From an uncultured Mycoplasmatota bacterium (GTDB lineage: Bacteria; Bacillota_I; Bacilli_A; RF39; UBA660): a stretch of 64,000 nucleotides of DNA. The notes under the pieces were generated by a model, which did no database searches, had not been told where the DNA came from, and was given only the letters and a program-made list of their open reading frames with translations. A program made the position numbers and the translations under genes. The DNA is taken from the NCBI GenBank assembly GCA_900547775.1, contig URHW01000004.1:4806-68805 (forward strand). Reading direction: 5' to 3'. Below are positions 1-64,000 of the stretch, in pieces. Within the stretch, counting starts at the first letter, position 1; every line of letters begins with the position of its first letter.

Positions 1-20
1 TAAGTGGTATAATGATAAGA

Positions 21-605
21 CTAATGGTTTCCATGTTTTCTCCTTATGATGTAGTCTAGAGTAAGCCCGCCAATTGTAGAGCATGTAGTAGCAATGATGC
101 AGTATGGTAATACTACTGATGGATTAATACTTCCATAGAAGAGTCTTAATGATATTATGGTTGTTGGCACAATAGTTACTCCACTAGTGTTTAATACTAA
201 AAAGGTTATCATGGCTTCACTGGCAGTTTTTTTATCTTTATTTAATTTTTGAAGGCTTTCCATAGCTTTTAGACCAAATGGAGTTGCAGCGCTACCTAAG
301 CCAGCCATATTTGCAGCTATGTTACTTGCAATAAAACCAAGTGATTCATCACCATCTGGAACGCTAGGAAATATTTTTTTTAAAATTGGCGTCATTATTT
401 TGGATATCCAGGAAATAATACCTGCTTCTTCAGCTATTTTCATAAGTCCCATCCAAATTACTAGAAGTGGTAACATAGAGATAATTAAATCTAAAGCACT
501 TTTACCACTTAATAAAACCTCATTATTGATGGTGCAAAAGTCTTTATTAATAAAACTATAGATTATACCAACAATTATAAATATTCCCCAAATAATGTTT
601 ACCAT
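21..605 (-). CDS. Nucleoside-recognition (Gate) domain membrane protein, spore maturation protein SpmA-like
   Basis: 194 aa, polytopic and hydrophobic. The AANMAGLGSAATPFGLKAM motif is typical of SpmA/Gate-domain proteins. Confidence 0.45.
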   Translation of the reverse strand: MVNIIWGIFIIVGIIYSFINKDFCTINNEVLLSGKSALDLIISMLPLLVIWMGLMKIAEEAGIISWISKIMTPILKKIFPSVPDGDESLGFIASNIAANMAGLGSAATPFGLKAMESLQKLNKDKKTASEAMITFLVLNTSGVTIVPTTIISLRLFYGSINPSVVLPYCIIATTCSTIGGLTLDYIIRRKHGNH

Positions 606-1657
606 AATTCTTTTAACCTTTTAATAAGTCTTTGCCAGAAGTTAAGTTTAACTTCTTCTTTTTGAGGTTTATCTTTAATATAAATGTCTTCACTAAAATA
701 CTCTTTACCATCTAAACTAACACTAATTTTACCAATTACTTTAGAAGCACTGTTATCATAATAACTTATTTCTTTTTTGATACGTTTATATTCATCTTTA
801 GTTAAACTCATTTTAAATGATTTATCTACATAACTATTATCGTATTTGGTTTCAAGATAACCTTCACTTACAAGTTCATACTTTTTTAGTACACCAAAAT
901 ACTTCTCATATAAATCTTTATGATCACCAAAGTCATTGCCATCATTAAATGTAACTACTGTTAGATTAACTCCATCTTTACTAGCATTAGTAACAAGGGT
1001 TCTTCTAGCTCTTTCGGTAAATCCCGTTTTACCACCAACACAATATTTATAACTTGATAATAACTTATTTTTATTATGCCAAACATAAGTCTTTAAATCG
1101 GTTTTAACAGTGATGTCTTTTGTACCAACTATTTTTTTATATAATGAGTTATTAATTGCATAACTAGAAAGTAATGCCATATCATATACTGTACTTATAT
1201 TTGCATTATCTCCATCTTCTAGTCCTGAACTATTTACAAAATTAGTATTATTCATGCCTAAATCTTTTGCTTTATTATTCATTAGAAAAGCAAAGCCTTC
1301 CATTGATCCAGCAACATGATAAGCAAGAGCGATTGCTGCGTCATTACCACTTCTAAGCATAAGCCCATATAATAAATCTAAAACACTTATCTTTTCACCA
1401 ACACTTACATAAATACCACTACCAAAACTTTTTAGAACTTCTTCACCTATCGTAATATTTTTATTAACATTAGAAGTTTCAATAACAACCGTACTAGTCA
1501 TTATTTTAGTAATAGAAGCTATTAAACTTTTTTTATTAATATTACTACCTTCTAGAACCCTATTATTATCACTATCCATAACAATATAAGAACTAGCACT
1601 AATTGCTTTAACATTTAATGGAATAACTATAATTAAAAGTAATATTATCTTTTTCAT
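599..1657 (-). CDS. D-alanyl-D-alanine carboxypeptidase (PBP5/serine-type)
   Basis: Signal peptide. Motifs SITK (SxxK), SGND (SxN) and KTGFT (KTG) are present. The internal Met at 1657 (MKKIILLL) is the probable true start. Confidence 0.8.
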   Translation of the reverse strand: MKKIILLLIIVIPLNVKAISASSYIVMDSDNNRVLEGSNINKKSLIASITKIMTSTVVIETSNVNKNITIGEEVLKSFGSGIYVSVGEKISVLDLLYGLMLRSGNDAAIALAYHVAGSMEGFAFLMNNKAKDLGMNNTNFVNSSGLEDGDNANISTVYDMALLSSYAINNSLYKKIVGTKDITVKTDLKTYVWHNKNKLLSSYKYCVGGKTGFTERARRTLVTNASKDGVNLTVVTFNDGNDFGDHKDLYEKYFGVLKKYELVSEGYLETKYDNSYVDKSFKMSLTKDEYKRIKKEISYYDNSASKVIGKISVSLDGKEYFSEDIYIKDKPQKEEVKLNFWQRLIKRLKELW

Positions 1658-1685
1658 AATAAAAATATATTCCATAAAAAAAGAT

Positions 1686-1701
1686 GTATGACTAAACATA
1701 C
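1686..1701 (-). terminator. Hairpin plus T-run downstream of paralog-1 stop
   Basis: Inverted repeat gtatg-actaaa-catac, followed on the minus strand by a T-run. Confidence 0.4.
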
Positions 1702-1703
1702 AC

Positions 1704-3578
1704 CTATTTTACAACGTAAGGATCTTCTGAGGTGCCAGAGCCAGTTACTTCAACATTAGATGCAAGAGAAATTGATGGTCTCAAACCGATAACGGAACCA
1801 GCATAACTATAGAAAAGTTTTCCTGAACTGATGGCCCATAAGTAAGTATTAGAACCGAAATAACTAGGAGATAATGACCACCATACAGTAGTTCCTGTAT
1901 TCTCATATATATACGTAGAACGATTATAAGTATTATAAATAGAGCCAGAAAATGCTATTTCGTCTGCAGTTAATAAGCCTATTTTATAGGTTAGATTTCC
2001 ATTACCATTTGTTGTATCACTTACAGTAAATTTAGATAACTTCCCTCCATTATTATCGTCTAGACATTTTAGCGTTGGTATTTTAGTAGAAACTAATCTG
2101 ATACGCACGTCATAATTTGTAAGATCAGTTCCATATCCATGACCACTAGAAATACTTTTATCATTGCACCATATTGTATCTGCTAGTTTACTTTCATATT
2201 CAGTTAAATTATTTTTATACCAAGTTTCTAAATTTGTAAGGATTGTACTTTTATTTGTATTTGCATGCGTGCTTGCATAATCACTTGCACCAGTTGTTCC
2301 ATACATAAAACCAATATATGCGTTATCGTCATAACTTGAATTAAATGCAGTTTTATACGAATTTTCAGAATACCTTGCAAAAGCTGCTGTTTTACTATTA
2401 TTTGATGCAGAGCAAGGATTAGAAACATTAGATATATTATCATTATGGAGTACAAGTTTAATAGAACCATCACCAGTTATTCTTACTATTCTCCAACACT
2501 TATTTGCAAACTGTACGTAATTATTATTTATAGCACCTCTAAAATAATAACTAGTTCCATAATCATCTTCAGCGCTTGCTAAAATTGCCTCTGTTGTATT
2601 TTTATTGGAAGTTAATTTCTTATATACAAAACTATCTGATGTAGCACTTACTACATAATATACACTGTCTAAATTAGTTGTAGTCTGCATATCTCCTGCT
2701 GTACTTGAGCCTGTATCTGATAAATTCTGACTAGTCAAATATTTACCAACTAAACTTGAATATGAATTAGCATATGTATTATTTGTTACTGCTGTTCCGG
2801 TTAAATCAAACTTCGTACCATTTGCTGTCCACCCTGTACCATATGTTACATAATATGCTTGATATGCTGATGATACAGATGAAGTTTCACTTTCTGTGTC
2901 ATCCAAAGTATATGCACTAACTTCACTACCAGGCACTGTTAAAGGCTCTACTACTTTATTATCAGCAAGTATCGCTTCGTTAAGTGGCATTCCATCAGAT
3001 GCTTCACCAATAACTACTATCTTACCCTCCCATGATTTACCTAATCCTTGATCTAGTGTTACATTTTCATCCATCCAAAGTCTTAAATCAAAACTCTTCT
3101 CTTCATTAGCTTGTAACCCTGTATTAACAATTATATACCCTTTTCTATTATTATCTAAATCTGTTAACTTCTTACTACCTAGTACTATAGACTGTCCATC
3201 AGTAGTTCCTTTAGGTGATATATTAACCTTAATATAATTATCATCTAAATATTTTGTTCCTAAATTACCTCTATGTTCACTATCAATTGTAATATATAGT
3301 CTTATATAGCTACTACAATTATTTTTAAGTGTAAAAGTAAATGGCGTTCCTTTCAATCCTTCACTATCAACTACTGGATAAGCATTCTCTAAAACAATCT
3401 TTTCAGTGTTTTCAGTTAAACTAGTATCAAAACAAGTCCTTGATACAAGAGTATTATTATCACTTTGTTTTAAAAACAATTGAAAAAATGCATATGATAC
3501 ACCAATAATACATATCACAGTAACTAAAAGAGAAAAATAAATCCTAATCTTCTTTTTATCTTTAATAATTTCTTCCAT
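1704..3578 (-). CDS. Paralog 1 of a hypervariable-C-terminus surface protein family (membrane-anchored; DUF1566/C-type-lectin-like C-terminal domain inferred)
   Basis: N-terminal signal-anchor. The N-domain (TRTC..TLTE..PFTFTLKNNC..FDLRLW) is shared with 9959-11542 and 19816-21687. The conserved core FANKCWRIVRITGDGS..LHNDN and a C-terminal YWWSLSP..RPSISL cassette are present. Confidence 0.7.
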   Translation of the reverse strand: MEEIIKDKKKIRIYFSLLVTVICIIGVSYAFFQLFLKQSDNNTLVSRTCFDTSLTENTEKIVLENAYPVVDSEGLKGTPFTFTLKNNCSSYIRLYITIDSEHRGNLGTKYLDDNYIKVNISPKGTTDGQSIVLGSKKLTDLDNNRKGYIIVNTGLQANEEKSFDLRLWMDENVTLDQGLGKSWEGKIVVIGEASDGMPLNEAILADNKVVEPLTVPGSEVSAYTLDDTESETSSVSSAYQAYYVTYGTGWTANGTKFDLTGTAVTNNTYANSYSSLVGKYLTSQNLSDTGSSTAGDMQTTTNLDSVYYVVSATSDSFVYKKLTSNKNTTEAILASAEDDYGTSYYFRGAINNNYVQFANKCWRIVRITGDGSIKLVLHNDNISNVSNPCSASNNSKTAAFARYSENSYKTAFNSSYDDNAYIGFMYGTTGASDYASTHANTNKSTILTNLETWYKNNLTEYESKLADTIWCNDKSISSGHGYGTDLTNYDVRIRLVSTKIPTLKCLDDNNGGKLSKFTVSDTTNGNGNLTYKIGLLTADEIAFSGSIYNTYNRSTYIYENTGTTVWWSLSPSYFGSNTYLWAISSGKLFYSYAGSVIGLRPSISLASNVEVTGSGTSEDPYVVK

Positions 3579-3645
3579 CCTTTTACCCTACTTTCATAAA
3601 ATTATTATATCAAATTATTAATAATTAAAAAAGAAGAAATACAAT

Positions 3646-4260
3646 TTAATTCTTCTGTATTTCTTCAATTATTTTATAAACTTCCGTATAAGGATTAGTT
3701 TCAACCGTCTGTAGTATTCTTCCATTTTCTAATTGAAATTTTTCTAATCTTTTAGCATTAACAATTGCTTTATTTGTATTATTGCAAATCAAAGGATAAA
3801 TATCATAACTTTTATTATAACCAGCACAATGTTTTTTTAATTCTTCTATTACTTCATCATTACTGGAATATTGCGCCGTAGAATAACGATAATGCAATAA
3901 AAACCAAACCTCTACACAAGGTGCTGATACTATAGGAATAATATTATTTTCCTTTGCTAATCTTATTGCTTCACATATTTGTGAATTTTTTTCTGGCTTA
4001 ACATCCGTATCAAACATACAAAATGCTCTGTCATCACCAGTTAAGTCTAAAGATTCTTCTTTAACTTTTGCTATAGTATGCTCCACTAAACTAATTGGAT
4101 CAGTATCATTACCAGGAACTTTTCTAATCACATAATTATTATCTCTTCCATTATAATTTCCTAAGTAGATATCTTCTGTTTTATTTTTACCTTCATAAGA
4201 AACTAATATTGCTCTTTTTGATATTCTGTTTTTTCTATTTCTCTGCCTATCACTACTCAT
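3646..4260 (-). CDS. RloB-like (Toprim-like) protein, partner of AAA_21 ATPase
   Basis: 204 aa. The N-terminal R-rich segment is followed by ILVSYEGKNKTEDIYLG, resembling the RloB consensus ILIVCEGEKTE. It overlaps the upstream ATPase by 4 nt. Confidence 0.6.
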   Translation of the reverse strand: MSSDRQRNRKNRISKRAILVSYEGKNKTEDIYLGNYNGRDNNYVIRKVPGNDTDPISLVEHTIAKVKEESLDLTGDDRAFCMFDTDVKPEKNSQICEAIRLAKENNIIPIVSAPCVEVWFLLHYRYSTAQYSSNDEVIEELKKHCAGYNKSYDIYPLICNNTNKAIVNAKRLEKFQLENGRILQTVETNPYTEVYKIIEEIQKN

Positions 4261-5492
4261 AAATCAAAATTATTAGTTAAAAATGGAATTGCACCATACC
4301 TCCCTAACAAATATCCTTTCTCTACATTTTCAAGTTTTCTTACTGAGAAATCATCTAAAGGATATATTGCACTAGAACCATCATCCGGATTCTTTTCTGC
4401 AAACCAAATCTGATCTCTACGTAATATTTCTAAATTAAGTAAATTAGTATCATGTGTATTAAATATTAACTGAGCACCATTCTTATTAACTTCTGGATTA
4501 TTAAATATCTCAACCAAATACTTTACTATAAATGGATGTAAACTCTTATCAAATTCATCATAAATAAGAACCTTACCATTATCTAAAACATCTTTTAAAA
4601 CTGGTATAAAAGAAAATATAACCTGTGTTCCAAGTGATTCTTCATTAATATCAAATTCATACTTATGTCCATGAATCTCATGAACCGTACTTACTTTAAA
4701 TAAAGATGAATTTAAAGGAATAATAAACCTAAAAGTATCTGGTACTCTATTTAAAATATCTTCAGTCATCTTCTCTTCAGTAACTTTATAATCATCAATA
4801 TTAAAATCTGCTTTTTTTAAAAATCCAAGTGCAAAATCTCTTAACTTATTATCTTTATCTTTTGAATACATATTATAAGAATAATTATTTACTTGTTCAT
4901 AAGACATAATAACACCTAACTTCTCAGTTAAGAAATCAAATGCTGGTTTGGTCTTATCATAATTCCAGTTAGTTGCTGTAGCTACAAAAAATTTATTTGC
5001 TGAATTCTTACTCTTGATATCATTCAATATTCGCTCATCACTAGCATTAAAAGAATATTCATTAGTATTCTTTCTTTCAAATATCTTAGTAGGTCTACCA
5101 TTAGGATAATAATATAAGCTCTCTTCATAAACATATAAATTATCAGCACTAAAAGCATAAACATATCTTATACCATCGTATATAAATTTTATTTCAAACT
5201 CACTAGGTTTATCAGAGGTATCTTCACTTAACTTAAAAGGACTAATTGGCATTGCCATATTAGGAGTTCTGTAATTAGACCCTTTAATTATTGAACCAAC
5301 AATTGCGATTATTTTAAATAAATTAGTCTTACCAGAAGCATTAGCTCCATATAAAGCAGTAGTTCTTAAAAGCCTCTCTCCACCAACTTCCATAACATTA
5401 TTTAAAAGTTCCTTATCACTTGAAGCAACCATACTAAATGTATTCTTATCCTTAAAAGATAAAAAATTTGTAACACTAAACTCTATAAGCAT
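4257..5492 (-). CDS. AAA_21/ABC-type ATPase (OLD/PARIS-AriA-like), candidate defence ATPase
   Basis: Walker A GANASGKTNLF. The central region is long, and C-terminal Walker B/D-loop-like motifs (LIYDEFDKSLHP, FNTHD) are present. It is translationally coupled to the RloB-like gene. Confidence 0.6.
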   Translation of the reverse strand: MLIEFSVTNFLSFKDKNTFSMVASSDKELLNNVMEVGGERLLRTTALYGANASGKTNLFKIIAIVGSIIKGSNYRTPNMAMPISPFKLSEDTSDKPSEFEIKFIYDGIRYVYAFSADNLYVYEESLYYYPNGRPTKIFERKNTNEYSFNASDERILNDIKSKNSANKFFVATATNWNYDKTKPAFDFLTEKLGVIMSYEQVNNYSYNMYSKDKDNKLRDFALGFLKKADFNIDDYKVTEEKMTEDILNRVPDTFRFIIPLNSSLFKVSTVHEIHGHKYEFDINEESLGTQVIFSFIPVLKDVLDNGKVLIYDEFDKSLHPFIVKYLVEIFNNPEVNKNGAQLIFNTHDTNLLNLEILRRDQIWFAEKNPDDGSSAIYPLDDFSVRKLENVEKGYLLGRYGAIPFLTNNFDL

Positions 5493-5638
5493 AGTATCAT
5501 TCCTCTCTAAATGTATTATATGTATTTTTTACTAATAAATCAATTATTTTTACTAATTATTATTAATTTTTTGCACAATTTATGCAAATTTTGCCATTTA
5601 ATTAATAAATTTTACCAATTAAAAAGAGACCTAAGTCT

Positions 5639-7516
5639 CTATTTAACCTCTATATACTTATTAGTTTTATATGCTATATCATTCTCAACAATGAAAATGT
5701 AATACTTACCTGCTTTTAAATCAATAACAGTCTTATCAACCTTACTCTTATCTTTTTCTTTAATAGTATAAACAGCACCATCACTACTATCATTAATAAG
5801 TATCATCTTGGCTTCATCTATATCCATAAATAAAGCATTATTAGTAACAATATTATCACTATAACCAAAGTCTAAACTAATCTCATCACTAGCACTAGCA
5901 ATCTTACTAATAACATCACTAGTAATATCTTCTTTAGGACTAGCTTCTAATGTTGTATAACCTTTAACAGTAGTAAAATCAAAACTTACATCACCATTTA
6001 AATTAACCTTAGTAACAGAATAATAAGCACCCTTAATTCTAAGATTTAAAGTCTCCTTATTATTAGTAACCTCTAATAGTGCAGAAGATAAATTTCCATA
6101 TTCATGAATACTTCCACCCTTACTATAATCTACTCCATCAAGTTCTCTACCAAATAAGATAATATCTTTTCCATTACCAACAGTCTTTAAATCACCTAAA
6201 GCATAACTAAAATACTTCTTATTATCATTATAACTATTAGTAAGTGCTATTTTCTTATCAGTAATAGTATAAGTATTAACGCTAGAATATGAGCCCTTTA
6301 AATTACTTAAATCAGTCTCATTCTTAATAGTACTATAACCATTATCTAAAACCTTTAAAGTATCACCAGAAAGTTTAGCTTGATGCATTGCTTTTGGATA
6401 AACAAAACCATCATCACCCTTTAATAAATAACTATCAAATGTACTAGGTAAATTATCTGGATTAGTAAAGATCCAATTAATCTTAGAATCACTATAGTCT
6501 ATAGATACAACCATTTCTCCACCCCAGTAAGTTAATAATAATGTATCAGTATCTTCATAATACTCTATACCAGAGTTATAAAAGTAATCATCTCTTTCAA
6601 TACCATCAGTAAATGACTTATCAATACTTTCAAATAACTTATAAACATCTATTTGTTTAACTATCTTACCAGTATTCTTATCTATCTCAAGTACTAAATC
6701 AGATATTGTAATTCTATCAGCATTCTTACTAGTAACAATAATATTACCATTACTCTTAACAAAGAAATCATTTAAATATCCACTATCTATTGTATATTCA
6801 TTATAAATTCTTCCTAAATAGTCAATTTCGCGAATAACTGTAGGTAAACCACTAGTACTATCAGTATCAATACCAATAAGTAAATGTCCATTATCTAACA
6901 CTTTAATATTATGATAATAAGTATCATTAAGCATCCATCTAACATTACCATAACCATCTAACCCAAATGAATTCATACTAATTGGACTAGTAAGTAAATA
7001 TAAATCACCTGGAGTAGTAACATTACCACTTTTGGTAGTAACACTAGGAACTTCTACTTTATCAATCTTAATTTTAAATTCTTTAGTAATTTTATCACCC
7101 AACGTAACTACTACTGTATTTTCATAATCTGAATATAAACCATAAACAGGAATATAATGATAATTACTCTTACCATAATTTATTGTAAAATCATCATTAT
7201 TCTTTCCTTTAACAGTTACACTAACTTCCAGACTCTTATCTGTATAAAAGATAATCATTGCACTAAGAGGATTCGCATTATAAGGATTAACATAAACCTT
7301 AGCTCTATCTAAAGTATATTTATTCTTAACAAGTTCATCCTTTAAATAATTATCAACCTCAGCTTGTTCTTTACTACTTAAACTTTGACCAATAACTGTA
7401 TCACCATTAAGTAAATTCTCATGTGTCTTACCACTAAAATACTTAACTAATAATGCACCTACTATAACTACAATAAGTACACCTATTAAAATATAATTCT
7501 TTTTATTCTCCATCAT
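5639..7516 (-). CDS. Membrane-anchored extracellular protein, hypothetical (beta-rich; possibly arylsulfotransferase-like propeller)
   Basis: 625 aa with an N-terminal TM anchor (YILIGVLIVVIVGALLV). It is rich in Y/N/D/G/T. Any fold assignment is weak. Confidence 0.3.
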   Translation of the reverse strand: MMENKKNYILIGVLIVVIVGALLVKYFSGKTHENLLNGDTVIGQSLSSKEQAEVDNYLKDELVKNKYTLDRAKVYVNPYNANPLSAMIIFYTDKSLEVSVTVKGKNNDDFTINYGKSNYHYIPVYGLYSDYENTVVVTLGDKITKEFKIKIDKVEVPSVTTKSGNVTTPGDLYLLTSPISMNSFGLDGYGNVRWMLNDTYYHNIKVLDNGHLLIGIDTDSTSGLPTVIREIDYLGRIYNEYTIDSGYLNDFFVKSNGNIIVTSKNADRITISDLVLEIDKNTGKIVKQIDVYKLFESIDKSFTDGIERDDYFYNSGIEYYEDTDTLLLTYWGGEMVVSIDYSDSKINWIFTNPDNLPSTFDSYLLKGDDGFVYPKAMHQAKLSGDTLKVLDNGYSTIKNETDLSNLKGSYSSVNTYTITDKKIALTNSYNDNKKYFSYALGDLKTVGNGKDIILFGRELDGVDYSKGGSIHEYGNLSSALLEVTNNKETLNLRIKGAYYSVTKVNLNGDVSFDFTTVKGYTTLEASPKEDITSDVISKIASASDEISLDFGYSDNIVTNNALFMDIDEAKMILINDSSDGAVYTIKEKDKSKVDKTVIDLKAGKYYIFIVENDIAYKTNKYIEVK

Positions 7517-7521
7517 CTCAC

Positions 7522-9243
7522 CTACTTTACAATAAATGGATTACTACTAGTTCCATTTCCACCAATAATCTTAGCATTCTTAAGTTGTAATGTTGGTCTT
7601 ACTTTATTAGTATCAGTAACAACACTAGCAGTATCAGTACCACCACCATATGATTTATATGATCCACCAGTAGCAACTGCATAACTACTACTATTAACAT
7701 AATTATTATAAACATGAGCTTCCGGAGTACCATAGTTAAAGTTTGAAGTATCCATATTAAATCCAGTAATCTCAATTAACCAGAAATTCTTACCAGCATT
7801 ACTATTATTAGTTAAATAACTTCTATAACAATTATTACCATTACAATTAGCAACTTTACTATAATCATTCTTACTCATAAGAGCAACCTTAGTATTAAGT
7901 GATCCACCACCAAATACAGTACCAGAAATATATTGATTCTCTACATATCTAGGATTAACTGCACTATAGAAACTATTAACTACATTATCCATAGTATAAC
8001 TAAATGAACCATTCAAATTATGTCCACCTAATCCTTGATAATAATATCTTCCACCATTACAGCATCCACTATACTTACAAGCACCAACTTGTCCATAAAC
8101 TAAATCAGTTCTATTATTATAACTATAAGGATCATTAGCAATTATCTTAATACTATTACCTTTTCTATGATAAATTCTAAATACATAAGAATTATTATTA
8201 AACTTCAAATAATTACTTTCAACTTCACCTTTGTAATAACACTCATCACTCTTACCTGTTTCAGGTGTACAATCATTATTAATAAAATCAATCAAATTAT
8301 CACTAACAACATAATCTAAAGTAAATGGACTAGGAACAGAACCATCACTATTAGTCTTATTATAAGTAATTATTGCACTCTTACTACCAATTGGTTCAGT
8401 AACAAAACCTTTCATTGTAAAATCTGTAATATTATCTACAGGACTAGTAAATTCTTTCTTAGTACCATTCTTATAAGTAACAATTAATGTGACCTTAGTA
8501 TCCTTAGCCCCAAGAACTATCTTATTACCATTCTCATTTAAATAAGCCGTAAAACTATCAACATCAGTCTCACTAGCAGCAACATATACATTTCTAGTCT
8601 TACTAACACTCTTACCATTATAAGTATAAGTATAAACAACACTATAAGTACCAGCCTTAGTAACATCAACATTACAACTAGTAACCTTAATACTATCTCC
8701 CTTAACTAAAGGATAAGTCTTACTAGCATCATTTAAATCAGTTAATACTAACTTACCATACTTAGGATCACTACCATTTAAACCCTTAAACTCATTTTCT
8801 TCAGTACACCAATTACTACCACTAGCATCATAAGCTAAATAAATAGAATCAGCAACTAAATAAGTATTAGTTTCATCTGGTGGATTAAGTTCAAACTCTG
8901 TAGCACCAGTACCACCATTTAAAGTAACACGAACTATTTCATCATCTTTATACTTTTCGCTAGTTTCCTTATTAGTAATATCTTCACTAAGTAGTCCATT
9001 ACTCCTCAAATCACCAATAGTAATATCTACAAAATTATATCCTTCATATAGTTTCTCGATCTCACTCTTATTAGCACTAACATAAGCATCTGCTGCACTA
9101 AGTATCTGCTTAACTGTATCTTTATTATTCTCTTTAGGATCATTCTTACCAACCAAATTAACAATAAAAATACCAACAATAACTGCAATCAGTGCTATAA
9201 CCGCAATTATCTCTACTAATGTAAATCCTTTCTTATTCTTCAT
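7522..9243 (-). CDS. Prepilin-type N-terminal cleavage/methylation domain protein (large type IV pilin-like)
   Basis: N-terminus MKNKKGFTLVEIIAVIALIAVIV is a class III signal (G-F-T-L-V-E plus a hydrophobic helix). The C-terminal region is a 540-aa beta-rich segment. Confidence 0.75.
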   Translation of the reverse strand: MKNKKGFTLVEIIAVIALIAVIVGIFIVNLVGKNDPKENNKDTVKQILSAADAYVSANKSEIEKLYEGYNFVDITIGDLRSNGLLSEDITNKETSEKYKDDEIVRVTLNGGTGATEFELNPPDETNTYLVADSIYLAYDASGSNWCTEENEFKGLNGSDPKYGKLVLTDLNDASKTYPLVKGDSIKVTSCNVDVTKAGTYSVVYTYTYNGKSVSKTRNVYVAASETDVDSFTAYLNENGNKIVLGAKDTKVTLIVTYKNGTKKEFTSPVDNITDFTMKGFVTEPIGSKSAIITYNKTNSDGSVPSPFTLDYVVSDNLIDFINNDCTPETGKSDECYYKGEVESNYLKFNNNSYVFRIYHRKGNSIKIIANDPYSYNNRTDLVYGQVGACKYSGCCNGGRYYYQGLGGHNLNGSFSYTMDNVVNSFYSAVNPRYVENQYISGTVFGGGSLNTKVALMSKNDYSKVANCNGNNCYRSYLTNNSNAGKNFWLIEITGFNMDTSNFNYGTPEAHVYNNYVNSSSYAVATGGSYKSYGGGTDTASVVTDTNKVRPTLQLKNAKIIGGNGTSSNPFIVK

Positions 9244-9251
9244 AAATCCTC

Positions 9252-9818
9252 CTATTTAATTTCCAATATATTATCATGCACAGCACTTGACTTCTCATCA
9301 AAATATCCTAGCATGCTAACACTAAAATCATCAGTTAACCTTTTAAAAGAAATATAAACATTCCCCTTATCAAAATTAACACTTACTCCAGTGACATAAC
9401 CATCACTCACACTTAAATAACAATCATTAGCTTTGCCTTTAATAAACAAACTCTTCAAAAACTCCGGACTAGCTTCACATCTATACCCATCACCACTTTC
9501 ATCTATCTTAAACTTACTAACAATATCACCTAAATTAACATAACTAACATTAGTATCATATCTATAATAACCACCATCTAAAGCATAATACATTCCCTTA
9601 CTATCCATATAGACAGTTCCATCATCATAAATAACCCTACCAACACTCCCATCATAATCAAAACTCCTAGAATAACTATCACCATCATACATAATACCTA
9701 TCCTAGCACTATACTTATCATATACCTTAACACTATCACCCTTATTATAAAAAACAACAAAGATAACCAAACATATAACAACAAGTATACCTATCAAATA
9801 AATATATTTCTTTTTCAT
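9252..9818 (-). CDS. Membrane-anchored hypothetical protein
   Basis: Start chosen at MKKKYIYLIGILVV (TM anchor). The domain is Y/D/G-rich. Confidence 0.4.
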   Translation of the reverse strand: MKKKYIYLIGILVVICLVIFVVFYNKGDSVKVYDKYSARIGIMYDGDSYSRSFDYDGSVGRVIYDDGTVYMDSKGMYYALDGGYYRYDTNVSYVNLGDIVSKFKIDESGDGYRCEASPEFLKSLFIKGKANDCYLSVSDGYVTGVSVNFDKGNVYISFKRLTDDFSVSMLGYFDEKSSAVHDNILEIK

Positions 9819-9958
9819 AATCACCACCAATGTTGAAAACACGTACCAAAAACCTCTACTATTATTATTTATCTCTCTCGCCTGTCCGTTTGTCACTCGA
9901 AGGGTTTCTCAAAGGCTTTTGCGACTGACGATTTCGACCTTATAATTCTTTGCCCTGT

Positions 9959-11542
9959 TTACATACTTATTATGTACGGGGAACTACTGGTTCCTTCTCC
10001 GGTTACGTTGGTAGAGGGCTTAAGAGAAATCGAAGGGCGGACACCGGTGGTGCCATACACGTCGCCACTGCCGAAGCCGCCAAGGCTGCCGACAACGGCC
10101 CAAACGCGAGCGCTGTCACCACTGAAGCTGTAAGGAGACAAGGACCACCAATAATCACTAGTAGCATTTTCTTGTAAATATGTTGTAGAATTAACTAGAT
10201 TAAAAGCGTATCCAGCATATGCTAACTCATCTGCTGTTATTAAACCTATTTTTGAATTTATTTTACTTAGTTCTCCATTACATTTTAAACTAGGGCCCGT
10301 ACCTCCAGCACTTTCACTTGCGCTTACTAATCTTTGCGTAGCACCATAATATGTTTTATTTTTGCCATATCCAAAACCATTTGGTGCCATTCTCCATGGA
10401 TCAAATGTTGTATCTGTTACATTGGTTTTGTCATTGCACCATACAGTATCAGCTATTTTATCAGCATAATCTTTTAAATTATTTGTATACCAAGTTTCTA
10501 AATTAGTTAGTATTGTACTATTATTTGTATTTGCATGTGTAGCTTCATATGTACTAGAACCTGATGTTCCATACTTAAATCCTACATAAGCATTGTCATT
10601 CCAGTTTTCATTAAATTTACTTGTATATGTTGTACTAGAGTATCTTGCAAATGCTGCACTAGCACTATTATTAGCTGAATCACAAGGATTAGCTACTTTT
10701 GTAGTATTATCATTATGTAAGATAAGTTTTACTGAACCATCTCCACTAATTCTTACTATTCTCCAGCACTTATTAGCAAACTGTACATAGTTATTTGTTA
10801 CAGCTCCTCTAAAGTAGTATGATGTACCATTATTATCTTCTGCAGATGCAAGTAATGCTTCATCAGCAGTAGATACTGCTGCTCCTGGTTTAGTTATTGG
10901 AGCCTTAACTTCATTATTAGCTAATATAGTCTCTGCAAAAGTAGGTTCATCCGCAGCAACTATACTAACAACTATCTTACCTTTCCAAGTTTTATTTAAC
11001 CCTTGTTCATTAGTTGTTTCTGAATCTAACCAAAGTCTTAAATCAAAAGATTTTGCTTCTTTATTTTTAAGTCCTGTGGTTTTAAGTACATATCCTTGCG
11101 TATTAGTATCTACTTCCCCTAAAGAAAGTGTACTCAAGATTACTGAACTGCCATCATTAGTCCCTTTAGTTGATAAATTAGATTTAACATAATTATCTTT
11201 TAAATAAGCAGTGTTAGTACTAGTTCTATATTCACTAACTAGTGCTATAGTCACTTTTACATAACTATCACAATTATTAGTTAATGTAAAAGTAAATGGT
11301 GATTGTTTAAGTCCATCTTCATCACTAATTGGAAAAGCATCAGATAATACAATTTCACTTGTCTCTTCTGTTAAAGTGGTATTTAAACAAGTTCTTGTAC
11401 CAATAACATTACTATTAGTTTGAGTTTTAGTAATTCTATAATAAGCATAAGTTACTCCGATAAGTACTAATACAGTTACAAGTAACCCATATAAAATTGT
11501 TCTTTTCTTCTTTTCATTCTCTATAATATCCATTAGCCTCAC
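9959..11542 (-). CDS. Paralog 2 of the hypervariable surface protein family; putative DGR target
   Basis: Same N-domain and core as paralogs 1 and 3, without the roughly 100-aa central insertion. The C-terminal cassette at about 10030-10135 is GC-rich and NNC-codon-rich. Confidence 0.75.
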   Translation of the reverse strand: MRLMDIIENEKKKRTILYGLLVTVLVLIGVTYAYYRITKTQTNSNVIGTRTCLNTTLTEETSEIVLSDAFPISDEDGLKQSPFTFTLTNNCDSYVKVTIALVSEYRTSTNTAYLKDNYVKSNLSTKGTNDGSSVILSTLSLGEVDTNTQGYVLKTTGLKNKEAKSFDLRLWLDSETTNEQGLNKTWKGKIVVSIVAADEPTFAETILANNEVKAPITKPGAAVSTADEALLASAEDNNGTSYYFRGAVTNNYVQFANKCWRIVRISGDGSVKLILHNDNTTKVANPCDSANNSASAAFARYSSTTYTSKFNENWNDNAYVGFKYGTSGSSTYEATHANTNNSTILTNLETWYTNNLKDYADKIADTVWCNDKTNVTDTTFDPWRMAPNGFGYGKNKTYYGATQRLVSASESAGGTGPSLKCNGELSKINSKIGLITADELAYAGYAFNLVNSTTYLQENATSDYWWSLSPYSFSGDSARVWAVVGSLGGFGSGDVYGTTGVRPSISLKPSTNVTGEGTSSSPYIISM

Positions 11543-11780
11543 CTACTATAAACAATTATAAATGATAAGTATCTTTTAATCAAGGCTCTTTAATTTAATT
11601 TAATGAAAATTATAAAAAAAAGATAACTTCATGATATCAATAGTTATCTTACTTAAATCTTGCTTAAATCCTACTTAAATTAATTTTTATAATACATCTA
11701 ATTTCTTTATAATAATGAGTATTAAAACAATATTATAACTTTACCAAAAACCTACAAAATTATTTGACATTTACATTTAA

Positions 11781-11958
11781 AAGCAGCAAAAAACAGCAAA
11801 AAAGCAGCAAAAAAGCAGCAAAAAAACAGCAAAAAAACAGCAAAAAGCAGCAAAAAAGAAGCAAAAAACAGCAAAAAACAGCAAAAAGTAGCAAAAAAAC
11901 AGCAAAAAGCAGCAAAAAAACAGCAAAAAACAGCAAAAAAACAGCAAAAGTAGCAAAA
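11781..11958. repeat. Tandem A-tract repeat (about 16 units of cagcaaaaaa(c/g), 10-12 bp period)
   Basis: Direct reading. Phased A5-7 tracts lie between the stop of 11962-13632 and the promoter region of paralog 2. Confidence 0.9.
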
Positions 11959-11961
11959 CTA

Positions 11962-13632
11962 CTACTTCAATTTCCAACAAGAATGACCTGATTTATTATC
12001 ATGATAAATTTTTCCTTCTTTCTTCAATAAATCTAATAGATACCTAACTCGGCTTAGTTTAGTGCCTTCATCTAATGAATTAGGTAACTTATCTTTAAGT
12101 AAAGAAATAATTTCTTTTCTACTTGCTGAACCATATTCTTTTATATATTTAATTATTAGTTCCATATAAAACTCATTTTCTAATCCAGAATTATAAACAT
12201 ACTCTTCCTTCTTTTCTGTTAAGCTAGCAAGACTTGATGAAATATAAATGTTTGGATATCTTCCTTCAATTAAATGTTCTTTTTTTAGATAATCACTTTG
12301 CTCTTTACTTATCGTATATCTCTTTTGTAATCTATCAAGTAATATTATTGCACTAATATCTAAGTTAGTTCTTTCAAATAACAATCTACTATAATTTTCA
12401 TCAATTATTTTTCCATATAATGTTACAATAACTCGGTTAGAATTACTTAAATCATAATCAGGCATTGGAAAATATTTTTTCTTTTGAATATCATAAACTC
12501 GTTTAATTCCACTACCAACTGTATCTATCATATTCAAATTAACCATCGCACTTATTAAAAAAGGATTCCTATAATATGGAGAAGAATATCCATCTTTTAA
12601 AACGTTCTCAATTGTTTCCGGAATAAAACTGCCTTCATTTATGATCATCAATCTATCTGAATATTCAATTATATTAATGTTTCCATGAAGTCTGTAATCT
12701 TGATGAGCAATACAATTATTAATTAACTCACGAAGAATATAATTATCATACTTATCTACTTCATAAGGAAATAAAGTTGCATCACTAATCATGTATCTAT
12801 ACTTTAAATTTCTAATCTTAGATTTTATTTTATCAATATTAATAATAAAAGGTATTCCAAAATGTTCATAATCAATCACATTAAAATCATCATAAAGTTT
12901 CCACGTCATTCGTGGAATATATCCTTCCATCAAATAATCATAATCACTATTTCCTAAAAGCAACATACAAGCCATAGTTATCTTATTATTAATTGTTAAT
13001 CTTGCTTTATTTAAAAATTCAATATCAGTCAAATTATCAACTTCATCTATTAATTTATCATCTTTATGTTTAACTTTAAATTGTTCTCTAGCAACTTTAA
13101 TTGCACCTTTATCAAGATTATCTATTGTAGTTTCTTCAAGAACTTGTCTTGACCAATCATAATTTATAGTAGTTTTAATTTGTTCAATCTTATTTAGTGA
13201 TAAAGGAGATAATGATTCGCCTATTCTTCCATAAGGAAACCCTTTCCAATTAATTGGAGTTCCAGAGGCGGCTGGTACTTGAAACATTATCACTCTTTTA
13301 CCATTAACAACAATTGTATAAATTTCAATAAAACTTATATTATCCGTAGTATTATCAGAAATTTGTTTTTTCACCTTATTAAAATCATTATCTATGCAAT
13401 AATTAGTACTAGTTAACTCATGTGTTTTATCATCAACACCAAATATTATCCAAGAATAAAGTTTGTTTTTTAAATTAGCTTCATTAGCTAAAGCTGAGAA
13501 ATATTTTCCTAAGGTATCAACATCAAAATTATTCTTAGCTCTTTTAAACTCAACACATTCATTTTCAGAAACTTTTAATAGATTACTTAATATTACAAGT
13601 AGCTCCTCAGTTGTCTTATACAAACTTATCAC
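11962..13632 (-). CDS. AlbA_2 (Schlafen-like) plus HATPase_c_4-type putative transcriptional regulator
   Basis: 556 aa. The N-terminal divergent AAA-4/AlbA_2-like region (ECVEFKRAKNNFD) is followed by an ATPase-like region and a C-terminal wHTH-like tail. Confidence 0.5.
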   Translation of the reverse strand: MISLYKTTEELLVILSNLLKVSENECVEFKRAKNNFDVDTLGKYFSALANEANLKNKLYSWIIFGVDDKTHELTSTNYCIDNDFNKVKKQISDNTTDNISFIEIYTIVVNGKRVIMFQVPAASGTPINWKGFPYGRIGESLSPLSLNKIEQIKTTINYDWSRQVLEETTIDNLDKGAIKVAREQFKVKHKDDKLIDEVDNLTDIEFLNKARLTINNKITMACMLLLGNSDYDYLMEGYIPRMTWKLYDDFNVIDYEHFGIPFIINIDKIKSKIRNLKYRYMISDATLFPYEVDKYDNYILRELINNCIAHQDYRLHGNINIIEYSDRLMIINEGSFIPETIENVLKDGYSSPYYRNPFLISAMVNLNMIDTVGSGIKRVYDIQKKKYFPMPDYDLSNSNRVIVTLYGKIIDENYSRLLFERTNLDISAIILLDRLQKRYTISKEQSDYLKKEHLIEGRYPNIYISSSLASLTEKKEEYVYNSGLENEFYMELIIKYIKEYGSASRKEIISLLKDKLPNSLDEGTKLSRVRYLLDLLKKEGKIYHDNKSGHSCWKLK

Positions 13633-13737
13633 CTCTATTAGTTATTGTTGTAAGAACATCCCAGATTTCCTTTTTATTTTTTTAATAAAATAAAAAAAAT
13701 TTTTGATTAATACCCATATTAAAAGAACTCAAAGTTT

Positions 13738-16700
13738 TTAACTCTGAGTTCCATCATTTGTTTCTACTGTTATATCATAATCTGTATCATAATAGTAATT
13801 ACTAAATAAAACATTTGAATTATTAATAACTGTTCTTATACCTAAGTCTCCTCTACCATATATAGCGTTTCTTTCAATAGATTTAACACTATCAGTTAAA
13901 GTTATTGTCTTAAGTATAATATTATTCATAAGTGCATAACTACTAATATTTTCTGCATCTATTACATATTCTAACTTCTCATAATAACTAGGAACACTTA
14001 TTAAAGTCGTACCATCCTTATTAAACAATACTCCATCTCTGCTACTATAATTATTATTATCAGCACTAACTATAAATTTATTTATATTTAGGTTTATTCT
14101 TGATTCTATACTAGTAACAGAGCTTGGCACACTTAAACTCATCTTCTTATCATCAGCACTTACTAATCCATTTAATGAGTCATATATAATTCTCGTTGTT
14201 CCTTCTCTAATTTGTACATCTCCTTCAAGTTTATCAGGAACTAAAATAAGTGTATCCCCATTATATAATATATTATTTTCTACTTCTAAAGTACTTGCTT
14301 TTATTTCTTTAAAGTTAACTCCCCTAAATGGTGCTATACCTACATAAGCATTTCCTATATCAGCACTCTTACCCTTAAAGTTATAAAACGCATAATCTCC
14401 AATAGTTTGAACACTTCTAGGAATAACAATATCACCTAAACTACTATCTATAAAAGCATAATCTCTAATATATTCTAAGCCTTCATTAAATGTTATATTA
14501 CTTAAACTAGTATTTGTACTAAAAGCATACTGCTCAATAGTTCTAACCGAACTTCCTATAGTAACACTAGTAAGACCTAAATTATTAGCAAATGCTCTCT
14601 TACCAATCTTTTCACTATTAACATTAAGCATCTTTAAACTAGTACTTTCAAAGGCCGATGTTCCAATAGATTTAACACTTGATGGAATATTAATATTAGT
14701 AATACCAGTTCCATAAAATGCATTATTACCAATACTACTAACATTATTCCCAATAACAATATTATTAATTTGGCTCGCATAATTATCCCAAGGAGCGCTT
14801 ATAAAATCTTGCATATCTCCGGTTCCATACACGCTTAATGTATAACCATTACTTCCATCTATCACTTTGTTACTATATAAAAATGCGATTACATCTTCTT
14901 TATTATTCTTACCGATCTTATAATAATTCACATATTCATGCTCTGCACTTACTATCTCACTAGTAGTACGCTTTTGATTAACTAAGCCATATATATCTCT
15001 AACTGCACCATCACTTAAAGTTAATGTAAATAGTCCATAATAATTATTTGCTTTTACCACTACTTCAAATCGGTATCCATTAGTAATATCTTTAACCTTA
15101 GTAACACTATCAACTAAAACACCATTACTAGCACTAATCATACCCTTATCAAGAGATGCACTAGCAAGTCCTCCACCAATATCCGTACATTCCAAATACG
15201 CCTTACCAGTTCCATAAATATCACTTGGTACATCAGTAAACATACAACTAGGTGCTGGATTATCTGCAATAGCATAATAAGTAGTTCCTTTATTTCTACT
15301 ATTAATTGTAACTGTACTTCCAATATTTTTAATGTTTCCACCACTAGGACTTGTACTCCATCCCTTTTTAGTTATTCCATCTGGAACACTAAAGTCAGGT
15401 AATGTAACTGTGCATCCTGAACCTAACCTACTTTCTGTACAAGTAAGTGTTGTCTCACCAAGAGTTCCATAAGTTCCCCCATTTAAATTAATTTGAAATA
15501 CATTAGTAACATATATAGGTATTCTAAGTTCTCCACAATCTGCACCTTTAATAACTAAATATGTAGTTCCAGTTCTGTATGATCTTATCTTTATCTTATC
15601 AGTAAACACCTTATTAATATTATCAGGTTCATATGAGAAATTACTTTGTGATACCACATTAACACTTGCTGTCCAACTATTACTAACACTATAACTAAGT
15701 TTGCCAGTAGCAGCATAACTAATTGTAATCTCTGCACTTTCCCTATTAACACCTAAAGTAATTGAATTTAGATTACTTTTTAAAGAATAAACATTATAAT
15801 CAAGTTCAGCAAGTCTATTACCATTATTTTCTCTTAAGTAAATAACTGCTTTACCCGTATTAGTTCTTCCTAACTTATAAGGAAGACTACTATCATACTG
15901 CGTACTAGTAACATTATGTCTTACTAATGACATCTGTCCATATCTTCCACCATTATTGGCACAATTATTACTTAAACTAATCGCTGGCTGACTAGGATTA
16001 TTACCTAAATCTACTAAATAATAATCAGTCATACTATCAAACACTATATTATTCTTCGTACTATCACAAGTCTTACCACTACTATCTAATACTCCCAAAT
16101 TAATCCCATGAATTGTAATGGTATTATTACTAAGATCAGAACCAACCTCTTTACACACTTTAGTAACCGTATTATTATTCTCTCTAAAATATAAACTTGT
16201 CTTATAAATAACTGGTATAAATATATCTAATGAGCCATCTCTTACACTCTTAACATTAACTTTAAAATCTTCTACATTATCATAAATATCTTCACCATTA
16301 GTGGTCTCTAAAATAACTGTATCATTTTCTATATGACAATTTAAATAATCAGTATTTTCTTCATATCCACCATAAGTACTTTTCTTATAAACAGTGCAAG
16401 TAAAATCATTACTAGAGCTTCCGTTTATCTTAGACTTAAACTGTGTCTTATCATTATTTTGTCTTCTTCCCCCATTAAAATATAAATATTCTGGTATATC
16501 TGTATTATCTAATTTAATATTTGAAACATTAACCTCAAAACTAGTTTCACCACAAATTGATCCTTTTATTCTAATGGTAACAGTTCCAATACTATTTCCT
16601 TTTATATAAAAGTAATTCTGATTATTTAAAGTTATTGTACTTCCAAATGAACTATTATTTGCTGATATACTAGCAGCACTACTATCAACTGATACAGTAA

Positions 16701-17769
16701 TTCTTCCTGTACCACCAGCCTTAAGTTCTACTCTCTTAGCAGCCTCACCTACAATAACATTCGTAATATGCGTTACTACATCTAAATCATAAACTTCTCT
16801 AGTTATAACCTTACTAATACCTGCATGATCTTCAGTTATCGTAAAACTTTTCTCACCTGTACTAGTACCACTATTCATATATAGAACGTCTCCCTTTATA
16901 GTAGCATTCAAATCATCACTAATCCCACTAAGAGAAAACTCGCCATAATTCTTCCCCGTAATCCTAAAAAGTTCATTAGTAAGTGTTTTCATACACATCT
17001 TAGGTGTATATCCATCTATATCATAATTAACAACATACACCCCTAAATTCATATGTCGATATAACTTCTTTTCTGCTCCTTCATCATCTCTGTATGTACC
17101 AGTTACTTGTACTTGATAATTTCCATCACTTCCAGTACCATTATCATTTAAAGTAATAACTAAATCATCACCAACAACTTTACAACTAAATGGACCTGTC
17201 GCTTCACATGTAATACTTTTAAAAGTTCCTTTAGTATAAATCTTAGTTTTAAATTCCTCATGAAGTCCCCAATAAAAATCTTTCTTTGTAGTTCCTAAAT
17301 TAAGTGAATAATTACCATCAACTGCTGGACATGAATAATTCTTATTTTTTATATCATAAAAAGTAGCACTTATCGTTACTGTAGATGGATCATAACATAA
17401 AAGAACATTACCACTGAGTCTTCCACCAGTAACTGGATTGCCAACATAACTAGCATCATCTTTAGTAGTATCATACTCTAAATAACCTAGACCTACTAAA
17501 TCATCAACACTTATTATGCACTCATCATACGCATCATCATTAATAACTCCAGATTCTAACCCATTAGTACACTTCTGATAAGTATTAATATTATCTTCAC
17601 CATACTTAGAAGCACTAGTTTCAATAGTACTAATCTTAGAATTTAAAATACTCTCTTTTGTATTTTTTGAAATATTAGTAACCGCTGGTATCAAAATAAC
17701 CATAATAATTGCAAGTATTGTAATAACTGCAAGAAGTTCCACCATTGTAAAACCCTTATGGTTCTTCAT
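13738..17769 (-). CDS. Giant prepilin-type N-terminal domain protein with Ig-like middle region and C-terminal BspA-type leucine-rich repeats
   Basis: N-terminus MKNHKGFTMVELLAVITILAIIMV is a class III signal. The C-terminal 350 aa carry repeated IPSSV.SIG..AF LRR_5-like units. Confidence 0.75.
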   Translation of the reverse strand: MKNHKGFTMVELLAVITILAIIMVILIPAVTNISKNTKESILNSKISTIETSASKYGEDNINTYQKCTNGLESGVINDDAYDECIISVDDLVGLGYLEYDTTKDDASYVGNPVTGGRLSGNVLLCYDPSTVTISATFYDIKNKNYSCPAVDGNYSLNLGTTKKDFYWGLHEEFKTKIYTKGTFKSITCEATGPFSCKVVGDDLVITLNDNGTGSDGNYQVQVTGTYRDDEGAEKKLYRHMNLGVYVVNYDIDGYTPKMCMKTLTNELFRITGKNYGEFSLSGISDDLNATIKGDVLYMNSGTSTGEKSFTITEDHAGISKVITREVYDLDVVTHITNVIVGEAAKRVELKAGGTGRITVSVDSSAASISANNSSFGSTITLNNQNYFYIKGNSIGTVTIRIKGSICGETSFEVNVSNIKLDNTDIPEYLYFNGGRRQNNDKTQFKSKINGSSSNDFTCTVYKKSTYGGYEENTDYLNCHIENDTVILETTNGEDIYDNVEDFKVNVKSVRDGSLDIFIPVIYKTSLYFRENNNTVTKVCKEVGSDLSNNTITIHGINLGVLDSSGKTCDSTKNNIVFDSMTDYYLVDLGNNPSQPAISLSNNCANNGGRYGQMSLVRHNVTSTQYDSSLPYKLGRTNTGKAVIYLRENNGNRLAELDYNVYSLKSNLNSITLGVNRESAEITISYAATGKLSYSVSNSWTASVNVVSQSNFSYEPDNINKVFTDKIKIRSYRTGTTYLVIKGADCGELRIPIYVTNVFQINLNGGTYGTLGETTLTCTESRLGSGCTVTLPDFSVPDGITKKGWSTSPSGGNIKNIGSTVTINSRNKGTTYYAIADNPAPSCMFTDVPSDIYGTGKAYLECTDIGGGLASASLDKGMISASNGVLVDSVTKVKDITNGYRFEVVVKANNYYGLFTLTLSDGAVRDIYGLVNQKRTTSEIVSAEHEYVNYYKIGKNNKEDVIAFLYSNKVIDGSNGYTLSVYGTGDMQDFISAPWDNYASQINNIVIGNNVSSIGNNAFYGTGITNINIPSSVKSIGTSAFESTSLKMLNVNSEKIGKRAFANNLGLTSVTIGSSVRTIEQYAFSTNTSLSNITFNEGLEYIRDYAFIDSSLGDIVIPRSVQTIGDYAFYNFKGKSADIGNAYVGIAPFRGVNFKEIKASTLEVENNILYNGDTLILVPDKLEGDVQIREGTTRIIYDSLNGLVSADDKKMSLSVPSSVTSIESRINLNINKFIVSADNNNYSSRDGVLFNKDGTTLISVPSYYEKLEYVIDAENISSYALMNNIILKTITLTDSVKSIERNAIYGRGDLGIRTVINNSNVLFSNYYYDTDYDITVETNDGTQS

Positions 17770-17779
17770 AAAATCACCT

Positions 17780-18316
17780 CTATTCTGCTATCTTAAAATA
17801 AATATTAGATGTAAAATCATTTCCATTAGAAGCAAGCATTTTAACCCTTAACTCCCTAAGACTAGTATTTTCAAACTCCTTATAATTAACAAAATCATTC
17901 TCATCTATTATTGCTCCATCAGGAACTTTACGCACAAAATTACGTGTCCTCTCATCACTAGTTAAATTATTATTAACATATTCATATTTAATATATCTTG
18001 CATCATCAGTTAATGATAACTTCTTTACAATAAGTTCATTTAAATTACCTTCCCTAAAAGCATTAAAAGTAATTGTAACACTTTTCTTCCCATCTAAACT
18101 CACACTCTTGACTCCATATCTATTAATATCCGTACTAATCGTATCAATTAAAATGGTATCTAATACTTCAAAATCAACTTCTAACTTACTCTTCTTATAT
18201 AACCCATTAACTGTAATTAATAATCTTGTAATAAAAATAAGAATAATTGACACAAGCACAATAGATACAATAATCTCAACAAGAGTCATCCCCTTCTTAT
18301 TCATCACTATCACCAA
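17780..18316 (-). CDS. Pseudopilin (prepilin-type N-terminal domain)
   Basis: N-terminus KKGMTLVEIIVSIVLVSIILIF. It overlaps the upstream gene by 20 nt. Confidence 0.7.
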   Translation of the reverse strand: MVIVMNKKGMTLVEIIVSIVLVSIILIFITRLLITVNGLYKKSKLEVDFEVLDTILIDTISTDINRYGVKSVSLDGKKSVTITFNAFREGNLNELIVKKLSLTDDARYIKYEYVNNNLTSDERTRNFVRKVPDGAIIDENDFVNYKEFENTSLRELRVKMLASNGNDFTSNIYFKIAE

Positions 18317-18806
18317 ACCTTAATGAAGCATACTGATAAATAGTCGGATTATTATTATAATTATTCTCATCTACATACATAACAATAATTCTATAACCAC
18401 TTTCCTTAGTTGGATCTAACTTCTTTATATAATTCTGTGTAGTAGCCTCTAAATCAGATAACTCCCCACTATTAATATCACTAGTAAACCACTTAGTAAA
18501 ATAAATAGAATTTATTCTCATATTAGTAACTAATGATTTAAAATAAGTATCACCCTTACCTAAACAATCACTATTACCCTGACAATAAATATACACACTA
18601 GAGCCATCATAACCATTAAACCCACTATCTTCAAAATACTCTTTAACTAAATTAGTCTTATAAATATATTCTGTATTATCATAATAACTCTTTCTTTGTA
18701 CAGCACTAATAACATTCATATAACCACCATAAAGCATAATTAAAAGCACACACAAAACAAGAATAACTACAATTGTCTCTACTAAAACAAAACCCTTATT
18801 CTTCAT
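18297..18806 (-). CDS. Pseudopilin (prepilin-type N-terminal domain)
   Basis: N-terminus MKNKGFVLVETIVVILVLCVLLIM. Confidence 0.7.
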   Translation of the reverse strand: MKNKGFVLVETIVVILVLCVLLIMLYGGYMNVISAVQRKSYYDNTEYIYKTNLVKEYFEDSGFNGYDGSSVYIYCQGNSDCLGKGDTYFKSLVTNMRINSIYFTKWFTSDINSGELSDLEATTQNYIKKLDPTKESGYRIIVMYVDENNYNNNPTIYQYASLRFGDSDE

Positions 18807-18814
18807 AATACCTC

Positions 18815-19735
18815 CTAATCATGCTTAAAACTAATATTACACTTACTAGCATGCCCATTATTCTTATACTTAAATAAATACTTAGTATTACTTTCATTAG
18901 TAATTGGACTAATCTCATAATCATTATAATTACAACTTACTTCATCTAATTCATAACCCGCATAAGGAACAATCGTAAAAGAAATCTCATCATCATCTAT
19001 AAAATCCTTTGTAATAAATGAAACTGTACCATCAAAATAATCTATATTATTATCAAGCCACTCTAAACTAACAATATCATTATAAGCGTAAGTAATATCC
19101 ATAAGTAATAAATTAGTATAATAAGTTCTATTAGTGTTATAAGTACTCTGTTTACCAACAATCATATAACTAAGAGTTTCACTACCAGTTAAATCAACTA
19201 TTTTAGAAACACTCTTCCAACCATCATTATTAGAAGTACTAATAACCCTACTACTATCTATAACATCACCACTCACTGTATTAGAAACAAACACATCACT
19301 GGTATAACCAATACTAGGTTGATAATATTCCATACGAATATAATATTTATGAGTAGAATCTACACTTATTGGCTGAGATAAATTACCACTTGATCCCGTC
19401 TTAATAACACACCTCTTACCAAAATCTGCAACCTGAAAATTACCATTATTTTGAATACTCCAATCAGTAAGATTATTATTAGCATCAACACTATTAAAAT
19501 TACCATTACGCACTAAATTAGTAATACTCTTTCCACCATCAACACTAGCATAAGAAACATATAAACTTATACTACCACTACCATCATTAAGTTTCTCTCG
19601 AATCTCACCATTATATCTATCCAAAATAGTCTTATTTGCAATATAATTACTCAAAAGAGCCGTCAAAATAGCAATAAAAGCAAGAAAAAAAGTATAAATC
19701 AAACTAGTAGCAATAAACCCACTCTCATTCTTCAT
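18815..19735 (-). CDS. Pilin-like protein (atypical prepilin N-terminus)
   Basis: N-terminus MKNESGFIATSLIYTFFLAFIAIL is followed by a beta-rich domain. It is the first gene of the pilin operon. Confidence 0.5.
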   Translation of the reverse strand: MKNESGFIATSLIYTFFLAFIAILTALLSNYIANKTILDRYNGEIREKLNDGSGSISLYVSYASVDGGKSITNLVRNGNFNSVDANNNLTDWSIQNNGNFQVADFGKRCVIKTGSSGNLSQPISVDSTHKYYIRMEYYQPSIGYTSDVFVSNTVSGDVIDSSRVISTSNNDGWKSVSKIVDLTGSETLSYMIVGKQSTYNTNRTYYTNLLLMDITYAYNDIVSLEWLDNNIDYFDGTVSFITKDFIDDDEISFTIVPYAGYELDEVSCNYNDYEISPITNESNTKYLFKYKNNGHASKCNISFKHD

Positions 19736-19790
19736 AACACCAGCCCTATTCTCTTTAAATTATAACATTATCTTAAAAGAAAAAAAAGCC

Positions 19791-19805
19791 CTAACTAAAA
19801 GTTAG
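19791..19805 (-). terminator. Rho-independent terminator after paralog 3
   Basis: Hairpin ctaact-aaaa-gttag, followed on the minus strand by a T-run of 8 or more. Confidence 0.5.
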
Positions 19806-19815
19806 AACTCTATAA

Positions 19816-21687
19816 TTAATTTATAATATAAGGATTATCACTCGTACCATTACCAGTTACGCTGGTCGAAGATATAAGAGAAATGGCCGGGCGAACACCA
19901 GTGTCGCCGTCAATGTTGCCGTCGCGCAAGTCACCCGAGCGCACGCCCCGATCGAGAGTGATGATGCTATCGAAGTAGCTAGGCGACAAGGACCACCACC
20001 AATTCGTCCCAGTATTTTCTTGTAAATATGTAGAACGATTATAATAACCAGATACCGACCCAGCAAATGCTATTTCATCTGCAGTTAATAATCCTATTTT
20101 ATAAGTTAAGTTACCATTACCATTCTTTGTATCATCAACAGTAAATTTAGATAATTTTCCACCATTATTATCATTTGGACATTTTAATGTTGGCTGTTTA
20201 GTGGAATCCAATCTATTATATGCAGCATAATTTGTATACTCTGTCCCATAACCTAATCCTCCACTTACTGTACTTTTATCATTACACCAAATTGTATCAG
20301 CTAGTTTATCTTCATATGGTGCTAAATTTTTTGTATACCATATCTCCAAATTTTTTAGTATTGTACTTTTATTTGTATTTGCATGTGTACTTGCATAATC
20401 ACTTGCTCCAGCAGTACCATACATAAATCCTACATAAGCATTATCATTATGGTTTGTATTAAATGCACTTTTATATGTTTCACCAGAGTATCTTGCAAAT
20501 GCTGCATTAGTACTATTATTTGCTGATGAACAAGGATTAGCTACTTTTGTAGTATTATCATTATGAAGAACAAGTTTTACTGAACCATCGCCTGTTATTC
20601 TTACTATTCTCCAGCATTTATTAGCAAATTGTACATAATTATTTTTTACTGCCCCTCTAAAGTAGTAAGATGTTCCATAATCATCTTCTGTACTAGCAAG
20701 TAATGCTTCTGTTGTATTTTTATTTGATGTTATTTGTTTGTACGTAAAACTGCTTGATGTAGCGCTTACTACATAATATATACTGCTTAAATTAGTGGTT
20801 GTTGTCATTGATCCTGCAGTACTTGAACCAGAACTTGATAAAGAACTATATGGCAAATATTTTCCAACTAAGCTTGAATATGAATTAGCATATGTATCAC
20901 TTGTTACTGCAGTACCAGTTAAATTAAAGTTTGTCCCATTTGCTTCGTATCCAGTACCATAAGTTATATAATATGCTTGAGATGTTGATAATACACTTGT
21001 TGACTGACTTTCAACATCATCTTTAGTATGAGCATTTACTTCTTTTCCTGGTGTTGTAAGTGGTGATTTTATCTCGTTATTTGCAAGTATTGCATCTTTC
21101 AATGTAACCTCTTCATTAGCAGCTACTCCAACAACGACTATCTTACCTTCCCAGTTCTTATTAAGTCCATCTGCAATAGATGTTTCACCATCCATCCATA
21201 CTCTTAAATCGTAACTTTTCTCTTCATTTGCTTTAAGTCCAGTAGTTACTAAAATATAACCTTTATTTGTGCCTTCCAATTCAGTTAAAGTCTGACTTCC
21301 AAGAAGCACGGAAGAGCCATCAGTCGTTCCTTTGCTAGATAAATTAACTTTTAAAAAACTATCCTTTAAGTATGCTACATCAGTACTTGTTCTATACTTA
21401 CTATCAATCGTAATATACACTTTAACATAACTATCACAATTATTTTTTAAAGTGAATGTAAATGGTGTTTGTTTAAGACCATCTTCATCACTTATCGGAA
21501 AAGCATCACTTAAAGTTATTTTAGATGTTTCTTCAGTAAGCGTTGCATCTAAACAAGTTCTAGTTCCAATAACATTACTATTAGTTTGCGTTAATTTCAA
21601 TCTAAACCAAGCATAACTTACACCCATAAAAACAACTAAAGTTATAAGTAATCCATAATAAATTTTTATTTTCTTTTTATCTTCCAT
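19816..21687 (-). CDS. Paralog 3 of the hypervariable surface protein family; putative DGR target
   Basis: Full-length architecture like paralog 1. The C-terminal cassette at about 19890-19985 is GC-rich and NNC-rich. Confidence 0.75.
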   Translation of the reverse strand: MEDKKKIKIYYGLLITLVVFMGVSYAWFRLKLTQTNSNVIGTRTCLDATLTEETSKITLSDAFPISDEDGLKQTPFTFTLKNNCDSYVKVYITIDSKYRTSTDVAYLKDSFLKVNLSSKGTTDGSSVLLGSQTLTELEGTNKGYILVTTGLKANEEKSYDLRVWMDGETSIADGLNKNWEGKIVVVGVAANEEVTLKDAILANNEIKSPLTTPGKEVNAHTKDDVESQSTSVLSTSQAYYITYGTGYEANGTNFNLTGTAVTSDTYANSYSSLVGKYLPYSSLSSSGSSTAGSMTTTTNLSSIYYVVSATSSSFTYKQITSNKNTTEALLASTEDDYGTSYYFRGAVKNNYVQFANKCWRIVRITGDGSVKLVLHNDNTTKVANPCSSANNSTNAAFARYSGETYKSAFNTNHNDNAYVGFMYGTAGASDYASTHANTNKSTILKNLEIWYTKNLAPYEDKLADTIWCNDKSTVSGGLGYGTEYTNYAAYNRLDSTKQPTLKCPNDNNGGKLSKFTVDDTKNGNGNLTYKIGLLTADEIAFAGSVSGYYNRSTYLQENTGTNWWWSLSPSYFDSIITLDRGVRSGDLRDGNIDGDTGVRPAISLISSTSVTGNGTSDNPYIIN

Positions 21688-21694
21688 ATTTCAC

Positions 21695-23011
21695 CTACTT
21701 ACTCTTAATTAATGGACTAGTCACAGTTGTCCTAACCATAATATCATTTCCATTCTCATCAACCTTTTCATTCTCTATCGGTTTACTAGAATCATAATAA
21801 GAAAGTACCATTTTTGGATATGCAAGTGATGTATCTCCATTAACATCAAATAAATTAATCCAAGAAGTATCATTTGCTTCCAATACCTCATTTAAAGATA
21901 AACCTCTATCCTGTGAAAACTCACTTAACTTACTCTTAGCACTAGTAGTTCCCCAATTATATGCACAAAGTGCTGCTGGTACATTATAATCCATATTAAC
22001 CAAACAATTCTGAAAATACATACAAGCAATCTTTATATTAGTATCAAGTTCTCTAATATTACTATCAGTAACATGAAAAGTCTCCCAAGAAGAAGTATCA
22101 AAATTATACGCTTTAACATCCTGATTTACCCAAACGGCATACTGCATTTGCATAAGACCTACTCCACCGCCTGGATCAATCTCTGTACTATGTACTCCCT
22201 TTTCTTGTGTTGCTATCGCCATTATCAAATCTTTATCTATTCCATAAGTTTTAGCATACTTGCTAACTAACTCATAATAATTTTCTTTTGCATTAACTGC
22301 TTTCTCATCGCTAGTTCTATCACTAAAATCAATATTAAAATTCTGATAAATAGTGTCTTTTTCTTCCACTAACTGTGCAAGTAACTCTCCATTAGTTGGT
22401 TCCTTATTTTCTGCTTCTTCTACATCTAATAAACTTATCATCTGCGTATCCATTAAAAGTTTATCATATCCTGGATCTTTTTCCTCTGTACTCGGCTGCG
22501 CACTTATCTCTTGATCCTCAGTTTCATTTAAATATTTTTCCACACTATCATGATTAACTTCTTCCATCCAAGTTGCACTAACACTAGGAGTAAAAGGATC
22601 CTCAAACTCTTTAAGTTTATGACCAATACTTAAAACAGATACCATAATAAGAAGAACCATAAGTCCCTTAGTAATTGTCCCAGTCTTAGATACCCTTTTA
22701 GCTTTCCTACTACCATTCATATACTTACTAGCCCTACTAGCATTATACTTATCTACTTTTTTTCTAGCATCTACTCTTTCAAATACCTGCTTATAATCCT
22801 TAATAAAAATAACTCTATCAGAATAAACAACTCTTATAACCTTTCCATCTTTACTAATTCTAGCATCAGTAGCATTTCTTCTTTCTACTTCATTTAAAAA
22901 TTTCTTCGCTTCATCACCAAAAAAGATATTACTATAAGAACTATCAGTATAACTATTATAATACTTAGTCGTTAATCTATTTCTATCACAGCAAACAACT
23001 ATTTTGTCCAT
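21695..23011 (-). CDS. Membrane-anchored lytic transglycosylase (SLT domain)
   Basis: An N-terminal cytoplasmic region and a TM segment (LMVLLIMVSVL) are present. The SLT motifs are E...GLMQMQ, AYN.G. Confidence 0.7.
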   Translation of the reverse strand: MDKIVVCCDRNRLTTKYYNSYTDSSYSNIFFGDEAKKFLNEVERRNATDARISKDGKVIRVVYSDRVIFIKDYKQVFERVDARKKVDKYNASRASKYMNGSRKAKRVSKTGTITKGLMVLLIMVSVLSIGHKLKEFEDPFTPSVSATWMEEVNHDSVEKYLNETEDQEISAQPSTEEKDPGYDKLLMDTQMISLLDVEEAENKEPTNGELLAQLVEEKDTIYQNFNIDFSDRTSDEKAVNAKENYYELVSKYAKTYGIDKDLIMAIATQEKGVHSTEIDPGGGVGLMQMQYAVWVNQDVKAYNFDTSSWETFHVTDSNIRELDTNIKIACMYFQNCLVNMDYNVPAALCAYNWGTTSAKSKLSEFSQDRGLSLNEVLEANDTSWINLFDVNGDTSLAYPKMVLSYYDSSKPIENEKVDENGNDIMVRTTVTSPLIKSK

Positions 23012-23235
23012 AAGTCATCCCTTTTTTCTAACTCTGCATCAATCATATCCCATTCTTCATCTGTAGTTATAGGAAGAAGCGTTACATCATCACTAAGTAT
23101 AGAAGCAGAAATATCCCCATTTTCTAAAACATATACAATATACCTTTTATTATTATTTTCAAATATAAATAGAACATGTAACTTCTCACCATTAACCTCT
23201 ATCACACCATCTAATAATATCTCATCCATACTCAT
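22999..23235 (-). CDS. DUF1292 family small protein
   Basis: 78 aa with the ..YIVYVLENGD.. and ..DEEW..I..EL pattern. Confidence 0.5.
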   Translation of the reverse strand: MSMDEILLDGVIEVNGEKLHVLFIFENNNKRYIVYVLENGDISASILSDDVTLLPITTDEEWDMIDAELEKRDDLWTK

Positions 23236-23301
23236 CTTCCTATTCTATACAAAAATTATAACAACAAATTTCCCTTTTGTAAACATAAGAAAAGAGTAAG
23301 A

Positions 23302-24528
23302 TTACTTACCAATATAGTATTTCTTCTTACCCTTACGTACAATTAAATATTTATTATATAACAACTTATCACTGGTAATTGCATCACCCTCATCATTAAC
23401 TTTTTCTCCATTAATACTAATACTACCAGCACTAATAAATTCTCTTGCTTCTCTTTTACTAGAACATATCTTAGCATTTATTAACATATCAATAACTTTA
23501 TCGTGAGCATTTACATCAAATGAAGGAGCCCCCTTAAAGGCATCTTCTAGTTCATCTTCATCTAAAAGTGTAATATCACCTTTAAATAAACAATCACTAA
23601 TCTTTTTCGCTTTCAAATATTCTTCTTCCCCACGAATATCAGTAATAATCTCTCTAGCTAAAGCAATATGTGCTTCTCTTGCTTCTGGATGCTCATTATT
23701 CTTTCTTTCATACTCTTCTATTTCCTCTCTACTTAAGAAAGTAAATATCTTTAAATAATCAATAACAAGTGAATCATCCACATTAACTAAGTATTGATAT
23801 AACTCATAACTTGAAGTCTTATTCTTATCAAGCCATAAAGCATTACCTTCACTCTTACCAAACTTCTTACCAGTCTTATCAAGAACAAGTGGCATTGTAA
23901 ACCCATAAGCCTCCTTACCAGTTTTCTTTCTAATTAAATCAATACCAGTTGTAATATTACCCCATTGATCAGAACCTTCTGCTTGAAGTACACAATTCTT
24001 ATCTTCAAATAATCTTAAGAAATCATATCCTTGAATTAAAGTATAAGAAAACTCTGCATAAGTAATACCTGTCTCTAATCTTCTTCTAATAATATCTTTA
24101 TCAAGCATATAATTAACATTAATATACTTACCAACATCTCTTAAGAAATCTAAAAATTCATAACCTTTAAACCAATCATAATTATTAACAAGTTCTGCTT
24201 TGCCATCAAATAAAGCACTAACTTGTTTAGAAATACCTTCTAAGTTTTTATTAAGAGTCTCTTTACTAATAATTTCTCTTTCAGCAGTTGGTCTAGGATC
24301 TCCAATAAGTCCCGTAGCTCCACCAATTAATAAAATTGGATGATGACCTGCTTTAGCAAGTCTTTTCGCGGTAACAAGTGATGAGTAATGTCCTAAATGC
24401 AAACTATCTGCAGTTGGGTCTGTTCCCCAATAAAAACTAATTGGCTCTCCATTTAATAACTTTTCTATATCAGGACTACTAATATCTTTAACAAGTCCTC
24501 TCCATTTTAAATCTTCAAATAAATTCAT
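23302..24528 (-). CDS. tyrS: Tyrosyl-tRNA synthetase
   Basis: HIGH-type motif HLGH, KMSKS-type KFGKS and a C-terminal S4-like domain. Confidence 0.95.
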   Translation of the reverse strand: MNLFEDLKWRGLVKDISSPDIEKLLNGEPISFYWGTDPTADSLHLGHYSSLVTAKRLAKAGHHPILLIGGATGLIGDPRPTAEREIISKETLNKNLEGISKQVSALFDGKAELVNNYDWFKGYEFLDFLRDVGKYINVNYMLDKDIIRRRLETGITYAEFSYTLIQGYDFLRLFEDKNCVLQAEGSDQWGNITTGIDLIRKKTGKEAYGFTMPLVLDKTGKKFGKSEGNALWLDKNKTSSYELYQYLVNVDDSLVIDYLKIFTFLSREEIEEYERKNNEHPEAREAHIALAREIITDIRGEEEYLKAKKISDCLFKGDITLLDEDELEDAFKGAPSFDVNAHDKVIDMLINAKICSSKREAREFISAGSISINGEKVNDEGDAITSDKLLYNKYLIVRKGKKKYYIGK

Positions 24529-24539
24529 AATATCTCCTC

Positions 24540-25154
24540 CTATAATATATCTTTCAATTTTCTAATATCATTTATTGTACTTTCAGTATTTTCATTATCT
24601 TTACTTATATAAATAGTTTTCATTCCAAGTGCTTTAGCCGGATTAATATCACTAGTTAAACTATCACCAATCATTACACATTCATCATAATTATCTTTTT
24701 CTCTAGCTAAATCAAAAAACTCTTTATTAGGTTTAATTCCATATTCACACCCGTATATATTCTTAAAATATTTATCTAAGCCGTGGTATCGCAATCTTCC
24801 CTTTTGAGCATCAGTGTACCAATTAGTAAGTACCACTAAAGTATACTTCTTACTTAAATAATCAAGAACATCACTAGTATCATCATTTAATAAAGTTGAA
24901 TATCCTGCATAAATATCTAAACATCTATTTAAATCATCTTTACTAAACATAATCTTTAACCTATCACTAATATATTTGGAAAGTTCATCTTTATCAAACC
25001 CAATACCTTTTAACTCAAACTCTCCAATAACATCATAAAACATCTTAGGCTTAATATTAGGATAATCTTTTAGAAATTCCGTATAAGCATTTATACAATC
25101 TTTATATGTATCAAAAAGGGTATTATCTACATCAAATATAATTCTCTTAATCAT
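24540..25154 (-). CDS. HAD-superfamily hydrolase
   Basis: DVDNTLFD motif I. Start moved to MIKRII, which has a GGAGG RBS. Confidence 0.7.
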   Translation of the reverse strand: MIKRIIFDVDNTLFDTYKDCINAYTEFLKDYPNIKPKMFYDVIGEFELKGIGFDKDELSKYISDRLKIMFSKDDLNRCLDIYAGYSTLLNDDTSDVLDYLSKKYTLVVLTNWYTDAQKGRLRYHGLDKYFKNIYGCEYGIKPNKEFFDLAREKDNYDECVMIGDSLTSDINPAKALGMKTIYISKDNENTESTINDIRKLKDIL

Positions 25155-25184
25155 ATATTCCTCCACAAAAAAAATCATAAACTA

Positions 25185-25470
25185 AAGGACGAATAAAATC
25201 CGCGGTACCACCTTAATTCATGATTACATGCTCTCTTAATCTTATCGCGATTTTCCACGTTTTAGCTCCAAGGTCGTAAATCTCTTCATCACTAACAAAC
25301 ATAGTATATCAAATGAAAATATTTATTTCAAGCAAAAAAACTTGTATAAATTAGCTTTAATGTTGTATAATTAACTTAAGGAAGAGCACTAACCCTGAAA
25401 GTTAGGCTTCTCCAGTTTGTTCTTTTGAAGCTACTTAACAGGTAATGTTACTAGCTTCTTTTATTTTATC
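25185..25470 (-). promoter_or_regulatory. T-box riboswitch leader (probably Tyr-specific) upstream of HAD hydrolase-tyrS
   Basis: Minus-strand AATTAAGGTGGTACCGCGG T-box core at 25200-25216. Stem-I-like elements lie upstream and a U-run lies before the RBS. Confidence 0.75.
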
Positions 25471-25725
25471 TAAAAATAATAATAATCACTTTTAAAATAA
25501 GTAAAAGGACGAATATGATAATTAAATTATCTAAAATAGATTTTAATTTTCTCATAAACATCACTCCCCTCTTTATAAGAAAGGAGAAGTCTAACATAGT
25601 ACTCTTCAAATAAGTATATTAACATAATCATTAAACTAGTGCAAGCCCTTTATTTATGCTGGTTTGCAGACTTTTAAAATCTGTAATCATCTTATAAAAA
25701 AAGATAACACTTTAAACATGTCATC

Positions 25726-26013
25726 TTACAATTTTTCAATAACTGCCGCATTCTTCTCTAAGCACCTAATCAAATCTGCATGATCATACTTTTCAAAGAT
25801 TGCTCTAAATCTATCTGGATTTATAAAGAACATATGAGTATGTCCCATAAACACCTCTTTATAATTCTTAATTCCAATACCTTTTAAATAAGTATAATTT
25901 TCTTTAACTAGCGATGGAAACAATTTAAGTTTCTCAATAACGCTTGCTTCACTAGAACCATTAATTATTGTAATATCATCATCAGTTAATCCTAAATCTT
26001 TTAAATAATTCAT
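25726..26013 (-). CDS. Hypothetical protein
   Basis: 95-aa ORF. Its start overlaps the upstream gene's stop. Confidence 0.35.
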   Translation of the reverse strand: MNYLKDLGLTDDDITIINGSSEASVIEKLKLFPSLVKENYTYLKGIGIKNYKEVFMGHTHMFFINPDRFRAIFEKYDHADLIRCLEKNAAVIEKL

Positions 26014-27452
26014 TATCTGTTACCTCCTAAATCATTCAAATGTTTAGCCTTAACAATTAAATCAGTAATATTTGCTTCACTAACCTTAGGACCATAACTC
26101 TTAACAACCTCATTTAAATCAAAACTATTAATAAGTGGAAGTGCTGATAATACATAACTTATATTACTAGTAGTTTGTCCAGCAAGTAAAAGTTTACTAA
26201 TTACATGTTCTATCTCAGCAGGTGTACTTGTCGTAAATAAATCTGCTGAATCATAAATAGCATCTAACTTAATATTATTTCTCTTAAGTACATCAAATAC
26301 TTTCTTATACATTTCTTTATTATAATTAGATTTTAATCTATCTTGATCAGACTTACTAAAATTATAATAATCTACACCATTTTCTGTAAATAAATTAGCA
26401 AGTTCATTTTCATTATCATTTGTTTCAGCTACTGGTTCAAAACTTAAACTGTTTTCTTTTTGAGGCTCTTCTTTTACAATTCCTTCTTTATTAGAAACAG
26501 TTGTTTCTTCTGGCTCCATATTTAAATCATCTTCACTTAAACCTTCAAAACTAAAACTACCATCACCGTCAGAAACATTTTCATGTTCAAAAATATTCAA
26601 ATCATTACTTACAGGCTCATCTTTTACTTCATTTTTAGAAGGCTCTTCTTCAGTAACTTCTTCCTTAGATGGTACTACTGGTTCACTTTTTTTGTGATCA
26701 TCATCATCTAAACCTGTACCAAAAATGCTTGCATATTCACTGTCTATCGAATCATTTAACGCCTTAAAATCAATCTTTTTATAATCACTTACTGGTTCTT
26801 CTTCAGTCTTTACTTCTTCTTTTACAGCACTACTTGTTTCAGTTTCTTCATCCTCAGGTTCATCCATTTGACTTATTTCATCAAACACCGGACTATCTAA
26901 ATTTACATTATCATACTTCTTAACTTCAAAAGTAGGTTCAATTACTAAGTTTTCTGGGTTTTCAGATGAAAAATCAATAATACGATTTAATTCCTTAGAA
27001 TAATACTCCAAAGCCTTAGTATAATTATCTAATCTCTCTGTTTTAATTTCTTTATCCTTTTTTAAATTAATTAGTAAGTCTTTAATAGCTCTAGCTTTCT
27101 CAGTAAGTTCACCAATCTTTTCACGATATTTAGTAATCTCATTTTGTTTAGCAATCATCTTAGCATTAATTTCTTTATTACCAGCCTCAACAATCGCATT
27201 TAAATCTTTCTTACCAAATCTCTCATTTAAATCAGTTAAATCAACCTCAAGCGCTTTTATTTCTTCCTCTAAAGTTTTAATTTTATCTTTAGCACTATCA
27301 ACATCAACTTTATATCCTTTAGCCTCATCTATTTTTTTATCAATCTTAGACTTAACCTCATCTAAAACTTTTTCACATTCACTTTTCTTAGTTTCCAACT
27401 CACTAATAATTGCTTTTAACTTACTATTTATTTCATTTATCAAGTTTATCAT
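26013..27452 (-). CDS. Coiled-coil/acidic low-complexity protein, hypothetical
   Basis: An N-terminal 150-aa coiled coil is followed by an E/D/S-rich region. Confidence 0.4.
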   Translation of the reverse strand: MINLINEINSKLKAIISELETKKSECEKVLDEVKSKIDKKIDEAKGYKVDVDSAKDKIKTLEEEIKALEVDLTDLNERFGKKDLNAIVEAGNKEINAKMIAKQNEITKYREKIGELTEKARAIKDLLINLKKDKEIKTERLDNYTKALEYYSKELNRIIDFSSENPENLVIEPTFEVKKYDNVNLDSPVFDEISQMDEPEDEETETSSAVKEEVKTEEEPVSDYKKIDFKALNDSIDSEYASIFGTGLDDDDHKKSEPVVPSKEEVTEEEPSKNEVKDEPVSNDLNIFEHENVSDGDGSFSFEGLSEDDLNMEPEETTVSNKEGIVKEEPQKENSLSFEPVAETNDNENELANLFTENGVDYYNFSKSDQDRLKSNYNKEMYKKVFDVLKRNNIKLDAIYDSADLFTTSTPAEIEHVISKLLLAGQTTSNISYVLSALPLINSFDLNEVVKSYGPKVSEANITDLIVKAKHLNDLGGNR

Positions 27453-27562
27453 CGTACAACCCTTCCTATTCTAAAGAAATTATAGCAGACTTTTTCTAAC
27501 TTGTAAATAACATGCCTACCATTTTACAAGACTTTTAAAAAGAAAAATTCTCACTCTTCAAA

Positions 27563-27941
27563 TGTATCTAAATCAATTTCAAATTTCTGCAAATTAAAAA
27601 TAATCACTAAAACTATACATTGCTTTTTCATAATAAACATAAGTATTTTCCACATTCCTATCATAATTACTAACCATAAAAGTATAAATCCTATTATTAT
27701 CTGAAAAAAAAGAAATATCAGCTCCATAAGGAATATCTATACTTAGTGCACTAACTTCCTCTGGAATATCAAAATCTTCTTATATTTAAAATTATCTTTA
27801 TTAATAACCATCATCCACCATCTTTTTATTATACCTTAACTCTTCTTTTAAACTATTTAAATTTGCTTTACTTTCTTCTTTCTTACCTCAACCAGTAACC
27901 ATTAAAACAATAATCACTAACAAAAATACTTTCCTTTTCAT
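27563..27941 (-). pseudogene. Lipoprotein pseudogene (TGA at lipobox Cys plus downstream stops)
   Basis: Minus-strand translation MKRKVFLLVIIVLMVTG*GKKEE... has a stop exactly where the lipobox Cys is expected. Confidence 0.5.
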
Positions 27942-28101
27942 AATCTTCCTGCCTTATAAAATTTATATAAAAAATAATTATTCTTCAATCAAAAAAATTT
28001 TCAGTTGAGCACAATAAAAAAATCAACTTAAAATATTAATAAACACATTTCATTTAATAAAAACTGCAAAAATCTTAACAAAAATAAGAGCCCTAAAGCT
28101 C

Positions 28102-28800
28102 TTAACATTTCTTCTCAAGAATATCTAACACTCCATACAAAATAAATGAAATAATCATAATAATCACAATTCCTGCCATTACAAGTGTTAAATTAAATAC
28201 CTGAGTTCCATATAAAATTAAATATCCTATCCCTGCTTTACTTACCAAAAACTCTCCCATAATAACGCCAATTAAACTCATCGAAATATTAAGTTTCAAA
28301 CTAGAAAAGATTGTCTTCTTATTACTAGCGATCACTAACTTAGTCATAATCTGATAAGTACTTGCTCCAAAACTTTTAAACATCTTAATCTTATAAGCAT
28401 CCGTTGTAATCAGCCCATTATAAATCGTAACAAGCGTTACAATAACATTAATAAGTAAACTCATAACAACAATAGACTTCATATTAGCACCTAACCAAAT
28501 AATTAATATTGGCCCTAAAGATACTTTAGGTAAACTATTTAAAAGTGTAAGATATGGGTCCATTACTCTCTTTAAAAAAGGTACTAAATAAAAAATTACT
28601 GCTAAAATAAAACCTAATAAAGAACCTATCGTAAAACTAAGCATAATCTCCTTTAAAGTAGTTAGTACATGAATATAAAGTTCTCCACTAACAAGTAGTC
28701 CTTTAATCGACATCATTACTTTATATGGACTAGAGAAAATAAAACTATTTATTACTCCCTTATCACTAAGCACCTGCCATAACCCTAAAAATAATATCAA
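28102..28800 (-). CDS. ABC transporter permease (NitT/TauT-type)
   Basis: 6 TM segments and a BPD_transp_1-like pattern. Confidence 0.7.
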   Translation of the reverse strand: MILFLGLWQVLSDKGVINSFIFSSPYKVMMSIKGLLVSGELYIHVLTTLKEIMLSFTIGSLLGFILAVIFYLVPFLKRVMDPYLTLLNSLPKVSLGPILIIWLGANMKSIVVMSLLINVIVTLVTIYNGLITTDAYKIKMFKSFGASTYQIMTKLVIASNKKTIFSSLKLNISMSLIGVIMGEFLVSKAGIGYLILYGTQVFNLTLVMAGIVIIMIISFILYGVLDILEKKC

Positions 28801-28867
28801 AATAAATACTTGTAAGAAAATAACACTAAAAGATTCTAACTTTCTTCTTTTTAAAAATCTTTTTTGT

Positions 28868-29611
28868 CTAAGAGATATCTTTATCTAAATCACCCCATAT
28901 CTTATCATAATAATCATAAAAATTATTTGCTTTTCGCCTTTTAGAAGGAGTATCACCCAAAAGATTTATCTCATATATATTTTTTACTTTGGCTGGTCTT
29001 TTAGAAAGAACTATAACTCTATCACAAAATGAAACACACTCTGCAATATCATGACTTATCAAAATAGTAGTAACCTTAAGTTCCTTTAATATCTTATATA
29101 TATCATCTGTAATAGTAAGCCTTGTTACATAATCAAGTGCAGAAAGCGGCTCATCAAGCAGTACCAAATTAGGTCTTATTGCAAGTGTCCTAGCAAGAGC
29201 AACCCTTTGTCTCATACCACCAGAAAGTTCTGACGGCATCTTTTCTAAAAACTTATCTAAACCAAACTGATTAAGCAGTCCTTTTGTATAATTAATCGTT
29301 TCATCATTTAGCATCTTCTTTAACTTTAAACCAAGCGTTGCATTATCAAGTACATTTTTATATGGAAGAAGCGCATCACTTTGCAGCATATAACCATAAT
29401 TATTCTTATATCTTATAACCTGCCCACCAGTTTCCTTATCTAACCCAGCAATAATATTTAAAAGTGTACTCTTACCACACCCACTAGAGCCAACAATTCC
29501 AATAATCTCCCCATCTTTAACATCAAAAGATACATCACCTACTGCTTCCACCTCACCAGATAAAGTATTAAAACTTTTCTCTACATTAACTAGTTTTAAA
29601 ACATTATTCAT
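28868..29611 (-). CDS. ABC transporter ATP-binding protein
   Basis: Walker A GSSGCGKST, signature LSGGMRQR, Walker B LLDEP. Confidence 0.9.
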   Translation of the reverse strand: MNNVLKLVNVEKSFNTLSGEVEAVGDVSFDVKDGEIIGIVGSSGCGKSTLLNIIAGLDKETGGQVIRYKNNYGYMLQSDALLPYKNVLDNATLGLKLKKMLNDETINYTKGLLNQFGLDKFLEKMPSELSGGMRQRVALARTLAIRPNLVLLDEPLSALDYVTRLTITDDIYKILKELKVTTILISHDIAECVSFCDRVIVLSKRPAKVKNIYEINLLGDTPSKRRKANNFYDYYDKIWGDLDKDIS

Positions 29612-30575
29612 TTACAATCAAAGTACTATAAGGTAACCTTTCACTAATCATCTTATTCTTAATTAACATATCAGTTAAATTATCATAAGACTTCTCACTT
29701 ATAAAAGAACTATTAAGATAACTATCTGCTCTTTTATATCTGTCTATTATACTAGTTAAATCATCAAGTGAAGTATCTGGAAATTGACTTAAAATATCCT
29801 TAGCAATTACTTCCGCACTATTATTAAAAGTATAAACAAGACCTTTATCAATAGCTTTTCTAAAACCTTCTATAATATCTTTATTTGCACTTACATAACT
29901 TCTCTTCGCATTAAATGCAGTATATGGTACCTCACCAGAGTACTTACCAACACTATCATAAACATAACCATAACCCATTTTTTCAAGCTTAGTCGCATTA
30001 GGTTCAAATAAATTAACAAAGTCTCCCGTACCACCAACAAATGCACTAGTTAAATTAGCAAAATCTACTGAATCATTAACATTAACCCCAGTAATATTTT
30101 CCTTTTCTAAAGCATTATAAAAGTTAACAATCGGCATTCCACCACGTCTACCAGCAAGTACTTCCTTTCCCTTCAAACTATCTAATGTAAAATTATCTAT
30201 CTTTTTTCTAGAAACAATAAACTGCCCATCTCTTTTAGTAAGCCCAGCAAAAGAAACTAAATAATCCTTCTCGCCATTATCATAAACATACATAGTCGCT
30301 TCTGGTCCGCAGAAACCCACATGCACGTCCCCTGATATTACCGCAGCTGTAACATTATTTGCTCCACTAGTTAAAATTAAATCTATCTTTATACCTTCAT
30401 CTTCAAAATAGCCCTTTTCTATTGCTACATAAAATGGTGTATAAAAAGCACTATGAGTAACCTCTGCAACCTTAACCACATTTAAATCATTGCTCACTTT
30501 ATCATGCCTATTCATAAAAATCACTAAAAATAAAACTGTAAAAAAAACTACCAAACACAATATCTTTTTTTTCAT
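29604..30575 (-). CDS. ABC substrate-binding protein (NMT1/THI5-like)
   Basis: Signal peptide plus periplasmic-binding-protein-like sequence. Operon context with the ABC transporter genes. Confidence 0.6.
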   Translation of the reverse strand: MKKKILCLVVFFTVLFLVIFMNRHDKVSNDLNVVKVAEVTHSAFYTPFYVAIEKGYFEDEGIKIDLILTSGANNVTAAVISGDVHVGFCGPEATMYVYDNGEKDYLVSFAGLTKRDGQFIVSRKKIDNFTLDSLKGKEVLAGRRGGMPIVNFYNALEKENITGVNVNDSVDFANLTSAFVGGTGDFVNLFEPNATKLEKMGYGYVYDSVGKYSGEVPYTAFNAKRSYVSANKDIIEGFRKAIDKGLVYTFNNSAEVIAKDILSQFPDTSLDDLTSIIDRYKRADSYLNSSFISEKSYDNLTDMLIKNKMISERLPYSTLIVNE

Positions 30576-30635
30576 AAATCCCCCTTACTCACTTATAATT
30601 TATTCAAAATATAAAAAAAAGGCACAACTAATGCC

Positions 30636-31373
30636 TTAACCAATAACTTGAATATTCCCATGAAGTACTAATCTAATAACCCCACAAATAATTAAATGAG
30701 CTGGATATATAATATAGAAAAACCACTTCATCCATTTACAATTACCAGGTTTATTATTATATCTTTTAAGAAGCGGAATCGTAAAAATTGTACACATCTG
30801 CAATATACCATACGCTGGATTTAAAAATATTGCAAACACTAAAGCATAAAAGAAAGTAAAAAATGGAATAACAAACATTCTCTTATTAAAATTATCCTTG
30901 TTAATATATCCATATAACACCATAAGTGTACCTATCATACTCCAATCAGCTGGAAATGCTAATATGCAGACTAAACATATAAGCAAAAACTTATATATAC
31001 CCTTCATCTTAGAATCATATATCATTATTGACACAAGCCCTAAAAGTAAAGACCACATAACACTTGTCTGATTAAAAATAGAACCCCTAGTAAATGGAAT
31101 ATAATTAATCCCAAACGCAAAACAATAAGCAAAATGTGAAACTATGCTAAACAAAAATAACCTTAATGCATACTTCTTAACATTCCTTGTATAAATATAC
31201 CCCTCTGTTATAAAAAAACAAAATATAGGTGCTGCAAGTCTACCTATCGCATGTAAAAGTAAAATACATACACCATTATCATATCCCGGATATAGCGTCC
31301 ACAAAACATGATCAAAAAGCATTGCAAATATAGCAATCATCTTTAACTGATTTCTATTAAGTTCAAAGTTCAT
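30636..31373 (-). CDS. TraX-family membrane protein
   Basis: LKMIAIFAMLFDHV motif; polytopic. Confidence 0.55.
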   Translation of the reverse strand: MNFELNRNQLKMIAIFAMLFDHVLWTLYPGYDNGVCILLLHAIGRLAAPIFCFFITEGYIYTRNVKKYALRLFLFSIVSHFAYCFAFGINYIPFTRGSIFNQTSVMWSLLLGLVSIMIYDSKMKGIYKFLLICLVCILAFPADWSMIGTLMVLYGYINKDNFNKRMFVIPFFTFFYALVFAIFLNPAYGILQMCTIFTIPLLKRYNNKPGNCKWMKWFFYIIYPAHLIICGVIRLVLHGNIQVIG

Positions 31374-31463
31374 TCAATCACCACACTAATTATACATTAT
31401 TCTAAATTAAGTAGCAATTATTTTCTAATCTCATGGTATAATATCAAAGGAAGGTGCAGTATC

Positions 31464-33395
31464 ATGAATTACAAAAAAACATTATTATCAATTATCTATA
31501 TTTATTATTTAGAACTAATATATCACTTATTTATATTTAAATCTTTTACCATAAAAGAATTTTTATTTTTAACCCTATTTACCATTTTATTCGGTATATT
31601 TAATGACCTAATAACTAGTCTCTTTAATAAAAAAGTAAATAAATGGTTATTTATCTCTATAAATGTTTTCCTAAGTATTTTATTTATCGCTCAAGTAATA
31701 AACTTTAAATTCTACGGAAACATTATAAGTATCTACTCAGTAGTTCATGGAGGACAAGTATTTGGCTTCATGGGAGCAATCATCTCTGTTATTCTTAAAA
31801 ATATTCCATGTGTTCTTTTATTACTAATCCCCGCAATCTTACTACTAGTATTTAATAAACATATCAAGGCGGATGGCCTTAACTACAAAAACACTCTTAT
31901 CAAAACCTTAGTATTTGTAGGTCTATTTACAATCTGCACTCTTACTTTAAACATTGACAAGAAAGACATCTACTCTGCTAAAAACTTATATTATTACAAA
32001 CACGCACCTAATCAATCTGCTAAAACATTTGGCATCCTAACAACAATGCGTATTGATTTAGAAAGAATAATTCACTTTAAAGAAAAAACTATAGACGTTT
32101 TCACTGAGGACACAACCGAAGAAGAAAAACCGGCCGTTAAAAATATCGAATATAACAAAGAGGACATTGATTTTGCCGCTCTAGCAGAATCAGAAACAAA
32201 CGAAGAAATCAAAAATATTCATCTATACATGAATAATCAAGAGGCTACCGAAAAAAATAAATATACTGGTATGTTTGAAGGCAAAAATCTAATTGCTATA
32301 ACGGCTGAAGCCTTTTCGCCTCTTGCAGTTGATAAAGACTTAACTCCAACTCTATACAAACTAGTTCATGAAGGATTTAACTTTACCAATATGTACTCAC
32401 CTATCTATTATGTTAGTACATCCGATGGTGAATATGTTACTTTAACAAGTCTCCTACCTAAAGAAAGTGTCTGGTCTTTCTATAAATCAAGTAAAAATTA
32501 TCTGCCTTATGTCTATGGAAACATCTTTAAAAAATTAGGATACTCAGCATACGCTTTTCATGATGGACAATATAAATATTATGATCGTAACCTATCACAT
32601 CCAAATATGGGATACACCTATATGGCATGTGGTAATGGCTTACAAAAACTAATGAACTGCAAAAAATGGCCTCAAAGTGATATAGAAATGATTGACGCAA
32701 CATTTAATATGTATAAAGATGAAGAAAAATTTGTAACCTATTACATGACAATATCTGGTCACTTAGAATATAACTTCTACGGAAATAATATGGCTGCTAA
32801 AAACAAATCCCTTGTTGAAAATACTAACTACAGTACTGCCGTAAAAGCATATAAAGCAACACAAATTGAACTAGATCGTGCACTTGAAAAACTATTAACA
32901 AAACTAAAAGATAATAACTTACTTGACAAAACAGTCATCGTCCTATCTGCAGACCACTATCCATATGGCCTAACAAACGATGAAATAAATGAAGTAACCC
33001 CACTTACTAATCCAAAATTCGATATTCACAAAAACAATCTAATCATCTGGTCATCAGACATCAAAGAACCAATTAAAGTAGATAAACTAGCTGAAAGCCT
33101 AGACATCCTTCCTACAGTTTTAAACCTATTTGGAGTTAAATTTGACTCAAGACTTCTAATGGGTAGAGACATCCTATCAAACGCTGATGGACTAGTTATC
33201 TTAAATGATCGTTCATGGATAACTGAAAAAGGCTTTTATGATGCAAGCACCAATAAATTTACCAAAACAACTGACGAAGAATTACCAGAAAACTATGTTG
33301 ATAAAATAAGCACAATCGTCTATAACAAATTCGTAATATCAAAAAATATCTTAGAAACAAACTATTATAAATATGTATTTAAGGAGGAAGCATGA
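31464..33395 (+). CDS. LTA synthase family protein (LtaS-like sulfatase-domain)
   Basis: 5 N-terminal TM segments plus an extracellular alkaline-phosphatase-superfamily domain. Confidence 0.7.
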   Translation: MNYKKTLLSIIYIYYLELIYHLFIFKSFTIKEFLFLTLFTILFGIFNDLITSLFNKKVNKWLFISINVFLSILFIAQVINFKFYGNIISIYSVVHGGQVFGFMGAIISVILKNIPCVLLLLIPAILLLVFNKHIKADGLNYKNTLIKTLVFVGLFTICTLTLNIDKKDIYSAKNLYYYKHAPNQSAKTFGILTTMRIDLERIIHFKEKTIDVFTEDTTEEEKPAVKNIEYNKEDIDFAALAESETNEEIKNIHLYMNNQEATEKNKYTGMFEGKNLIAITAEAFSPLAVDKDLTPTLYKLVHEGFNFTNMYSPIYYVSTSDGEYVTLTSLLPKESVWSFYKSSKNYLPYVYGNIFKKLGYSAYAFHDGQYKYYDRNLSHPNMGYTYMACGNGLQKLMNCKKWPQSDIEMIDATFNMYKDEEKFVTYYMTISGHLEYNFYGNNMAAKNKSLVENTNYSTAVKAYKATQIELDRALEKLLTKLKDNNLLDKTVIVLSADHYPYGLTNDEINEVTPLTNPKFDIHKNNLIIWSSDIKEPIKVDKLAESLDILPTVLNLFGVKFDSRLLMGRDILSNADGLVILNDRSWITEKGFYDASTNKFTKTTDEELPENYVDKISTIVYNKFVISKNILETNYYKYVFKEEA

Positions 33396-34504
33396 ATATA
33401 AAAGAAAGAATGCTATTAAGAGAAAAATTCTATAGTCCATTTGCTACAAAAGACAAAGAATCAATAAGACTAATACCTATAGAAGAAGACATTAGACCAA
33501 ACTTTTTTAGAGATATAGACCGTATTATCCATAGTACATCTTACACAAGATATATGGACAAAACTCAAGTTTTTTCTCTAAAAGACAATGACAACATTTC
33601 CAAAAGAATGGTTCATGTACAATTAGTATCTAAAATAGCTCGCACCATCGGTAGAGCTCTATCACTAAACGAAGATTTAATTGAAGCTGCTGCTCTAGGT
33701 CATGACTTAGGACACGTCCCATTCGGTCATGAAGGAGAAAGAATATTAAATAAAATTAGTCTTAAACATAACGAAGGATATTTCAATCATAACGTTCAAA
33801 GTGTAAGAGAACTAATGGATATTGAAAATGACGGAGAAGGCATCAACCTATCAATTCAAACCCTAGATGCTATCCTATGCCATAATGGAGAACTTGAACT
33901 TAAAGAATACCATCCAAAAAAGAAAACAACTGATGAATTCTTACAAGACTATGAAAATTGTTATAAAATTGAAGGATACATCAAAACACTCATCCCAAAC
34001 ACTTTAGAAGGATGTGTTGTTAGAATAAGCGACATCATCGCCTATCTTGGAAGAGATATTGAAGACGCTGAACGTCTTAATCTAATAAAAAAAGAAGACC
34101 TACCAAAAGAAATAACTGACATTATTGGTTCAACCAACAAAGAAATAGTAAATACATTTATAATGGATATCATAAATAATAGTATAGACAAACCTTATCT
34201 TAAAATGAGTGATAACGTTTTCGAAGCACTAAAAAAGCTAAAAAAATTCAACTACGAAAACATCTACTCAAAAGCAAACACCAAAGAAGAACTCACTGAA
34301 TATGAAAACATGTTTGAAAGCCTATTTAACCATCTACTAAAAGACATTAAAGACAACAACACAGATAGTAACATCTACAAAATATTTATAAAAAATAAAA
34401 ATGAAAAATATAGGCAAAATACCCCAGAAAGAATTGCTATTGATTACATTGCAGGTATGACCGATGACTTCTTCTTAAAAGAATATAAAAAATATGAGAA
34501 CTAA
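33392..34504 (+). CDS. HD-domain dGTP triphosphohydrolase-like protein
   Basis: GHDLGHVPFGH HD motif. Confidence 0.75.
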   Translation: MNIKERMLLREKFYSPFATKDKESIRLIPIEEDIRPNFFRDIDRIIHSTSYTRYMDKTQVFSLKDNDNISKRMVHVQLVSKIARTIGRALSLNEDLIEAAALGHDLGHVPFGHEGERILNKISLKHNEGYFNHNVQSVRELMDIENDGEGINLSIQTLDAILCHNGELELKEYHPKKKTTDEFLQDYENCYKIEGYIKTLIPNTLEGCVVRISDIIAYLGRDIEDAERLNLIKKEDLPKEITDIIGSTNKEIVNTFIMDIINNSIDKPYLKMSDNVFEALKKLKKFNYENIYSKANTKEELTEYENMFESLFNHLLKDIKDNNTDSNIYKIFIKNKNEKYRQNTPERIAIDYIAGMTDDFFLKEYKKYEN

Positions 34505-34565
34505 TACTCATATTTTTTTATAATCTCTTTGACAATAAAAAATGAGAATCCATTAAATCCTCATT

Positions 34566-35099
34566 TTATTTTACTGAAACAATCAACTCTAGTTCCTTCT
34601 TAGTAACCTCCTTACCTATCACAACAGGTAACTTTACCAAATACTCATAAAAAGGCTCCTCATCTGCTTTAAAAATCTCATCCTTCTTATTTTCCCAATA
34701 ACACTTAGCATAATAAATAGTACTTTCCATATTCCAGCCTCTAACCAAGTTCATGACATACTTTTGATAACAATCATCACTAACCTCAATCTCATAAATC
34801 TTATAAAACACTTCATCCAATTTTCTTTTTTCAATTCCTTTTAATACACTTGCCGCATCAGATGCATAAAAAGAAGTTAATCTAGAAAATCTATCACTAT
34901 AATGTAATCTTCTTTCATACTCAAAAACAGCTTCTAAAGTATCATCTTTACTTTTAAAATCACCTAAATAATAATGAACTCCATGACTAGATAAACCCTC
35001 AAAATAATACTCTGGAACTAACTTTTCAAAATTCTTAACAAGATCAATCTTCATTCCTGTCGCTAAATGACCACTTCTATCAACATGATATAAAATCAT
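34566..35099 (-). CDS. Hypothetical protein
   Basis: 177-aa ORF. Confidence 0.3.
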   Translation of the reverse strand: MILYHVDRSGHLATGMKIDLVKNFEKLVPEYYFEGLSSHGVHYYLGDFKSKDDTLEAVFEYERRLHYSDRFSRLTSFYASDAASVLKGIEKRKLDEVFYKIYEIEVSDDCYQKYVMNLVRGWNMESTIYYAKCYWENKKDEIFKADEEPFYEYLVKLPVVIGKEVTKKELELIVSVK

Positions 35100-35356
35100 T
35101 TCTTCACACTCTCAATTTCTTGTAACTCTAAACGGTATTTCTGCTTAACATTAGGATACTTCTCATGATCAACTTCGCTCAAAAAATTATTAATCTCTCT
35201 TAAATAAACCTTACCTTCACCATATAAAGCCCTATAAATAACATACTCCTCTAAAGTTTCTGAGTTAATTCCTGTTCCAAGAACAATATAATAATCCCCC
35301 TTAAAATGCTTATAAATACGATTTACTTCTAACTTTCTCATATATCCTCCTATCAA
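35096..35356 (-). CDS. DUF1653-like small protein
   Basis: YKHFKGDYY motif. Confidence 0.45.
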   Translation of the reverse strand: MIGGYMRKLEVNRIYKHFKGDYYIVLGTGINSETLEEYVIYRALYGEGKVYLREINNFLSEVDHEKYPNVKQKYRLELQEIESVKK

Positions 35357-35372
35357 AAGTATAACATAATTT

Positions 35373-36260
35373 TTACTTTTTTCTAACCTTTATCACATCA
35401 TCACGTTGAATACTACCAATAAGTAAAGAAGAATTATCATCATGCCTCTCAAAATTATTACTAACTGCTTTCTCATCATAATTAGCATAACAATACTTAC
35501 ACATATGCATACATGAATTATAATCACCTATATCAACCATCTGCACGCACTCACACTTCTTCTCTTTTCTTACATTACTACTTTTAAACTTCTTACCAGT
35601 TAAAATATACGCTAGTTCATGTGACAAACACTCGCCCTTAACAAAACCATACTGAGTTAAATCTTCATCCTCAAAACAAGTCTGTACACTCATCCCATTA
35701 TCCATAGCACTCTTACTAAAAGCTTCACCTATTTTTTTATAATCTTCTCTAGTAAATGCTCTATATTTTAAAATATTTTTATTACTTCTAACATTCTTAT
35801 ATTCATCCATAAAAGAGACAATTATCTTATTAACATAACCATTAAGATTTTTACACAACTTATCAAACGCTTTAATATGATAATCAACATTATACTTATC
35901 ACTTAAAAATATTGGATCATATCTCACCACCACGTTATCTATACCAAGAACTAAAGATAACTTCTTTACTCCATCAATAATCAATCTCTTATCTGGAATA
36001 TTAGGCTCTACATCTTTACCATAAGGAGTTATAGTAACATAAAATAAAACAGGTAACTTTAATATATCTAACTTATTAATCATTGGTAATGGATTCTTAC
36101 TACAAAACATAATCAAATCCACATCACTAAAATAAATTCTACTGACAAGTTTTTGATTAAAAGGATTTCTCACATCAACAAAACCAGCCTCAACCCTATT
36201 TATAAACCAATTAGAATAAAAAGCCGGTATATCAGTTCTACCACTTGCAAACAAAATCAT
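35373..36260 (-). CDS. DUF1848-like protein with C-terminal CxxxCxxC motif
   Basis: N-terminal SGRTDIPAFY; C-terminal CMHMCKYC. Confidence 0.3.
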   Translation of the reverse strand: MILFASGRTDIPAFYSNWFINRVEAGFVDVRNPFNQKLVSRIYFSDVDLIMFCSKNPLPMINKLDILKLPVLFYVTITPYGKDVEPNIPDKRLIIDGVKKLSLVLGIDNVVVRYDPIFLSDKYNVDYHIKAFDKLCKNLNGYVNKIIVSFMDEYKNVRSNKNILKYRAFTREDYKKIGEAFSKSAMDNGMSVQTCFEDEDLTQYGFVKGECLSHELAYILTGKKFKSSNVRKEKKCECVQMVDIGDYNSCMHMCKYCYANYDEKAVSNNFERHDDNSSLLIGSIQRDDVIKVRKK

Positions 36261-36754
36261 AGCTTAGCCTCATAAACCTCATTACCATGCTCTTTAATAA
36301 TATCCTTTAAATCTTTGACTTTAAGCCACAACGAAGCCGTATTATCATTCGGATGCATTCCAATAATATCCTCATCGTGAAAATCACTATCCAAATAAAA
36401 TTTAACTTTTCTTTCATTATCATTAAGTAACCCTAAAGGACTTACCGCTCCTGGATAAAGACCAAGAATTCTTTCTAAATCCTCACTAGAAGCAAAAGTT
36501 AAAGGCCTAGTATTAAACTCTTTTCTAAACAAAGACAAATTAACACGTTTTGCTTCCCTAACCATAATTAAATAATAATTTTTCTTCTTATCATCACGCA
36601 CAAATAAATTCTTAGCATTACCTTCCCTATAAGGAAGTTCAACATCCTTTAAATCATCCATCGAATAAACTGCCTTATGTTCAGTTACCTCGTACCAGAT
36701 TCCCTTACCCTTAATAAAATTATAAACTTCATCTTTATTCATAATATTCACCAT
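36257..36754 (-). CDS. YbaK/ProX-type aminoacyl-tRNA deacylase
   Basis: Domain pattern ..VTEH.A..S......NLFVRDDKK. Confidence 0.55.
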   Translation of the reverse strand: MVNIMNKDEVYNFIKGKGIWYEVTEHKAVYSMDDLKDVELPYREGNAKNLFVRDDKKKNYYLIMVREAKRVNLSLFRKEFNTRPLTFASSEDLERILGLYPGAVSPLGLLNDNERKVKFYLDSDFHDEDIIGMHPNDNTASLWLKVKDLKDIIKEHGNEVYEAKL

Positions 36755-36807
36755 CTAACAACAAATATTATAACATAAAAAAAGCAGACATAAAGTCTAC
36801 TTAACAT

Positions 36808-37374
36808 CTATCTTAATCCTTTCGGTGTCACATCAGACATCCCAGAATCTCCAAACATATCTAAAATTTCATCTGCCTTTTCATCATCATATTTAAATGT
36901 AGATACAAGAGCAGCAATAATATCACTATCATCAGTTGGTACATAAGAATCATTATCGTCTCCACTCTTCATCTTATCTGTTAAAACAGATTTTAAAATT
37001 AAACTAAGATCTCTACTTTCTTTATTTAACTGGGCTACACGAATCATATTTTCTCTAATTTCAGCAGTTAAATATTTTACAAAATCTTTTTGAGTTCTAA
37101 TAAAGAAACTACCCACTAAAGCACTACCATATGTTGCTTCATAAGTTCTTCCATTTTCACCAACAATAGAATAAATATACTCACACCACATAGGTCCATC
37201 ATAACCACCTACAGATAAACTTTCAGATACTCTATGGCTCACTATGGTCCCCTTAATATAAGCACCATCCTCAAACCCCTCTACATGATTATTATTAGAA
37301 CCATGAAATACATAAACCTCAGTTCCATTTGGTATTAAATCTTCACTAATACTAAAATAACCTTTATTTTCCAT
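36808..37374 (-). CDS. Hypothetical protein
   Basis: 188-aa ORF. Confidence 0.3.
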   Translation of the reverse strand: MENKGYFSISEDLIPNGTEVYVFHGSNNNHVEGFEDGAYIKGTIVSHRVSESLSVGGYDGPMWCEYIYSIVGENGRTYEATYGSALVGSFFIRTQKDFVKYLTAEIRENMIRVAQLNKESRDLSLILKSVLTDKMKSGDDNDSYVPTDDSDIIAALVSTFKYDDEKADEILDMFGDSGMSDVTPKGLR

Positions 37375-37603
37375 ATAAACCTCCTATAAGTGTATTATAA
37401 CATCAAAAAAGAACTCTATTCAAGTTCTTAATCTTTTTCAATATAACCACTTATACCTTTAGTATACATATTATCACTTATAGATTTATATCTTTCACCA
37501 TCATAATCATATGTAAATCCATTGTAAGCCTTATAAACATCGTTAGTTTCCGTATCATAAACTCTTTCATAACCAAGTGTTACATCACTTTATTTTTGAC
37601 TCA

Positions 37604-37861
37604 TTATGCACTTCTCTTATTCCAAGAATCTATTATTCCATCACTAATCTGATTACAAATATTTCTTATACTTTGAAAATTCTTCATTACTGCATCTTGT
37701 TGCTGATTAAATCCATTTAAGAAAGTATCTGTAAATTCTAATGAACTAGCTACTATATTTAAAATTTCTTCCCAGATAACAAATTCATTTTTTGGAGCAG
37801 TAATAAATATTGAGTCATACACATTAAACTTACAAATATCAATTTTTTTTACCAGACATTA
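37604..37861 (-). pseudogene. Small ORF whose ATG start is put out of frame by a T8 homopolymer (37843-37850)
   Basis: With T7 it reads MSGKKIDICKFNVYDSIFITAPKNEF.... With T8 only a GTG-initiated 72-aa ORF remains. Confidence 0.35.
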
Positions 37862-38155
37862 TATTTTCATTAACATAACAAGACCAATCATCATAAACAT
37901 ACGCTGTAAAAATTCCTTCACCTTTTATAAAAAAAGATGGATACCCAAGACGAGATGAATACTCACATACATAGTGCACGGGTTCGATACACCTTAAAGG
38001 TCTTCTAATAGAATTATATCATTCTTTTATAAATTTACATAGTTGAACCATCAACAATAACTCATTAATTAATATTTAATAAAAAACTACTCTCAAATTA
38101 ACATGAAAGTAGTTTTTTTATCATCTCTAAAATCAAAGATTTAAATCATTTTAAG

Positions 38156-38231
38156 TGGTGCTGAAAATAGGACTTGAACCTACAACCTACGCGTTACGAG
38201 GGCGTTGCTCTACCTATTGAGCTATTTCAGC
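38156..38231 (-). tRNA. tRNA-Thr (anticodon CGU), CCA encoded
   Basis: Manual cloverleaf: acceptor GCTGAAA, D-arm GCTC/GAGC, anticodon loop CTCGTAA, T-arm GTAGG-TTCAAGT-CCTAT, 3' CCA. Confidence 0.7.
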
Positions 38232-38287
38232 AAACAATTATATTATACCATTACTCTCAAAAAATTCAAACACAAAAAAAGAAGAAA

Positions 38288-38620
38288 TTACTCTTCTTCC
38301 TCTAAATCAGATAACTCTGTACAAAGCATATTATACTTTTCTTTAATCTTGCTTTTATCTGCTTCCTCTAAAACATACCATCCATTTTCAAACATTACTT
38401 CATAAACAGCACGCTGAGCATCAATTATCTTATCAAAATCTCTCTTTAACTTCTTATACAAAACCTCATTACTAGCTTCTGTCAAAGCAACAACATAATT
38501 CTTACTCATCTCTTTCAAACTAGAAAGAATACTATTCATATAATCCTTATCATTCATACAAATTCCACAAGGAACTTCAGTCTTACTATTCTTAACTTCC
38601 TTACTCATTATCCTCACCAC
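38288..38620 (-). CDS. Spore coat protein F-like
   Basis: Coat_F-like pattern ...A..E......L......Q..V...M...GWY. Confidence 0.5.
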   Translation of the reverse strand: MVRIMSKEVKNSKTEVPCGICMNDKDYMNSILSSLKEMSKNYVVALTEASNEVLYKKLKRDFDKIIDAQRAVYEVMFENGWYVLEEADKSKIKEKYNMLCTELSDLEEEE

Positions 38621-38879
38621 CTAAAATATCTAATACTGTATCCATATTATTCATAAATAAATCTGATACCTTTCTTGCACACTTACTAAGCGCTTTATCA
38701 GTAAATTCGCTTTCCATATTAATTACTGACTTAAAAGCTCCATAATTCCAATTAAAAATATCTGTTAAATAATCTAAATCCTTTGTACTTATCATACTAG
38801 GTACTTTTTCCATATTATCAACTCCCACTATTATTATGGTCCAAAAAAAAGAAATAATACTACTTATTTCTTCCTTCAT
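38601..38879 (-). CDS. Small spore-coat-associated protein (CotF partner-like)
   Basis: Overlaps the Coat F gene. Confidence 0.3.
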   Translation of the reverse strand: MKEEISSIISFFWTIIIVGVDNMEKVPSMISTKDLDYLTDIFNWNYGAFKSVINMESEFTDKALSKCARKVSDLFMNNMDTVLDILGGEDNE

Positions 38880-40311
38880 TAATTCGTCTTAAAGTCTTAA
38901 CAAGTTCTAGTCTCTCCTTATCATACAGAAGTTTATCACTCGTCCCTTTAGGTATTGTTTTAAACTCCCTTAAACTAGTAACATTCTTATACTCATCTCT
39001 ATCATTAAATAGAATATATGCAATAAAATTAGCTCTTGTCTCTCTTCTTCTAGCAACACGTACAACATCTTCAAAATCTAGTTCATAATCTGCTCCATAA
39101 ACAAATTGACTTCTTCTAACAAAATATAATAGTCTCAAAAACTCATCATAACCTAAATTATTCTCAAATAGTTTTAGATAAGTTAAATGCAAAAGATCTA
39201 TATCATACTTAGTAATATTATCCTTTGCTGCAATATCACGTAAAAGAACTAGCCCTTCATTATAACCTAACTTAGTAAATTCCTCTTCCAAACGTTCAAA
39301 AAGTGTACCAAACATTCTCTTACTAATTTTTATATCCTTACTTGCTCCTAACTTAATAAGCTGTGTACAATTATTAAAACTCCTTAAAAGATTCCCACCA
39401 CTTGCACTTCTACCTACCGCACTAAGAGCACTGACTTTCTTACACCTCTCACTAAATACTGGTGAAAGACCAAACCAATAGTACTTAGAAACAAATCCAA
39501 TATCCTTTTCACTATTCCTAGAATCCCATGTTGGATCAAACTCTAAGAAACTATGAAAATTATACTTATCATCATTTATATAACTGACCACAGTAGCATG
39601 ACCATCATATTTATTAAGCATATTTATATAAGTTTTCACATAAGTAGAAATTCCAATCAAATTAGCAATCGCACTAAATAAATTAGAATAACCTAAACAA
39701 ACTATACTCTCACCAAGAGTAACCCTCGAAAGAGATGTGGAATTAGAATAATTCTTATCTTCTTTATATATTCTTGTCTTTAAATAATCATATAAAAACA
39801 TCAATTTTTCTAAAGGACTAAGTTTTCCATCATCAAGTTTCTTTGCAAAATCAAAAACTACCTCTAAAGACTCTTTCATCTCATTAACTGAAACAACCTC
39901 AGTATTATAAATATTCTTTATCATGGGCGTAGCCGCATAATCTAAAGTACAAAAATGATACACATCAGTTAAATCCATATCATCAGTATCAATAATTGTC
40001 TTATAAGGAAAACTCTTAAAAAAATCACGAACCTGTTCTACTGAAACACCTTTATTTAAAGCAATCTTAATACTCTCAAATCCGCTAAAATCTTCAAAAT
40101 AAGGCATATTTTTAACTTGATAAACCTCATCAATAAGTGTATCATCATACGCTGCATCTAAAAGTATTCTATTTTCATCAATAAAATCCTGTCGAAGATC
40201 ACTATTATTAATAACATCTTTAAGTCTATTTAAATTACTTACCCTTAAACATATAGTGTCATCCCTAAATGAAAAAGAATCTTCATCAGCAAAAGTAACT
40301 ATTAATTTCAT
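38860..40311 (-). CDS. Transglutaminase-like domain protein
   Basis: Cys-His-Asp core: IVCLGYSNLFSAIANLIGIST...GHATVV...EFDPTWD. Confidence 0.5.
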   Translation of the reverse strand: MKLIVTFADEDSFSFRDDTICLRVSNLNRLKDVINNSDLRQDFIDENRILLDAAYDDTLIDEVYQVKNMPYFEDFSGFESIKIALNKGVSVEQVRDFFKSFPYKTIIDTDDMDLTDVYHFCTLDYAATPMIKNIYNTEVVSVNEMKESLEVVFDFAKKLDDGKLSPLEKLMFLYDYLKTRIYKEDKNYSNSTSLSRVTLGESIVCLGYSNLFSAIANLIGISTYVKTYINMLNKYDGHATVVSYINDDKYNFHSFLEFDPTWDSRNSEKDIGFVSKYYWFGLSPVFSERCKKVSALSAVGRSASGGNLLRSFNNCTQLIKLGASKDIKISKRMFGTLFERLEEEFTKLGYNEGLVLLRDIAAKDNITKYDIDLLHLTYLKLFENNLGYDEFLRLLYFVRRSQFVYGADYELDFEDVVRVARRRETRANFIAYILFNDRDEYKNVTSLREFKTIPKGTSDKLLYDKERLELVKTLRRINEGRNK

Positions 40312-40391
40312 AAAATCACCTATTCTACTACTAATAATATTACAATAAAATGAATATAAAGTCCATTAAAAAAGACCAGCATTTTGGTCTT

Positions 40392-40838
40392 CTACTTATT
40401 CTTAGCTAACTTTTTAGGTTCAGGTTTTTCAATAGCATCAATTGCTTTATTTAATACCTCAACAGTTTTTTTTCTAACATCATCAGCAGCCTTTTCTAAA
40501 ACTGGTGTTCCTTTTTCAACTGCCATATTATAAAGTTCTTCAGCTTTAATTTGAATCATCTTAGCTTTTTCTTTAACCACAGAAGCAACCTTTTCTTGAT
40601 CTAAATCAGCAAGTTCCTTCTTTAATTCTTTAATCTTTTTTTCTAAAGATTTCTTAACATCATCATACTCTAGTTCTTTAACCTTATCCCAAAGTTCGTT
40701 AATCTTAATAGTTAACTCCTTTCTAGTCTCAGAACCTTTCTTTGGTGCAAATAATATTCCAAGTCCAGCTCCTATTGCTAAACCAGTTAATAAACTGCAT
40801 CCTTTTCCACTATTTTTACTCATAAAAATCATCCTCAT
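40392..40838 (-). CDS. YtxH-domain protein
   Basis: GLAIGAGLGILFAPKKGSETRKEL. Confidence 0.6.
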   Translation of the reverse strand: MRMIFMSKNSGKGCSLLTGLAIGAGLGILFAPKKGSETRKELTIKINELWDKVKELEYDDVKKSLEKKIKELKKELADLDQEKVASVVKEKAKMIQIKAEELYNMAVEKGTPVLEKAADDVRKKTVEVLNKAIDAIEKPEPKKLAKNK

Positions 40839-41109
40839 CCTTTCTTCTTTTTAATCCAGTAATCTTATTAATCAAACCTACTACTCCCTGAGTCAATTTT
40901 CCACCTAGATAAGCCATTTTATTTGATACACCATCAATAAACCCAAATACTGTATCAAGTGTTGCTACTTTTTTAGAAACATCATCCAAAATAGCATTTG
41001 TCTTATCTATAGTAATTATAAGTTTAATTCCTAAAATAATACCTATAACTAGTAAAATAATAAGTAATAAATAAATAATTACTGGTAACGCTGTTGTTAA
41101 TCCTTCCAT
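40816..41109 (-). CDS. DUF948-family membrane protein
   Basis: N-terminal TM segment plus coiled coil. Confidence 0.5.
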   Translation of the reverse strand: MEGLTTALPVIIYLLLIILLVIGIILGIKLIITIDKTNAILDDVSKKVATLDTVFGFIDGVSNKMAYLGGKLTQGVVGLINKITGLKRRKDEDDFYE

Positions 41110-41882
41110 TATTCTTCATCCTCACTTTCTTTATTTTTTTCTTCATACATTGAATCGATTAAATTAAATAAATCGTTTTCAAGTGTATCTTCCTTAGTTT
41201 CATTTACTGGGGCTTCTTCTAATACAGGTTCATCTTTTTCCTCTATAACCTCAGCATCTATCTTCTTATCTTCATCTTTAGAAGTTAAAATCTCATCTAA
41301 ACTCTTTAAAGGTTCAGTAAACTCATCTTCTTCAACCTCAATCTTAGTTGTTTCTTTACTAACCTTCTTTTTCTTTTCTTCAACTCCATAAGCCTTTTTT
41401 CTTACTTCATCTAAATCTGGTGCTTTAACACCCATATCAGTTTTTACAATAACATCATCTTTAGTATAATTCTGATCCAATATTCCATACACAGGTGAAA
41501 TAATTGGTGTAGGTTTAAAAGGCTTACTAGGTTCCTTCTTACGAGGCTCCTCCTTTAAGAACTTACTATAATCCATCCTTCTTTCATCCTTCTTAGGCTC
41601 AATCGGAGCACTTCTTCTAGGAGTATAATCAAAATCAAAATCATCTCTAACTTCTCTTACCCTAGTTTTAGGTTTCTCCTCTTCAAAATCATCAAGTGGA
41701 AAATTAAAATTGCTACTTCTAGTAGGAATCACTTCCTCCTTAGGCATCTTAACTTCCTTAATTGGGTTAACCTCTCTCTTAGGTTCTTCCCTAACAGGTT
41801 TCTTCTCTTCTTTAGTTATTACTGGTATCTCTTCTTCTTCAACATCAAAGAGTACATCTTTTAATTTCTTAAAAACACTCAT
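41109..41882 (-). CDS. K/E-rich hypothetical protein
   Basis: 257 aa of low complexity. Confidence 0.35.
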   Translation of the reverse strand: MSVFKKLKDVLFDVEEEEIPVITKEEKKPVREEPKREVNPIKEVKMPKEEVIPTRSSNFNFPLDDFEEEKPKTRVREVRDDFDFDYTPRRSAPIEPKKDERRMDYSKFLKEEPRKKEPSKPFKPTPIISPVYGILDQNYTKDDVIVKTDMGVKAPDLDEVRKKAYGVEEKKKKVSKETTKIEVEEDEFTEPLKSLDEILTSKDEDKKIDAEVIEEKDEPVLEEAPVNETKEDTLENDLFNLIDSMYEEKNKESEDEE

Positions 41883-41893
41883 TTTATCACTCC

Positions 41894-42541
41894 TTATTTA
41901 ATCACATCTAAATCCGGAACTTTATCGTCGCCTTCATAATTACCATATTCTTTATATACTTCTAAGAAATTACTATCACTAGCATCTTCATCAAACACAC
42001 TAAACTTTTCTTCAGAAGAAGTAACCTCATCAATAGATAACAAGTTCTTAACAATATCATCCGTATATGTAATAGTAGATAAAACAATCATCGCATTAGT
42101 AACGCTTTTATTAATATCTTCCTTCTCTACTATCACTTCTATTTTAGCATAATTATACATAATTTCAATTAGATATTTATCATTTTTTTCATTTATTTCT
42201 AAATATCCCTTATCATCAAGTGTCATACTTAAATAAGCATTTTCATTAACTTTATAACTAAGTTCTGTCTTTTTTAAATAACTAACTAAGTCAACATACA
42301 AGTAATATTTATACTTATCATCATTAAGTATCTCATTATATTTTTTAGACGAATTAACATTAAGTCCTTGTGGTAAATAATACTTATAACCAGTCCTATA
42401 CTCATTATAACTATTTATCTTAGAACCTAATACTTCTTTTGTTATATCTTGAACACTAGCATTATTAATATTAGTGCATCCACAAAGTAATAAAAGAGTT
42501 ATTACCAAAATATATTTTTTCATATAGTCTCCTACAAACAT
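41894..42541 (-). CDS. Lipoprotein, hypothetical
   Basis: Lipobox LLLCGC. Confidence 0.5.
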   Translation of the reverse strand: MFVGDYMKKYILVITLLLLCGCTNINNASVQDITKEVLGSKINSYNEYRTGYKYYLPQGLNVNSSKKYNEILNDDKYKYYLYVDLVSYLKKTELSYKVNENAYLSMTLDDKGYLEINEKNDKYLIEIMYNYAKIEVIVEKEDINKSVTNAMIVLSTITYTDDIVKNLLSIDEVTSSEEKFSVFDEDASDSNFLEVYKEYGNYEGDDKVPDLDVIK

Positions 42542-42549
42542 TATACCAG

Positions 42550-43164
42550 TTATTTATCATTTGGTAAACTTTTTATAACATCTGCATAATTTATTGTCTG
42601 ACCTAAACTAATAAACTTATTCTCATATTCACTTCTAACATTAGGAATATCACTATTAGTTAAATCTAAAGAAATCTTATTAAACTTATATCCATAATTA
42701 TTGAACATCTCTAACGAATAAGCAAATAATCCCTTATTATCAGTCTTCTGAATAATATGAACATCACTTTTAGAAATCTTCTCATAAAGTGGTAAAAAAG
42801 TTTCACTAGTTAATCTTCTTTTAGCATGTCTAGTCTTAGGCCATGGATCACTAAAATTTAAATATATTGTATCAACATTATGATCAAAATAATCACAAAT
42901 ATTCTTAGCGTCAAAACACATAAATCTTAAATTACATGGAATATCCTCTATCTTCTGCACTGCTCTAACTAATACAGAAGGATACTTCTCAATACCAATA
43001 AAATTTACATCCGGATTATTCCTCGCCATCCCAATAATAAAATCACCCTTACCAGTACCAATCTCAATACATAACTTCTTCTTATCATTAAAAGGATTAG
43101 CTTCTACAAGTAATCCACTATTTATTAAAATATTATTTGCATCTTTAACATTTCTTAATCTCAT
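42550..43164 (-). CDS. trmB: tRNA (guanine46-N7)-methyltransferase
   Basis: IEIGTGKGDF SAM motif and NFSDPWPK. Confidence 0.85.
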   Translation of the reverse strand: MRLRNVKDANNILINSGLLVEANPFNDKKKLCIEIGTGKGDFIIGMARNNPDVNFIGIEKYPSVLVRAVQKIEDIPCNLRFMCFDAKNICDYFDHNVDTIYLNFSDPWPKTRHAKRRLTSETFLPLYEKISKSDVHIIQKTDNKGLFAYSLEMFNNYGYKFNKISLDLTNSDIPNVRSEYENKFISLGQTINYADVIKSLPNDK

Positions 43165-43219
43165 AAATCCTCCATTAAACTTTTATTCACTCTTACATAT
43201 ATTATTGTAGAGGTGAATT

Positions 43220-43516
43220 ATGAAAAAAGACCGAAACTCATTTTTCCAAGAATACGGCTTTAATAGTTATAATAACAACTACCAGCAAATGCCTAACATG
43301 AGTGCTCCTATGAACATGCCAATGAACACTCAAATGCAAGCAAACTCTTCATTTTATGCTGGACCTGTTGCTGGCACTTCTGAAGAACTAGATGCCAGAA
43401 TCTCTAAGCTAGAAAGACAAGTATCAAGACTAGAAACCAGAATCTCTAACTTAGAAAAAGGTACTACCACTAATCCAAGTGATTATAACTATTCAAGCAA
43501 TATGTACATGCTTTAA
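43220..43516 (+). CDS. N/Q/M-rich small protein with C-terminal coiled coil, hypothetical
   Basis: 98-aa ORF, convergent with the flippase gene. Confidence 0.3.
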   Translation: MKKDRNSFFQEYGFNSYNNNYQQMPNMSAPMNMPMNTQMQANSSFYAGPVAGTSEELDARISKLERQVSRLETRISNLEKGTTTNPSDYNYSSNMYML

Positions 43517-45162
43517 CTTTCCTTTATTTGAAACTTACCAAACGTAAGTTTTTTTATGATCTTATTTATTTCTTTAGTTCCAAATATATGTTGTGGTATC
43601 TTCATCCAAATACTAAGTCCAATATAAATAAATGCTCCAATAACTGCATCAACAACAATTAACTTAACACTACTAGTACGACTATAAACATTAAATGGTA
43701 AGAAATTATTAAGTACAAGAAGTACTGCTGTCATAACTAGTGCAGGGACAAGAGTCTTAAACACTGTAATAAAAGTATCTTTATAATTAATCTTATGAAC
43801 TCCATTAAACGCTTTAAGCCCAACATAAATAGATACAGAATAACCTATAAATGATGCAAGAACTGCTCCATAATAAGCGCCTATTCCAAAATGATTACAA
43901 ATAATCATAAGTGGCATATCTAAAGCAGCATTAAACAAACATCCAAATATATTCGTTAAATAAACTGCCTTAAACTTATTACAACTTTGAAGTGCCGTAG
44001 ACACTACCAAACTAATATTACCAACAAGAGCATTAAATACCATTATCTTAAGTATATCTCCACCATAATGATTTATATTATAAAACACTGTCCATACAGG
44101 AGTAGCAAGTATAGATAACCCAATCGTCATTGGTAAACTTACATAAATAATTATCTGCAAACTCTTATTTAACTTTTCATTTAAATCTTTCCAATTACTC
44201 GTCGCATGTGCAGACACTATTGATGGAATAAGTGTAACTGTCATTCCCATTGCTATTGAGTTAACAATCATACATATCTTACTGCCCCATGTACTAATAA
44301 CACTTGTAATAAACTCTACATCATGTGCTGAATATCCTAAATGATCAAGTACACGCAAAATAATAACCATATCCGTAAAACTATAAACACTACTAATCAA
44401 ATTAAGTACAATAGCGGGAACAGCATATATTGCTATTTTCTTAATAATCTCTTTATTGCTAATATCATCTTTTTCAAGTTTCTTATCTAAATCAAGAACC
44501 TTTTTATTCTTATTAATCTGTCTCTTTAAATAATAATAAGCAACTAATCCACCAAAGAAAGCCCCACTTACCGCAATTCCAATCGTAAGCGTTAAACTTC
44601 CATTTAATACCTTATAACACAAATAAGAACCAGCCAAAATAACAAATATTCTAACAACTTGCTCTATTAAATTAGCAGTTGATGAAGGCCCTACATACTC
44701 ATGACCTTGTAAATATCCTTTAGCTACGCTTAAATGAGGTACAATCAAAACAGCAAATGAAACACATCTAATAACAAACGCAACATCTGTAATGGTATTA
44801 CCACCTTGTAAATCACCTAAAATAAGTGAACCAAGTTCCTCTGCAAACACAAATAAAAGTATAAACGTTGCAAAAGAAAAATAACTAATAAACTTCCTAC
44901 TTAACTTATAAGCCCTCGTCTTCGCTTCTATCTTCCCCGTCGCATTATACTCACTAATAAGTTTACTCATCGCACTAGGAATGCCTGCAGAACTAATAGA
45001 TAAAAATATCAAATAGATATTATAACCATAACTATATAATGCTCCACCTTTTGATCCAACAATAATATAAAAAGGCACAACATAAAGCATCCCTAATATC
45101 TTTACCAAAATTACGGATGCTGTCGCAATAAAAGTCCCAGTTACAAAACTATTTTTCTTCAT
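43513..45162 (-). CDS. MOP-superfamily flippase (MurJ/SpoVB-like)
   Basis: 549 aa, about 14 TM segments, polysacc_synt/MurJ-like pattern. Confidence 0.65.
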   Translation of the reverse strand: MKKNSFVTGTFIATASVILVKILGMLYVVPFYIIVGSKGGALYSYGYNIYLIFLSISSAGIPSAMSKLISEYNATGKIEAKTRAYKLSRKFISYFSFATFILLFVFAEELGSLILGDLQGGNTITDVAFVIRCVSFAVLIVPHLSVAKGYLQGHEYVGPSSTANLIEQVVRIFVILAGSYLCYKVLNGSLTLTIGIAVSGAFFGGLVAYYYLKRQINKNKKVLDLDKKLEKDDISNKEIIKKIAIYAVPAIVLNLISSVYSFTDMVIILRVLDHLGYSAHDVEFITSVISTWGSKICMIVNSIAMGMTVTLIPSIVSAHATSNWKDLNEKLNKSLQIIIYVSLPMTIGLSILATPVWTVFYNINHYGGDILKIMVFNALVGNISLVVSTALQSCNKFKAVYLTNIFGCLFNAALDMPLMIICNHFGIGAYYGAVLASFIGYSVSIYVGLKAFNGVHKINYKDTFITVFKTLVPALVMTAVLLVLNNFLPFNVYSRTSSVKLIVVDAVIGAFIYIGLSIWMKIPQHIFGTKEINKIIKKLTFGKFQIKES

Positions 45163-45164
45163 TA

Positions 45165-45356
45165 CTATTCACTCAAATTTCTATAAATAATCATCGCAGT
45201 AAAACAATAAATCTGCTCTTCTCCAAACGTTGCTACTCCCACACTATACTTAATATCAATAAGTTCTATATTCGTCATAAGAAAAGCATTAACTGCTTGT
45301 TCTAAATCTTTTTCATGCGATTCATCAAAAACTTTAACCAACATTTCATCCTCCAA
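45165..45356 (-). CDS. Sporulation protein Cse60-like
   Basis: VKVFDESHEKDLE...IDIKYSV......LYCF.A.IIYR resembles B. subtilis Cse60. Confidence 0.55.
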   Translation of the reverse strand: MEDEMLVKVFDESHEKDLEQAVNAFLMTNIELIDIKYSVGVATFGEEQIYCFTAMIIYRNLSE

Positions 45357-45458
45357 TTACCATGGTATCAAAATGAAATGTCAATAAATGTCAGTTTTCG
45401 CCTAAATCCACATAACAATTATACCTTATATTTACATTACTTGCACAATACTTTACAT

Positions 45459-46091
45459 TTATTTGATAATATTCTTCACATATTCTAAAACTTCATCACT
45501 AATTGAATTTATATCTTTAAGCTTATCATCATTAACACAACTAACAACTCCAAAATCATATCTTCTGCTAAGTAAATGATAAGTCATCTCAATATTATGA
45601 TACTTAGGATCTGCTACTTCACCAACTAAAGGTCTATACTGATAAGGTAAAAATAAGAAAATAACTTTATCTGGTCTTGGCAAATCTAGCAAATTAAATT
45701 CAAGTTGTTCCATCCAAAATATCATATTAACCCTATCTTTAACATCTTCAAACTTACTAGCCTGATAAGCCATATTAGATTCAACATATCTATCAAGTAC
45801 AACATGCGCACCTTTATCTAATAACTCATTAATCTTTCCTATATTATTAACTCTATCAGCAGCATAATATAAAGATAATGCTTTAGGATCAACCTCTTCA
45901 TCAAAATAACTATTCCCATCCTTATTTAAAATATGCTCATAAATTATCTTACCAGTTGGCGTATCATACATCGGAAAACGCATCTTTACAGCTTTTTCAC
46001 CCATCTCATTTAATCTTCTAACAAGTAAATCAGCCTGTGTCTCTTTTCCAGAACCTTCAGTTCCCTCAATAACAAGTAACTTACCTCTCAT
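45459..46091 (-). CDS. tmk: Thymidylate kinase
   Basis: IEGTEGSGKETQ P-loop and DRYVESNMAYQ motif. Confidence 0.75.
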   Translation of the reverse strand: MRGKLLVIEGTEGSGKETQADLLVRRLNEMGEKAVKMRFPMYDTPTGKIIYEHILNKDGNSYFDEEVDPKALSLYYAADRVNNIGKINELLDKGAHVVLDRYVESNMAYQASKFEDVKDRVNMIFWMEQLEFNLLDLPRPDKVIFLFLPYQYRPLVGEVADPKYHNIEMTYHLLSRRYDFGVVSCVNDDKLKDINSISDEVLEYVKNIIK

Positions 46092-46614
46092 TTTTCTTCC
46101 TTCTTAAACACCTAGCGCAAAGTGCAATATAATTATCATTACCTACCAAAATATCCCCCTTCTTCTTCCCGTCATAATAAGTATAAATAGCATCTCTATT
46201 ACACTCATTACAAGAAGCATGAAGTATCTCTATCTCATCAGCAATTGAAAGTAACTGTGGCATAATTCCAAAAGGTGCTTGCTCACTAGTCATATTAAGT
46301 CCAGCAATATAAATATCTAAATCTTCCATAACAGATAACTCCAACAAAATTTTTATATCACCCTTTAAAAAGTTAGCTTCATCAATAAAAATTGTATTAA
46401 TCTTATCCGTTATATAACTAGGTATATCCTTAATATCGTCAACCAATATAGCATTAATCTCTTTACCTTTACGAGTCTTAACAACCCCATAATCCCTTGT
46501 ATCCATCTTAGGTTTAAATAAAAGAATTCTACTCTTATGGTATCTCTTGTCATACTCATTAAGTAAAGCATCACTCTTTCCACTAAACATAGGACCTGTA
46601 AATACCTTTATCAT
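46081..46614 (-). CDS. tdk: Thymidine kinase
   Basis: GPMFSGKS P-loop and C-terminal Zn ribbon CNEC...CARC. Confidence 0.9.
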   Translation of the reverse strand: MIKVFTGPMFSGKSDALLNEYDKRYHKSRILLFKPKMDTRDYGVVKTRKGKEINAILVDDIKDIPSYITDKINTIFIDEANFLKGDIKILLELSVMEDLDIYIAGLNMTSEQAPFGIMPQLLSIADEIEILHASCNECNRDAIYTYYDGKKKGDILVGNDNYIALCARCLRRKKNER

Positions 46615-46753
46615 GTTACCACCACCATAATTATATAATTTTTAAAACCTTTAGTAAATACATCAATAACCAGTGTGAAACTTTTTTATTAATTTTGGTC
46701 AAAAAAGTTTCACACCAACTTTTATTTAATTAAAAAAACTTCCATAAAGGAAG

Positions 46754-47707
46754 TTAATCTAACAAATGTCCACACTTTACACAGGCTTTCATAGAAGCAC
46801 CATTAGTATACCCACAATTAGGACAAACCTTACTATTACTACTACTCATTATCTCCTCAGCAATATCATCACTACTTACTCTAGGAAGTTCAACTTCACC
46901 ACTAGGCATCTCTGGATTACTAATCTTTTCAATAGATATCGTATTTTCAAACTGAGGACTATTAAATATCTCTTCAGGTTTCTTCTCATCTACTGCTTGT
47001 GTTTTTAAAGCAGGCATATCAAATATATTATCAGCATAACTAGGTTCATTAACTGGAGCAGGACTACTACTTACCTCTTCTGAACCAAATATATTATCAG
47101 CATTATCACTAACTGGAATATCTAGCACTTCAGGAGTACTATCCATAACCTCAACCTTAACAGGCTCTGCAGTAATTTGCTCCTCTAACCCAGGTTTTTC
47201 ATCTAAATCAAAGCCTTTAATTTCTTCAGGCTCACTAGGAATATTACTTATTGGATCCGGAGTCATTAAATCCAGTTCTCCACTTTCATTAGGATCACTA
47301 GCCATCAAATCAAACTGAACATCACCATCAGTTTCACTTACAACACTCGCTTTACCAAATCCTAAAATCATATAGAATATCGGTGGTAAAAACACCAATC
47401 CCAATCCAAATCCAGCACCCTTACCAAACTTACCAGCAAGCCTATAATTAGCAACAATAAGTGCAATTCCATTAGCTACCGGAAGTATAGAAAGCCATCC
47501 AGGCAAACCAACAGCCTTCAAAAGTATCCACTGACCATATATAGGAACAATAGCTCCCCATCCAGGTAACCCTAACTTCTTATATACCTTAATCGTAGCA
47601 ACTAAACTAATAATAGCAAGTAATAAACAAACAAAAAACATTACAAACATTACCCCAGAAAACACTAAAGTAACATTATTACTACCATAAACTGCATAAT
47701 CACTCAT
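46754..47707 (-). CDS. Membrane protein with C-terminal zinc-ribbon
   Basis: N-terminal TM segments, an acidic linker and CPNCGYT...CVKCGH. Confidence 0.4.
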   Translation of the reverse strand: MSDYAVYGSNNVTLVFSGVMFVMFFVCLLLAIISLVATIKVYKKLGLPGWGAIVPIYGQWILLKAVGLPGWLSILPVANGIALIVANYRLAGKFGKGAGFGLGLVFLPPIFYMILGFGKASVVSETDGDVQFDLMASDPNESGELDLMTPDPISNIPSEPEEIKGFDLDEKPGLEEQITAEPVKVEVMDSTPEVLDIPVSDNADNIFGSEEVSSSPAPVNEPSYADNIFDMPALKTQAVDEKKPEEIFNSPQFENTISIEKISNPEMPSGEVELPRVSSDDIAEEIMSSSNSKVCPNCGYTNGASMKACVKCGHLLD

Positions 47708-47755
47708 ACATCCAACCTCTTTCTTATCATTAATACCATTTTACTACACAAATAT

Positions 47756-49045
47756 CTAATTTACAACATAAGGTTTTTCCCTCGTACCATTTCCGGTTAC
47801 GTTGGTCGTCGATTTAAGAGAAATCGAAGGACGAAGCCCGTAGGCGTTGCTCACGTTGAAGCCGACACCTTGTCCGCCAATGCCCCAAACGCTAGCGTTG
47901 CCGCCACGGAAGCCGTCAGGAGACAAAGACCACCAATAAGTGGCTGTAGCATTTTCTTGTAAATATGTTGTAGATACATTTTTATTATAAGCATATCCTG
48001 CAAACGCTAGTTCATCTGCTGTTATTAATCCTACTTTTGATGTTATTTTACTTAGTTCTCCATTACATTTTAAACTAGGGCCCGTGCCTCCAGCACTACC
48101 ACTAGTACCTACTAATCTCTTGGTAGCGCCATAATATGTTTTATTTGTACCATATCCTAATCCAGTTGCATTTCCACCATATGACCATGGATTATAACTT
48201 GTATCTGTTACATTTGTTTTATCATTACACCATATACTATTATCTATTACACTTTCATATGCTGTTAGATTATTATTATACCATGTTTCTAAATTAGTTA
48301 GTATTGTACTCTTATTAGTGTTTGCATGTGTAGCTTCATATGTACTAGAGCCTGGTGTTCCATACTTAAATCCTACATAAGCATTATCATAATAGTTTGT
48401 ATTAAATGCACTTTTATATGTTTCACCAGAGTATCTTGCAAATGCTGCACTTGCACTATTATTTGCAGCATCACAAGGATTAGCTGCTCCAGTTGGATTA
48501 TCATTATGTAAGATAAGTTTTACTGAACCATCTCCACCAATTCTAACTATTCTCCAGCACTTATTAGCAAATTCTACATAGTTATTTGTTACTGCACCTC
48601 TAAAGTAATAAGATGTTCCATAATCATCTTCTGCAGATGCAAGTAATGCTTCATCAGCAGTAGATACTGCTGCTCCTGGTGTGGTTATTGGAGTCTTTAC
48701 TTCATTATTTGCAAGTATTTTATCTTTAAATTTCAGATTAAATGAAACATTGCACCTCACATTACCAGCACTTATATCATTAAAAGACACTACCCATTTT
48801 GTGCCATTCCATGTAGCCTTTGCTCCTGCGTCTTGTTTTATTCCATTTCTAGTACACTCTACAGTTGCCATATACTTATTTGTAGTTGGAAATGTAGTAC
48901 TAGCTTTTCCATCAATAACAGCTGCTATGATAGGTCCATTATTATCTTCTAGTAAATCTTTTTTATCACTTTTACCATATATAAACATTCCAGAAATAAT
49001 TATCGTGCATACAATAATTAAACTAATTATTTTCTTCATATTCAT
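47756..49045 (-). CDS. Paralog 4 of the hypervariable surface protein family (distinct short N-domain); putative DGR target
   Basis: Shares the core (FANKCWRIVRIGGDGS) and C-terminal cassette. The N-terminal 110 aa are different. The cassette at about 47830-47925 is GC-rich and NNC-rich. Confidence 0.75.
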   Translation of the reverse strand: MNMKKIISLIIVCTIIISGMFIYGKSDKKDLLEDNNGPIIAAVIDGKASTTFPTTNKYMATVECTRNGIKQDAGAKATWNGTKWVVSFNDISAGNVRCNVSFNLKFKDKILANNEVKTPITTPGAAVSTADEALLASAEDDYGTSYYFRGAVTNNYVEFANKCWRIVRIGGDGSVKLILHNDNPTGAANPCDAANNSASAAFARYSGETYKSAFNTNYYDNAYVGFKYGTPGSSTYEATHANTNKSTILTNLETWYNNNLTAYESVIDNSIWCNDKTNVTDTSYNPWSYGGNATGLGYGTNKTYYGATKRLVGTSGSAGGTGPSLKCNGELSKITSKVGLITADELAFAGYAYNKNVSTTYLQENATATYWWSLSPDGFRGGNASVWGIGGQGVGFNVSNAYGLRPSISLKSTTNVTGNGTREKPYVVN

Positions 49046-49122
49046 ACCTTCCTTATGATAACATTATATAATAATAATTTTATTTAGTCCATAGAAAAAC
49101 TTGGAAATATTTCATCCAAGTT

Positions 49123-51522
49123 TTATTTAACTACAACACTAACAATTCTCTTTGGTACTACAATAACTTTAACTATATTAAGGCCATCGGTATACTTTTT
49201 TACGTTTTCATTATTAAGTGCTTTCGCCTTTATTTCTTCTTCAGTATCTTCTTCACTAATTAGTACGCTTCCTCTAAGTTTTCCATTAACTTGTACGCCT
49301 ATCTCAAACTCAGAATCAGTTGTTTTACTTTCGTCATATTCTGGCCAAGAACTTACTGCAAATTCTTTGCCTAACTTACATTCCTCATTTAACTCTTCAG
49401 TAATATGAGGTGCAATTGGATTAAGAAGTGCTAGTAATGTTCTATAATCCTTATGCGTAATAGACTCTTCTTTTTCCATAGCATTAAGTAAAATCATTAA
49501 AGCACTTACTGCTGTATTATATTTCATACTAAGTAAATCATTAGTAACCTTCTTAATTGTCTTATGCATTAAACTTTCTAAATTTTTAGAATACTCATCA
49601 CCACAGGTAAGTTTACCCTTAATTCTATCTACTCTTTCTAAGAATTTCTTGCATCCCTTTAAACCATTTTCACTCCAAGCAGCATCTTTAGGATAATCAC
49701 CGATAAACATTTCATAAGTTCTAAGAGCATCAGCACCATAATTAGCAACCATATCATCTGGATTTACTACATTACCTTTACTCTTACTCATCTTTTCATT
49801 GTTTTCACCTAAAATCATACCATGAGCAACTCTCTTTTTAAATGGTTCTCTAACGCTAACTAAGCCTTGATCATACAAAAATTGATTCCAGAATCTTGCA
49901 TAAAGCAAATGTCTCGTAGCATGTTCCATACCACCATTATAATAATCAACTTGTCCCCAGTAATCCATTGCATCACGACTAGCAAACTCTTTATCATTAT
50001 TTGGATCCATATATCTAATCCAGTACCAAGATGATCCAGCCCAGTTAGGCATTGTATCAGTTTCTCTCTTCGCCATCTTTCCGCAGTGTGGACAAGGAAC
50101 ATTTACCCATTCATCTAATGTACTTAGTGGGCTTTCTCCATTATCAGTTGGTTCATAACTCTTAACATCAGGTAGTACTAAAGGTAGTTCTTCCTCTGGA
50201 ACAGGAACCCATCCACAATCCTCACAATAAATCATTGGAATTGGTTCACCCCAGAATCTTTGTCTAGAGAAAATCCAGTCTTGTAATCTATAATTAGTAG
50301 TTTTCTTACCAATATGATTATCTTCTAAATACTTAAGGCATGTATTAATTGCATCTTCCTTACCAAGTCCATTTAAAACACCTGAATTAATATGAACACC
50401 ATCACCAGTATAAGCCTCCTTAGAAATATCTCCGCCTTCAATAACTGGAATAATCTTAATGCCAAACTTTTTTGCAAAAGCATAATCTCTAGTATCATGA
50501 GCAGGAACTGCCATAATAGCACCAGTACCATATCCCGCTAAAACATAATCAGAAACATATATTGGAATAACTTCCCCACTAACCGGATTAACCGCTTCAA
50601 GCCCATTTAATTTAATACCAGTCTTCTCCTTACTCTCATCAGTTCTTTCAATCTCACTCTTTGCTTTAGCAGCATCTTGATAAGCCTTTAACTCATCTAT
50701 ATTCTTAATTCTATCTTGATACTTTTCTAAAAATGGATGTTCAGGGCTCATTACCATAAATGTTACACCATACAAAGTATCACATCTTGTTGTAAATACC
50801 TTAAGCATATCTTCAGTATCCTTAAGTTTAAAATCAACTTCAGCACCAACACTCTTACCAATCCAGTTAATCTGTGCTGTCTTAATCTTCTCCATAAAGT
50901 CAGTATCTTTAAGTCCCTCAATCAAACTATCTGCATAAGCAGTCATCTTTAGCATCCACTGATTCTTAAGTTTCTTTTCAACCTTAGAACCACATCTTTC
51001 ACATACTCCCCCAGCAGCATCCTCATTAGATAATCCCATCTTACAATTAGGACACCAATTAATATCCTTCTCAGCCTTATATGCTAAACCAGCCTTATAA
51101 AACTGTAAAAACTGCCACTGCGTCCACTTATAATACTCTGGACTACTTGTATTAATCTCTCTACTCCAATCAAATGATATACCAAGTGCTTTAATTTGAT
51201 GTTTAAAATTATCTATACACTCACTAACCATCTTACTTGGATATACGTGATTTTTTATTGCATACTGCTCTGCTGGAGCCCCAAATGCATCCCAACCAAT
51301 TGGATATAAAACATTATACCCCTGTGCCCTTTTAAGTCTTGCCATTGCATCAAGTGCTGTATAACTTCTAACATGTCCTACATGAAGCCCAGCTCCTGAT
51401 GGATATGGAAACTCAACCAAAATATAATACTTTTTCTTATCACTATTATTCTTAGCAGTAAATACCCCTTCTTCTTCCCATCTCTTTTGCCATTTCCTTT
51501 CAATAACTCTTGTATTAATCAT
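49123..51522 (-). CDS. leuS: Leucyl-tRNA synthetase
   Basis: HVGH (HIGH) and KMSKS motifs; about 800 aa. Confidence 0.95.
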   Translation of the reverse strand: MINTRVIERKWQKRWEEEGVFTAKNNSDKKKYYILVEFPYPSGAGLHVGHVRSYTALDAMARLKRAQGYNVLYPIGWDAFGAPAEQYAIKNHVYPSKMVSECIDNFKHQIKALGISFDWSREINTSSPEYYKWTQWQFLQFYKAGLAYKAEKDINWCPNCKMGLSNEDAAGGVCERCGSKVEKKLKNQWMLKMTAYADSLIEGLKDTDFMEKIKTAQINWIGKSVGAEVDFKLKDTEDMLKVFTTRCDTLYGVTFMVMSPEHPFLEKYQDRIKNIDELKAYQDAAKAKSEIERTDESKEKTGIKLNGLEAVNPVSGEVIPIYVSDYVLAGYGTGAIMAVPAHDTRDYAFAKKFGIKIIPVIEGGDISKEAYTGDGVHINSGVLNGLGKEDAINTCLKYLEDNHIGKKTTNYRLQDWIFSRQRFWGEPIPMIYCEDCGWVPVPEEELPLVLPDVKSYEPTDNGESPLSTLDEWVNVPCPHCGKMAKRETDTMPNWAGSSWYWIRYMDPNNDKEFASRDAMDYWGQVDYYNGGMEHATRHLLYARFWNQFLYDQGLVSVREPFKKRVAHGMILGENNEKMSKSKGNVVNPDDMVANYGADALRTYEMFIGDYPKDAAWSENGLKGCKKFLERVDRIKGKLTCGDEYSKNLESLMHKTIKKVTNDLLSMKYNTAVSALMILLNAMEKEESITHKDYRTLLALLNPIAPHITEELNEECKLGKEFAVSSWPEYDESKTTDSEFEIGVQVNGKLRGSVLISEEDTEEEIKAKALNNENVKKYTDGLNIVKVIVVPKRIVSVVVK

Positions 51523-51875
51523 TTTTTATCACCTTTCTTCTCTTTTTTAATTAAAATTTTACCAAGTGCTCCATACACTAAAAATATCATTATAAATAAA
51601 AGTCCAAATCCCGTCAGTACCTGCCATACATAGCCTACCTTTAAACTAGTACATACTGTTCCACTTACACTTATTATAAACGCATTAAGAAGTGCAAATA
51701 CAATCCATAACCGTTTAAAATTCATATTCTTAATTTTAACCCCATACTTATAACATAAAAACTTAACCTCTTTAGTTTCCTTAATTGTTCCCTTCTTATA
51801 CTTAATTAAATAAATTATAAAATAAGTTACAAACACAAATACAAAACTAACTATAAATACAATTAAACTCTCCAT
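51519..51875 (-). CDS. Small membrane protein between T-box and leuS
   Basis: 118 aa, 3 TM segments, overlaps the leuS start. Confidence 0.4.
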   Translation of the reverse strand: MESLIVFIVSFVFVFVTYFIIYLIKYKKGTIKETKEVKFLCYKYGVKIKNMNFKRLWIVFALLNAFIISVSGTVCTSLKVGYVWQVLTGFGLLFIMIFLVYGALGKILIKKEKKGDKK

Positions 51876-51884
51876 ACGCCTCCA

Positions 51885-52080
51885 TTAAAAAACGGCCCTA
51901 CATCCAAAGGACGAAAGACCGTGGTACCACCTTAATTATTACTCTAAGTTTTAAAGATCTTCACCTAACACATCCAAAAGCAAGTTCATAAATCTTTATT
52001 GTTAACTCTCACCACCCGTTAACTCTCTTTAAAATAAACAATTTACTAATACTCTTTCTTCATCTGCTTAAAATGTATTA
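51885..52080 (-). promoter_or_regulatory. T-box riboswitch leader upstream of small membrane protein-leuS
   Basis: Minus-strand AATTAAGGTGGTACCACGG core at 51918-51935 and an AGAGA-like box upstream. Confidence 0.7.
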
Positions 52081-52082
52081 TA

Positions 52083-54488
52083 TTAAATTTCTGCAATATA
52101 TTCAAGTAATTTTATAAACATTCTTATATATTTACCATTTAATCCTTTAACTCTTAATTTTCTAATCTCGATTCTCTTACTCTTAATTTCTAAGTCACTA
52201 AATAAAATTGCCGCTATATTCTCTTTCAAACTAGTCTTAATCTGTAAATCACTTAAAATACTATCAATATCATCATTAATAATTCTCTCTGCATCAATCT
52301 CAATATCTTTACCCCTACAATTGATTGTAAGCTGCTTAGCAGTAGATACGTCCTTAACAAGCACTACAAAATCATTACCATCAACATAACTATCATAATT
52401 ATCATACTGTGCATCAGCAATATAAACTGTTACATCACTAGCTTTTCTTGTATTTCTAAAACGTACTAAATAATCTCTCTTTAACGGAACTATTCCACTC
52501 TTACCCTCTGTAGGTCTAATAATAACCGTAAAATTATTCGCCTGGTAATTATAATCAATATCTGTAACTAAATAAAAACCATCCTCATAAGCCGTACTAA
52601 TTCCATCATCCTCATATAACTTATAAACATTACTAGCACCAGGAAATACATGTACCTCTAACTTACTAGGTACTCCTGTATTATTTAAATCCTCATTAGA
52701 TATAAAACTCATTGGAATAATCGTTCCTTGTTTAGCAAACACTGGATAATCCTCATCTTTAAAGAATGATACGTACCTCTTACCACCAATAAACTTCTTA
52801 CCAGTCTTAAAATCATACCACACACCATTAGGTAAAAATATCCTATGAATAGTACGATTCATTAAAACATCCTTCTTAGACGTAATTGGCGCTATAAATA
52901 ACTCTGTTCCAAAATAGTATTCATTTCTATATATAGGTTCATCATAAATCTCTGGATACTTATAATAAAGTGGTTGAACCAAAGGAAGACCAGTCTTAGA
53001 ATACTTATAAGCCTCTGTATAAATATATGGAATAAGTCTGTGTCTAAGTTTCAAATACTCCTTAACAACACTAAATGTTTTAACATCCCAAAGCCAAGGC
53101 TCTCTCTTATAAAAATGAGAAGCATCACTACTAAAACGAAGTATTGGACTATACGTCCCAAACTGTACATATCTCATATAAAGTTCAGGATCCTCTATTC
53201 CCCCTTTAAATCCTCCAATATCATGACTCCACCAAGATAGTCCAATATTCGCAGCCCTTGAATTATACTCTGGAAGCATCTTCAAACTATCCCAAGACAC
53301 AATTGTCTTACCACTATATAAAACAGGCATCAAATGAGAAGCAAGCATTCCATTTCTAGATAATATCATTCCTCTACTCTTCTTACCAGACTTATAATTA
53401 TTAAAATGATAATAATTAAGTGCTCTTAATGTATATAAATCACTAGGATTATTATAATCTATCCAATAAAAATCTACTCCCATATCATTAAGTGGCTTAA
53501 TAAACTCATCAAAATATGCTGTTAACATTTGCTTATTAAAAACATTAAAAGGAATAACCCCATCACCAGTATAACCAGCTATCTGCTTAAATCTTGTATA
53601 GCCTATCTCATCAGGACTAATTCCACCAGAAGGATCCACATTAAGGCCAAGCCTTATATTATTACTATGTAAATAATCAGTAAGTTCTTTAGGATTAGGT
53701 ATCAAATTATAATCAAAAGTATATCCACTATAAGTATTTTCATAAGTCATGTGCCATTCAGGTCCAAGCAAAAACACAGATAACGGAATCTCATTCTTCT
53801 TAAAAGCCCAAACTAAATCTTCAATCATCTTAGTATTATAAGTTACATCCTTATTCCACCATACACCTAAAGCATATCTAGGAAGCAAATTAGGTTTTAA
53901 AGTAAGTTTAAAATAATCTCTTAAACAATATCCAAAATCTTTTCGATACATAAACACATAAGTATCTATTCTCTCATCACTTCTCCTACCAAGTGATCCA
54001 TCCTTATTAAATATAAGACTCTTACTATCATCTAAAGAAACAAAACCATCAGTTGAATAAAGACCTTTACTAAAACTAGCACTACTATCATCTAAACTAG
54101 AACTTGTACCTTTAAAATTTCTCGCTTCAGCAGCACCAAAAAACCAAACCTTATCTGTATTATTTAAACTAATCTTAAAATTAGCACTAGGGTTCATCTT
54201 AGTTCCATAAAAAGGCTTACCTTTCTGATACTCAAGTTTAAAATAATTAGTCGTAATAACTAAAAAGTTATCATCTTCCTTCTTCATAAACTTAGGAACA
54301 TCAAATTTTCTAAACTTAACAAGTTCAGTAGGCCTATCCTCAAACTTACCATTAGCATTATACTCTATACGCACTAAAATATCAGATAATATAGTTATCC
54401 TATAATTAACTCCTCTAATAATAGCAGCATCTAAACTTATCGCATCATCATAATTTTTAAATTCAAAATAGTCTTTCACCTTAATCAA
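52083..54488 (-). CDS. Glycoside hydrolase family 31 (alpha-glucosidase/xylosidase-like)
   Basis: FYWIDYNNP nucleophile region; about 800 aa. Confidence 0.7.
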   Translation of the reverse strand: MIKVKDYFEFKNYDDAISLDAAIIRGVNYRITILSDILVRIEYNANGKFEDRPTELVKFRKFDVPKFMKKEDDNFLVITTNYFKLEYQKGKPFYGTKMNPSANFKISLNNTDKVWFFGAAEARNFKGTSSSLDDSSASFSKGLYSTDGFVSLDDSKSLIFNKDGSLGRRSDERIDTYVFMYRKDFGYCLRDYFKLTLKPNLLPRYALGVWWNKDVTYNTKMIEDLVWAFKKNEIPLSVFLLGPEWHMTYENTYSGYTFDYNLIPNPKELTDYLHSNNIRLGLNVDPSGGISPDEIGYTRFKQIAGYTGDGVIPFNVFNKQMLTAYFDEFIKPLNDMGVDFYWIDYNNPSDLYTLRALNYYHFNNYKSGKKSRGMILSRNGMLASHLMPVLYSGKTIVSWDSLKMLPEYNSRAANIGLSWWSHDIGGFKGGIEDPELYMRYVQFGTYSPILRFSSDASHFYKREPWLWDVKTFSVVKEYLKLRHRLIPYIYTEAYKYSKTGLPLVQPLYYKYPEIYDEPIYRNEYYFGTELFIAPITSKKDVLMNRTIHRIFLPNGVWYDFKTGKKFIGGKRYVSFFKDEDYPVFAKQGTIIPMSFISNEDLNNTGVPSKLEVHVFPGASNVYKLYEDDGISTAYEDGFYLVTDIDYNYQANNFTVIIRPTEGKSGIVPLKRDYLVRFRNTRKASDVTVYIADAQYDNYDSYVDGNDFVVLVKDVSTAKQLTINCRGKDIEIDAERIINDDIDSILSDLQIKTSLKENIAAILFSDLEIKSKRIEIRKLRVKGLNGKYIRMFIKLLEYIAEI

Positions 54489-54585
54489 CCCTAACTATCA
54501 TAAATTAATTTTAACACACAAAAACCATCATTTCAATTAACTTATAAAAAGAATAAAAAAAGGTGCAAATAATACACCAATTTAT

Positions 54586-55785
54586 CTACTCATCACTAAG
54601 CAACCAATCAACAACATTAACTTTTCTTATACCATCATAATCAGTTTCAAGGTCCATATCCAAGGTTAATAATGTTTTAGGATAATGATCTCCAGTTTTT
54701 TGAAGAGATCGTAATTCTCTTTCAAGTACCTTTTCATCTCTAACAGTTAATGCAACTTGATAATATCTAAGCCCATCTCTATTCTCAGCAACAAAATCAA
54801 CTTCTAAATCATCAACTTTTCCAACATATACCTTATAACCCCTTCTTAAAAGTTCAAGATATACTATATTTTCTAATATATGGCCCATATCACTATCAGC
54901 TTTTTTACCTAATAAATAACTTCTTAAACCAGAATCTACAACATAATACTTATAATCCCTAGCAAGCAAATTCTTCCCCTTTACATCAAATCTTTCAGCT
55001 TTATATATCAAAAAGCTTTCTAAAAGTGCAGTTATATAATTTTCTACAGTATGATTACTTGTTGAAATGCCTTTACTAGTTAATGTATCACTTATCTTTT
55101 TTATAGATATAGGACTACCAATACTATCAAATATATATTTTATTACACTCTCTAATAACAACTTATCTGTAATATTATTTCTAGCCATGATATCTTTGTA
55201 AACAATTGTTGAAAATATACCATCTAAATACTTATCTAAATCATTTACATTAGACTTTAATATATTTATATTTCCTGGCATTCCACCATTTCTCATGTAA
55301 TCTAAAAATAACTGTTGATAATTATTATTATCAAATGCAGACACATATTCTTTAAAAGACAATGGTAACATTTTGATTTCTATGTATCTTCCAGATAATA
55401 ACGTTGCAAGTTCACCAGATAAAAGATAAGCATTAGATCCTGTTATATAAACATCAACATTCTTCTTTATATATAAACTATCAACTGCTCTCTGAAAGCC
55501 TGGAACATTTTGTACTTCATCTAAAAAAACATAAAAATTATCTTCAGAAATTATTTTCTCATTAATAAAATGATATAACTCTTTATAATCCTTAAAATCA
55601 TAGTCAGCATCCTCTAAATTAATATATATTATTTGATTAGACTTTACTCCACTCATTTTTAAATAATCTATAAATAAATCAAATAACGTGGACTTACCAC
55701 ATCTTCTTATACCAGTAACAACCTTAATCAAATCTTTATCTTTCCATCTTATCAACTCATCAAGATATTCTTCCCTATTTATCAT
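54586..55785 (-). CDS. AAA ATPase with DUF4143 domain
   Basis: GIRRCGKST P-loop and DUF4143-like C-terminal region. Confidence 0.7.
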   Translation of the reverse strand: MINREEYLDELIRWKDKDLIKVVTGIRRCGKSTLFDLFIDYLKMSGVKSNQIIYINLEDADYDFKDYKELYHFINEKIISEDNFYVFLDEVQNVPGFQRAVDSLYIKKNVDVYITGSNAYLLSGELATLLSGRYIEIKMLPLSFKEYVSAFDNNNYQQLFLDYMRNGGMPGNINILKSNVNDLDKYLDGIFSTIVYKDIMARNNITDKLLLESVIKYIFDSIGSPISIKKISDTLTSKGISTSNHTVENYITALLESFLIYKAERFDVKGKNLLARDYKYYVVDSGLRSYLLGKKADSDMGHILENIVYLELLRRGYKVYVGKVDDLEVDFVAENRDGLRYYQVALTVRDEKVLERELRSLQKTGDHYPKTLLTLDMDLETDYDGIRKVNVVDWLLSDE

Positions 55786-55932
55786 CTTACCACCTCAATA
55801 TAAATTATACACAAATTTATGAAATTGTCAAGTTTTGGAAATATTTTTCCAAAACTATTACTTTTTAGATACTTGTGGAAACGATAACTTAAATATATTA
55901 ATCATAAATTATCATTTCTTAAGCAACTTCAA

Positions 55933-55961
55933 TTGACATTTGCATACATTTAATATATAAT
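55933..55961 (+). promoter_or_regulatory. Sigma-A promoter for rpsD (TTGACA-17-TATAAT)
   Basis: Exact consensus hexamers with a 17-bp spacer. About 145 nt of leader lie before the ATG. Confidence 0.6.
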
Positions 55962-56109
55962 ACTCTTGCGTATTTAGGCAGGTTCTTATTAACTTATAAC
56001 GTGTTTATTTGCAAGAACTTTAGTAACTTAACTGCCTTAAGTGAAAAAAATAATAAACACCCTACTTAGAAGATAAGAATTCCTTTAAACGAAAGAAAGG
56101 AGAAATATT

Positions 56110-56712
56110 ATGTCAAGATATACTGGTCCAGCATATAAGAAGTCTCGTAAATTAGGTTTCTCATGCCTAGAAAATGGTAAAGAACTAGCAAGACGTCCTT
56201 ATGCTCCTGGAATTCATGGAACAAGTAGAAGAAGAAAACTTAGTGAATATGGTATTCAGTTAGAAGAAAAACAAAAAGTTAGATTTATGTATGGTTTAAC
56301 TGAAAAACAATTTGCTCATACTTTCGAAAAAGCTTCTAAAATGAAAGGTATCGCTGGTGAAAACTTCCTAAAACTTTTAGAAAGTCGTTTAGATAACGTT
56401 GTATATCGTATGGGTCTAGCTAATACTAGACGTGGTGCAAGACAACTTGTTAACCATGGACACATTCTTGTTAATGGAGAATGTGTAGATATCCCATCAT
56501 ATACTGTTAAAGTTGGTAGTACTATTTCTGTTAAAGAAAAGTCACTTAACCATCCAGCAATGAAACAAGCTTTAGAAAACACTTTAAATCGTCCTGCATA
56601 TGTTGAATTTGACGATAAGAAGATGACTGGAACTTACTTAAGACTTCCAGAAAGAAGCGAACTAAACGCTGATATCAATGAATCACTAATTGTTGAATAC
56701 TACAACAGATAG
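56110..56712 (+). CDS. rpsD: 30S ribosomal protein S4
   Basis: [17 protein letters not shown]-terminus and S4 domain. Confidence 0.95.
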
Positions 56713-56788
56713 TAACAAACTCCCATTTTGGGAGTTTTATTTTGCTTTAATTTATGCTATTATAGAGAACAAAAAGAAGGAATTTAAT

Positions 56789-58672
56789 ATGGATAATTTT
56801 ATTAAAAGCAAAATTAACAGAATAATTGAACTTAATCTGAAAATCTACGACTACTATCAAAGTCTAATCACTTTAGAAGAAACTAAAGATAAACACCCAG
56901 ACTATGAAAAAAGAAAAAAGAATATATCATCATTCATTCTAGAATTATTACAACAAGAACACGAAGAATATAGTTTTTTTATCGCAAATCCAACAATTGC
57001 TCTATCCACCTACACTGAATTAGCAAGACAATTTATAAATAAAAATACACCTCTAGAAGTTCTATGCACACCTTCAAAAGACGCTCTAATTTCAAGAAGA
57101 ATTCTAACAACATTAGAAATCATTATAATTAGTGATAGAACCTTATTTAATTACCTAATAAATCGAAAACTTATAGCAAGAATAAAATTTCAATCTGATG
57201 AAAAAAGTTCAATTGAAGCATATCTTTTTAAAGAAATACCTCTTATAGACGAATCATTTGCTAAAACATTATACACTCTACTAGATGATGAAGGAAATAC
57301 TAAAGCAAAATATCATCTATCTTTCATCACACCTTACATCGAAACTATCCTTGTTCCTTCTTCATTTGAACCAATACCTAAAAAACAGAATACTGACATC
57401 TCATTTAATACAATGGTAACAAGAGTTCAAAAAGAAATATTTCTAGATACGCATATTGGTGAAAAAATAGATGAAGCACTTGATAGCATGGCCTATGACG
57501 ATAACAGTATTTTATACACATACTTTAAAGCTGCCCTAACATATCAATCAAAAGAAGCCATAAAAGATATTAAAAGTCTTATTAATTCTTTAGATGAAAA
57601 TGAATCCTTAAAAGAAAAATTATTTAAAATCATTCAAGATAACTCTAAAACAAAAAAAGAATTATCAAAAGATGACGACCTAGAAGCCCAAAGAATGTCC
57701 GCCTATGGTTTAAGTAGTACAGATGTCAAAATACTTAATGAACTTCTTGAACTAGAATCACAAATTCTTAATGCTTACAGAGGCCTAGCAAGTCTAGAAA
57801 TCAAAAACTTAAAAGAAAGTTTTTTCTCAAAAAATCTAATTGAACTTTTGGCTTTATACACAGAAGAAGAAAAAACTCTTTTAAACTACTTTAGAATGTA
57901 TCCTGAAATTATTCCAAATATTTTAGAATATCTAATTGAAACAATTAACGATGAAATAAAATCACCAGTAGAACTTCTTTTACTTTATGAAGATAACGAA
58001 ACCGTTGTAACCGCATACCGCACTATTCAGCAAATAAAAAGCGTTCTATTTGAAAGTGATGAAGCATATGAACACAACTTGCATGCAGACGTTAAAGAAA
58101 TAGTTCCATCATATCACGAAAAAATATCATCAGTAAGAGACTACGAAAAACGCATAAGTGATGAAGTAAGTAAAAGAACAATCATCTTCATAAGTGAAGA
58201 TAATTCCTTAGAAAGTATCAAAAAAAAATATTATATGCTATATGCATGCCCAGGTCTTGAAAATGAATTCTTTCAAAATAAAGGTACTTTTCCAAGAAAC
58301 TTAACTGACTCTATTACAGTCAAAAACGATTTAACTGAAGAAGAAAAAGCAGAATTAAATATAACACTTGGATTAAACACTGCTGATCTAGCACTTGATA
58401 CATTATTAGATTATTTTGATGCCGATTTAGATGATTACGCTCATGAAATATCTTTATTAATAAGCATGTTACGAAGCGGCTTACTTCTAACAGACGAAAC
58501 AGAAAGACAAATGCTTTTAGAAGAACTAGAAGAAACATTTACTACAGATGAAGATTACTTAAAAGAACATGAAGATGATGAAGAAATAAGACAATTAATT
58601 AAAAAAACTATTAATGAAGCAAATGAAGATTTTAAAGATATGAATAAAGACAGTAAAAAAACCTTACAATAA
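56789..58672 (+). CDS. Hypothetical protein (E/K-rich, helical)
   Basis: Start chosen at ATG 56789 with an RBS. The ORF-track start at 56690 overlaps rpsD. Confidence 0.4.
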   Translation: MDNFIKSKINRIIELNLKIYDYYQSLITLEETKDKHPDYEKRKKNISSFILELLQQEHEEYSFFIANPTIALSTYTELARQFINKNTPLEVLCTPSKDALISRRILTTLEIIIISDRTLFNYLINRKLIARIKFQSDEKSSIEAYLFKEIPLIDESFAKTLYTLLDDEGNTKAKYHLSFITPYIETILVPSSFEPIPKKQNTDISFNTMVTRVQKEIFLDTHIGEKIDEALDSMAYDDNSILYTYFKAALTYQSKEAIKDIKSLINSLDENESLKEKLFKIIQDNSKTKKELSKDDDLEAQRMSAYGLSSTDVKILNELLELESQILNAYRGLASLEIKNLKESFFSKNLIELLALYTEEEKTLLNYFRMYPEIIPNILEYLIETINDEIKSPVELLLLYEDNETVVTAYRTIQQIKSVLFESDEAYEHNLHADVKEIVPSYHEKISSVRDYEKRISDEVSKRTIIFISEDNSLESIKKKYYMLYACPGLENEFFQNKGTFPRNLTDSITVKNDLTEEEKAELNITLGLNTADLALDTLLDYFDADLDDYAHEISLLISMLRSGLLLTDETERQMLLEELEETFTTDEDYLKEHEDDEEIRQLIKKTINEANEDFKDMNKDSKKTLQ

Positions 58673-58698
58673 AAATTTTTAAGTAAGGTTTTTTCATT

Positions 58699-60180
58699 TC
58701 ATGAATTATCATCACAATATTCTAAATCTTTAAAATATTTAAATTGATTATAATTATCTTTCTTATAAACTTTCGCTTTTTGAGAAATAATAGTTATATA
58801 ATTAGAAGGTTTATCATTAATTCCAAAATAAGTATAACATGAGTTTACTGATTCATCATTTATATAAGATACAAATAAATCTTGATAAACATCGCCATCA
58901 TAAATAACTGTTCCAGTTACCTTTTTAGCATAATCGACAATATTTAACTTCTTATCATTAGATTCCGAAAGTTTATAAATAATATGCTCCCTATCAATAT
59001 TATCAAAATAAGAATATAAATCATCAGAATCATATAATAGTTTCCCCTTATTATCAAATAAACTTACCTTAAACGCCTCATCTCGTCTATCATAATATTC
59101 TTTATAACACAAAATATTATCATAATTATTAAACTCGCAACTACTATAACTATCATCCATTAATGAATAATCATCACCATTAAATAATCCAAATGCTTCA
59201 AAAGATGCATCTTTTTTTCTAACTTTGATTAACTTACCATCAGTCTTAATTGATTCAAAATGAGCATCGTCACCAATTGTAATAAAACTAGCATCCCTTA
59301 ATTCATAGTCCTTATTAAATCCATAATAAGCCTCATTCTTATCTAAATTAATATATATTTGTCCTGCATCAGTAACAACACCATAAGCATTAGTATCTTC
59401 TCCATTTTTATCTATATAAGAAGTAACAAATAAAGGATTCGAATCAACTTTAAATACCTTCTCTGTCTCTAAAACAAACTTTTCTTCCTTAAAATCATAA
59501 AGATAATATTTATCATTCTTATAAAAAAGCATCTTACTATCATGCCAAAAATTACGAACTGGAATATATGACTTATCAATATTTACTTTAACCTTTTCAC
59601 AATCCATAAATTTATATTCAGCGTAATCAAACTTTGTATAAATAACCGCATCTTTACCATTAATTAAACCATAATAACCAGAATCAGTACATTTATAAAA
59701 AGTACCATCTTCATAAAGTAAAGTTTTCTTATTACCAACCTTGTACTCTATCCCATCTTTATCAATCAAACTAATATCATATAACTCAACATAAAGTTTC
59801 TTAGTCTCATCAGATACAACAAACTGAAAACCTAAACTATCAGTTAAAATACTATTACCATTTAACTTTATCGTATACTTATTTTTATTAACTTCATAAT
59901 CGGTAATTTGACTTCCCTTTACAATCTCATTCTTAACAAGTTTTAAGCCATCACTATATCTAAGTTTAAATGACATCTTCTTAATCTTTATTTGCACATA
60001 AGTTTCATAATCTACATAAACATTTATATATTCTCCGCCAGAATAAGACTTAATATAATCTGTTGTACCTATATTAAAACTTCCATCAAACTTTTCATAT
60101 GATAAATAACTCCACAAAAAATATCCACATGTACAAACAACAATTACAATACTTACAAATAAAAACACCTTCTTTTTCAT
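58699..60180 (-). CDS. Membrane-anchored hypothetical protein
   Basis: N-terminal TM segment plus a Y/D/K-rich beta domain. Confidence 0.35.
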   Translation of the reverse strand: MKKKVFLFVSIVIVVCTCGYFLWSYLSYEKFDGSFNIGTTDYIKSYSGGEYINVYVDYETYVQIKIKKMSFKLRYSDGLKLVKNEIVKGSQITDYEVNKNKYTIKLNGNSILTDSLGFQFVVSDETKKLYVELYDISLIDKDGIEYKVGNKKTLLYEDGTFYKCTDSGYYGLINGKDAVIYTKFDYAEYKFMDCEKVKVNIDKSYIPVRNFWHDSKMLFYKNDKYYLYDFKEEKFVLETEKVFKVDSNPLFVTSYIDKNGEDTNAYGVVTDAGQIYINLDKNEAYYGFNKDYELRDASFITIGDDAHFESIKTDGKLIKVRKKDASFEAFGLFNGDDYSLMDDSYSSCEFNNYDNILCYKEYYDRRDEAFKVSLFDNKGKLLYDSDDLYSYFDNIDREHIIYKLSESNDKKLNIVDYAKKVTGTVIYDGDVYQDLFVSYINDESVNSCYTYFGINDKPSNYITIISQKAKVYKKDNYNQFKYFKDLEYCDDNS

Positions 60181-60237
60181 CTCACACTACCCTTCTATCT
60201 GAAGTATATCATAATATTTTAAAAAAAAGAATAACGA

Positions 60238-62958
60238 TTACTCATTATCCTTTAATATACTAGCACATCTATGACAAATACCATCATCTAGTTCGTCAAC
60301 ATAGTTCCAGCATCTATTACACTTCTCACCAGTACTTCTTTCAATCTTAACAGATACATTATCATACTTAGTTAATTCCTCACTAGTAAACACTACCTTA
60401 GATACAATCAATAATTGATGCATAACATTCCCTAAAACATCTTTAACATTATTAAATGCTTCAGGTAGATTTAGATATACATTTGCTTCTAATCCAGAAC
60501 CAATTATCTTTTCATTACGAGCAGTCTCTAATGCCTTATAAACATCATCTTTAACCTTAAAGAAATTACTCCATAACTCTTCATCTATCTTTACATCCAT
60601 ACCTTCTGGCATATCTAATAAATGAACACTTTCCTTCTTCTCTCCTGGAATATAACGATAAATTTCTTCAGCAGTATAAGGTAAAATTGGTGCAAGAAGA
60701 ACATCCAACTTAGTAATAATATTATATAACACTGTCTGTACACTTCTTCTTACTAAAGAATCCTTCTTTTCAATATACAAAATATCCTTAGTGAAATCTA
60801 AATAGAAATTAGATAAAGTAAAACTTATAAAATTATTAGTATACTTATAAACCTCTTGATAAGAATATCTATCATAAGCACCTCTAACATTCTTAACATA
60901 TTTATTAAGTTCACTCATCATGTACTTATCATACTCTTTCATCTCATCAAAACTAATCATATCTTTATTAGGATCAAAATCATTTAAATTACCTAAAATA
61001 AACTTAGCAGTATTTCTAATCTTACGATAACTCTCTTGAACCTGTTTAAGAATCTCATCACCAATTCTTACATCCTCAGTATAATCAGTAGATGCTACCC
61101 ATAAACGTAATACATCAGCACCCCTAATACTAATCTCTTTAAGTGGATCAATACCATTACCAAGACTCTTACTCATCTTATTACCCTTAGCATCTAAAGT
61201 AAATCCATGACTTATACAAGTCTTATAAGGACTCTTACCATGAACTGCTACACCAGTAATTAATGATGAATTAAACCATCCACGATATTGATCACAACCC
61301 TCTAAATAAACATCAGCTGGATATGGTAAATTTCTACCTAATAATACACCAGTATGAGTAGAACCTGAATCAAACCAAACATCCATAATATCCATTTCTT
61401 TAGTAAACTTACCATTAGGACTTGCTGGATTAGTATACCCTTCAGGAAGTAAATCCTTAGCATCTTTCTGGAACCAATAATTAGAACCATGCTCTCTAAA
61501 TAACTCTGCAACATGCATCATAACATCATAATCTAAAATAGCAGAACCATCTTCATTATAGAAAATAGGTAGTGGTACTCCCCAAACTCTTTGACGAGAA
61601 ATACACCAGTCTCCTCTTCCTTCAATCATATTATGAAGTCTTACTTTACCCCACTCAGGAAGCCAATTAATATTATTATCAATCTCATTTAAGATATCAT
61701 CTTTAATCTTATCAATACTACAGAACCACTGAGCAGTTGCTCTAAATATAATAGGTTTTTTAGTACGCCAATCATGTGGATAAGAGTGAGTAATAAACTT
61801 AAGCTTTAATAATACACCTAACTCATCTAAATACTTAACAACCTCTTTATTAGCATCCTCAAAGAATAATCCCTTAAATCTTTCACCAGACTCAGCATTT
61901 AAGCATCCATTATCATCAACACCAAACACCATCTCTAGATTATACTTCTTACCAACATTAAAGTCATCCTCACCATAACTAGGTGCTGTATGAACAAGAC
62001 CAGAACCTGCATCAAGTGTAACATGATCACCTAACACAACTGGACTAATTCTATCCATAAATGGATGTTTATACTTAACATACTCTAAATCAGTACCATA
62101 GAAATTATTTATTACTTCTACATTTTCCCATCCAAACTCACCCTTAAGTGAATCTAAAAGGTCAGCAGCAACAACATACTTCTTACCATCAACAAGTACT
62201 CTAGAATACTCTAAATTAGGTCCAACACATATAGCAGTATTACCAGGAAGTGTCCAAGGAGTAGTAGTCCAAATAACTAAATAATCTCCCTTATCAACAA
62301 CACTATTACCTTCCTCTACCTCAAAAGCAACAAATATAGAAGGATCTTTTCTATCATGATACTCAATCTCAGCCTCGGCTAAAGCACTCTCACTTGATGG
62401 TGACCAATATACAGGTTTCATTCCCTTAAAAATTAACCCTTTACGAGCCATCTCAGCAAACACTTCAATTTGTCTAGCCTCTAACTCATGCTGAAAAGTA
62501 GCATAATAATTATCCCAATCAGCAATAACATTTAAAGCCTTAAAACCTTCCATCTGCATAGCAATCTGCTTCTTAGCATACTCTTCACAAATAGCCCTAA
62601 ATTCAGCCTTATCCATACTCTTACGATCAACACCACTATTAGTAACTGCTTGCTCTATTGGAAGACCATGAGTATCCCATCCAGGAATATAAATCATATC
62701 CCTACCACTCATCGCAGCATAACGATTAACAAAATCCTTTAAAATCTTATTCATCGCATGACCAATATGAATAGAACCATTCGCATAAGGAGGCCCATCA
62801 TGTAACACAAAAGGCTCCCTTCCCTTATTCTTCTCTCTTAACTTATTATATAAGTCCATCTCTTCCCACTTAGCACGTTGTACCTTCTCATTCTCCGGTA
62901 AATTGCCCTTCATCTGAAACTCAGTCTTAGGCATCAAAAGTGTTTCCTTATAATCCAT
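60238..62958 (-). CDS. ileS: Isoleucyl-tRNA synthetase
   Basis: HIGH, KMSKS and C-terminal Zn-binding Cys motifs. Start taken at MDYKETLLMPKTEF. Confidence 0.95.
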   Translation of the reverse strand: MDYKETLLMPKTEFQMKGNLPENEKVQRAKWEEMDLYNKLREKNKGREPFVLHDGPPYANGSIHIGHAMNKILKDFVNRYAAMSGRDMIYIPGWDTHGLPIEQAVTNSGVDRKSMDKAEFRAICEEYAKKQIAMQMEGFKALNVIADWDNYYATFQHELEARQIEVFAEMARKGLIFKGMKPVYWSPSSESALAEAEIEYHDRKDPSIFVAFEVEEGNSVVDKGDYLVIWTTTPWTLPGNTAICVGPNLEYSRVLVDGKKYVVAADLLDSLKGEFGWENVEVINNFYGTDLEYVKYKHPFMDRISPVVLGDHVTLDAGSGLVHTAPSYGEDDFNVGKKYNLEMVFGVDDNGCLNAESGERFKGLFFEDANKEVVKYLDELGVLLKLKFITHSYPHDWRTKKPIIFRATAQWFCSIDKIKDDILNEIDNNINWLPEWGKVRLHNMIEGRGDWCISRQRVWGVPLPIFYNEDGSAILDYDVMMHVAELFREHGSNYWFQKDAKDLLPEGYTNPASPNGKFTKEMDIMDVWFDSGSTHTGVLLGRNLPYPADVYLEGCDQYRGWFNSSLITGVAVHGKSPYKTCISHGFTLDAKGNKMSKSLGNGIDPLKEISIRGADVLRLWVASTDYTEDVRIGDEILKQVQESYRKIRNTAKFILGNLNDFDPNKDMISFDEMKEYDKYMMSELNKYVKNVRGAYDRYSYQEVYKYTNNFISFTLSNFYLDFTKDILYIEKKDSLVRRSVQTVLYNIITKLDVLLAPILPYTAEEIYRYIPGEKKESVHLLDMPEGMDVKIDEELWSNFFKVKDDVYKALETARNEKIIGSGLEANVYLNLPEAFNNVKDVLGNVMHQLLIVSKVVFTSEELTKYDNVSVKIERSTGEKCNRCWNYVDELDDGICHRCASILKDNE

Positions 62959-62994
62959 AAAAATCTCCCTTCCTAAAATAAAAAAGCCCATAAT

Positions 62995-63235
62995 CTAAGG
63001 ACGAGTCAAACCCGTGTTACCACCTTAGTTTATGAACTTATTTCATACACTCATTATCTATAACGTAGATACCGTACTATACTTATCCTATAGTAACATC
63101 CGAAGTGATCCTTAATACTTCCAGTATACTTACTTTCACCACAACGTAAGCTCTCTAAATACCTTCCATATCAACGTCTTCATCAACTGCTTATGCCATA
63201 AATTATATGCCAATAACACATACTTGTCAAGCACA
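62995..63235 (-). promoter_or_regulatory. T-box riboswitch leader upstream of ileS
   Basis: Minus-strand AAGGTGGTAACACGGG core at 63013-63030, followed by a hairpin/T-run. Confidence 0.6.
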
Positions 63236-63239
63236 AACT

Positions 63240-64000
63240 TTATTGTACTACATATGGTTCTTCTGAAGTACCAGAACCGATTACTGTAATTGATGGTGAC
63301 AAACTTATTGCTGGGCGTACTCCGATTTCGTCACTCACACTATCATTAAGCAACATGCCGTCAATAACAAGCCAAACGCATGGCATATTTCCCAAATCAG
63401 AATCAGGAGACAACAGCCACCAATAATCATCAGTAGCATTTTCTTGTAAATAAGAACCAGCTCCAATTAAATTATATGCGTACCCAGCAAATGCTACCTC
63501 ATCTGCGGACAATAAACCTATCTTTGTTGTTACTTTACTTAAAGTACCATTACATTTCAAACTCGGACCAGTACCACCAGTACTACCACCACCATTAACT
63601 AATCGTTTAGTGGGATTATAATAAGTTACATTTTCACCATAACCCAAACCAGTTGGATTCCAACCCCATGGATCATATGTCAAATCTGTCACAATACTTT
63701 TATCATTACACCATACCGTGTCAGCAATTTTACTTTCATAAGTTAATAAATTATTATTATACCATTTTTCTAAACTGGTAAGTATCGTACTTTTATTTAT
63801 GTTTTCATGAGTTTCAGCGTAACTAGTAGAGTATGGCGTTCCATACATAAAGCCTATGCCAGCATTATCATCAGAGATTTCATTAAATTGACTTACATAT
63901 GAAGTTCCAGAATATCTTGCAAACGCTGAAGTTGTACTATTACTAGAAGAAGAGCACGGGTTTGAAACATTTGAAGTATTATCATTATGAAGCACTAATT
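63240..64000 (-). CDS. Paralog 5 (C-terminal part; gene continues beyond window) of the hypervariable surface protein family
   Basis: Shares the LHNDN..NPC..AAFARYS core. The C-terminal cassette is degenerate (WLLSP, MPCVWLVIDGMLLND). Confidence 0.65.
   Translation of the reverse strand, partial: LVLHNDNTSNVSNPCSSSSNSTTSAFARYSGTSYVSQFNEISDDNAGIGFMYGTPYSTSYAETHENINKSTILTSLEKWYNNNLLTYESKIADTVWCNDKSIVTDLTYDPWGWNPTGLGYGENVTYYNPTKRLVNGGGSTGGTGPSLKCNGTLSKVTTKIGLLSADEVAFAGYAYNLIGAGSYLQENATDDYWWLLSPDSDLGNMPCVWLVIDGMLLNDSVSDEIGVRPAISLSPSITVIGSGTSEEPYVVQ

Follow-up and report, generated by a model that had tools for sequence, protein, structure and literature searches.

The paralog family in the window

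The window, that is the whole stretch of DNA analysed here, is 64,000 nt long with a GC content of 29.8%. It contains five paralogs, P1 to P5, whose C-termini have the form WWSLSP, followed by 26-29 codons and G(V/L)RP(S/A)ISL; all five motifs and cassettes are listed on the (-) strand. The features considered in this study are the following.

1704..3578, (-): P1, ORF of 624 aa; signal/anchor at the N-terminus, DUF6273-like domain at the C-terminus
1704..1787, (-): P1 3' flank, degraded IMH-like region, GGT TTG AGA CCA TCA ATT TCT CTT GCA ...
1764-1883, (-): P1 motif
1788..1865, (-): P1 cassette, 26 codons, SYFGSNTYLWAISSGKLFYSYAGSVI; GC 0.36, near-native, frozen
7522..9243, (-): distant sixth relative with a prepilin-type N-terminus, a C-terminal domain of the same kind (...FWLIE...KVRPTLQL) and a native-composition cassette
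10022..10150, (-): A-type variable region of P2, within gene 9959-11542; GC 0.64, NNC-rich
19876..19998, (-): B-type variable region of P3, within gene 19816-21687; GC 0.59
47816..47935, (-): P4 variable region, A-type, three codons shorter than the template (TR), inside gene 47756-49045; GC 0.63
63240..64000, (-): P5, truncated at the end of the window; the complete protein in L095 has 624 aa; Pfam DUF6273
63240..63323, (-): P5 3' flank, degraded IMH-like region, GGA GTA CGC CCA GCA ATA AGT TTG TCA ...
63300-63422, (-): P5 motif, WWLLSP DSDLGNMPCVWLVIDGMLLNDSVSDEI GVRPAISL
63324..63404, (-): P5 cassette, 27 codons, DSDLGNMPCVWLVIDGMLLNDSVSDEI; GC 0.41, near-native, frozen

The paralogs are cellular proteins of large size (430-650 aa) that carry a signal/anchor at the N-terminus, and they adjoin a type IV pilin-like gene cluster. 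The gene at 7522..9243 gave an N_methyl Pfam match and ComGC-like NCBIfam matches. P1 and P2 share 59-66% pairwise identity with the other paralogs. A search with Pfam PF19789 (DUF6273) identified P5 as a member (27.9 bits, cutoff 23.5), while P3 and P4 were sub-threshold (E about 0.01) and P1 and P2 gave no direct match; many homologs of the family are annotated with PF19789. This domain is a published target of diversity-generating retroelements (DGRs) and has a C-lectin-like fold (PMC10743442, PMC11792537). An AlphaFold2 model of the C-terminal 295 aa of P1 (residues 330-624), built from 88 sequences, had a mean pLDDT of 44.7, and a PDB profile search found no meaningful match.

Next we consider the base composition. 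In 90-nt windows over the whole 64 kb the mean GC is 0.298 (sd 0.058). Values of 0.5 or more occur only at 9961-10177 (P2), 19831-20028 (P3) and 47772-47971 (P4), with maxima of 0.63-0.69 (z 5.8-6.7). When the cassettes are read in blocks of 10 codons, those of P2, P3 and P4 have a GC of 0.50-0.70, with NNC codons at 5-7 of the 10 positions, and A is scarce; the blocks of P1 (GC 0.33-0.40) and P5 (0.40-0.50) contain only 0-3 NNC codons. The GC contrast between the two groups is far beyond chance. The composition of P1 and P5 is, however, not entirely native: GC rises to 0.44-0.47 (z 2.5-2.9) at their 3' ends, and their NNC shares (0.27 in P1, 0.19 in P5) are at the top of the range that low-GC cassettes show in this family (about 0.0-0.23). 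The family holds a continuum of intermediate cassettes, one of the signs that would point to a former VR in P1 and P5.

A preliminary description of this DNA had assigned native composition to the cassettes of P1 and P5 and had proposed to follow GC and NNC codons along the paralogs. The codons it quoted are all present on the (-) strand, and the block counts above agree with its contrast between ameliorated and GC-rich cassettes; the GC peaks at the 3' ends of P1 and P5 do not fit a purely native composition.

Retroelements of related genomes and the variable cassettes of P2, P3 and P4

In the established DGR mechanism an RT copies an AAC-rich template with errors at adenines. The preliminary description had deduced such an element from codon patterns alone, and related genomes indeed carry it. 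Complete DGR cassettes (target-VR, TR, MutS_I-like ORF, Avd-like ORF and RT) adjoin paralogs in L011, L031, L033, L029 and L082-L086, and there are 14 further TR loci; the sources are uncultured gut Bacilli and metagenome contigs. Nearly all mismatches between TR and VR in these relatives occur at TR adenines (17/17, 16/17, 19/19 and 21/22). In L031 the RT is located at 2128-3225 (RVT_1 match, 9e-12), and for a 117-aa ORF the DGR Avd model NF033474 was the sole and best match (E 1.3e-6, below the curated cutoff; bAvd weak). The RT of L033 occupies 3643-4752, and L082-L086 have the same layout.

The window itself contains no TR, RT, Avd or MutS_I; relaxed blastn, a regular expression for the TR core and tblastn gave only the five paralogs. 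RT homologs with at least 89% identity were found only on contigs of 2-29 kb, which have no sequence in common with the window. The 14 further TR loci come from a metagenome scan with the TR core pattern, and none of them is on a contig that overlaps the window.

The cassettes of P2, P3 and P4 have the characteristics of active VRs, namely adenine-specific variation (P2), NNC-rich, A-poor codons and intact flanks. In P2, 20-24% of the cassette nucleotides differ from conspecific strains. A comparison of three conspecific strains with about 97% nucleotide identity showed that 27/35 positions at TR adenines are variable, as opposed to 9/64 other positions (p=5e-10). Among P2 orthologs (82-98% identical) the cassettes are almost all different, while the scaffold xxFxGxxAxVWxVxGSxGxF....V is constant. 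P3 has NNC in 15/17 variable codons and only 6/59 non-A mismatches to TR-B, and its ortholog in L001 contains a VR of equal length and different sequence. The P4 locus carries a different cassette in 9/10 conspecific strains. An exact-protein look-up for P2 and P4 returned no record.

These data bear on the idea that the GC-rich cassettes were imported horizontally, or by gene conversion, from a donor with higher GC and no retroelement, and that P1 and P5 escaped this process. The paralogs do demonstrably undergo gene conversion: 1150 nt of P1 were copied into the P5 locus. However, the relatives contain templates that have their AAC triplets precisely where the codons vary, next to RT and Avd genes, and both the adenine-only TR/VR mismatches and the adenine-specific variation among conspecific strains (p=5e-10) effectively refute such an import; we consider it extremely improbable.

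A second alternative, which is unlikely but deserves more weight, is that the window strain is DGR-dead. According to this scenario its retroelements were lost and P2-P4 are younger fossils, so that the five paralogs form a decay series. The 64 kb without TR or RT would fit this view, and so would several features of the cassettes. P2-P4 have 6-9 non-adenine mismatches to the available templates, which come from sister genomes and metagenome contigs and may not be the window strain's own, compared to 0-1 in cognate pairs and 0-2 in the best-fitting VRs of other strains. P3 departs from the structural scaffold, P4 has a 9-nt deletion relative to the TR, and the P3 and P4 cassettes recur unchanged where the same strain was sampled elsewhere; the contigs BAEC15-1_SAMEA2579954 scaffold_5 and JGI Ga0169220_100145 belong to this strain. 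Furthermore, remnants of recombination between TR and VR are present in the species; two TR::VR hybrids at the P5 locus are among the 14 TR loci of the metagenome scan. On the other hand, the DGRs of relatives are located near polC or htpG, at chromosomal sites outside the window; contigs with an RT are very common in the same sample types, with one cluster of 613 members; and the flanks of P2-P4 are intact (41-42/42). The excess of non-adenine mismatches means either that the templates of this strain differ or that diversification of its VRs has paused for some time. We infer that the window strain still has a working DGR.

P1 and P5 are not diversified

P1 reads GGT TCT AAT ACT TAC TTA TGG GCC ATC AGT TCA GGA AAA CTT TTC TAT ... 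on the (-) strand, and its cassette is invariant. The motif has 0/120 nt changed with respect to the conspecific L080 and L081, even though the gene differs by 0.7-1.5%. Six full-length variants of the P1 protein differ in 3-7 residues, none of which is inside the cassette. A search outward from the ends of the window with the peptidase and IleRS proteins led only to contigs of 2-4 kb, among which three more samples had the same P1 tail at the DNA level. The exact P1 protein occurs on 83 contigs; its 90% cluster has 131 members, and the cluster is found on well over 150 contigs. The same holds for P5: its cassette is identical in L091, L094 and L095, which together with the window are all four strains with that allele, and this in spite of a difference of 0.7-1.7% in the adjoining ileS of L091 and L094. 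In other strains the P5 locus is occupied by A- or B-type VRs, all different. P1 and P5 are therefore not diversified, as the preliminary description had proposed; the strains have them unchanged, while they differ in P2 and at the loci of P4 and P5.

The two groups of paralogs also differ in their 3' flanks. From the 42 positions that are conserved in active-type cassettes, P1 matches 32/42 and P5 29/42, whereas P2 and P3 match 41/42 and P4 42/42. At the 15-nt boundary GGN NTN CGN CCN NNN, P1 and P5 have 5 mismatches, and P2-P4 have 0-1. The P1 flank contains AGA CCA TCA where the active type has CGY CCT TCG, as in P4 (CGT CCT TCG ATT TCT CTT AAA); this is the synonymous drift that had been noticed in the preliminary description. 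The P5 flank has ATA AGT TTG in place of ATT TCT CTT, with the amino acids unchanged, and the recoding of Ser from TCT to AGT implies a long divergence. P2-P4 fit the 3' end of the template and the conserved VR flank far better than P1 and P5 do, so that the equal fit which would have contradicted the preliminary description was not seen. A conserved hairpin 3' of the VR was considered and rejected; the ACCAG-CGTAA-CTGGT of B-type flanks is, by eye, not kept in A-type flanks.

P1 and P5 lack three features of active VRs, namely a template match at all non-adenine positions, the conserved 3' boundary and flank, and hypervariability between close strains at template adenines only. The reading that accounts best for these data, to which we give a probability of about 0.8, is that P1 and P5 are non-diversified, unrecognised members of a DGR-target family and that P2-P4 are its diversified copies. 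The loss of the flank would then be the cause of the non-targeting of P1 and P5. Ongoing targeting, as it had been stated earlier, is evident at the species level rather than in the window strain itself, whose P3 and P4 cassettes are the same across samples.

The origin of the fixed cassettes

Were P1 and P5 targets in the past? By codons, the P1 cassette can be aligned to the B-type TR if one codon is gapped, with 28/58 non-A mismatches; P5 aligns without a gap (29/59), and both prefer NNT over NNC codons. This alignment is no proof of a former VR, because structural scaffold residues also occur in distant low-GC cassettes. The third bases give signs of a former VR. At template AAY codons P1 has 5C/10T/1A, so that 15/16 of these positions are NNY (p=0.0015), and 5/15 NNY codons end in C against a background of 5% (p=8e-4). 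In P5 the corresponding NNY and NNC signals are weak (p=0.08 and 0.03).

It is possible, but in our opinion not probable, that no DGR ever targeted P1 and P5 and that they represent an ancestral domain of native composition, which later gave rise to the template and to the targeted copies. In genomes further away, cassettes of low GC often have this structural scaffold (A.VW.V, G, L), the weak NNY/NNC signal of P5 fits such a history, and the Ser codon-family switches in its flank (TCT to AGT) need several steps. This view is difficult to reconcile with the NNY pattern and residual NNC excess of P1, with NNC shares in P1 and P5 that are the highest of all low-GC cassettes, with a length that is exactly B-type (27 codons, or 27 minus one), and with the VR-type cassettes found in the P1 ortholog of a sister species and in other alleles of the P5 locus. 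The balance tips slightly towards P1 and P5 having once been diversified, and their status as retired targets is likely, albeit not proven.

The retirement, if it took place, did not occur by decay in place alone. The sister species is 89-92% identical to the P1 gene up to the cassette edge (position 1865) and unalignable beyond it; its syntenic P1 ortholog has a B-type cassette with a GC of 0.52. With a gene that is about 92% identical up to 1865 and then unalignable, in-place decay cannot explain P1, and a simple in-place amelioration since the split of the sister species is out. In addition, the 3' module of P1 was copied into the P5 locus in other strains (L111 and L112). Because the sister species cannot be aligned past the cassette edge and the P1 module occurs at the P5 locus, module exchange belongs to the history of P1 and P5; recombination between paralogs, and not only decay in place, shaped both. 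The earlier term 'ameliorated', in the sense of cassettes that were once diversified and later decayed where they stand, is hence only moderately supported.

The homing boundary of P1 is recoded synonymously, and the copies of its module at the P5 locus (L111, L112) change nonsynonymously only: four changes, 4 nonsynonymous and 0 synonymous, not adenine-specific. A speculative reading, which we regard as rather unlikely, is that the P1 cassette is a predicted binding site evolved by a DGR, then 'locked in' when the recoding of its boundary took it out of reach of the retroelement, swept to near fixation in the species and gene-converted elsewhere. If this were true, the family would be a natural record of a DGR cycle in which targets are recruited, diversified, selected, retired and redistributed.

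In the mechanism that we propose, the family would comprise secreted or surface proteins with the VR in their C-terminal DUF6273 domain (C-type-lectin-like, a fold taken from the literature). At other chromosomal sites the lineage would have DGRs of two types, A and B, and each type would possess its own TR, Avd-like and MutS_I-like accessory ORFs and RT. The cDNA would replace about 119 nt, from TGGTGGTCYTTGTCNCCT to CGYCCNK, in any paralog with matching ends. Diversified cDNA from an AAC-rich template would explain why P2-P4 are rich in GC and NNC and poor in A within a genome of 30% GC. P1 and P5 would have kept the cassette architecture, which is still alignable by codon to the B template, with DNA that is no longer template-like. 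Their GC-rich boundary (CGY CCK ...) and downstream flank are recoded with synonymous codons ending in A or T; they would therefore be unrecognised and their sequence fixed. Their predicted binding-site cassettes would then evolve only by ordinary mutation and recombination between paralogs.

[quoted passage not shown] In both, the target gene ends at its 3' side in one member of a TR/VR pair of about 119 nt; mismatches at template adenines only, a template with AAC codons, a GC-rich 3' boundary and an IMH-like VR flank are further common traits. An Avd-like protein and an RT are also shared. All these features are seen in relatives of the window and not in the window itself. Different from BPP-1, the system here is chromosomal, has two template types and many remote targets per small genome, and contains an extra MutS_I ORF between TR and Avd; the window holds targets only, of which P1 and P5 lack the properties of a VR. 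The DUF6273 targets of gut phages (tentaclins, PMC10743442; a Faecalibacterium prophage, PMC11792537) have the same domain with the VR at its C-terminus. Here, however, the proteins are large and cellular, and one relative (7522-9243) is fused to a prepilin N-terminus. Also similar are CLec paralogs of cyanobacteria, such as Nostoc all3226, which are dispersed, show graded TR/VR homology and in some cases have no nearby RT; it was suggested that diversification is possibly removed once a good variant is selected (PMC7517822). Those remnant paralogs belong to another phylum and domain subfamily and have other N-terminal partners, and in the present case population data directly show two frozen copies beside varying ones.

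The story of P1 and P5 belongs to an ordinary form of DGR evolution that has been described before, and it changes nothing that is known on the DGR mechanism. It does show clearly, in a natural setting, which of many paralogous targets a DGR picks: copies with an intact boundary and flank vary, while recoded copies are fixed. The hundreds of contigs from human-gut metagenomes provide population data that could define the cis requirements of homing into remote targets. The family could also serve to time the loss of the NNC signature from retired VRs in an AT-rich genome, and to test if frozen variants are selected. For this very abundant, uncultured gut lineage with a small genome, the results suggest a surface repertoire beside a type IV pilin-like cluster that would be driven by two DGRs.

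Cassette composition and 3' flanks of the paralogs

The five paralogs (P1 to P5) share a C-terminal layout in which WW(S/L)LSP is followed by a cassette of 26-29 codons, by G(V/L)RP(S/A)ISL and by about 20 further codons. Pfam DUF6273 matches P5 at threshold, and P3 and P4 slightly under it; the literature gives this as a C-type-lectin-like domain that carries variable regions of diversity-generating retroelements (DGRs) at its C-terminal end (PMC10743442, PMC11792537).

Family members in the window
1704-3578, minus strand, paralog P1
7522-9243, minus strand, a sixth, more distant relative fused to a prepilin-type N-terminus
9959-11542, minus strand, paralog P2
19816-21687, minus strand, paralog P3
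47756-49045, minus strand, paralog P4
63240 to beyond 64000, minus strand, paralog P5

The preliminary description had set native-like cassettes in P1 and P5 against GC-rich ones in P2, P3 and P4, and all of the codons that it quoted are found in the window. In blocks of 10 codons the P2, P3 and P4 cassettes have a GC content of 0.50-0.70 with 5-7 NNC codons and are adenine-poor; the values are 0.33-0.40 for P1 and 0.40-0.50 for P5. The GC content of the window is 29.8%. A scan over 90 nt (mean 0.298, sd 0.058) reached at least 0.5 in the P2, P3 and P4 cassettes only, with maxima of 0.63-0.69. These figures confirm that the contrast is real and far beyond chance. The composition of P1 and P5 is not entirely native, with GC peaks of 0.44-0.47 at their 3' ends.

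For comparison of the flanks, 72 nt from the G-(V/L)-R-P codons onward were taken from 40 different GC-rich family cassettes; 42 of these positions show a conservation of 80% or more. P4 retains 42/42 of these and P2 and P3 retain 41/42 each, all three with 34/34 on the 5' side. The matches decrease to 32/42 (5' side 28/34) in P1 and to 29/42 (5' side 32/34) in P5.

P2 and P3 lie on either side of a cluster of prepilin-type (N_methyl) genes (13738-19735, together with 7522-9243), which includes a 1343-aa BspA-type LRR protein with a pilin N-terminus and a 573-aa pilin-fused protein with a C-terminal domain of the same kind as that of the paralogs. The paralogs may be adhesins tied to a Com-like type IV filament. 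A tandem repeat (11779-11949; a unit of 10-11 nt, AAAAACAGCA[A], in about 16 copies) is located between an AlbA_2/HATPase gene (11962-13632) and P2, 240-400 nt upstream of the P2 start. It is among the regions most divergent between conspecific strains and may be a variable-number repeat acting on P2 expression. An AAA_21 ATPase and RloB-like pair (3646-5492), a defence-type module between P1 and an arylsulfotransferase gene, is kept in conspecific strains. The T-box leader of ileS (62994-63195, minus strand, 97.7 bits) is directly downstream of P5, and the window has one tRNA gene (38159-38231, minus strand).

Retroelements and templates in related genomes

Searches of the window with each paralog 3' end (relaxed blastn), with the template core, and with the relatives' reverse transcriptase (RT), Avd-like and MutS_I-like proteins (tblastn) returned only the paralogs. 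When species-representative genomes were scanned with P2, 69 loci were found, nearly all of them in uncultured Bacilli of the human gut (labelled Tenericutes in the past), frequently with >15 paralogs in a genome. Four of these loci have, 340-500 nt past the stop of a paralog, another copy of the cassette that is rich in A. The mismatches between this template repeat (TR) and the variable region (VR) occur at template adenines in 17/17, 16/17, 19/19 and 21/22 cases (over 98-119 nt). Downstream of the TR are ORFs of 120-139 aa (MutS domain I), 115-117 aa (sole NCBIfam match DGR Avd, E 1.3e-6, below cutoff) and 365-369 aa (reverse transcriptase, RVT_1). The MutS domain I ORF (E 1e-7 to 4e-6) is found between the TR and the Avd-like gene in every DGR cassette of the lineage (L031 1441-1803, L033 2883-3302, and loci L082-L086).

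Scanning metagenomes with the template core revealed 14 further TR loci, and the templates fall into two types. Type A spans 33 codons from SP to RP, contains ...GGC AGC AAT GGC AAC TTC... and ends 3' with GTY CGY CCT T, then ATTTTCTCTTAAAT. Type B has 31 codons, contains ...TCG GGC AAC TTG... and ends with CGN CCK GYC A, then ATTTCTCATAC. P2 and P4 belong to type A and P3 to type B; P5 aligns to type B without a gap and P1 with a one-codon gap. Five metagenome contigs show the A-type DGR in a chromosomal setting (Band_7, target, TR, MutS_I, Avd, RT, Mbeg1-like, ToxN, polC), with the Mbeg1-like and ToxN toxin genes placed after the RT. RTs with an identity of 89% or more to the A-type RT (P0256-P0280; one cluster has 613 members) are abundant on short contigs of 2-29 kb only, which could not be linked to the window; the host genomes are otherwise assembled in contigs of 0.2-1 Mb. 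The assemblies may be broken at the DGR by repeats, and genome bins probably often come without it.

Compared with the nearest variant of the template 3' end (GGN NTN CGN CCN NNN), P2, P3 and P4 have 0-1 mismatches. In P1 and P5 the count is 5 each, and every one of these is a synonymous-site change toward A/T. Because this match is poorer in P1 and P5, the interpretation in the preliminary description that only copies keeping the 3' recognition sequence are targeted survives its own test.

The 120 nt after the P2 stop (9839-9958) resemble the first part of the VR-to-TR spacer of the L031 DGR (84% identity), with GC raised to 0.41-0.44. Judged from this similarity, the 3' module of P2 may derive by copying from a DGR cassette, or may formerly have been beside one.

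Variation among strains

Among the 120 best protein matches of P2 (82-98% identical and not restricted to the species) nearly all cassettes are different, on a constant scaffold xxFxGxxAxVWxVxGSxGxF....V....GVRPSISL. P1 and P2 were contrasted in L080 and L081, two conspecific loci in synteny with the window (~96-97% nucleotide identity to window 1-20193). The P1 cassette differs from that of the window at 0/120 nt and the P1 gene at 0.7-1.5%, while the P2 VR differs at 20-24%. The P2 VR is variable among the three strains at 27/35 template-adenine versus 9/64 other positions (Fisher p = 5e-10). The exact P1 protein occurs on 83 contigs (131 members in its 90% cluster); the six full-length variants listed differ by 3-7 residues, with 0 in the cassette, and the P1 tail is identical on three more short contigs. 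The exact P3 protein is found on 4 contigs and forms a one-member cluster. The exact P2 and P4 proteins had no record in the protein collection.

With rpsD as the anchor, ten conspecific loci were obtained that include the P4 as well as the P5 locus. The P4 cassette differs in all ten strains except L095, which is the window's own strain. The P5 allele of the window is present in L091, L094 and L095 with 0 cassette differences, in spite of an ileS divergence of 0.7-1.7% in L091 and L094. Other conspecific strains carry all-different GC-rich cassettes, A-type or B-type, at the P5 locus. By these comparisons P1 and P5 are static, as had been proposed, whereas P2 and the alternative alleles found at the P4 locus and the P5 locus vary in the fashion of a DGR.

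The preliminary description also held that copies with intact flanks are still being targeted. This is borne out among strains by the variation of P2 and the P4/P5 loci, but not for the window's own strain, in which P2, P3 and P4 have 6-9 non-adenine mismatches to the available templates; cognate pairs have 0-1 and the best-fitting VRs of other conspecific strains 1-2. The P3 VR (19876-19998) is GC-rich with intact flanks. Four of its scaffold residues (G, A, V, W), which every template and almost every VR keep, are replaced by changes at non-adenine template positions (GGC to AGC, GCT to ACT, GTT to GAT, TGG to CGG). The P4 VR (47816-47935) has its 42/42 flank, falls short of the A-type template by three codons and includes the native-type codons GGA CAA. 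Both cassettes recur in other samples of the window's strain (the P3 VR in two). This strain may have different templates of its own, or its VRs may have lain idle.

History of P1 and P5

Several findings count for a former diversification of P1 and P5. At the template AAY codons P1 has NNY in 15/16 cases (background 57%, p = 0.0015); 5 of these 15 end in C (genome 5%, p = 8e-4) and the other ten are T-ending synonyms. The NNC share of P1 and P5 is the highest of all low-GC cassettes in the family, and intermediate cassettes exist. Furthermore, in the sister species (L005) the ortholog of P1 in syntenic position (80% aa identity) carries a B-type cassette with a GC content of 0.52. On the other hand, the scaffold residues are structural and are found also in low-GC cassettes of distant relatives, the NNY and NNC signals of P5 are weak (p = 0.08 and 0.03), and the P5 flank contains Ser codon-family switches, all of which would fit copies that were never targeted by a DGR. 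Window and sister species are 89-92% identical as far as position 1865, where the P1 cassette has its edge; past this point the two are unalignable. This sharp break rules out a gradual decay of P1 since the species split and indicates module replacement, which counts against P1 as a once-diversified copy that decayed in place.

Recombination between paralogs is directly visible. The P5-locus gene of L111/L112 (10001-11869) is a mosaic, ~55% identical to P1 over its first 720 nt and 98-100% identical over the remaining 1150 nt, frozen cassette included. Its P1-type cassette has four differences, each of which changes an amino acid (N to I, L to I, F to C, S to P), and they are not adenine-specific. 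With evidence in both directions and this recombination, we give slightly better than even odds (about 0.55) to P1 and P5 being retired DGR targets; that they were never targeted appears rather unlikely.

The P1-ortholog cassette of L005 (19671-19799) is two codons longer than TR-B, has GAA, AGA and TCA codons, and recurs in several protein clusters and contigs (proteins P0125, P0129, P0130); it seems to be a VR that was frozen more recently at this locus. In the conspecific strains L101 (2461-2700) and L109 (minus strand, ~2720 of the reverse complement) the P5 locus has a B-type target gene, then the customary spacer and the 5' portion of a TR. The TR continues into a VR-type 3' flank (…NPYKVV stop), with the ileS T-box leader directly after it, and the locus has no RT. 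This looks like ectopic TR x VR recombination. Some VR pairs (P0002 versus window P2; L001 versus the P0141 type) share their 3' two-thirds exactly and differ in the 5' third only, the reverse of what is expected for partial replacement by 3'-primed cDNA; allelic recombination within the VR is a possible cause.

Remnant TR/VR homology in cyanobacteria was interpreted as diversification possibly removed after selection (PMC7517822). As with cyanobacterial DGRs, this family of gut Bacilli has remote targets and degenerate, non-targeted paralogs, so the kind of system is already known; the target domain, DUF6273, is known from gut phages. The new details are the host lineage, the arrangement of two templates and numerous cellular paralogs next to a pilin-like cluster, and the demonstration at the population level.

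DGRs act by adenine-mutagenic reverse transcription of a template RNA and subsequent replacement of the VR by the cDNA, guided by the 3' boundary. In the proposed scheme they would work in trans on dispersed paralogs and would hit those that retain both ends of the ~119-nt homology and the downstream flank. Flank and strain data support this restriction to flank-keeping copies, with the caveat about activity in the window's strain. We infer that flank loss is the cause, and not the consequence, of non-targeting. P1 and P5 would have lost homology ends and flank at synonymous sites, and their binding-site residues would thereby have become fixed.

Follow-up and report, generated by a model that had tools for sequence, protein, structure and literature searches.

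The window, by which we mean the whole stretch of 64,000 nucleotides that was analysed, encodes on its minus strand a family of five paralogues, lying where the first-pass annotation had placed five copies of a surface protein. The open reading frames run at 1704..3578 (c1, 624 aa), 9959..11542 (c2, 524-527 aa, the ATG at 11533 being the likelier start), 19816..21687 (c3, 623 aa, with an additional middle domain), 47756..49045 (c4, 429 aa, with a different and shorter N-terminal part) and 63240..64000 (c5, partial, its C-terminal 252 aa reaching the window edge). The motifs PFTFTLKNNC and FANKCWRIVRI..LHNDN were found in the translations of the copies, and alignment of the C-terminal core of about 290 aa gave 51-66% identity to c1, a similarity far above chance. 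The full length of c5 is 624 aa in conspecific contigs (L032, L033) and three other strains agree with it at 100% identity over the last 759 nt, while the exact c3 protein (P0001) is present in several samples. The genes of this family are chromosomal and dispersed among housekeeping genes, and the protein family comprises 5383 representatives at 50% identity.

Type IV prepilin genes adjoin c2 and c3 in the window, a terminator-like hairpin with a T8 run following c3 and separating it from them. An identity as type IV pilus adhesins was considered and rejected, the N-termini being without G|FxxxE and without an N_methyl match, and the proximity to prepilin genes not being conserved in related MAGs. 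A TasA/camelysin-like identity with a SipW-type signal was likewise set aside, with no match in NCBIfam or Pfam. A low-confidence model of the N-domain gave a weak Foldseek match to the TasA-like archaeal pilins 7ueg and CanA (E of about 4e-3 to 2e-2), and a ...GVSYAxF... motif is a lead only for a SipW/TasA-like N-terminus.

The architecture of c2 consists of an N-terminal membrane anchor, followed by a beta-sandwich domain and by a C-terminal domain that models as an expanded C-type-lectin-like fold. This fold, for which a test by structure prediction had been proposed, was recovered in an AF2 model of the c2 domain taken by itself, with a more diverse set of homologues, and the variable region (VR) described below falls in the last strands and loops of the modelled domain; in the full-length AF2 model of c3, built on a shallow alignment, the C-terminal domain has a pLDDT <50. 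The family had been left unnamed beyond a resemblance to DUF1566 and C-type lectins, and can now probably be assigned to a divergent branch of Pfam DUF6273 (PF19789). Among the window copies only c4 matches this profile, with E = 0.012 and a score of 15.9 bits where the cut-off is 23.5 (c4 also has a weak Pfam match to DUF5979); of the aligned relatives, 55/108 match it with E <= 0.01, the best value being 8e-7, and precomputed matches to PF19789 exist for several homologues. Foldseek matched phage DUF6273 proteins at up to E = 2e-6, and a sequence-profile search of the PDB yielded no meaningful match. DUF6273 has already been described in phages as a lectin-like DGR target domain (PMC11792537, PMC10743442). 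As part of the overall explanation developed below, we consider it probable that c1-c5 encode membrane-anchored surface proteins, each with a C-terminal lectin-like domain of this divergent DUF6273 type.

The tail of these proteins, which the first-pass annotation had called a cassette, is a real feature, namely a hypervariable stretch of 26-29 codons between WWSLSP and G[VL]RP. In three of the five copies this patch, of about 115 bases, stands out by composition: between WWSLSP and GVRP the GC content is 59-64% in c2, c3 and c4 against 31-32% in the remaining gene, 63-66% of its codons end in C against 5% elsewhere in the gene, and these are the only stretches of at least 55% GC within the 64 kb. 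The VR of c2 (10020..10150, minus strand; GC 64% vs 31%, third-position C 66% vs 5%) is made up of an A-free framework, TGGTGGTCCTTGTCTCCT, of 32 mostly NNC codons and of a 3' stretch, GGTGTCCGCCCTTCGATTTCTCTT, that resembles an IMH, the site of initiation of mutagenic homing. That of c3 (19875..19998, minus strand; GC 59% vs 31%, third-position C 63% vs 5%) has 30 codons after the framework. The VR-like stretch of c4 (47816..47935, minus strand; GC 63% vs 32%, third-position C 65% vs 5%) carries the same NNC signature with a gap of three codons relative to c2, and its first eight VR codons are those of the VR of a cassette-linked target in a related contig (L026). Sequence entropy is highest in the VR, and c3 orthologues, which follow the pattern xxFxGxxAxVWxVxSGxLxxxxVxxxxG[VL]RP, show 56 distinct hypervariable stretches among 103. 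Two conspecific c2 alleles have VRs of equal length that differ nearly always at codon positions 1-2, and from this comparison a template repeat (TR) was predicted before one was found.

The two remaining copies are of a different kind. The equivalent stretch of c5 (63300-63422) is without the VR signature (third-position C 19% vs 7%) and differs from the TR at 33/78 non-A sites. The one in c1 (1764-1883) is AT-rich and differs from the best TR at 48/79 non-A sites, with a bias toward A sites that is not significant (p = 0.22); its third codon position is C in 27% of codons vs 4% (7/26 codons; binomial p = 5e-5), an excess of NNC codons consistent with a decayed VR. Judged by their sequences, c1 and c5 are not DGR targets now, and c1 may be a decayed former one.

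The first-pass annotation had reported neither a reverse transcriptase (RT) nor a template repeat in the window, and our searches agree. No window ORF of at least 150 aa matched RVT_1 in Pfam or NCBIfam, tblastn of the window with two DGR sets of RT, Avd and MutS-like (MSL) proteins gave nothing better than E = 0.2, and in blastn the 3'-terminal 300 nt of the copies matched the other copies only. A scan of the window for the same base or A revealed no template-like sixth copy; its top non-self region, 11779-11949, was rejected as a TR, being an unrelated A-rich tandem repeat of 10-11 nt. Beyond the right window edge no cassette was found within 6-10 kb, and the look-up at the left edge reached contigs of 2-4 kb. 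This species was absent from the matches in the genome contig collection, where the best loci have at most about 85% nucleotide identity, and RT homologues lie mostly on short contigs and could therefore not be linked to this strain. An IleRS identical to the one in the window was found only on one 3-kb Logan contig. Contigs nearly identical to the window occur in ERZ28565628 (scaffold_5), ERZ918719 and JGI 3300029103.

Metagenome contigs were searched with a degenerate pattern that allows at each site the VR base or A. The pattern derived from c2 retrieved an AAC-rich TR in seven human-gut metagenome contigs, containing ...AAC AAC TTC AAT GGT GAC AAC GCT AAC GTT TGG AAC.... All the TRs compared here come from related contigs or MAGs, and with these templates the differences of both c2 and c3 concentrate at template adenines. 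The VR of c2 differs from the TR of contig L010 at 23/34 A sites and at 4/79 non-A sites (p = 5e-12; in BLAST, L010:7139-7268 aligns to window 10150-10020), every one of the four non-A mismatches being a third-position C/T change. The other conspecific c2 allele (L004, L007), syntenic with the window, differs from the TR at 17/34 A and 1/79 non-A sites. The VR of c3, compared with the c3-type TR of a different species (L025:2013-2137, aligned by BLAST to window 19998-19875), shows 22/34 A and 6/77 non-A mismatches (p = 9e-10), the six including changes at the conserved framework residues V10D and W11R. For c4 none of the sampled TRs fits, the best leaving 20/78 non-A mismatches, nor do the further TR types of L027, L030 and L031 fit. 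The 3' end of the VR, ...GGCGTCCGTCCTTCGATTTCTCTTAAG, compared with that of the TR, ...GGCGTCCGTCCTTATTTTCTCTTAAAT, shows a few differences, the homology running beyond the last variable codon; folding gave no convincing hairpin directly 3' of the VR.

In the related gut contigs the TR lies in a cassette, which consists of a cis target belonging to the same protein family, a structured spacer of about 280-450 nt, the TR, a MutS-like gene, Avd and RT. In L010 the matches are MutS_I at 1e-6, bAvd at 3e-3 and RVT_1 at 6e-12, and L022, L023 and L025 hold the same gene set; across these four the RVT_1 matches range from 6e-12 to 1e-14, with the RT 0.9-1.1 kb downstream of the TR. The MutS_I matches (1e-6 to 1e-7) exceed the Pfam cut-off in three cassettes, while those of the 115-118-aa gene to bAvd are weak (E = 0.002-0.04) and under the cut-off. 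The cassette RT contains IGNMTSQ and YMDD, and [I/L]GxxxSQ is a marker of DGR RTs. A DGR-type RT thus adjoins both a TR and accessory genes in these relatives. On either side of the cassettes lie serS and polC, or else spoIVA, and no phage genes, and Rfam searches of the window and two cassettes found no family matching the cassette spacer. An MSL gene together with avd is a known accessory combination in DGRs (PMC5758913). The VRs of the cis targets have no mismatch to their own TRs among 78-84 non-A sites. Remote targets also occur in these relatives: in MAG CAKOJR01 a VR on a separate contig (L024) differs from the TR of the same MAG at 20/33 A and 2/78 non-A sites, and MAG CAKOOK01 has two cassettes and at least three further VR-bearing copies.

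Taking all these results together, we believe with reasonable confidence that c2, c3 and, to judge from its signature, c4 are targets of DGRs whose cassettes lie outside the window, so that these copies are remote targets, and that c1 and c5 are not diversified or have ceased to be. Following standard mutagenic retrohoming, the AAC/AAT-rich TR would be transcribed and copied by the DGR reverse transcriptase with misincorporation opposite adenines, and the cDNA would then replace the homologous stretch of about 115 nt in the target, turning AAC codons into NNC codons in the region predicted to encode the last strands and loops of the lectin-like domain. A cassette presumably lies elsewhere in this same genome, homing may still occur at the window copies, and the proteins would bind variable ligands at the cell surface. 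The trans-acting diversifier that had been proposed for all five copies thus holds in part: the VRs of c2 and c3 match, at nearly all non-A sites, TRs of relatives that adjoin MutS-like, Avd and RT genes, but only c2, c3 and c4 carry the VR signature. Ordinary paralogous adhesins, with loops varied by diversifying selection and gene conversion and with no DGR involved, would agree with the absence of an RT from the window and with an allelic divergence that spans the whole C-terminal lectin module of about 0.8 kb, beyond the VR, c2 alleles showing mosaic identity to the cis target that points to recombination. Such adhesins would nevertheless leave unexplained both the excess of third-position C in the VR codons and the adenine-specific match to independently found TRs adjoining an RT (p from 1e-9 to 1e-12), and we regard this account as very improbable. 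The divergence over the whole lectin module does indicate that recombination contributes too.

That a single remote DGR serves all copies, as had been suggested, is contradicted by our data. VRs of the c2 type are not of the same length as those of the c3 type, and each type has a cassette of its own in the relatives, the RTs of the two sharing 57-59% identity, so one DGR cannot serve all copies; c4, moreover, fits no sampled TR. Related MAGs hold both cassette types plus remote targets. Within the explanation that we favour, it is likely that the cassettes fall into at least two types, a c2-type and a c3-type, whose TRs and RTs are distinct. A more elaborate proposal holds that at least two chromosomal MSL-type cassettes each possess a private set of dispersed lectin-headed surface proteins, that the whole lectin module is exchanged by recombination between cis target and remote paralogues, together with a 3' flank of about 90 nt, in a two-tier scheme, that c2 and c3 are pilus-associated adhesins and that conserved, covarying hairpins lying between target and TR represent a new 5' DGR RNA domain needed for remote targeting; as a whole this seems to us unlikely. 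The flank in question, some 90 nt that follow the stop codon of c2 (9868..9958, minus strand), is homologous to the start of the spacer between target and TR (L010:5711-6774 aligns by BLAST to window 10932-9868), where a block is conserved across cassette types.

Whether the VRs in the window are still being rewritten is a separate matter. In the assembled sequences we did not find heterogeneity of the VR within or between close strains as a sign of ongoing diversification, which may still go on at a low rate. Proteins P0001-P0003 differ from one another in other parts but have the same c3 hypervariable stretch, and the window shares its c2 VR, letter for letter, with L002, L003 and L006, the VR of L014 being 1 nt away. 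Pairs of VR alleles were seen in all combinations (c3w/c2w, c3w/c2b, c3b/c2w and c3b/c2b) in independent samples, which indicates that alleles persist and recombine with no visible mutation. Such identity of alleles across at least four to five independent samples is what would be seen if the VRs of c2, c3 and c4 were fossils, written by ancestral DGRs or imported by recombination and now frozen and slowly decaying with no DGR acting on them. The non-A mismatches in window c2 and c3 with the framework changes of c3, the three-codon deletion of c4 and its want of a fitting TR, and the weak NNC excess of c1 point the same way, as does the 3' flank, where the conserved hairpin GTCCCGAGAAACCCTTCGAGGGAC is present as a degraded copy at c2 and absent at c3 and c4, which do not have this flank at all; a decayed TR in a related contig (L031) provides a precedent, showing that the TR itself can decay. 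The NNC composition is however still extreme for a genome of 30% GC, which argues against long neglect, and at 90% identity the c2-type RT falls in a cluster of 613 members, so that the cassette is common in this gut group. Furthermore, the conspecific c2 allele has only the one non-A mismatch to the TR, and five of the six non-A mismatches of c3 are explicable by a species-specific TR with extra adenines. We hence consider the fossil state a minor possibility, perhaps one chance among several, and keep targeting of c2, c3 and c4 by remote DGRs as the preferred reading.

Large DGR surveys seek VRs beside the RT, and their authors state that remote targets are missed (Roux et al. 2021, PMC8144416). 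In the present case remote targets were recognisable by composition alone, as spikes of GC and NNC codons in a genome of 30% GC, and the absent template was recoverable by the pattern of VR base or A. Lectin-headed surface proteins, which form a large family with several copies per genome, are in this way placed under probable DGR control in prevalent, uncultured bacteria of the human gut, which bears on the variation of surface recognition in gut commensals.

The system is a known kind of DGR, here with remote targets, and involves no new mechanism. The DGR of Treponema denticola (TvpA) also has several remote targets, but its accessory gene is HRDC, whereas MutS-like and Avd genes are found here, where the targets are DUF6273-like proteins with a membrane anchor and a beta-sandwich and where two or more cassette types coexist in one genome. 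MSL-containing DGRs (architecture D, Wu et al. 2018) likewise have a small MutS_I-like gene and avd beside TR and RT, one MSL gene belonging to a Legionella DGR (PMC5758913); the hosts here are low-GC uncultured gut Bacilli/Clostridia and the target family is different. The DGRs of Bacteroides acting on type V pilus adhesins (bioRxiv 10.1101/2024.11.15.621889) concern a different phylum and a different appendage. A further comparison is with the phage DUF6273 targets of DGRs, in Faecalibacterium prophages ('tentaclins'; PMC11792537, PMC10743442), which probably belong to the same domain family, are lectin-like by structure prediction and have the VR at the C-terminal end of DUF6273, whereas the genes described here are chromosomal and the window copies score under the Pfam threshold.

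The five surface-protein paralogues, c1 to c5, lie on the minus strand at 1704-3578, 9959-11542, 19816-21687, 47756-49045 and from 63240 to the window edge, exactly where the first-pass annotation had placed them, and the motifs it had listed are common to all the products, as is a C-terminal core of about 290 aa (51-66% identity to c1). The c1, c2 and c3 proteins have in common an N-terminal anchor (...GVSYAxF...) and a beta-sandwich domain, with an extra middle domain of about 110 aa in c1 and c3; c4 has a short, different N-terminal part, and c5, cut by the window edge, has 624 aa in conspecific contigs. Between WWSLSP and G[VL]RP lie 26-29 codons that cannot be aligned from one paralogue to another. 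In c2, c3 and c4 this hypervariable stretch has a GC content of 59-64% against 31-32% in the rest of each gene, and 63-66% of its codons end in C, compared with 5% elsewhere. The 80-nt windows reaching 55% GC fall in only three places in the 64 kb, these same stretches, and the framework TGGTGGTCCTTGTCNCCT directly before the variable codons is without adenine. In these three copies the stretch is a variable region (VR) of the type made by diversity-generating retroelements (DGRs). Of the five copies, c2, c3 and c4 carry this signature; c1 and c5 show no more than a slight surplus of third-position C (27% versus 4% and 19% versus 7%, respectively) and no significant adenine bias (see below).

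In conspecific loci, whose flanks match the window at 98% identity, there is a second c2 allele of equal VR length. Nearly all its differences fall in the first or second position of a codon, and we therefore expected a template repeat (TR) of AAC and AAT codons. A search pattern built from the c2 VR (its own base or A at codon positions 1 and 2, a few framework codons fixed, third positions free) matched eight metagenome contigs, one being the VR itself and seven the TR, which reads AAC AAC TTC AAT GGT GAC AAC GCT AAC GTT TGG AAC GTT AAC GGC AGC AAT GGC AAC TTC GAC AAC AAC AAC GTG AAC AAC ACT AAC GGC GTC CG and is preceded in all seven by the adenine-free framework. The gene order in contig L010 is ffh, a MazG-like gene, serS, a 519-aa family member inside the cassette (the cis target), a spacer of about 450 nt, the TR, and genes for MutS_I-like (MSL, 120 aa), Avd-like (117 aa) and reverse transcriptase (RT, 356 aa) proteins; beyond the cassette, contig L011 has an Mbeg1-like gene and then polC. 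The cassette RT carries the motifs IGNMTSQ and YMDD.

Comparison of VRs with TRs showed that in the cis targets of contigs L008, L010, L023 and L026 about half of the adenine sites were changed and none of the 78-84 other sites. Against the L010 TR, the window c2 differed at 23/34 adenine and 4/79 other sites, the latter all third-position C/T (P = 5e-12), and the conspecific c2 allele (L004, L007; syntenic with the window c2) at 17/34 and 1/79 (P = 5.5e-10), while c3 against the c3-type TR of L025, from another species, gave 22/34 and 6/77 (P = 9e-10). With the best TR for each, the values were 25/35 and 20/78 for c4 (P = 5.5e-6), 24/34 and 48/79 for c1 (P = 0.22), and 20/33 and 33/78 for c5 (P = 0.06). 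Aligned with c2, c4 shows a 3-codon gap, and the TR types of L027, L030 and L031, reached via RT homologues, did not fit as a c4 template. Over its first eight VR codons c4 matches the cis VR of L026 exactly, which suggests that the two share an ancestor and later diverged.

No ORF of at least 150 aa in the window has an RT domain and no sixth copy of template type emerged from blastn and an adenine-tolerant scan of the window, both in agreement with the first reading; tblastn of the window with DGR RT, Avd and MSL queries from two cassette sets gave a best E of 0.2. No cassette could be placed in the window's own genome; those described here come from related contigs and metagenome-assembled genomes (MAGs). 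Scanning the framework pattern across one genome per species matched four MAGs. CAKOOK01 holds a c2-type (L023) and a c3-type (L025) cassette, each with target, TR, MSL, Avd and RT, the two RTs being 59% identical, and at least three more VR-bearing copies on other contigs; CAKOJR01 holds a c3-type cassette (L022) and, on a separate contig (L024), a remote VR differing from the L022 TR at 20/33 adenine and 2/78 other sites. Because both MAGs combine cassettes with VR copies on other contigs, dispersed paralogues served by remote cassettes are the norm in the lineage. A single DGR for all targets, as had been supposed, does not hold, since c2-type VRs (32 codons) and c3-type VRs (30 codons) need different TRs.

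Whether the window copies are still diversified is the weak point of reading them as DGR targets. Three samples share one and the same c3 hypervariable stretch although their proteins differ elsewhere, and the window c2 VR is unchanged in L002, L003 and L006 and has one change in L014. Judged from these sequences, VR alleles persist and are reshuffled by recombination, because each of two c3 alleles is found together with each of two c2 alleles. Allele divergence spans the whole lectin module of about 0.8 kb, the VR included but not alone; measured in 90-nt windows, identity between the c2 allele of L004 and the cis target of L010 rises to 96% in the 3' half and 3' flank, the N-terminal halves being only about 60% identical. 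A set of 103 c3-type orthologues holds 56 different hypervariable stretches, varying at the AAC positions of the TR, and the entropy maximum is this stretch, so that diversification has clearly taken place many times in the lineage. We regard it as unlikely that the window copies are frozen former targets, and they are probably remote targets of inferred cassettes elsewhere in the genome.

The target-to-TR spacers (L010:6685-7138; also L023, L026, L031, L025, L027 and L022) have conserved blocks in common even between cassette types with RT identities of only 57-66%, and a relic of the spacer lies at 9868-9958 of the window. One of these blocks is a long hairpin whose arms vary yet stay complementary (GGCAAGCGCG/CGCGCTTG, GCGGCAACTG/CAGTTGCCGC, GGCGAGCCTGCG/CGCAGGCTCGCC) around a near-invariant core, GGATTyTCC..TTGGAG; it had no match in Rfam and may be a structured 5' part of the DGR RNA. 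L031:300-440 (ENA ERZ27271080 contig) occupies the place of the TR, ahead of the MSL, Avd and RT genes, but has AAC/AAY codons at the 3' end only, its 5' two-thirds being VR-like (CGC GTC TTC AGT GGT GGC GAT GCT CTC GTT TGG TTC ...), and looks like a template overwritten or decayed.

A model of full-length c3 came out poorly in its C-terminal part. For the c2 domain on its own, a more diverse alignment gave a model with pLDDT 86 and pTM 0.87. Its structural matches were the T. ramosa IgA peptidase (9qa6; score 13.1), whose N-terminal domain has been described as a C-type-lectin-like core (PMC12237041), a Bacteroides fimbrial protein (4eps; 6.8), the Legionella Lcl C-terminal domain (DUF1566; 6.3), the DGR variable protein TvpA (5.6) and many C-type lectins and FGE-like proteins (4-5). 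Foldseek against viral models matched phage DUF6273 proteins, and 55/108 aligned relatives matched PF19789; DUF6273 has been reported before as a DGR target domain of lectin-like type whose C-terminal end holds the VR (PMC10743442, PMC11792537). The family comprises 5383 representatives (50% identity, E <= 1e-3), and some relatives have the domain in many tandem copies (24 matched stretches in the homologue P0324, 4905 aa).

The window is a bacterial chromosome segment (GC 30%, strong strand bias) with tyrS, leuS, rpsD, tmk, tdk and, behind a T-box, ileS; this leader lies between c5 and ileS (62994-63195, minus strand, 97.7 bits), and the sole tRNA gene noted is at 38159-38231 (minus). The related MAGs come from human gut and bear the label uncultured Bacilli or Clostridia bacterium; in one of them spoIVA is found at a neighbouring locus. 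Upstream of c1 is a pair formed by an RloB-like gene and an AAA_21 ATPase (3646-5492) and upstream of c2 a Schlafen AlbA_2/HATPase_c_4 protein (11962-13632), two family members thus adjoining defence-like genes. Between the latter gene and c2, at 11779-11949, are 16-17 tandem copies of a 10-11 nt unit (AAAAACAGCA on the plus strand, GCTGTTTTTT on the gene strand), numbering 17, 9, about 18-20 (interrupted) and about 9-10 in conspecific strains; because the spacing of its T-tracts is close to one helical turn, the repeat, which would lie upstream of the promoter, could be bent DNA or an element prone to slippage. Two conspecific strains (L032, L033), otherwise syntenic, differ upstream of the c5 orthologue (RhuM/Fic genes in one, HD_4, GAPDH and PRK genes in the other), which points to a strain-variable spot just past the right edge.

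Upstream of c3, at a distance of 7 nt, is a gene with an SLT domain. Both c2 and c3 adjoin genes with prepilin-type leaders (13738-19735 and 7522-9243), namely orf169 (G|FVLVE), orf178 (G|MTLVE), two pilins (a modular one of 1343 aa bearing BspA-type LRRs and one of 573 aa with an Ig-like domain) and orf306 (non-canonical leader). A role of the family as pilus components is not supported: it lacks a prepilin leader, a terminator-like hairpin follows c3, and the pilin linkage is absent in related MAGs. Anchor, beta-sandwich and lectin-like head with a variable face, together with the known DGR targets, suggest that these may be surface ligand-binding proteins. The system is not new in kind, since precedents are documented for DGR targets at remote sites (Treponema and others), for MSL as an accessory gene, for targets with DUF6273 and for adhesins diversified by DGR in gut Bacteroides. 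This case is particular in its host lineage and its expanded lectin domain, in that at least two cassette types coexist and serve separate sets of paralogues, and in the evidence that whole lectin modules are exchanged.

Follow-up and report, generated by a model that had tools for sequence, protein, structure and literature searches.

We assign two overlapping reverse-strand genes, found in a 64,000-nucleotide stretch of DNA (the window), to the AbiL (AbiLi/AbiLii) family, an assignment that profile matches and gene order make close to certain, and we predict that they probably form an AbiL-family defence module. The pair is a further member of a known family, an ordinary one that any DefenseFinder or PADLOC run could find, and the chief value of the result is one of annotation, in that it adds AbiL to the known gene content of a low-GC human-gut lineage that is uncultured. 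Bacteria of this lineage are met in Hadza and other cohorts.

Organisation and family of the gene pair

The 411-aa product of the upstream gene matches Pfam AAA_21 (PF13304) over its full length (profile positions 2-304 of 304, E 1.4e-38), in agreement with the original prediction of an AAA_21 ATPase, and is matched by the PADLOC AbiLi model with an E-value of 1.7e-93 (311 bits). Its PADLOC AriA match (E 5.6e-37) has coordinates identical to those of the generic Pfam AAA_21 match, and the PADLOC Old match is weak (E 9e-4). Walker A reads as originally quoted (GANASGKT), and the long insertion expected before Walker B is present, the latter motif lying around 250 residues C-terminal of the former. 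The Walker A, signature, Walker B and H-loop motifs are at least 95% conserved among 79 homologues with 35-100% identity. A sequence search of the ATPase against PDB chains gave no match at E <= 0.01.

The original prediction had also hung on RloB similarity in the product of the downstream gene. This 204-aa protein matches Pfam RloB (PF13707) over profile positions 1-195 of 195 (E 6e-36) and the PADLOC AbiLii model (E 6e-22), and the arginine-rich start followed by an RloB-like motif was recovered as MSSDRQRNRKNRISKR, then ILVSYEGKNKTEDIY. The earlier proposal of a candidate anti-phage module is supported. The arrangement is that of AbiL, a bicistronic unit of neighbouring same-strand genes with an AbiLi-type AAA_21 ATPase first and an AbiLii-type RloB protein second. 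Coordinates of the genes, their motifs and the associated regulatory signals are collected in the table.

Table. Features of the AbiL-type pair and its surroundings; nucleotide positions are those of the window
Feature	Position	Strand	Basis or details
abiLi-like gene, 411-aa AAA_21 (ABC/SMC-type) ATPase	4257..5492	-	ORF, ATG start; PF13304, PADLOC AbiLi
abiLii-like gene, 204-aa RloB-family protein, putative Toprim-like nuclease effector	3646..4260	-	ORF, ATG start; PF13707, AbiLii
ATGA overlap, 4 nt	4257..4260	-	ATPase-gene stop TGA 4259-4257 over RloB-gene start ATG 4260-4258
Putative operon promoter	5543..5515	-	-35 TTGATT 5543-5538, 17-nt spacer, -10 TATAAT 5520-5515; 10/12 match
Ribosome-binding site GAGAGGA	5507..5501	-	8 nt 5' of ATG at 5492
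Hairpin over RloB stop codon	3627..3666	-	12-bp stem 3666-3633, then UUUUUU 3632-3627; folding
Terminator of upstream ASST gene, AGAGACTTAGGTCTCT + T-run	5615..5640 (hairpin 5640..5625)	-	terminator scan
Strain-variable cassette, ~1.9 kb	3618..5532	-	window vs L102, L105, L106, L110, L112
Walker A, G49-ANASGKT-56 (G49-T56)	5325-5348	-	ATPase motif
Signature-like motif, E285-SLGTQ-290	ATPase residues 285-290
Walker B, V308-LIYDE-313 (V308-E313)	4554-4571	-	ATPase motif
H-loop, T346-H347	ATPase residues 346-347
Family-specific C-terminal block, RRDQIWFAEK	ATPase residues 358-367
R/K-rich N-terminus	RloB protein residues 1-16
Alpha/beta core	RloB protein residues 16-124
Invariant core residues	RloB protein E23-G24, E29, D54, D84-x-D86, block S112-x-P-C-x-E117-x-W-x-L-L-H123
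C-terminal helical domain	RloB protein residues 134-202

The predicted 4-nt overlap of the two genes is present as ATGA, the junction reading ...GAT TTA TGA. Since the RloB-gene start is preceded by no Shine-Dalgarno sequence, we infer that translation of this gene is coupled to that of the ATPase gene. Overlapping or nearly abutting junctions also occur in most homologous loci, where start codons were picked by a nearest-start heuristic. The intergenic region 5493-5638, originally described as an AT-rich promoter region, contains the hairpin terminator of the ASST gene, a promoter-like site and a ribosome-binding site. Shuffled versions of this AT-rich DNA yield about as many promoter-like matches (18.8 expected against 20 observed). 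The TTGATT-17-TATAAT site is accordingly a plausible operon promoter, and this part of the earlier description holds to that extent. At the other end of the operon, the hairpin over the RloB stop codon folds with a minimum free energy of -11.4 kcal/mol (z = -2.78), a value equalled by one of 200 shuffles, and is probably the intrinsic terminator; it was missed by a simple terminator scan because its stem is AT-rich. The sole terminator-like site returned by that scan, with 0.2 expected, was that of the ASST gene. The ASST ORF itself spans 625 aa, and gene callers start it at the second methionine (624 aa).

The pairing is conserved well beyond the window. ATPase homologues were located at 80 loci from several phyla, among them Bacilli, Clostridia, cyanobacteria, rhizobia and others, and an ORF matching the RloB profile is present at 73 of these, mostly directly downstream of the ATPase gene. 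Alternative effectors were rejected for most of the loci lacking RloB, given an IS insertion between the ATPase and RloB genes in one (L063) and truncated RloB genes in four (L060, L038, L008 and L026). Another locus, L019, has a 138-aa ORF together with an AlbA_2 protein where RloB is expected. Homologues are scattered across phyla in unrelated contexts, including plasmids and prophages, and a P2-like Klebsiella prophage carries an AAA_21 and RloB pair at the old/tin defence hotspot, where P2 itself carries old.

The RloB-family protein as a candidate nuclease

Invariant columns of the RloB-family protein were read from alignments of 12 and 61 homologues, and E23, D54, D84xD86 and E117 are invariant throughout the larger set, down to 29% identity. 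An AF2 model of the protein (pLDDT 90.1, pTM 0.85) places strands at residues 16-22, 43-49, 78-84 and 108-113 in four beta-alpha units and puts the acidic residues where strands end, E23 following strand 1 and D84xD86 ending strand 3. The Toprim definition of Aravind 1998 reportedly comprises a glutamate after the first strand, a DxD after the third and a four-stranded alpha/beta core, and this residue pattern is present in the RloB protein in the modelled strand order. The core has these hallmark acidic residues, and we consider the protein most likely to be a metal-dependent nuclease acting as the toxic effector. The acidic residues are furthermore colinear with VEGKTE, VDGKG, DCD and GDIE in the Toprim domain of P2 Old.

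Structure searches did not confirm a Toprim fold for RloB. Foldseek of the full model against the PDB gave no match at E <= 0.001, with generic Rossmann-like folds ranked above weak topoisomerase II matches, and comparison of RloB with PDB chains gave noise only, whether one sequence or a profile of 61 sequences was used. An hhalign comparison with P2 Old was marginal (P = 3.8e-4, 36% probability) and ambiguous in register, and used a shallow profile, as a search started from the C-terminus of P2 Old gave just five mostly fragmentary matches and viral contigs yielded only Old relatives 73-100% identical. The P2 Old Toprim region did not retrieve the solved OLD structures by phmmer, and the fetched loci contained no OLD-like ORFs. 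By HMM, none of the RloB-family members scanned matches OLD-like_TOPRIM or DUF4435; when 61 members were scanned leniently against Pfam (E <= 10) for secondary Toprim-clan matches, isolated weak matches were seen to DUF3854 in two and to DUF4276 in one, and DUF4435 was not among the 25 families that matched the most members. The RloB family is large, with 9,492 representatives at 50% clustering. Neither a structure nor a substrate is known to have been established for any AbiL/RloB system, and sequence and profile searches detect no solved relative; compact, well-conserved pairs such as the present one are reasonable candidates for biochemistry.

A strain-variable slot

Comparison with sister strains, as proposed originally, revealed a presence/absence polymorphism: the pair is accessory within the species, being present in seven of 12 informative contigs and absent from the other five. 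Alleles of the site were gathered by a metagenome scan. Between occupied and unoccupied alleles, homology ends on the ASST side after ...GATTTATTA (~5533) and restarts at AATTTGATAYAATA (~3617), in the promoter region that precedes the paralog gene downstream; these boundaries were judged by eye and are accurate to a few bases. On its left the slot is bordered by the ASST terminator. In other alleles the interval between ASST and the paralog contains filler sequence, a minimal spacer or, in one strain, a candidate defence gene whose HIRAN protein matches the PADLOC PDC-M03B model (E 2e-54). A second copy of the ASST terminator element brackets an alternative cargo gene in L110. Two further contigs were rejected as slot alleles, one (L117) because its assembly is chimeric and passes into high-GC DNA, and the other (L119) as a different locus with just a signal peptide in common. 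The natural alleles at this one site (AbiL, the HIRAN PDC-M03B-like gene, filler and empty spacer) offer material for following, at population level, how defence genes are gained and lost in gut metagenomes.

Where present, the pair is under purifying selection, as seen in its coding sequences. Relative to strain L001 it has 98% DNA identity (flanking genes 95%); the ATPase gene has 21 nucleotide differences, and by tblastn the ATPase is 99.5% identical (2 changes in 411 aa) and the RloB protein 98% (about 4 in 204 aa). A local deviation in GC or codon usage, which had been suggested as a check, was not observed: the pair has a GC content of 0.27-0.28 and a GC3 of 0.14-0.15, compared with 0.27 and 0.13 in the neighbouring ASST gene. 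No compositional signature of horizontal transfer was found, nor were mobile-element genes or compositional anomalies around the pair. Its surroundings are surface-protein and housekeeping genes and not a classical defence island, and its neighbours are ASST, pilin-like, paralog and housekeeping genes in each of the eight contigs that are listed for exactly this ATPase protein.

Proposed mechanism and relation to known systems

In PARIS, AriA holds AriB sequestered until a phage trigger frees it (PMC11464382, PMC13064643), and this system is the best available mechanistic model for the pair. The two genes would form one operon with its own promoter, a chromosomal AbiL-type anti-phage module in which the ABC/SMC-like AAA_21 ATPase, like AriA, would most likely serve as both infection sensor and keeper of RloB. 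The ATGA overlap, with no separate ribosome-binding site, would tie synthesis of RloB to translation of the ATPase, such that the effector would never be made without its partner. During infection, the ATPase would respond to a trigger derived from the phage with a change of state that releases or activates the RloB nuclease. The nuclease would then cleave nucleic acid of the host, the phage or both, either DNA or, following PARIS, tRNA, so that phage production is halted while the infected cell is sacrificed. In its details, this sensor and caged-nuclease scheme could equally well prove right or wrong. A bolder conjunction, which we consider unlikely, is that RloB would be a trigger-released RNase directed at tRNA or another translation component, like AriB, and not a DNase, and that the module would at the same time, in this species, be one interchangeable cargo of a small slot bounded by a terminator repeat. 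If the first part were true, AbiL/RloAB would represent a second, independently derived family of ATPase-caged Toprim RNases; if the second were true, recombination at the slot, which lies in a cluster of hypervariable pilin-like surface-protein genes, would swap receptor variation and abortive defence together.

Tight ATGA coupling is typical of toxin-antitoxin operons and the pair is accessory and strain-variable, features that would also suit a module whose main role was addiction, with RloB as toxin and the ATPase as antitoxin stabilising their own DNA segment and no dedicated role in phage defence. AAA-ATPase/TOPRIM_OLD pairs did score as toxin-neutraliser, toxin-antitoxin-like pairs in E. 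coli assays (PMC10440598), and AbiLii of F. nucleatum is toxic in E. coli (PMC3985639). However, AbiLi supplied in trans did not neutralise AbiLii toxicity and L. lactis AbiLii showed no toxicity in E. coli (Dy 2014, PMC3985639), so the picture of the ATPase as antitoxin is not general. Toxin-antitoxin behaviour is in any case compatible with phage defence, PARIS being both (PMC13064643), and a related pair occupies a known prophage defence hotspot, the slot described here alternates with another candidate defence gene, and experiments have shown lactococcal AbiL to be an Abi system with a measured anti-phage phenotype (Deng 1999, as cited in PMC13064643). We therefore judge a primarily addictive role improbable.

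Membership of the RloB Pfam family, named after restriction-modification-linked ORFs of Campylobacter hsd loci (PMC10440598, PMC13064643), could suggest an RloA/RloB-type accessory that modulates or backs up type I restriction and is not autonomous. The Campylobacter jejuni RloA/RloB of type I loci share this family with the pair and are linked to hsd, whereas the pair has no hsd linkage within the window: the genes scanned up to ~20 kb away in both directions, and the larger ORFs of the remaining window, contained no hsd or other restriction-modification domain, and the ASST, pilin-like, paralog and housekeeping neighbourhood in all eight listed contigs likewise speaks against such a role, which we consider very improbable.

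RecR, primases and topoisomerases contain Toprim domains. A housekeeping role in DNA repair or chromosome maintenance, with a RecF/Rad50-like ATPase and a Toprim nuclease serving host DNA metabolism, would draw on this, on the Rad50/SMC-like structure of AAA_21 ATPases (PMC11464382, PMC13064643) and on the native-like composition and codon usage, but is hardly credible for a pair that is dispensable, as its absence from five of the 12 informative contigs indicates, whose homologues are dispersed as described and whose best profile matches are defence-system models.

The reading as an AbiL-type defence module is consistent with the literature, in which AbiL is classed among the ABC-ATPase and TOPRIM defence systems beside PARIS, OLD and Gabija (Burman 2024, PMC11464382), and the biochemical mechanism is not established for any AbiL/RloB system (PMC13064643). 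The OLD family (P2 Old, class 1/2) and GajA of Gabija combine an ABC ATPase with a Toprim nuclease in defence, as the pair is predicted to do, but carry both domains in one polypeptide, whereas here they are separate genes. OLD-like_TOPRIM (PF20469) was found in P2 Old and not in RloB, and the 204-aa protein has no significant Old match, on which grounds a (split) OLD system was rejected. Among the PADLOC matches listed for either protein there is no Gabija model, and no GajB UvrD-like helicase gene is adjacent. PARIS (AriA/AriB) is, as proposed for the pair, a split system of sensor and effector, in which an ABC-type ATPase (AAA_15/AAA_21) is followed by a small Toprim-type effector. Its effector is DUF4435 (PF14491), the partner used in its detection rule (Rousset 2022, PMC9122126), whereas the effector here is RloB (PF13707); the ATPase is of the PARIS type, but the 204-aa protein has no DUF4435 match at E <= 0.01 and no PADLOC AriB match, and the pair is for this reason not PARIS. 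AriB and AbiLii themselves have no significant sequence similarity and superpose poorly (PMC13064643). The parallel with PARIS and split OLD nucleases drawn in the original prediction thus stands for the ATPase-plus-Toprim-like architecture and gives way to AbiL as the precise family.

The closest likeness is to AbiL of the Lactococcus lactis plasmid pND861 and the AbiL of PADLOC and DefenseFinder, drawn here through profile models. The lactococcal system is plasmid-borne in a dairy bacterium, whereas the present pair sits on the chromosome of a low-GC gut bacterium that is uncultured and carries the label 'Bacilli'. They have in common the order of an ATPase followed by an RloB-family protein, and AbiLii, at 206 aa (PMC13064643), is similar in size to the 204-aa protein described here.

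Family assignment and structure of the gene pair

The original prediction, made from sequence alone, had described an AAA_21 ATPase gene coupled to an RloB-like gene and had likened the pair to PARIS and to split OLD-family nucleases. Both protein assignments were borne out, since the 411-aa protein matched Pfam AAA_21 (E 1.4e-38) and the 204-aa protein matched Pfam RloB (E 6e-36), in each case end to end. The top PADLOC models were AbiLi for the ATPase (E 1.7e-93) and AbiLii for the RloB protein (E 6e-22). Pfam and PADLOC profiles for AriB/DUF4435 and OLD-like_TOPRIM gave no match to the pair or to the RloB family members that were also scanned, and the PADLOC 'AriA' match of the ATPase had coordinates identical to those of the generic AAA_21 profile match. 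Since AbiLi and AbiLii are the best models and the AriB/DUF4435 and OLD-like_TOPRIM profiles are unmatched, we classify the pair by its sequence as an AbiL-type system and reject both PARIS and split OLD as its identity.

Both open reading frames lie exactly where predicted, and the junction sequence, GAT TTA TGA, confirms the proposed 4-nt overlap: because the downstream ATG occupies 4260-4258, the two genes share the bases ATGA. This junction contains no purine-rich ribosome-binding site ahead of the RloB start. The 146-bp region 5' of the ATPase gene (5493-5638), proposed to be its promoter region, holds a terminator hairpin, a promoter-like site and a ribosome-binding site. The promoter-like site is only plausible as the promoter of the pair, because such matches are not enriched in this AT-rich DNA (20 found versus 18.8 expected from shuffles). 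A hairpin of 12 bp, with U6 after it, overlaps the RloB stop codon (free energy -11.4 kcal/mol, z = -2.8) and is probably the end of the operon. The tails of the ASST (arylsulfotransferase-family) and RloB terminators have the common end TTTTTAATT.

Features of the gene pair and its upstream region (nucleotide positions in the window; residue numbers for protein motifs)
Feature	Position	Strand	Detail
ATPase ORF	5492..4257	minus	411 aa
RloB ORF	4260..3646	minus	204 aa
ASST protein gene	5639-7516		arylsulfotransferase family
Hairpin terminator of preceding ASST gene	5640..5625		sole terminator-like hairpin from the scan
Promoter-like site	5543..5515		TTGATT-17-TATAAT, upstream of ATPase gene
Ribosome-binding site	8 nt 5' of ATPase ATG		GAGAGGA
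ATPase Walker A	49-56		G49-ANASGKT-56
ATPase ABC signature-like motif	285-290		ESLGTQ
ATPase Walker B	308-313		308-VLIYDE-313
ATPase H-loop	346-347		T346-H347
ATPase family-specific block			RRDQIWFAEK

None of the five ATPase motifs is disrupted, and each shows conservation of at least 95% across 79 homologues of 35-100% identity. In the RloB protein E23-G24, E29, D54, D84-x-D86 and S112-x-PC-x-E117-x-W-x-LLH123 are invariant or nearly so among 61 homologues, with identity down to 29%. A confident AlphaFold2 model of RloB, derived from this homologue alignment (pLDDT 90.1, pTM 0.85), predicts four beta-alpha units with a helical domain C-terminal to them, and would place E23 directly past strand 1 and D84xD86 where strand 3 ends. 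Toprim domains have their metal-binding residues at these two places. The RloB motifs are colinear with VEGKTE, VDGKG, DCD and GDIE of the phage P2 Old Toprim domain, and in both the first two acidic positions lie 31 residues apart. Comparison by hhalign of a 202-sequence RloB alignment with a shallow P2 Old profile stayed marginal (P = 3.8e-4, 36% probability, ambiguous register). In Foldseek searches of the PDB the full model had no hit at E <= 0.001, and both it and the core-only model retrieved only Rossmann-like folds of a generic kind, topoisomerase II appearing at E 0.015-0.03. Sequence and profile searches detected no relative of solved structure for RloB, a family of 9,492 representatives (50% clustering, E <= 0.001).

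Pairing in bacteria, plasmids and phages

Scanning one genome per species yielded 489 relatives of the ATPase. The best 80 of these loci come from Bacilli, Clostridia, 'Tenericutes'-labelled MAGs, cyanobacteria, rhizobia, Acidobacteria and others, and 73 contain an RloB-profile ORF, in most cases immediately 3' of the ATPase gene, with junctions that mostly overlap or nearly abut when start codons are picked by a nearest-start heuristic. Several loci lacking an intact RloB gene look like decay: among the loci fetched for comparison (L-numbers), L063 has an IS insertion between the genes, and L060 and L038 have truncated RloB genes. At L019, a distant relative (11772-13202) of the window's 556-aa Schlafen/AlbA_2 + HATPase_c_4 protein adjoins an AbiLi homologue without RloB.

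ATPase relatives occur in 180 plasmid records and RloB relatives in phages. The Klebsiella P2-like prophage ST13-OXA48phi12.1 (MK422453.1; L090 2641-4627) carries an AAA_21+RloB pair between its replication endonuclease and portal genes, the position corresponding to that of old and tin in P2, which has been described as a defence hotspot (Rousset 2022, PMC9122126). A pair of 44% and 36% identity in a distant 'uncultured Bacilli' MAG (L042 4324-8086) is followed by a gene ~30% identical to the surface-protein paralogs that flank the pair in the window, an adjacency reflecting either coincidence or conserved linkage in the lineage.

A variable slot in a surface-protein gene cluster

The window is syntenic with, and ~92% identical to, CAKOOK010000003.1, a contig of a MAG labelled 'uncultured Bacilli' that was assembled from Hadza gut samples. 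DNA identity is 98% for the pair and ~95% for the flanking genes, with only 2/411 residues changed in the ATPase and ~4/204 in RloB (tblastn 99.5% and 98%), as purifying selection would lead one to expect. In the assembly collection, 160 blocks contain the exact ATPase protein, and all 8 of the places listed have the context ASST, ATPase, RloB, 624-aa paralog, Peptidase_S11 and housekeeping genes.

Presence or absence in sister strains, a check suggested in the original prediction, was surveyed by anchoring on the ASST gene and not on the pair, so that the 12 informative contigs are an unbiased sample. The interval between ASST and the 624-aa paralog (in the window, 3579-3645 and 5493-5638) occurs in at least four allelic forms within the species: the AAA_21+RloB pair (7/12), a filler of ~170 bp that has a hairpin of its own (3/12; L102, L105, L106), a minimal 153-bp spacer (1/12; L112) and a gene for a 227-aa HIRAN protein (1/12; L110:4496-5179). 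The HIRAN protein matches Pfam HIRAN (E 5.5e-12) and the PADLOC candidate PDC-M03B (E 2e-54), and its gene has a copy of the ASST terminator repeat on each side. Between occupied and unoccupied alleles homology stops near 5533 and restarts near 3617, delimiting a cassette of ~1.9 kb. Because the alleles vary among the 12 contigs and the cassette has these borders, the pair is accessory cargo of a small variable slot. The scanned neighbour genes include no integrase or transposase, and the suggested check for compositional deviation found no difference from the neighbours in GC, GC3 or codon usage. In L117 (OLXM01000293.1), low-GC sequence with a pilin-like gene and ASST residues 1-100 gives way to high-GC genes, and this contig was rejected as almost certainly a chimeric metagenome assembly.

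The surrounding genes form an unusual pseudopilin-like surface-protein cluster. Prepilin-type N-terminal methylation motifs are present in several of its proteins (7522-9243, 13738-17769, 17780-18316), including a 1343-aa BspA-type LRR protein and a 573-aa Ig-like-domain protein. The paralogs (1704-3578, 624 aa; 9959-11542, 527 aa) are ~50% identical to each other and have one N-terminal hydrophobic segment and no Pfam match; between strains, DNA identity is 93-97% in their N-terminal parts versus 70-78% in the hypervariable C-terminal halves of both. Some contigs have the 624-aa paralog gene split by frameshifts (74+550, 176+428, 355+200 aa), a finding suggestive of phase or antigenic variation. 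GC reaches 0.41 at 9751-10500 (window mean 0.30), where the 3' portion of the 527-aa paralog gene varies between strains and is 77-78% identical to the related-strain locus L001. Between this paralog and a gene for a 556-aa Schlafen/AlbA_2 + HATPase_c_4 protein (11962-13632) lies a tandem repeat (11779-11949; 21-nt unit AAAAGCAGCAAAAAAACAGCAA, 10/11-nt sub-period, ~8 copies) that differs in length from L001 (72 gap columns). Strains differ in the 556-aa protein, some having it at full length and others a remnant of ~138 aa, and its gene may be a second strain-variable defence-related gene.

Proposed action and relation to known systems

The analysis shows AbiL family membership, intact catalytic motifs, conserved pairing, selection on both genes and accessory distribution; the mechanism that we propose goes beyond these and is based on analogy with PARIS, OLD and Gabija and on the limited AbiL literature. 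Most likely, the ATPase would be sensor and keeper of RloB, itself most likely a metal-dependent nuclease effector acting on DNA or on tRNA/RNA. Coupling through ATGA would restrict effector synthesis to that alongside the ATPase partner, and a phage cue would most likely switch the ATPase, so that the nuclease is freed or activated and infection aborted. A table in PMC13064643, citing Deng 1999, gives lactococcal AbiL an Abi phenotype and action after phage transcription. AbiLii of F. nucleatum is toxic in E. coli, and AbiLi in trans had no neutralising effect (PMC3985639); related AAA/TOPRIM_OLD pairs act as toxin-antitoxin pairs (PMC10440598). It is possible that the pair is purely an addiction module, a role that is not mutually exclusive with defence. 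A restriction-modification accessory is unlikely because no restriction-modification domain was found in the genes scanned within ~20 kb to either side or among the larger ORFs elsewhere in the window, and the dispensability of the pair in the species makes a housekeeping repair function unlikely.

The observation behind the original prediction is thus confirmed and its anti-phage interpretation supported. The family name is corrected to AbiL; PARIS-like action of AbiL and RloAB is described as still to be determined in a 2026 review (PMC13064643). The pair is of a known kind and would be annotated by standard defence-finder tools. To that kind it adds, in a small way, well-defined natural presence/absence alleles at a slot bounded by terminators, inside a cluster of hypervariable surface-protein genes, and it raises the biochemistry of the RloB effector family as a question for study.

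Follow-up and report, generated by a model that had tools for sequence, protein, structure and literature searches.

What accounts for a short GC-rich patch at the 3' end of a gene in an otherwise AT-rich stretch of bacterial DNA, and is the patch still being rewritten? The window, i.e., the whole 64,000-nt stretch of DNA that was analysed, has a GC content of 30%, and within the patch this value rises to 65%. The gene, one of five paralogs in the window, is paralog 2. The patch is probably the variable region (VR) of a chromosomal target of a diversity-generating retroelement (DGR), a known type of system in which error-prone reverse transcription rewrites a binding site. The target probably lies remote from its cassette, is written in trans, and carries an allele that is now static. 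Two features define the setting of the patch:

9959–11533, minus strand: paralog 2, the target gene of the DGR, with its ATG at 11533 and a length of 524 aa
9950–10177, plus strand: antisense ORF of 75 aa, opposite the adenine-poor, GC-rich VR

An extension of the gene to a GTG start at 11542, as given in the ORF list, was rejected; the exact protein look-up was empty, and the called gene begins at the ATG. A membrane anchor lies at the N-terminus of the product and a domain with a C-type-lectin-like fold at its C-terminus, and the VR forms the C-terminal end of this variable protein. [quoted passage not shown] Pfam and NCBIfam profiles assigned no family to paralogs 2–4 at E ≤ 0.01, and a search of PDB chain sequences gave no match. 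Over the window, Rfam detected only a T-box leader and tRNA, none of them close to the VR.

A first-pass annotation of the raw sequence had quoted 10030–10135 as a cassette with a GC-rich interior and NNC-dominated codons. The island is indeed there, although each quoted end is a few bases off, and the coding string is exact on the minus strand, from TAC at 10132–10130 through CTT at 10024–10022. The GC content of this segment (0.651) is the maximum among all 106-nt windows (mean 0.298, sd 0.055), and only five overlapping positions (10030–10035) reach it. C-ending codons account for 21 of the 37 codons in the patch and for 21 of 461 in the remainder of paralog 2 (Fisher p = 6e-16), whereas adenine content is 11% and 39%, respectively. 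The antisense ORF is open because the adenine-poor, GC-rich VR leaves the opposite strand without stop codons. The earlier view of this ORF as a by-product is reasonable; a counterpart also covers the VR of a cassette-adjacent target in a related locus (L008). The sequence of the ORF would alter with each VR allele.

The four other paralogs in the window allow the patch to be compared at equivalent sites:

1704–3578, minus strand: paralog 1, same domain, with an AT-rich tail (GC 0.36, NNC 0.21)
19875–19998, minus strand: VR-like GC island of paralog 3 (gene 19816–21687), NNC-rich
47814–47935, minus strand: VR of paralog 4 (gene 47756–49045), of the same TR family, decayed
63240–64000, minus strand: paralog 5, truncated by the window end, with M, E, and other non-NNC residues in its tail

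GC islands occur at the same site in paralog 3 (19821–20040) and paralog 4 (47761–47980) and are absent from paralogs 1 and 5. Paralog 1, which has the same domain and no GC island, is an internal control: the island is not needed for the fold. The tail of paralog 5 is not a diversified VR, because it contains M, E, and other non-NNC residues. A leap in GC content from about 30% to 65% across roughly 130 nt is what would be expected if a foreign GC-rich DNA fragment had been inserted or transferred into an AT-rich gene. Such an origin is hardly credible, since the island stays in frame and preserves the domain's conserved scaffold residues, occurs again at the corresponding codons of paralogs 3 and 4, and has the limits of the homology to the template repeat (TR) described below.

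The comparison with paralog 4 did not bear out two statements of the first-pass annotation. The interior of the patch had been called unrelated between paralogs, yet paralogs 2 and 4 agree at the positions where the TR has no adenine (TTC, GG, GCT, GTTTGG). The 3' flank had been described as nearly identical in these two genes, but it consists of 17 identical, 7 divergent, and 15 identical nucleotides. Its identity of 0.85 over 40 nt does not stand out above the gene-wide mean of 0.80, many windows reaching 0.90–0.97, and the flank is thus no more similar than the rest of the genes, the very outcome that the annotation had named as refuting this point.

The TR query was predicted from the VR alone, with the variable codons set to AAC. 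The predicted TR was found in two MAG contigs from related gut Bacilli, and in both it is followed by a MutS_I-like gene of 120 aa, a bAvd-like gene of 117 aa, and an RVT_1 reverse transcriptase. In these related genomes and in genomes of the same species, the TR carries AAC/AAT at the variable codons and adjoins a DGR reverse transcriptase, which upholds the earlier proposal of a DGR-type homing cassette. The species TR reads TGGTGGTCCTTGTCTCCTAACAACTTCAATGGTGACAACGCTAACGTTTGG... The MutS_I-like protein scores 27.5 bits (cutoff 20.6) and the bAvd-like protein reaches only 18.8 bits against a Pfam cutoff of 40; the putative Avd assignment therefore combines a sub-threshold match with gene position. 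The order and sizes of msl and avd are kept in all 14 cassette loci that include both genes (L007–L010, L019–L028). The RVT_1 matches have E values of 9e-12 and 1e-13, and the reverse transcriptase contains the motifs IGNMTSQ ([I/L]GxxxSQ) and YMDD. Annotated phage DGR reverse transcriptases, those of Bordetella phages among them, share 31–35% identity with it. In the species of the window, the TR and msl-avd-RT genes adjoin another paralog, between serS and polC, and the reverse transcriptase (P0255) occurs on 92 contigs.

The 64-kb window itself yielded no TR in an adenine-tolerant scan, whose sole match, an A-tract tandem repeat at 11779–11949, was spurious. A scan of the window for reverse transcriptase motifs was negative, and tblastn with the RT, msl, and avd proteins gave best E values of about 0.2 or worse. 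A scan of IMG/VR for the TR pattern returned no match. The JGI metagenome scan returned only two TRs of the L007 type; its pattern demanded AACTTCAAC, where the species TR has AACTTCGAC, so that the cognate TR was undetectable and the scan is uninformative for sample 3300029103.

Alignment to the TRs of L007, L008, L009, and L022–L028 defined the limits of the VR and, together with the region past the stop codon, the following elements:

10020–10150, minus strand: VR, 131 nt homologous to the TR, TGGTGGTCC...TCTCTTAA
10047–10132, minus strand: mutable core, spanning all TR-adenine-templated positions (the interior of the cassette in the first-pass annotation)
10020–10045, minus strand: IMH-like 3' end of the VR, GGTGTCCGCCCTTCGATTTCTCTTAA, from the comparison of VR and TR
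9839–9958, minus strand: conserved GC-rich element directly past the stop codon; blastn homology reaches 9839
9892–9916, minus strand: degenerate copy of a predicted hairpin (RNAalifold)

The 5' boundary had been placed at WWSLSP, and TR homology does begin there, at TGGTGGTCC. On the 3' side, identity had been expected to continue for about 40 nt past the cassette; TR homology extends only 26 nt beyond the last mutable adenine and stops at TCTCTTAA (10020). The second identical block of the flank, accaacgtaaccgga, falls outside the TR homology and is ordinary conservation of coding sequence. The IMH-like boundary is evident from the TR comparison, whereas the comparison of paralogs does not reveal it. 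In the TR, the counterpart of the IMH-like end is GG(C/T)GTCCG(T/C)CCTT-ATTTTCTCTTAA, which is IMH*-like (CGA vs AT). All VRs have TC(G/A)ATTTCT where all TRs have TTATTTTCT; in the longer form, CCTTC(G/A)ATTTCTCTTAA occurs in 14 of 14 VRs examined and CCTTATTTTCTCTTAA in 14 of 14 fully read TRs. VR and TR are thus distinguished at fixed positions of this 3' end, as are IMH and IMH*, and by sequence the 3' end of the VR is a putative determinant of directionality. The window-type VR 3' end carries GGTGTCCGCCC. The window VR departs from the species TR at two positions within the GC-rich part of the IMH-like end, and the codons just past this end are altered in the window (AAGCCCTCT instead of AAGTCGACG).

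A hairpin past the stop codon had also been suggested. The element at 9839–9958 is conserved, being common to the cassette-adjacent targets of DGR-bearing relatives and to a remote ortholog of paralog 2 (L017). The hairpin predicted within it, GTCCCGAGAAACCCTTCGAGGGAC, is invariant in eight other loci, but the RNAalifold alignment contains no covariation, and three pairs (47-74, 49-71, and 52-69) are broken in the window and in L018; the structure is accordingly an unproven candidate. DNA folding of 9880–10045 gave z = -3.4. No conserved inverted repeat was found directly after the IMH-like end in the loci compared. A hairpin formed by GGAACCAGT(A/G)GTTCC was rejected, since it is perfect in L007 and unpaired in the cassette-adjacent targets of L008 and L023–L025 and in the remote ortholog; its pairing in L007 is treated as coincidental coding sequence.

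The differences between VR and TR are concentrated at adenines. Compared with the species TR (L024, L022–L028), the window VR is changed at 23 of 34 adenines and at 5 of 84 other positions (p = 9e-12), and these five non-adenine differences are all synonymous. Cassette-adjacent VRs differ from their own TRs by 16–22 changes at 33–35 adenines and by 0–1 change at 80–84 other positions; within the same species, the values are 18–22 of 34 and 0–1 of 84. At the non-adenine positions, VR and TR have the same strain-specific markers. Among 91 orthologs of paralog 2, there are 80 distinct VR alleles, and the entropy is 2.74 bits where codons contain adenine and 0.21 bits where they do not. Adenine-only changes can account for 96.7% of the residues in these alleles, T/A/S/P at the ACT codon among them. 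Diversification of paralog-2 VRs at the species level is clear. In the proposed mechanism, cDNA would replace the VR, anchoring at the conserved 3' end (CCTTCGATTTCTCTTAA); AAC/AAT codons of the template would become NNC/NNT, and adenine-free scaffold codons (TTC, GGN, GCT, GTT, TGG) would remain fixed. A VR written in this manner would be adenine-poor and GC-rich in a genome of 30% GC.

The other GC islands of the window fit this TR less closely. The VR of paralog 4 has a 9-nt deletion and 11 non-adenine differences from the TR at 80 positions. The island of paralog 3 fits poorly (17 differences at 80 non-adenine positions). A scan of all fetched loci for a template of the paralog-3 VR gave A-rich noise only, and a guessed TR of the paralog-3 type had no match in IMG/VR.

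Gene conversion among paralogs or silent cassettes, of the pilE/pilS type and without reverse transcription, could also give rise to a variable gene end. The window does hold five paralogs with conserved flanks, whole alleles have been swapped between strains at the paralog-1 and paralog-3 positions, and the VR of L018 is the same as that of the window in its 3' two-thirds and differs in its 5' third, as after a crossover. Nevertheless, no direct or inverted repeat or donor cassette matching the VR interior was found in the window, and variation limited to TR-adenine positions beside a reverse transcriptase is a pattern that recombination among paralogs cannot yield. Switching of this kind is therefore very improbable as the source of the VR. 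Recombination probably moves finished alleles between strains and does not create them.

The position of paralog 2 relative to the cassette is evident from a sister strain. Its ortholog L017 is about 97% identical to the window DNA, with the same synteny, and the same record (ERZ28759208:contig_13135) also holds the cassette (L024). The contig is 1.15 Mb long, and the distance along it between the cassette and the paralog-2 ortholog is about 1.0 Mb; were the contig a closed circle, the two would be about 128 kb apart. Compared with the TR of L024, the L017 VR is changed at 25 of 34 adenines and has no mismatch at the 84 non-adenine positions, which makes paralog 2 a remote target. Since the TR and msl-avd-RT genes adjoin another paralog at that distance, paralog 2 is written in trans. 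The cassette was seen in the sister strain and in relatives, and it may also be present in the window's own strain.

The allele carried by the window is much less variable than the species as a whole. In the cluster of protein variants to which it belongs (about 74 contigs), 13 of 14 members have an identical VR, the sole difference being a G-to-A point change, and ongoing diversification of the allele was thus not seen in assembled sequences. Consensus assemblies hide minor variants, and low-level diversification within samples is possible. The VR is also identical at the DNA level in six loci; these were retrieved by exact protein identity, which favours the common VR, a bias that the analysis of cluster members removes in part. 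By comparison, the cassette-adjacent VR is different in each of six strains whose reverse transcriptase is the same. The five synonymous non-adenine differences from the species TR indicate that the window VR was not recently rewritten, though the strain's own TR allele could differ instead. We infer that the allele is static, having remained unrewritten during the spread of the clone and begun neutral drift. Rewriting of remote targets seems to be episodic and rare, and the stasis could reflect selection on the allele or a low trans-homing rate instead of lost competence.

With the same VR origin, paralog 2 might still be an active remote target in this very strain, with the TR and reverse transcriptase outside the 64 kb and the VRs identical because the clone spread recently, because of selection, or because homing is infrequent. 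This has some, though clearly the smaller, likelihood. The frequency of P0255 shows that the cassette is common in the species, and the IMH-like end is present. Contigs of this clone break off about 108 kb beyond paralog 2, at approximately the place where a cassette-adjacent paralog would interrupt an assembly, which is suggestive and does not amount to evidence. Moreover, the VR allele of paralog 4 is unchanged in 11 near-identical proteins, and such long-lived alleles suggest that remote rewriting is generally rare, not lost. On the other hand, the window VR has stayed constant while cluster members differ at 0–11 residues elsewhere in the protein, flanking DNA has diverged by about 0.5%, and alleles have been swapped at neighbouring paralogs. 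Its five non-adenine differences compare with none in L017 and 0–1 in cassette-adjacent VRs, two of the five lie in the GC-rich part of the IMH-like end, and the predicted downstream hairpin is broken at three pairs. The reading of a static allele is hence preferred.

A stronger proposition, and a doubtful one, is that the window VR is a naturally "locked" DGR product, refractory to rewriting, that has spread with one clone through many human hosts. The two mismatches in the IMH-like end, the change of AAGTCGACG to AAGCCCTCT, and the decayed downstream hairpin would be candidate causes. If so, a DGR-selected specificity could become fixed through decay of the recognition elements of a remote target, with the cassette still diversifying the target next to it.

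Collectively, a DGR target was recognisable from raw sequence composition alone, as an adenine-poor, NNC-rich island at the 3' end of a gene, and the template predicted from the VR was accurate enough for the cassette to be recovered from public sequences. A prevalent lineage of human-gut Bacilli with small genomes is shown to contain a chromosomal DGR of the MSL/Avd type. This DGR writes into several C-type-lectin surface proteins that are paralogous to one another, and along the contig at least one of these targets is separated from the cassette by about 1 Mb. No two of the strains examined have the same cassette-adjacent target, whereas remote alleles are unchanged across many hosts; this contrast bears on the frequency of natural trans-homing and on the fixation of DGR-generated specificities. 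The known DGR mechanism is unchanged by these results, and the type of system is already known.

The closest parallel is the DGR of Treponema denticola (TvpA and seven scattered targets), which is likewise chromosomal and non-phage, with one TR serving adjacent and remote paralogous targets; remote targets of this type have been described (PMC5758913). The Treponema DGR has an HRDC accessory gene (Architecture C) and targets an FGE-sulfatase-type domain, whereas the DGR described here has MSL and Avd, a DUF6273-type target domain, and a host from a small-genome gut Bacilli lineage. The order target-TR-msl-avd-RT is that of MSL-containing DGRs (Architecture D, Wu et al. 2018, PMC5758913), in which MSL genes always accompany avd (PMC5758913); here, the Avd match is weak (18.8 bits). 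As in the DGR of Bordetella phage BPP-1 (Mtd), mutagenesis is adenine-specific, and a few fixed positions (CGA vs AT) set the VR 3' end apart from the TR, as with IMH and IMH*. Unlike the BPP-1 element, the DGR is not phage-borne (the IMG/VR TR scan was empty, and the closest phage RTs are 31–35% identical), the TR lies upstream of the accessory genes, and no hairpin directly follows the IMH-like end, the unproven candidate lying about 95 nt further, past the stop codon. The target domain also recalls the tentaclins, phage DGR targets with a DUF6273/C-lec domain: DUF6273 is a C-type-lectin-like domain bearing the VR (PMC10743442), some orthologs have precomputed DUF6273 matches, and the tail of the L008 target scores 30.2 bits. 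In tentaclins, which are phage receptor-binding proteins, the C-lec domain is N-terminal; here, it forms the C-terminus of a membrane-anchored protein whose chromosomal gene lies among pseudopilin-like genes.

The window carries five paralogs on the minus strand, and in paralogs 2, 3 and 4 a GC-rich island occupies the equivalent place, after WWSLSP. The relevant features are as follows, where VR denotes a variable region and TR a template repeat.

Features of the window
1704–3578, minus strand: paralog 1
9839–9958: conserved element directly after the paralog 2 stop codon, defined by homology
9959–11533, minus strand: paralog 2
10150 (TGGTGGTCC) to 10020 (TCTCTTAA), minus strand: TR homology (VR) of paralog 2, from TR comparison
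10132–10047, minus strand: mutable adenines, from TR comparison
19816–21687, minus strand: paralog 3
38159–38231: one tRNA gene
47756–49045, minus strand: paralog 4
62994–63195: T-box leader upstream of a 917-aa ORF at 60238–62991
63240 to past the window end, minus strand: paralog 5

Paralog 2 is an ORF of 524 aa whose C-terminal end is ...PYIISM*, with the island at its 3′ end. The codon string listed in the first-pass annotation matches the minus strand at 10022–10132 exactly, and the antisense ORF it placed at 9950–10177 is present. The GC content of 10030–10135 is 65.1%, unmatched by any other 106-nt stretch of the window (mean 29.8%, s.d. 5.5%). Codons ending in C make up 21 of 37 in the island versus 21 of 461 elsewhere in the gene (p = 6e-16), and adenine falls from 39% to 11%. 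Since this domain is encoded by ordinary, AT-rich codons in paralogs 1 and 5 (0.36 GC and 0.21 NNC codons in the paralog 1 tail), the composition of the island is not forced by the protein fold. The island is a genuine VR of a diversity-generating retroelement (DGR), as that annotation had proposed: a TR and a reverse transcriptase (RT) cassette were found in relatives and in the same species.

Within the window, a both-strand scan for a repeat matching the island except at the repeat's own adenines returned only an unrelated A-tract tandem array, no RT motif is present, and tblastn with the RT, MutS-like (msl) and Avd-like (avd) proteins gave no match. The array (11779–11949; ~16 copies of AAAAACAGCA(A), period 10–11 nt, 21-nt double unit) produced false matches in adenine-tolerant scans and was rejected as a template. 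It lies between the stop of an SLFN/AlbA_2 gene and the region upstream of paralog 2, is conserved in loci L001–L006 and L017, and its phasing with the DNA helical repeat suggests intrinsically bent DNA.

More than 7000 homologues of paralog 2 exist; the best 120 share the tail WWSLSP-xxFxGxxAxVWxVxGSxGxFxxxxVxx(T/A/S/P)xGVRPSISL, in which x is almost exclusively a residue of NNC codons. A TR was predicted by turning the variable codons to AAC, and the resulting query (GCNAACGTNTGGAACGTNAACGGNAGC), searched against one genome per species, matched two MAG contigs. In both, a gene resembling paralog 2 is followed, ~500 nt downstream, by a perfect copy of the tail that is rich in asparagine, WWSLSPNNFNGSNANVWNVNGS(N/S)GNFNNNNVNNTNGVRP. 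This TR is followed, in order, by a 120-aa MutS_I-like gene, a 117-aa bAvd-like gene (sub-threshold match) and an RVT_1 RT in which IGNMTSQ and YMDD motifs occur. Scanning IMG/VR with the TR pattern returned nothing.

At three loci, the cassette-adjacent VR differs from its own TR at 16–18 of 33–35 adenines and at 0 of 80–82 other positions. VR and TR also have strain-specific non-adenine markers in common (e.g., GTCGCCT and AGCTCTGGC in the TR-bearing locus L008), showing that TR-to-VR copying continues. The 91 TR-length tails among the best 120 homologues comprise 80 distinct alleles, with an entropy of 2.74 bits at 19 adenine-containing codons versus 0.21 bits at 14 adenine-free codons. Adenine-only changes can reach 96.7% of their residues; among these, the ACT codon shows exactly T/A/S/P, and AGC mainly S/G.

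The last 26 nt of the VR form an end resembling a homing boundary (IMH), reading CCTTC(G/A)ATTTCTCTTAA in VRs versus CCTTATTTTCTCTTAA in TRs. Past 10020, VR and TR are unrelated; therefore, the second block of the flank described in the first-pass annotation (accaacgtaaccgga) lies outside the TR homology and represents ordinary coding conservation. Nor is there a special flank identity between paralogs 2 and 4: the value of 0.85 does not stand out above the gene-wide mean of 0.80, and many windows reach 0.90–0.97. The element at 9839–9958 is homologous to sequence 3′ of the cassette-adjacent target in relatives and of the same-species ortholog L017. A hairpin anticipated downstream of the stop is indeed predicted (GTCCCGAG...CTTCGAGGGAC) and intact in eight loci, but three of its pairs are broken in the window and in locus L018. 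It shows no covariation, so its structure and any homing role are putative. No conserved hairpin was found directly 3′ of the IMH-like end.

A JGI contig, Ga0169220_100145, is 100% identical to the window across 21.5 kb. L017 and the window agree in gene order and show ~97% DNA identity, but differ in the paralog 2 VR. The record of L017, ERZ28759208:contig_13135 (1,145,030 bp), also holds a cassette, L024, with the order serS, 471-aa target, TR, msl, avd, RT (P0255), Mbeg1-like gene and polC; the RT gene lies at ~42.5 kb and the paralog 2 ortholog at ~1,058 kb. The TR is near-invariant across seven L024-type loci, and the L017 VR matches this species TR at 84 of 84 non-adenine positions, with 25 of 34 adenines changed. 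Owing to a different N-terminal third, the cassette-adjacent target reaches only 57% identity with paralog 2; thus, it is the remote locus to which the 120 close homologues are orthologous. Collectively, the shared contig, the fit of the L017 VR to the TR and the allele pattern of the orthologues establish that paralog 2 is a remote target written in trans.

The cassette-adjacent VRs of L023 (8162–8293) and L024 (8165–8296) exceed those of L025–L028 by 2 nt and the TR by 3 nt, and a frameshift within the VR truncates their target gene there (471 aa vs 520). L017, the remote ortholog in the genome of L024, is intact. These indels could stem from error-prone homing or from long-read assembly errors. 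A conserved GC-rich block of ~105 nt (GTGCGTGGCAAGCGCGCATGCGGATTCTCCTTTTGGAGCAATACGCGCTTG...) separates the cassette-adjacent target from the TR in all cassette loci (L007 750–850, L024 8470–8580). Downstream of paralog 2, neither the window (between ~9815 and 9839) nor L017 has it. The block may belong to the DGR transcript or may be a structured RNA.

Relative to the species TR, 23 of 34 adenines are changed in the window VR, which also has five non-adenine differences. All five are third-position transitions in its 3′ third, and two of them fall where the IMH-like end is GC-rich. The same VR is identical in DNA at six loci from different cohorts, and in 13 of the 14 full-length members of its 90% cluster (~74 contigs), which differ elsewhere by 0–11 residues; the lone exception has one G-to-A change. 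In contrast, six strains with the same RT carry six different cassette-adjacent VRs. We conclude that remote VRs are rewritten rarely here and that the window VR remained static while the clone spread. Proteins more than 10% different elsewhere can have one VR in common (P0026 and paralog 2; P0013, P0014, P0017 and P0042), and L018 has only the 3′ two-thirds in common with the window VR. Evidently, homologous recombination shuffles finished VR alleles, or else the surrounding gene bodies, between strains.

The paralog 4 VR is more decayed, with a 9-nt deletion and 11 of 80 non-adenine differences, and its allele is likewise common to near-identical proteins, unchanged. The paralog 3 island (19875–19998) is VR-like, with 63% GC over 32 codons after WWSLSP and 59% NNC, and belongs to a different class (...GTGCGCTCGGGNNACTTG...) shared with the L003 allele at the paralog 1 position. 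It fits the identified TR poorly (17 of 80 non-adenine differences), and neither the fetched loci nor IMG/VR yielded a template for it; there may be a second TR or DGR.

Some paralog 2 orthologues match DUF6273, already known from gut phages, where it is a C-type-lectin-like domain of DGR targets (PMC10743442). The target genes sit among pseudopilin-like genes with LRR and Ig domains, a neighbourhood that fits a putative surface-binding role. A prepilin-type N-terminal methylation motif opens several genes near paralogs 2 and 3 (7522–9243, 13738–17769 and 17780–18316), whose products are very large (1343 aa, with BspA-type LRRs; 573 aa, with an Ig-like domain); the DGR targets thus lie inside what looks like a pseudopilus or adhesin locus. 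Between an arylsulfotransferase gene and paralog 1, an AAA_21 (AbiEii-like ATPase) and RloB gene pair (3646–5492) is present in most strains and absent from L002 (16008–17948), where the paralog 1 allele also differs; the pair resembles a small variable island of the defence type. The T-box leader and the tRNA gene are consistent with a Bacillota host.

The local interest lies in the absence of the cassette from the window, the frozen allele and its contrast with the ever-changing cassette-adjacent target. The DGR-type system itself is already known, and paralog 2 adds a remote-target example. The cassette has the same MSL-plus-Avd arrangement as Architecture D of Wu et al. 2018 (PMC5758913). 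Phage DGR RTs share only 31–35% identity with the RT of this cassette. As for paralog 2, remote targets are already known for non-phage DGRs such as that of Treponema (PMC5758913).
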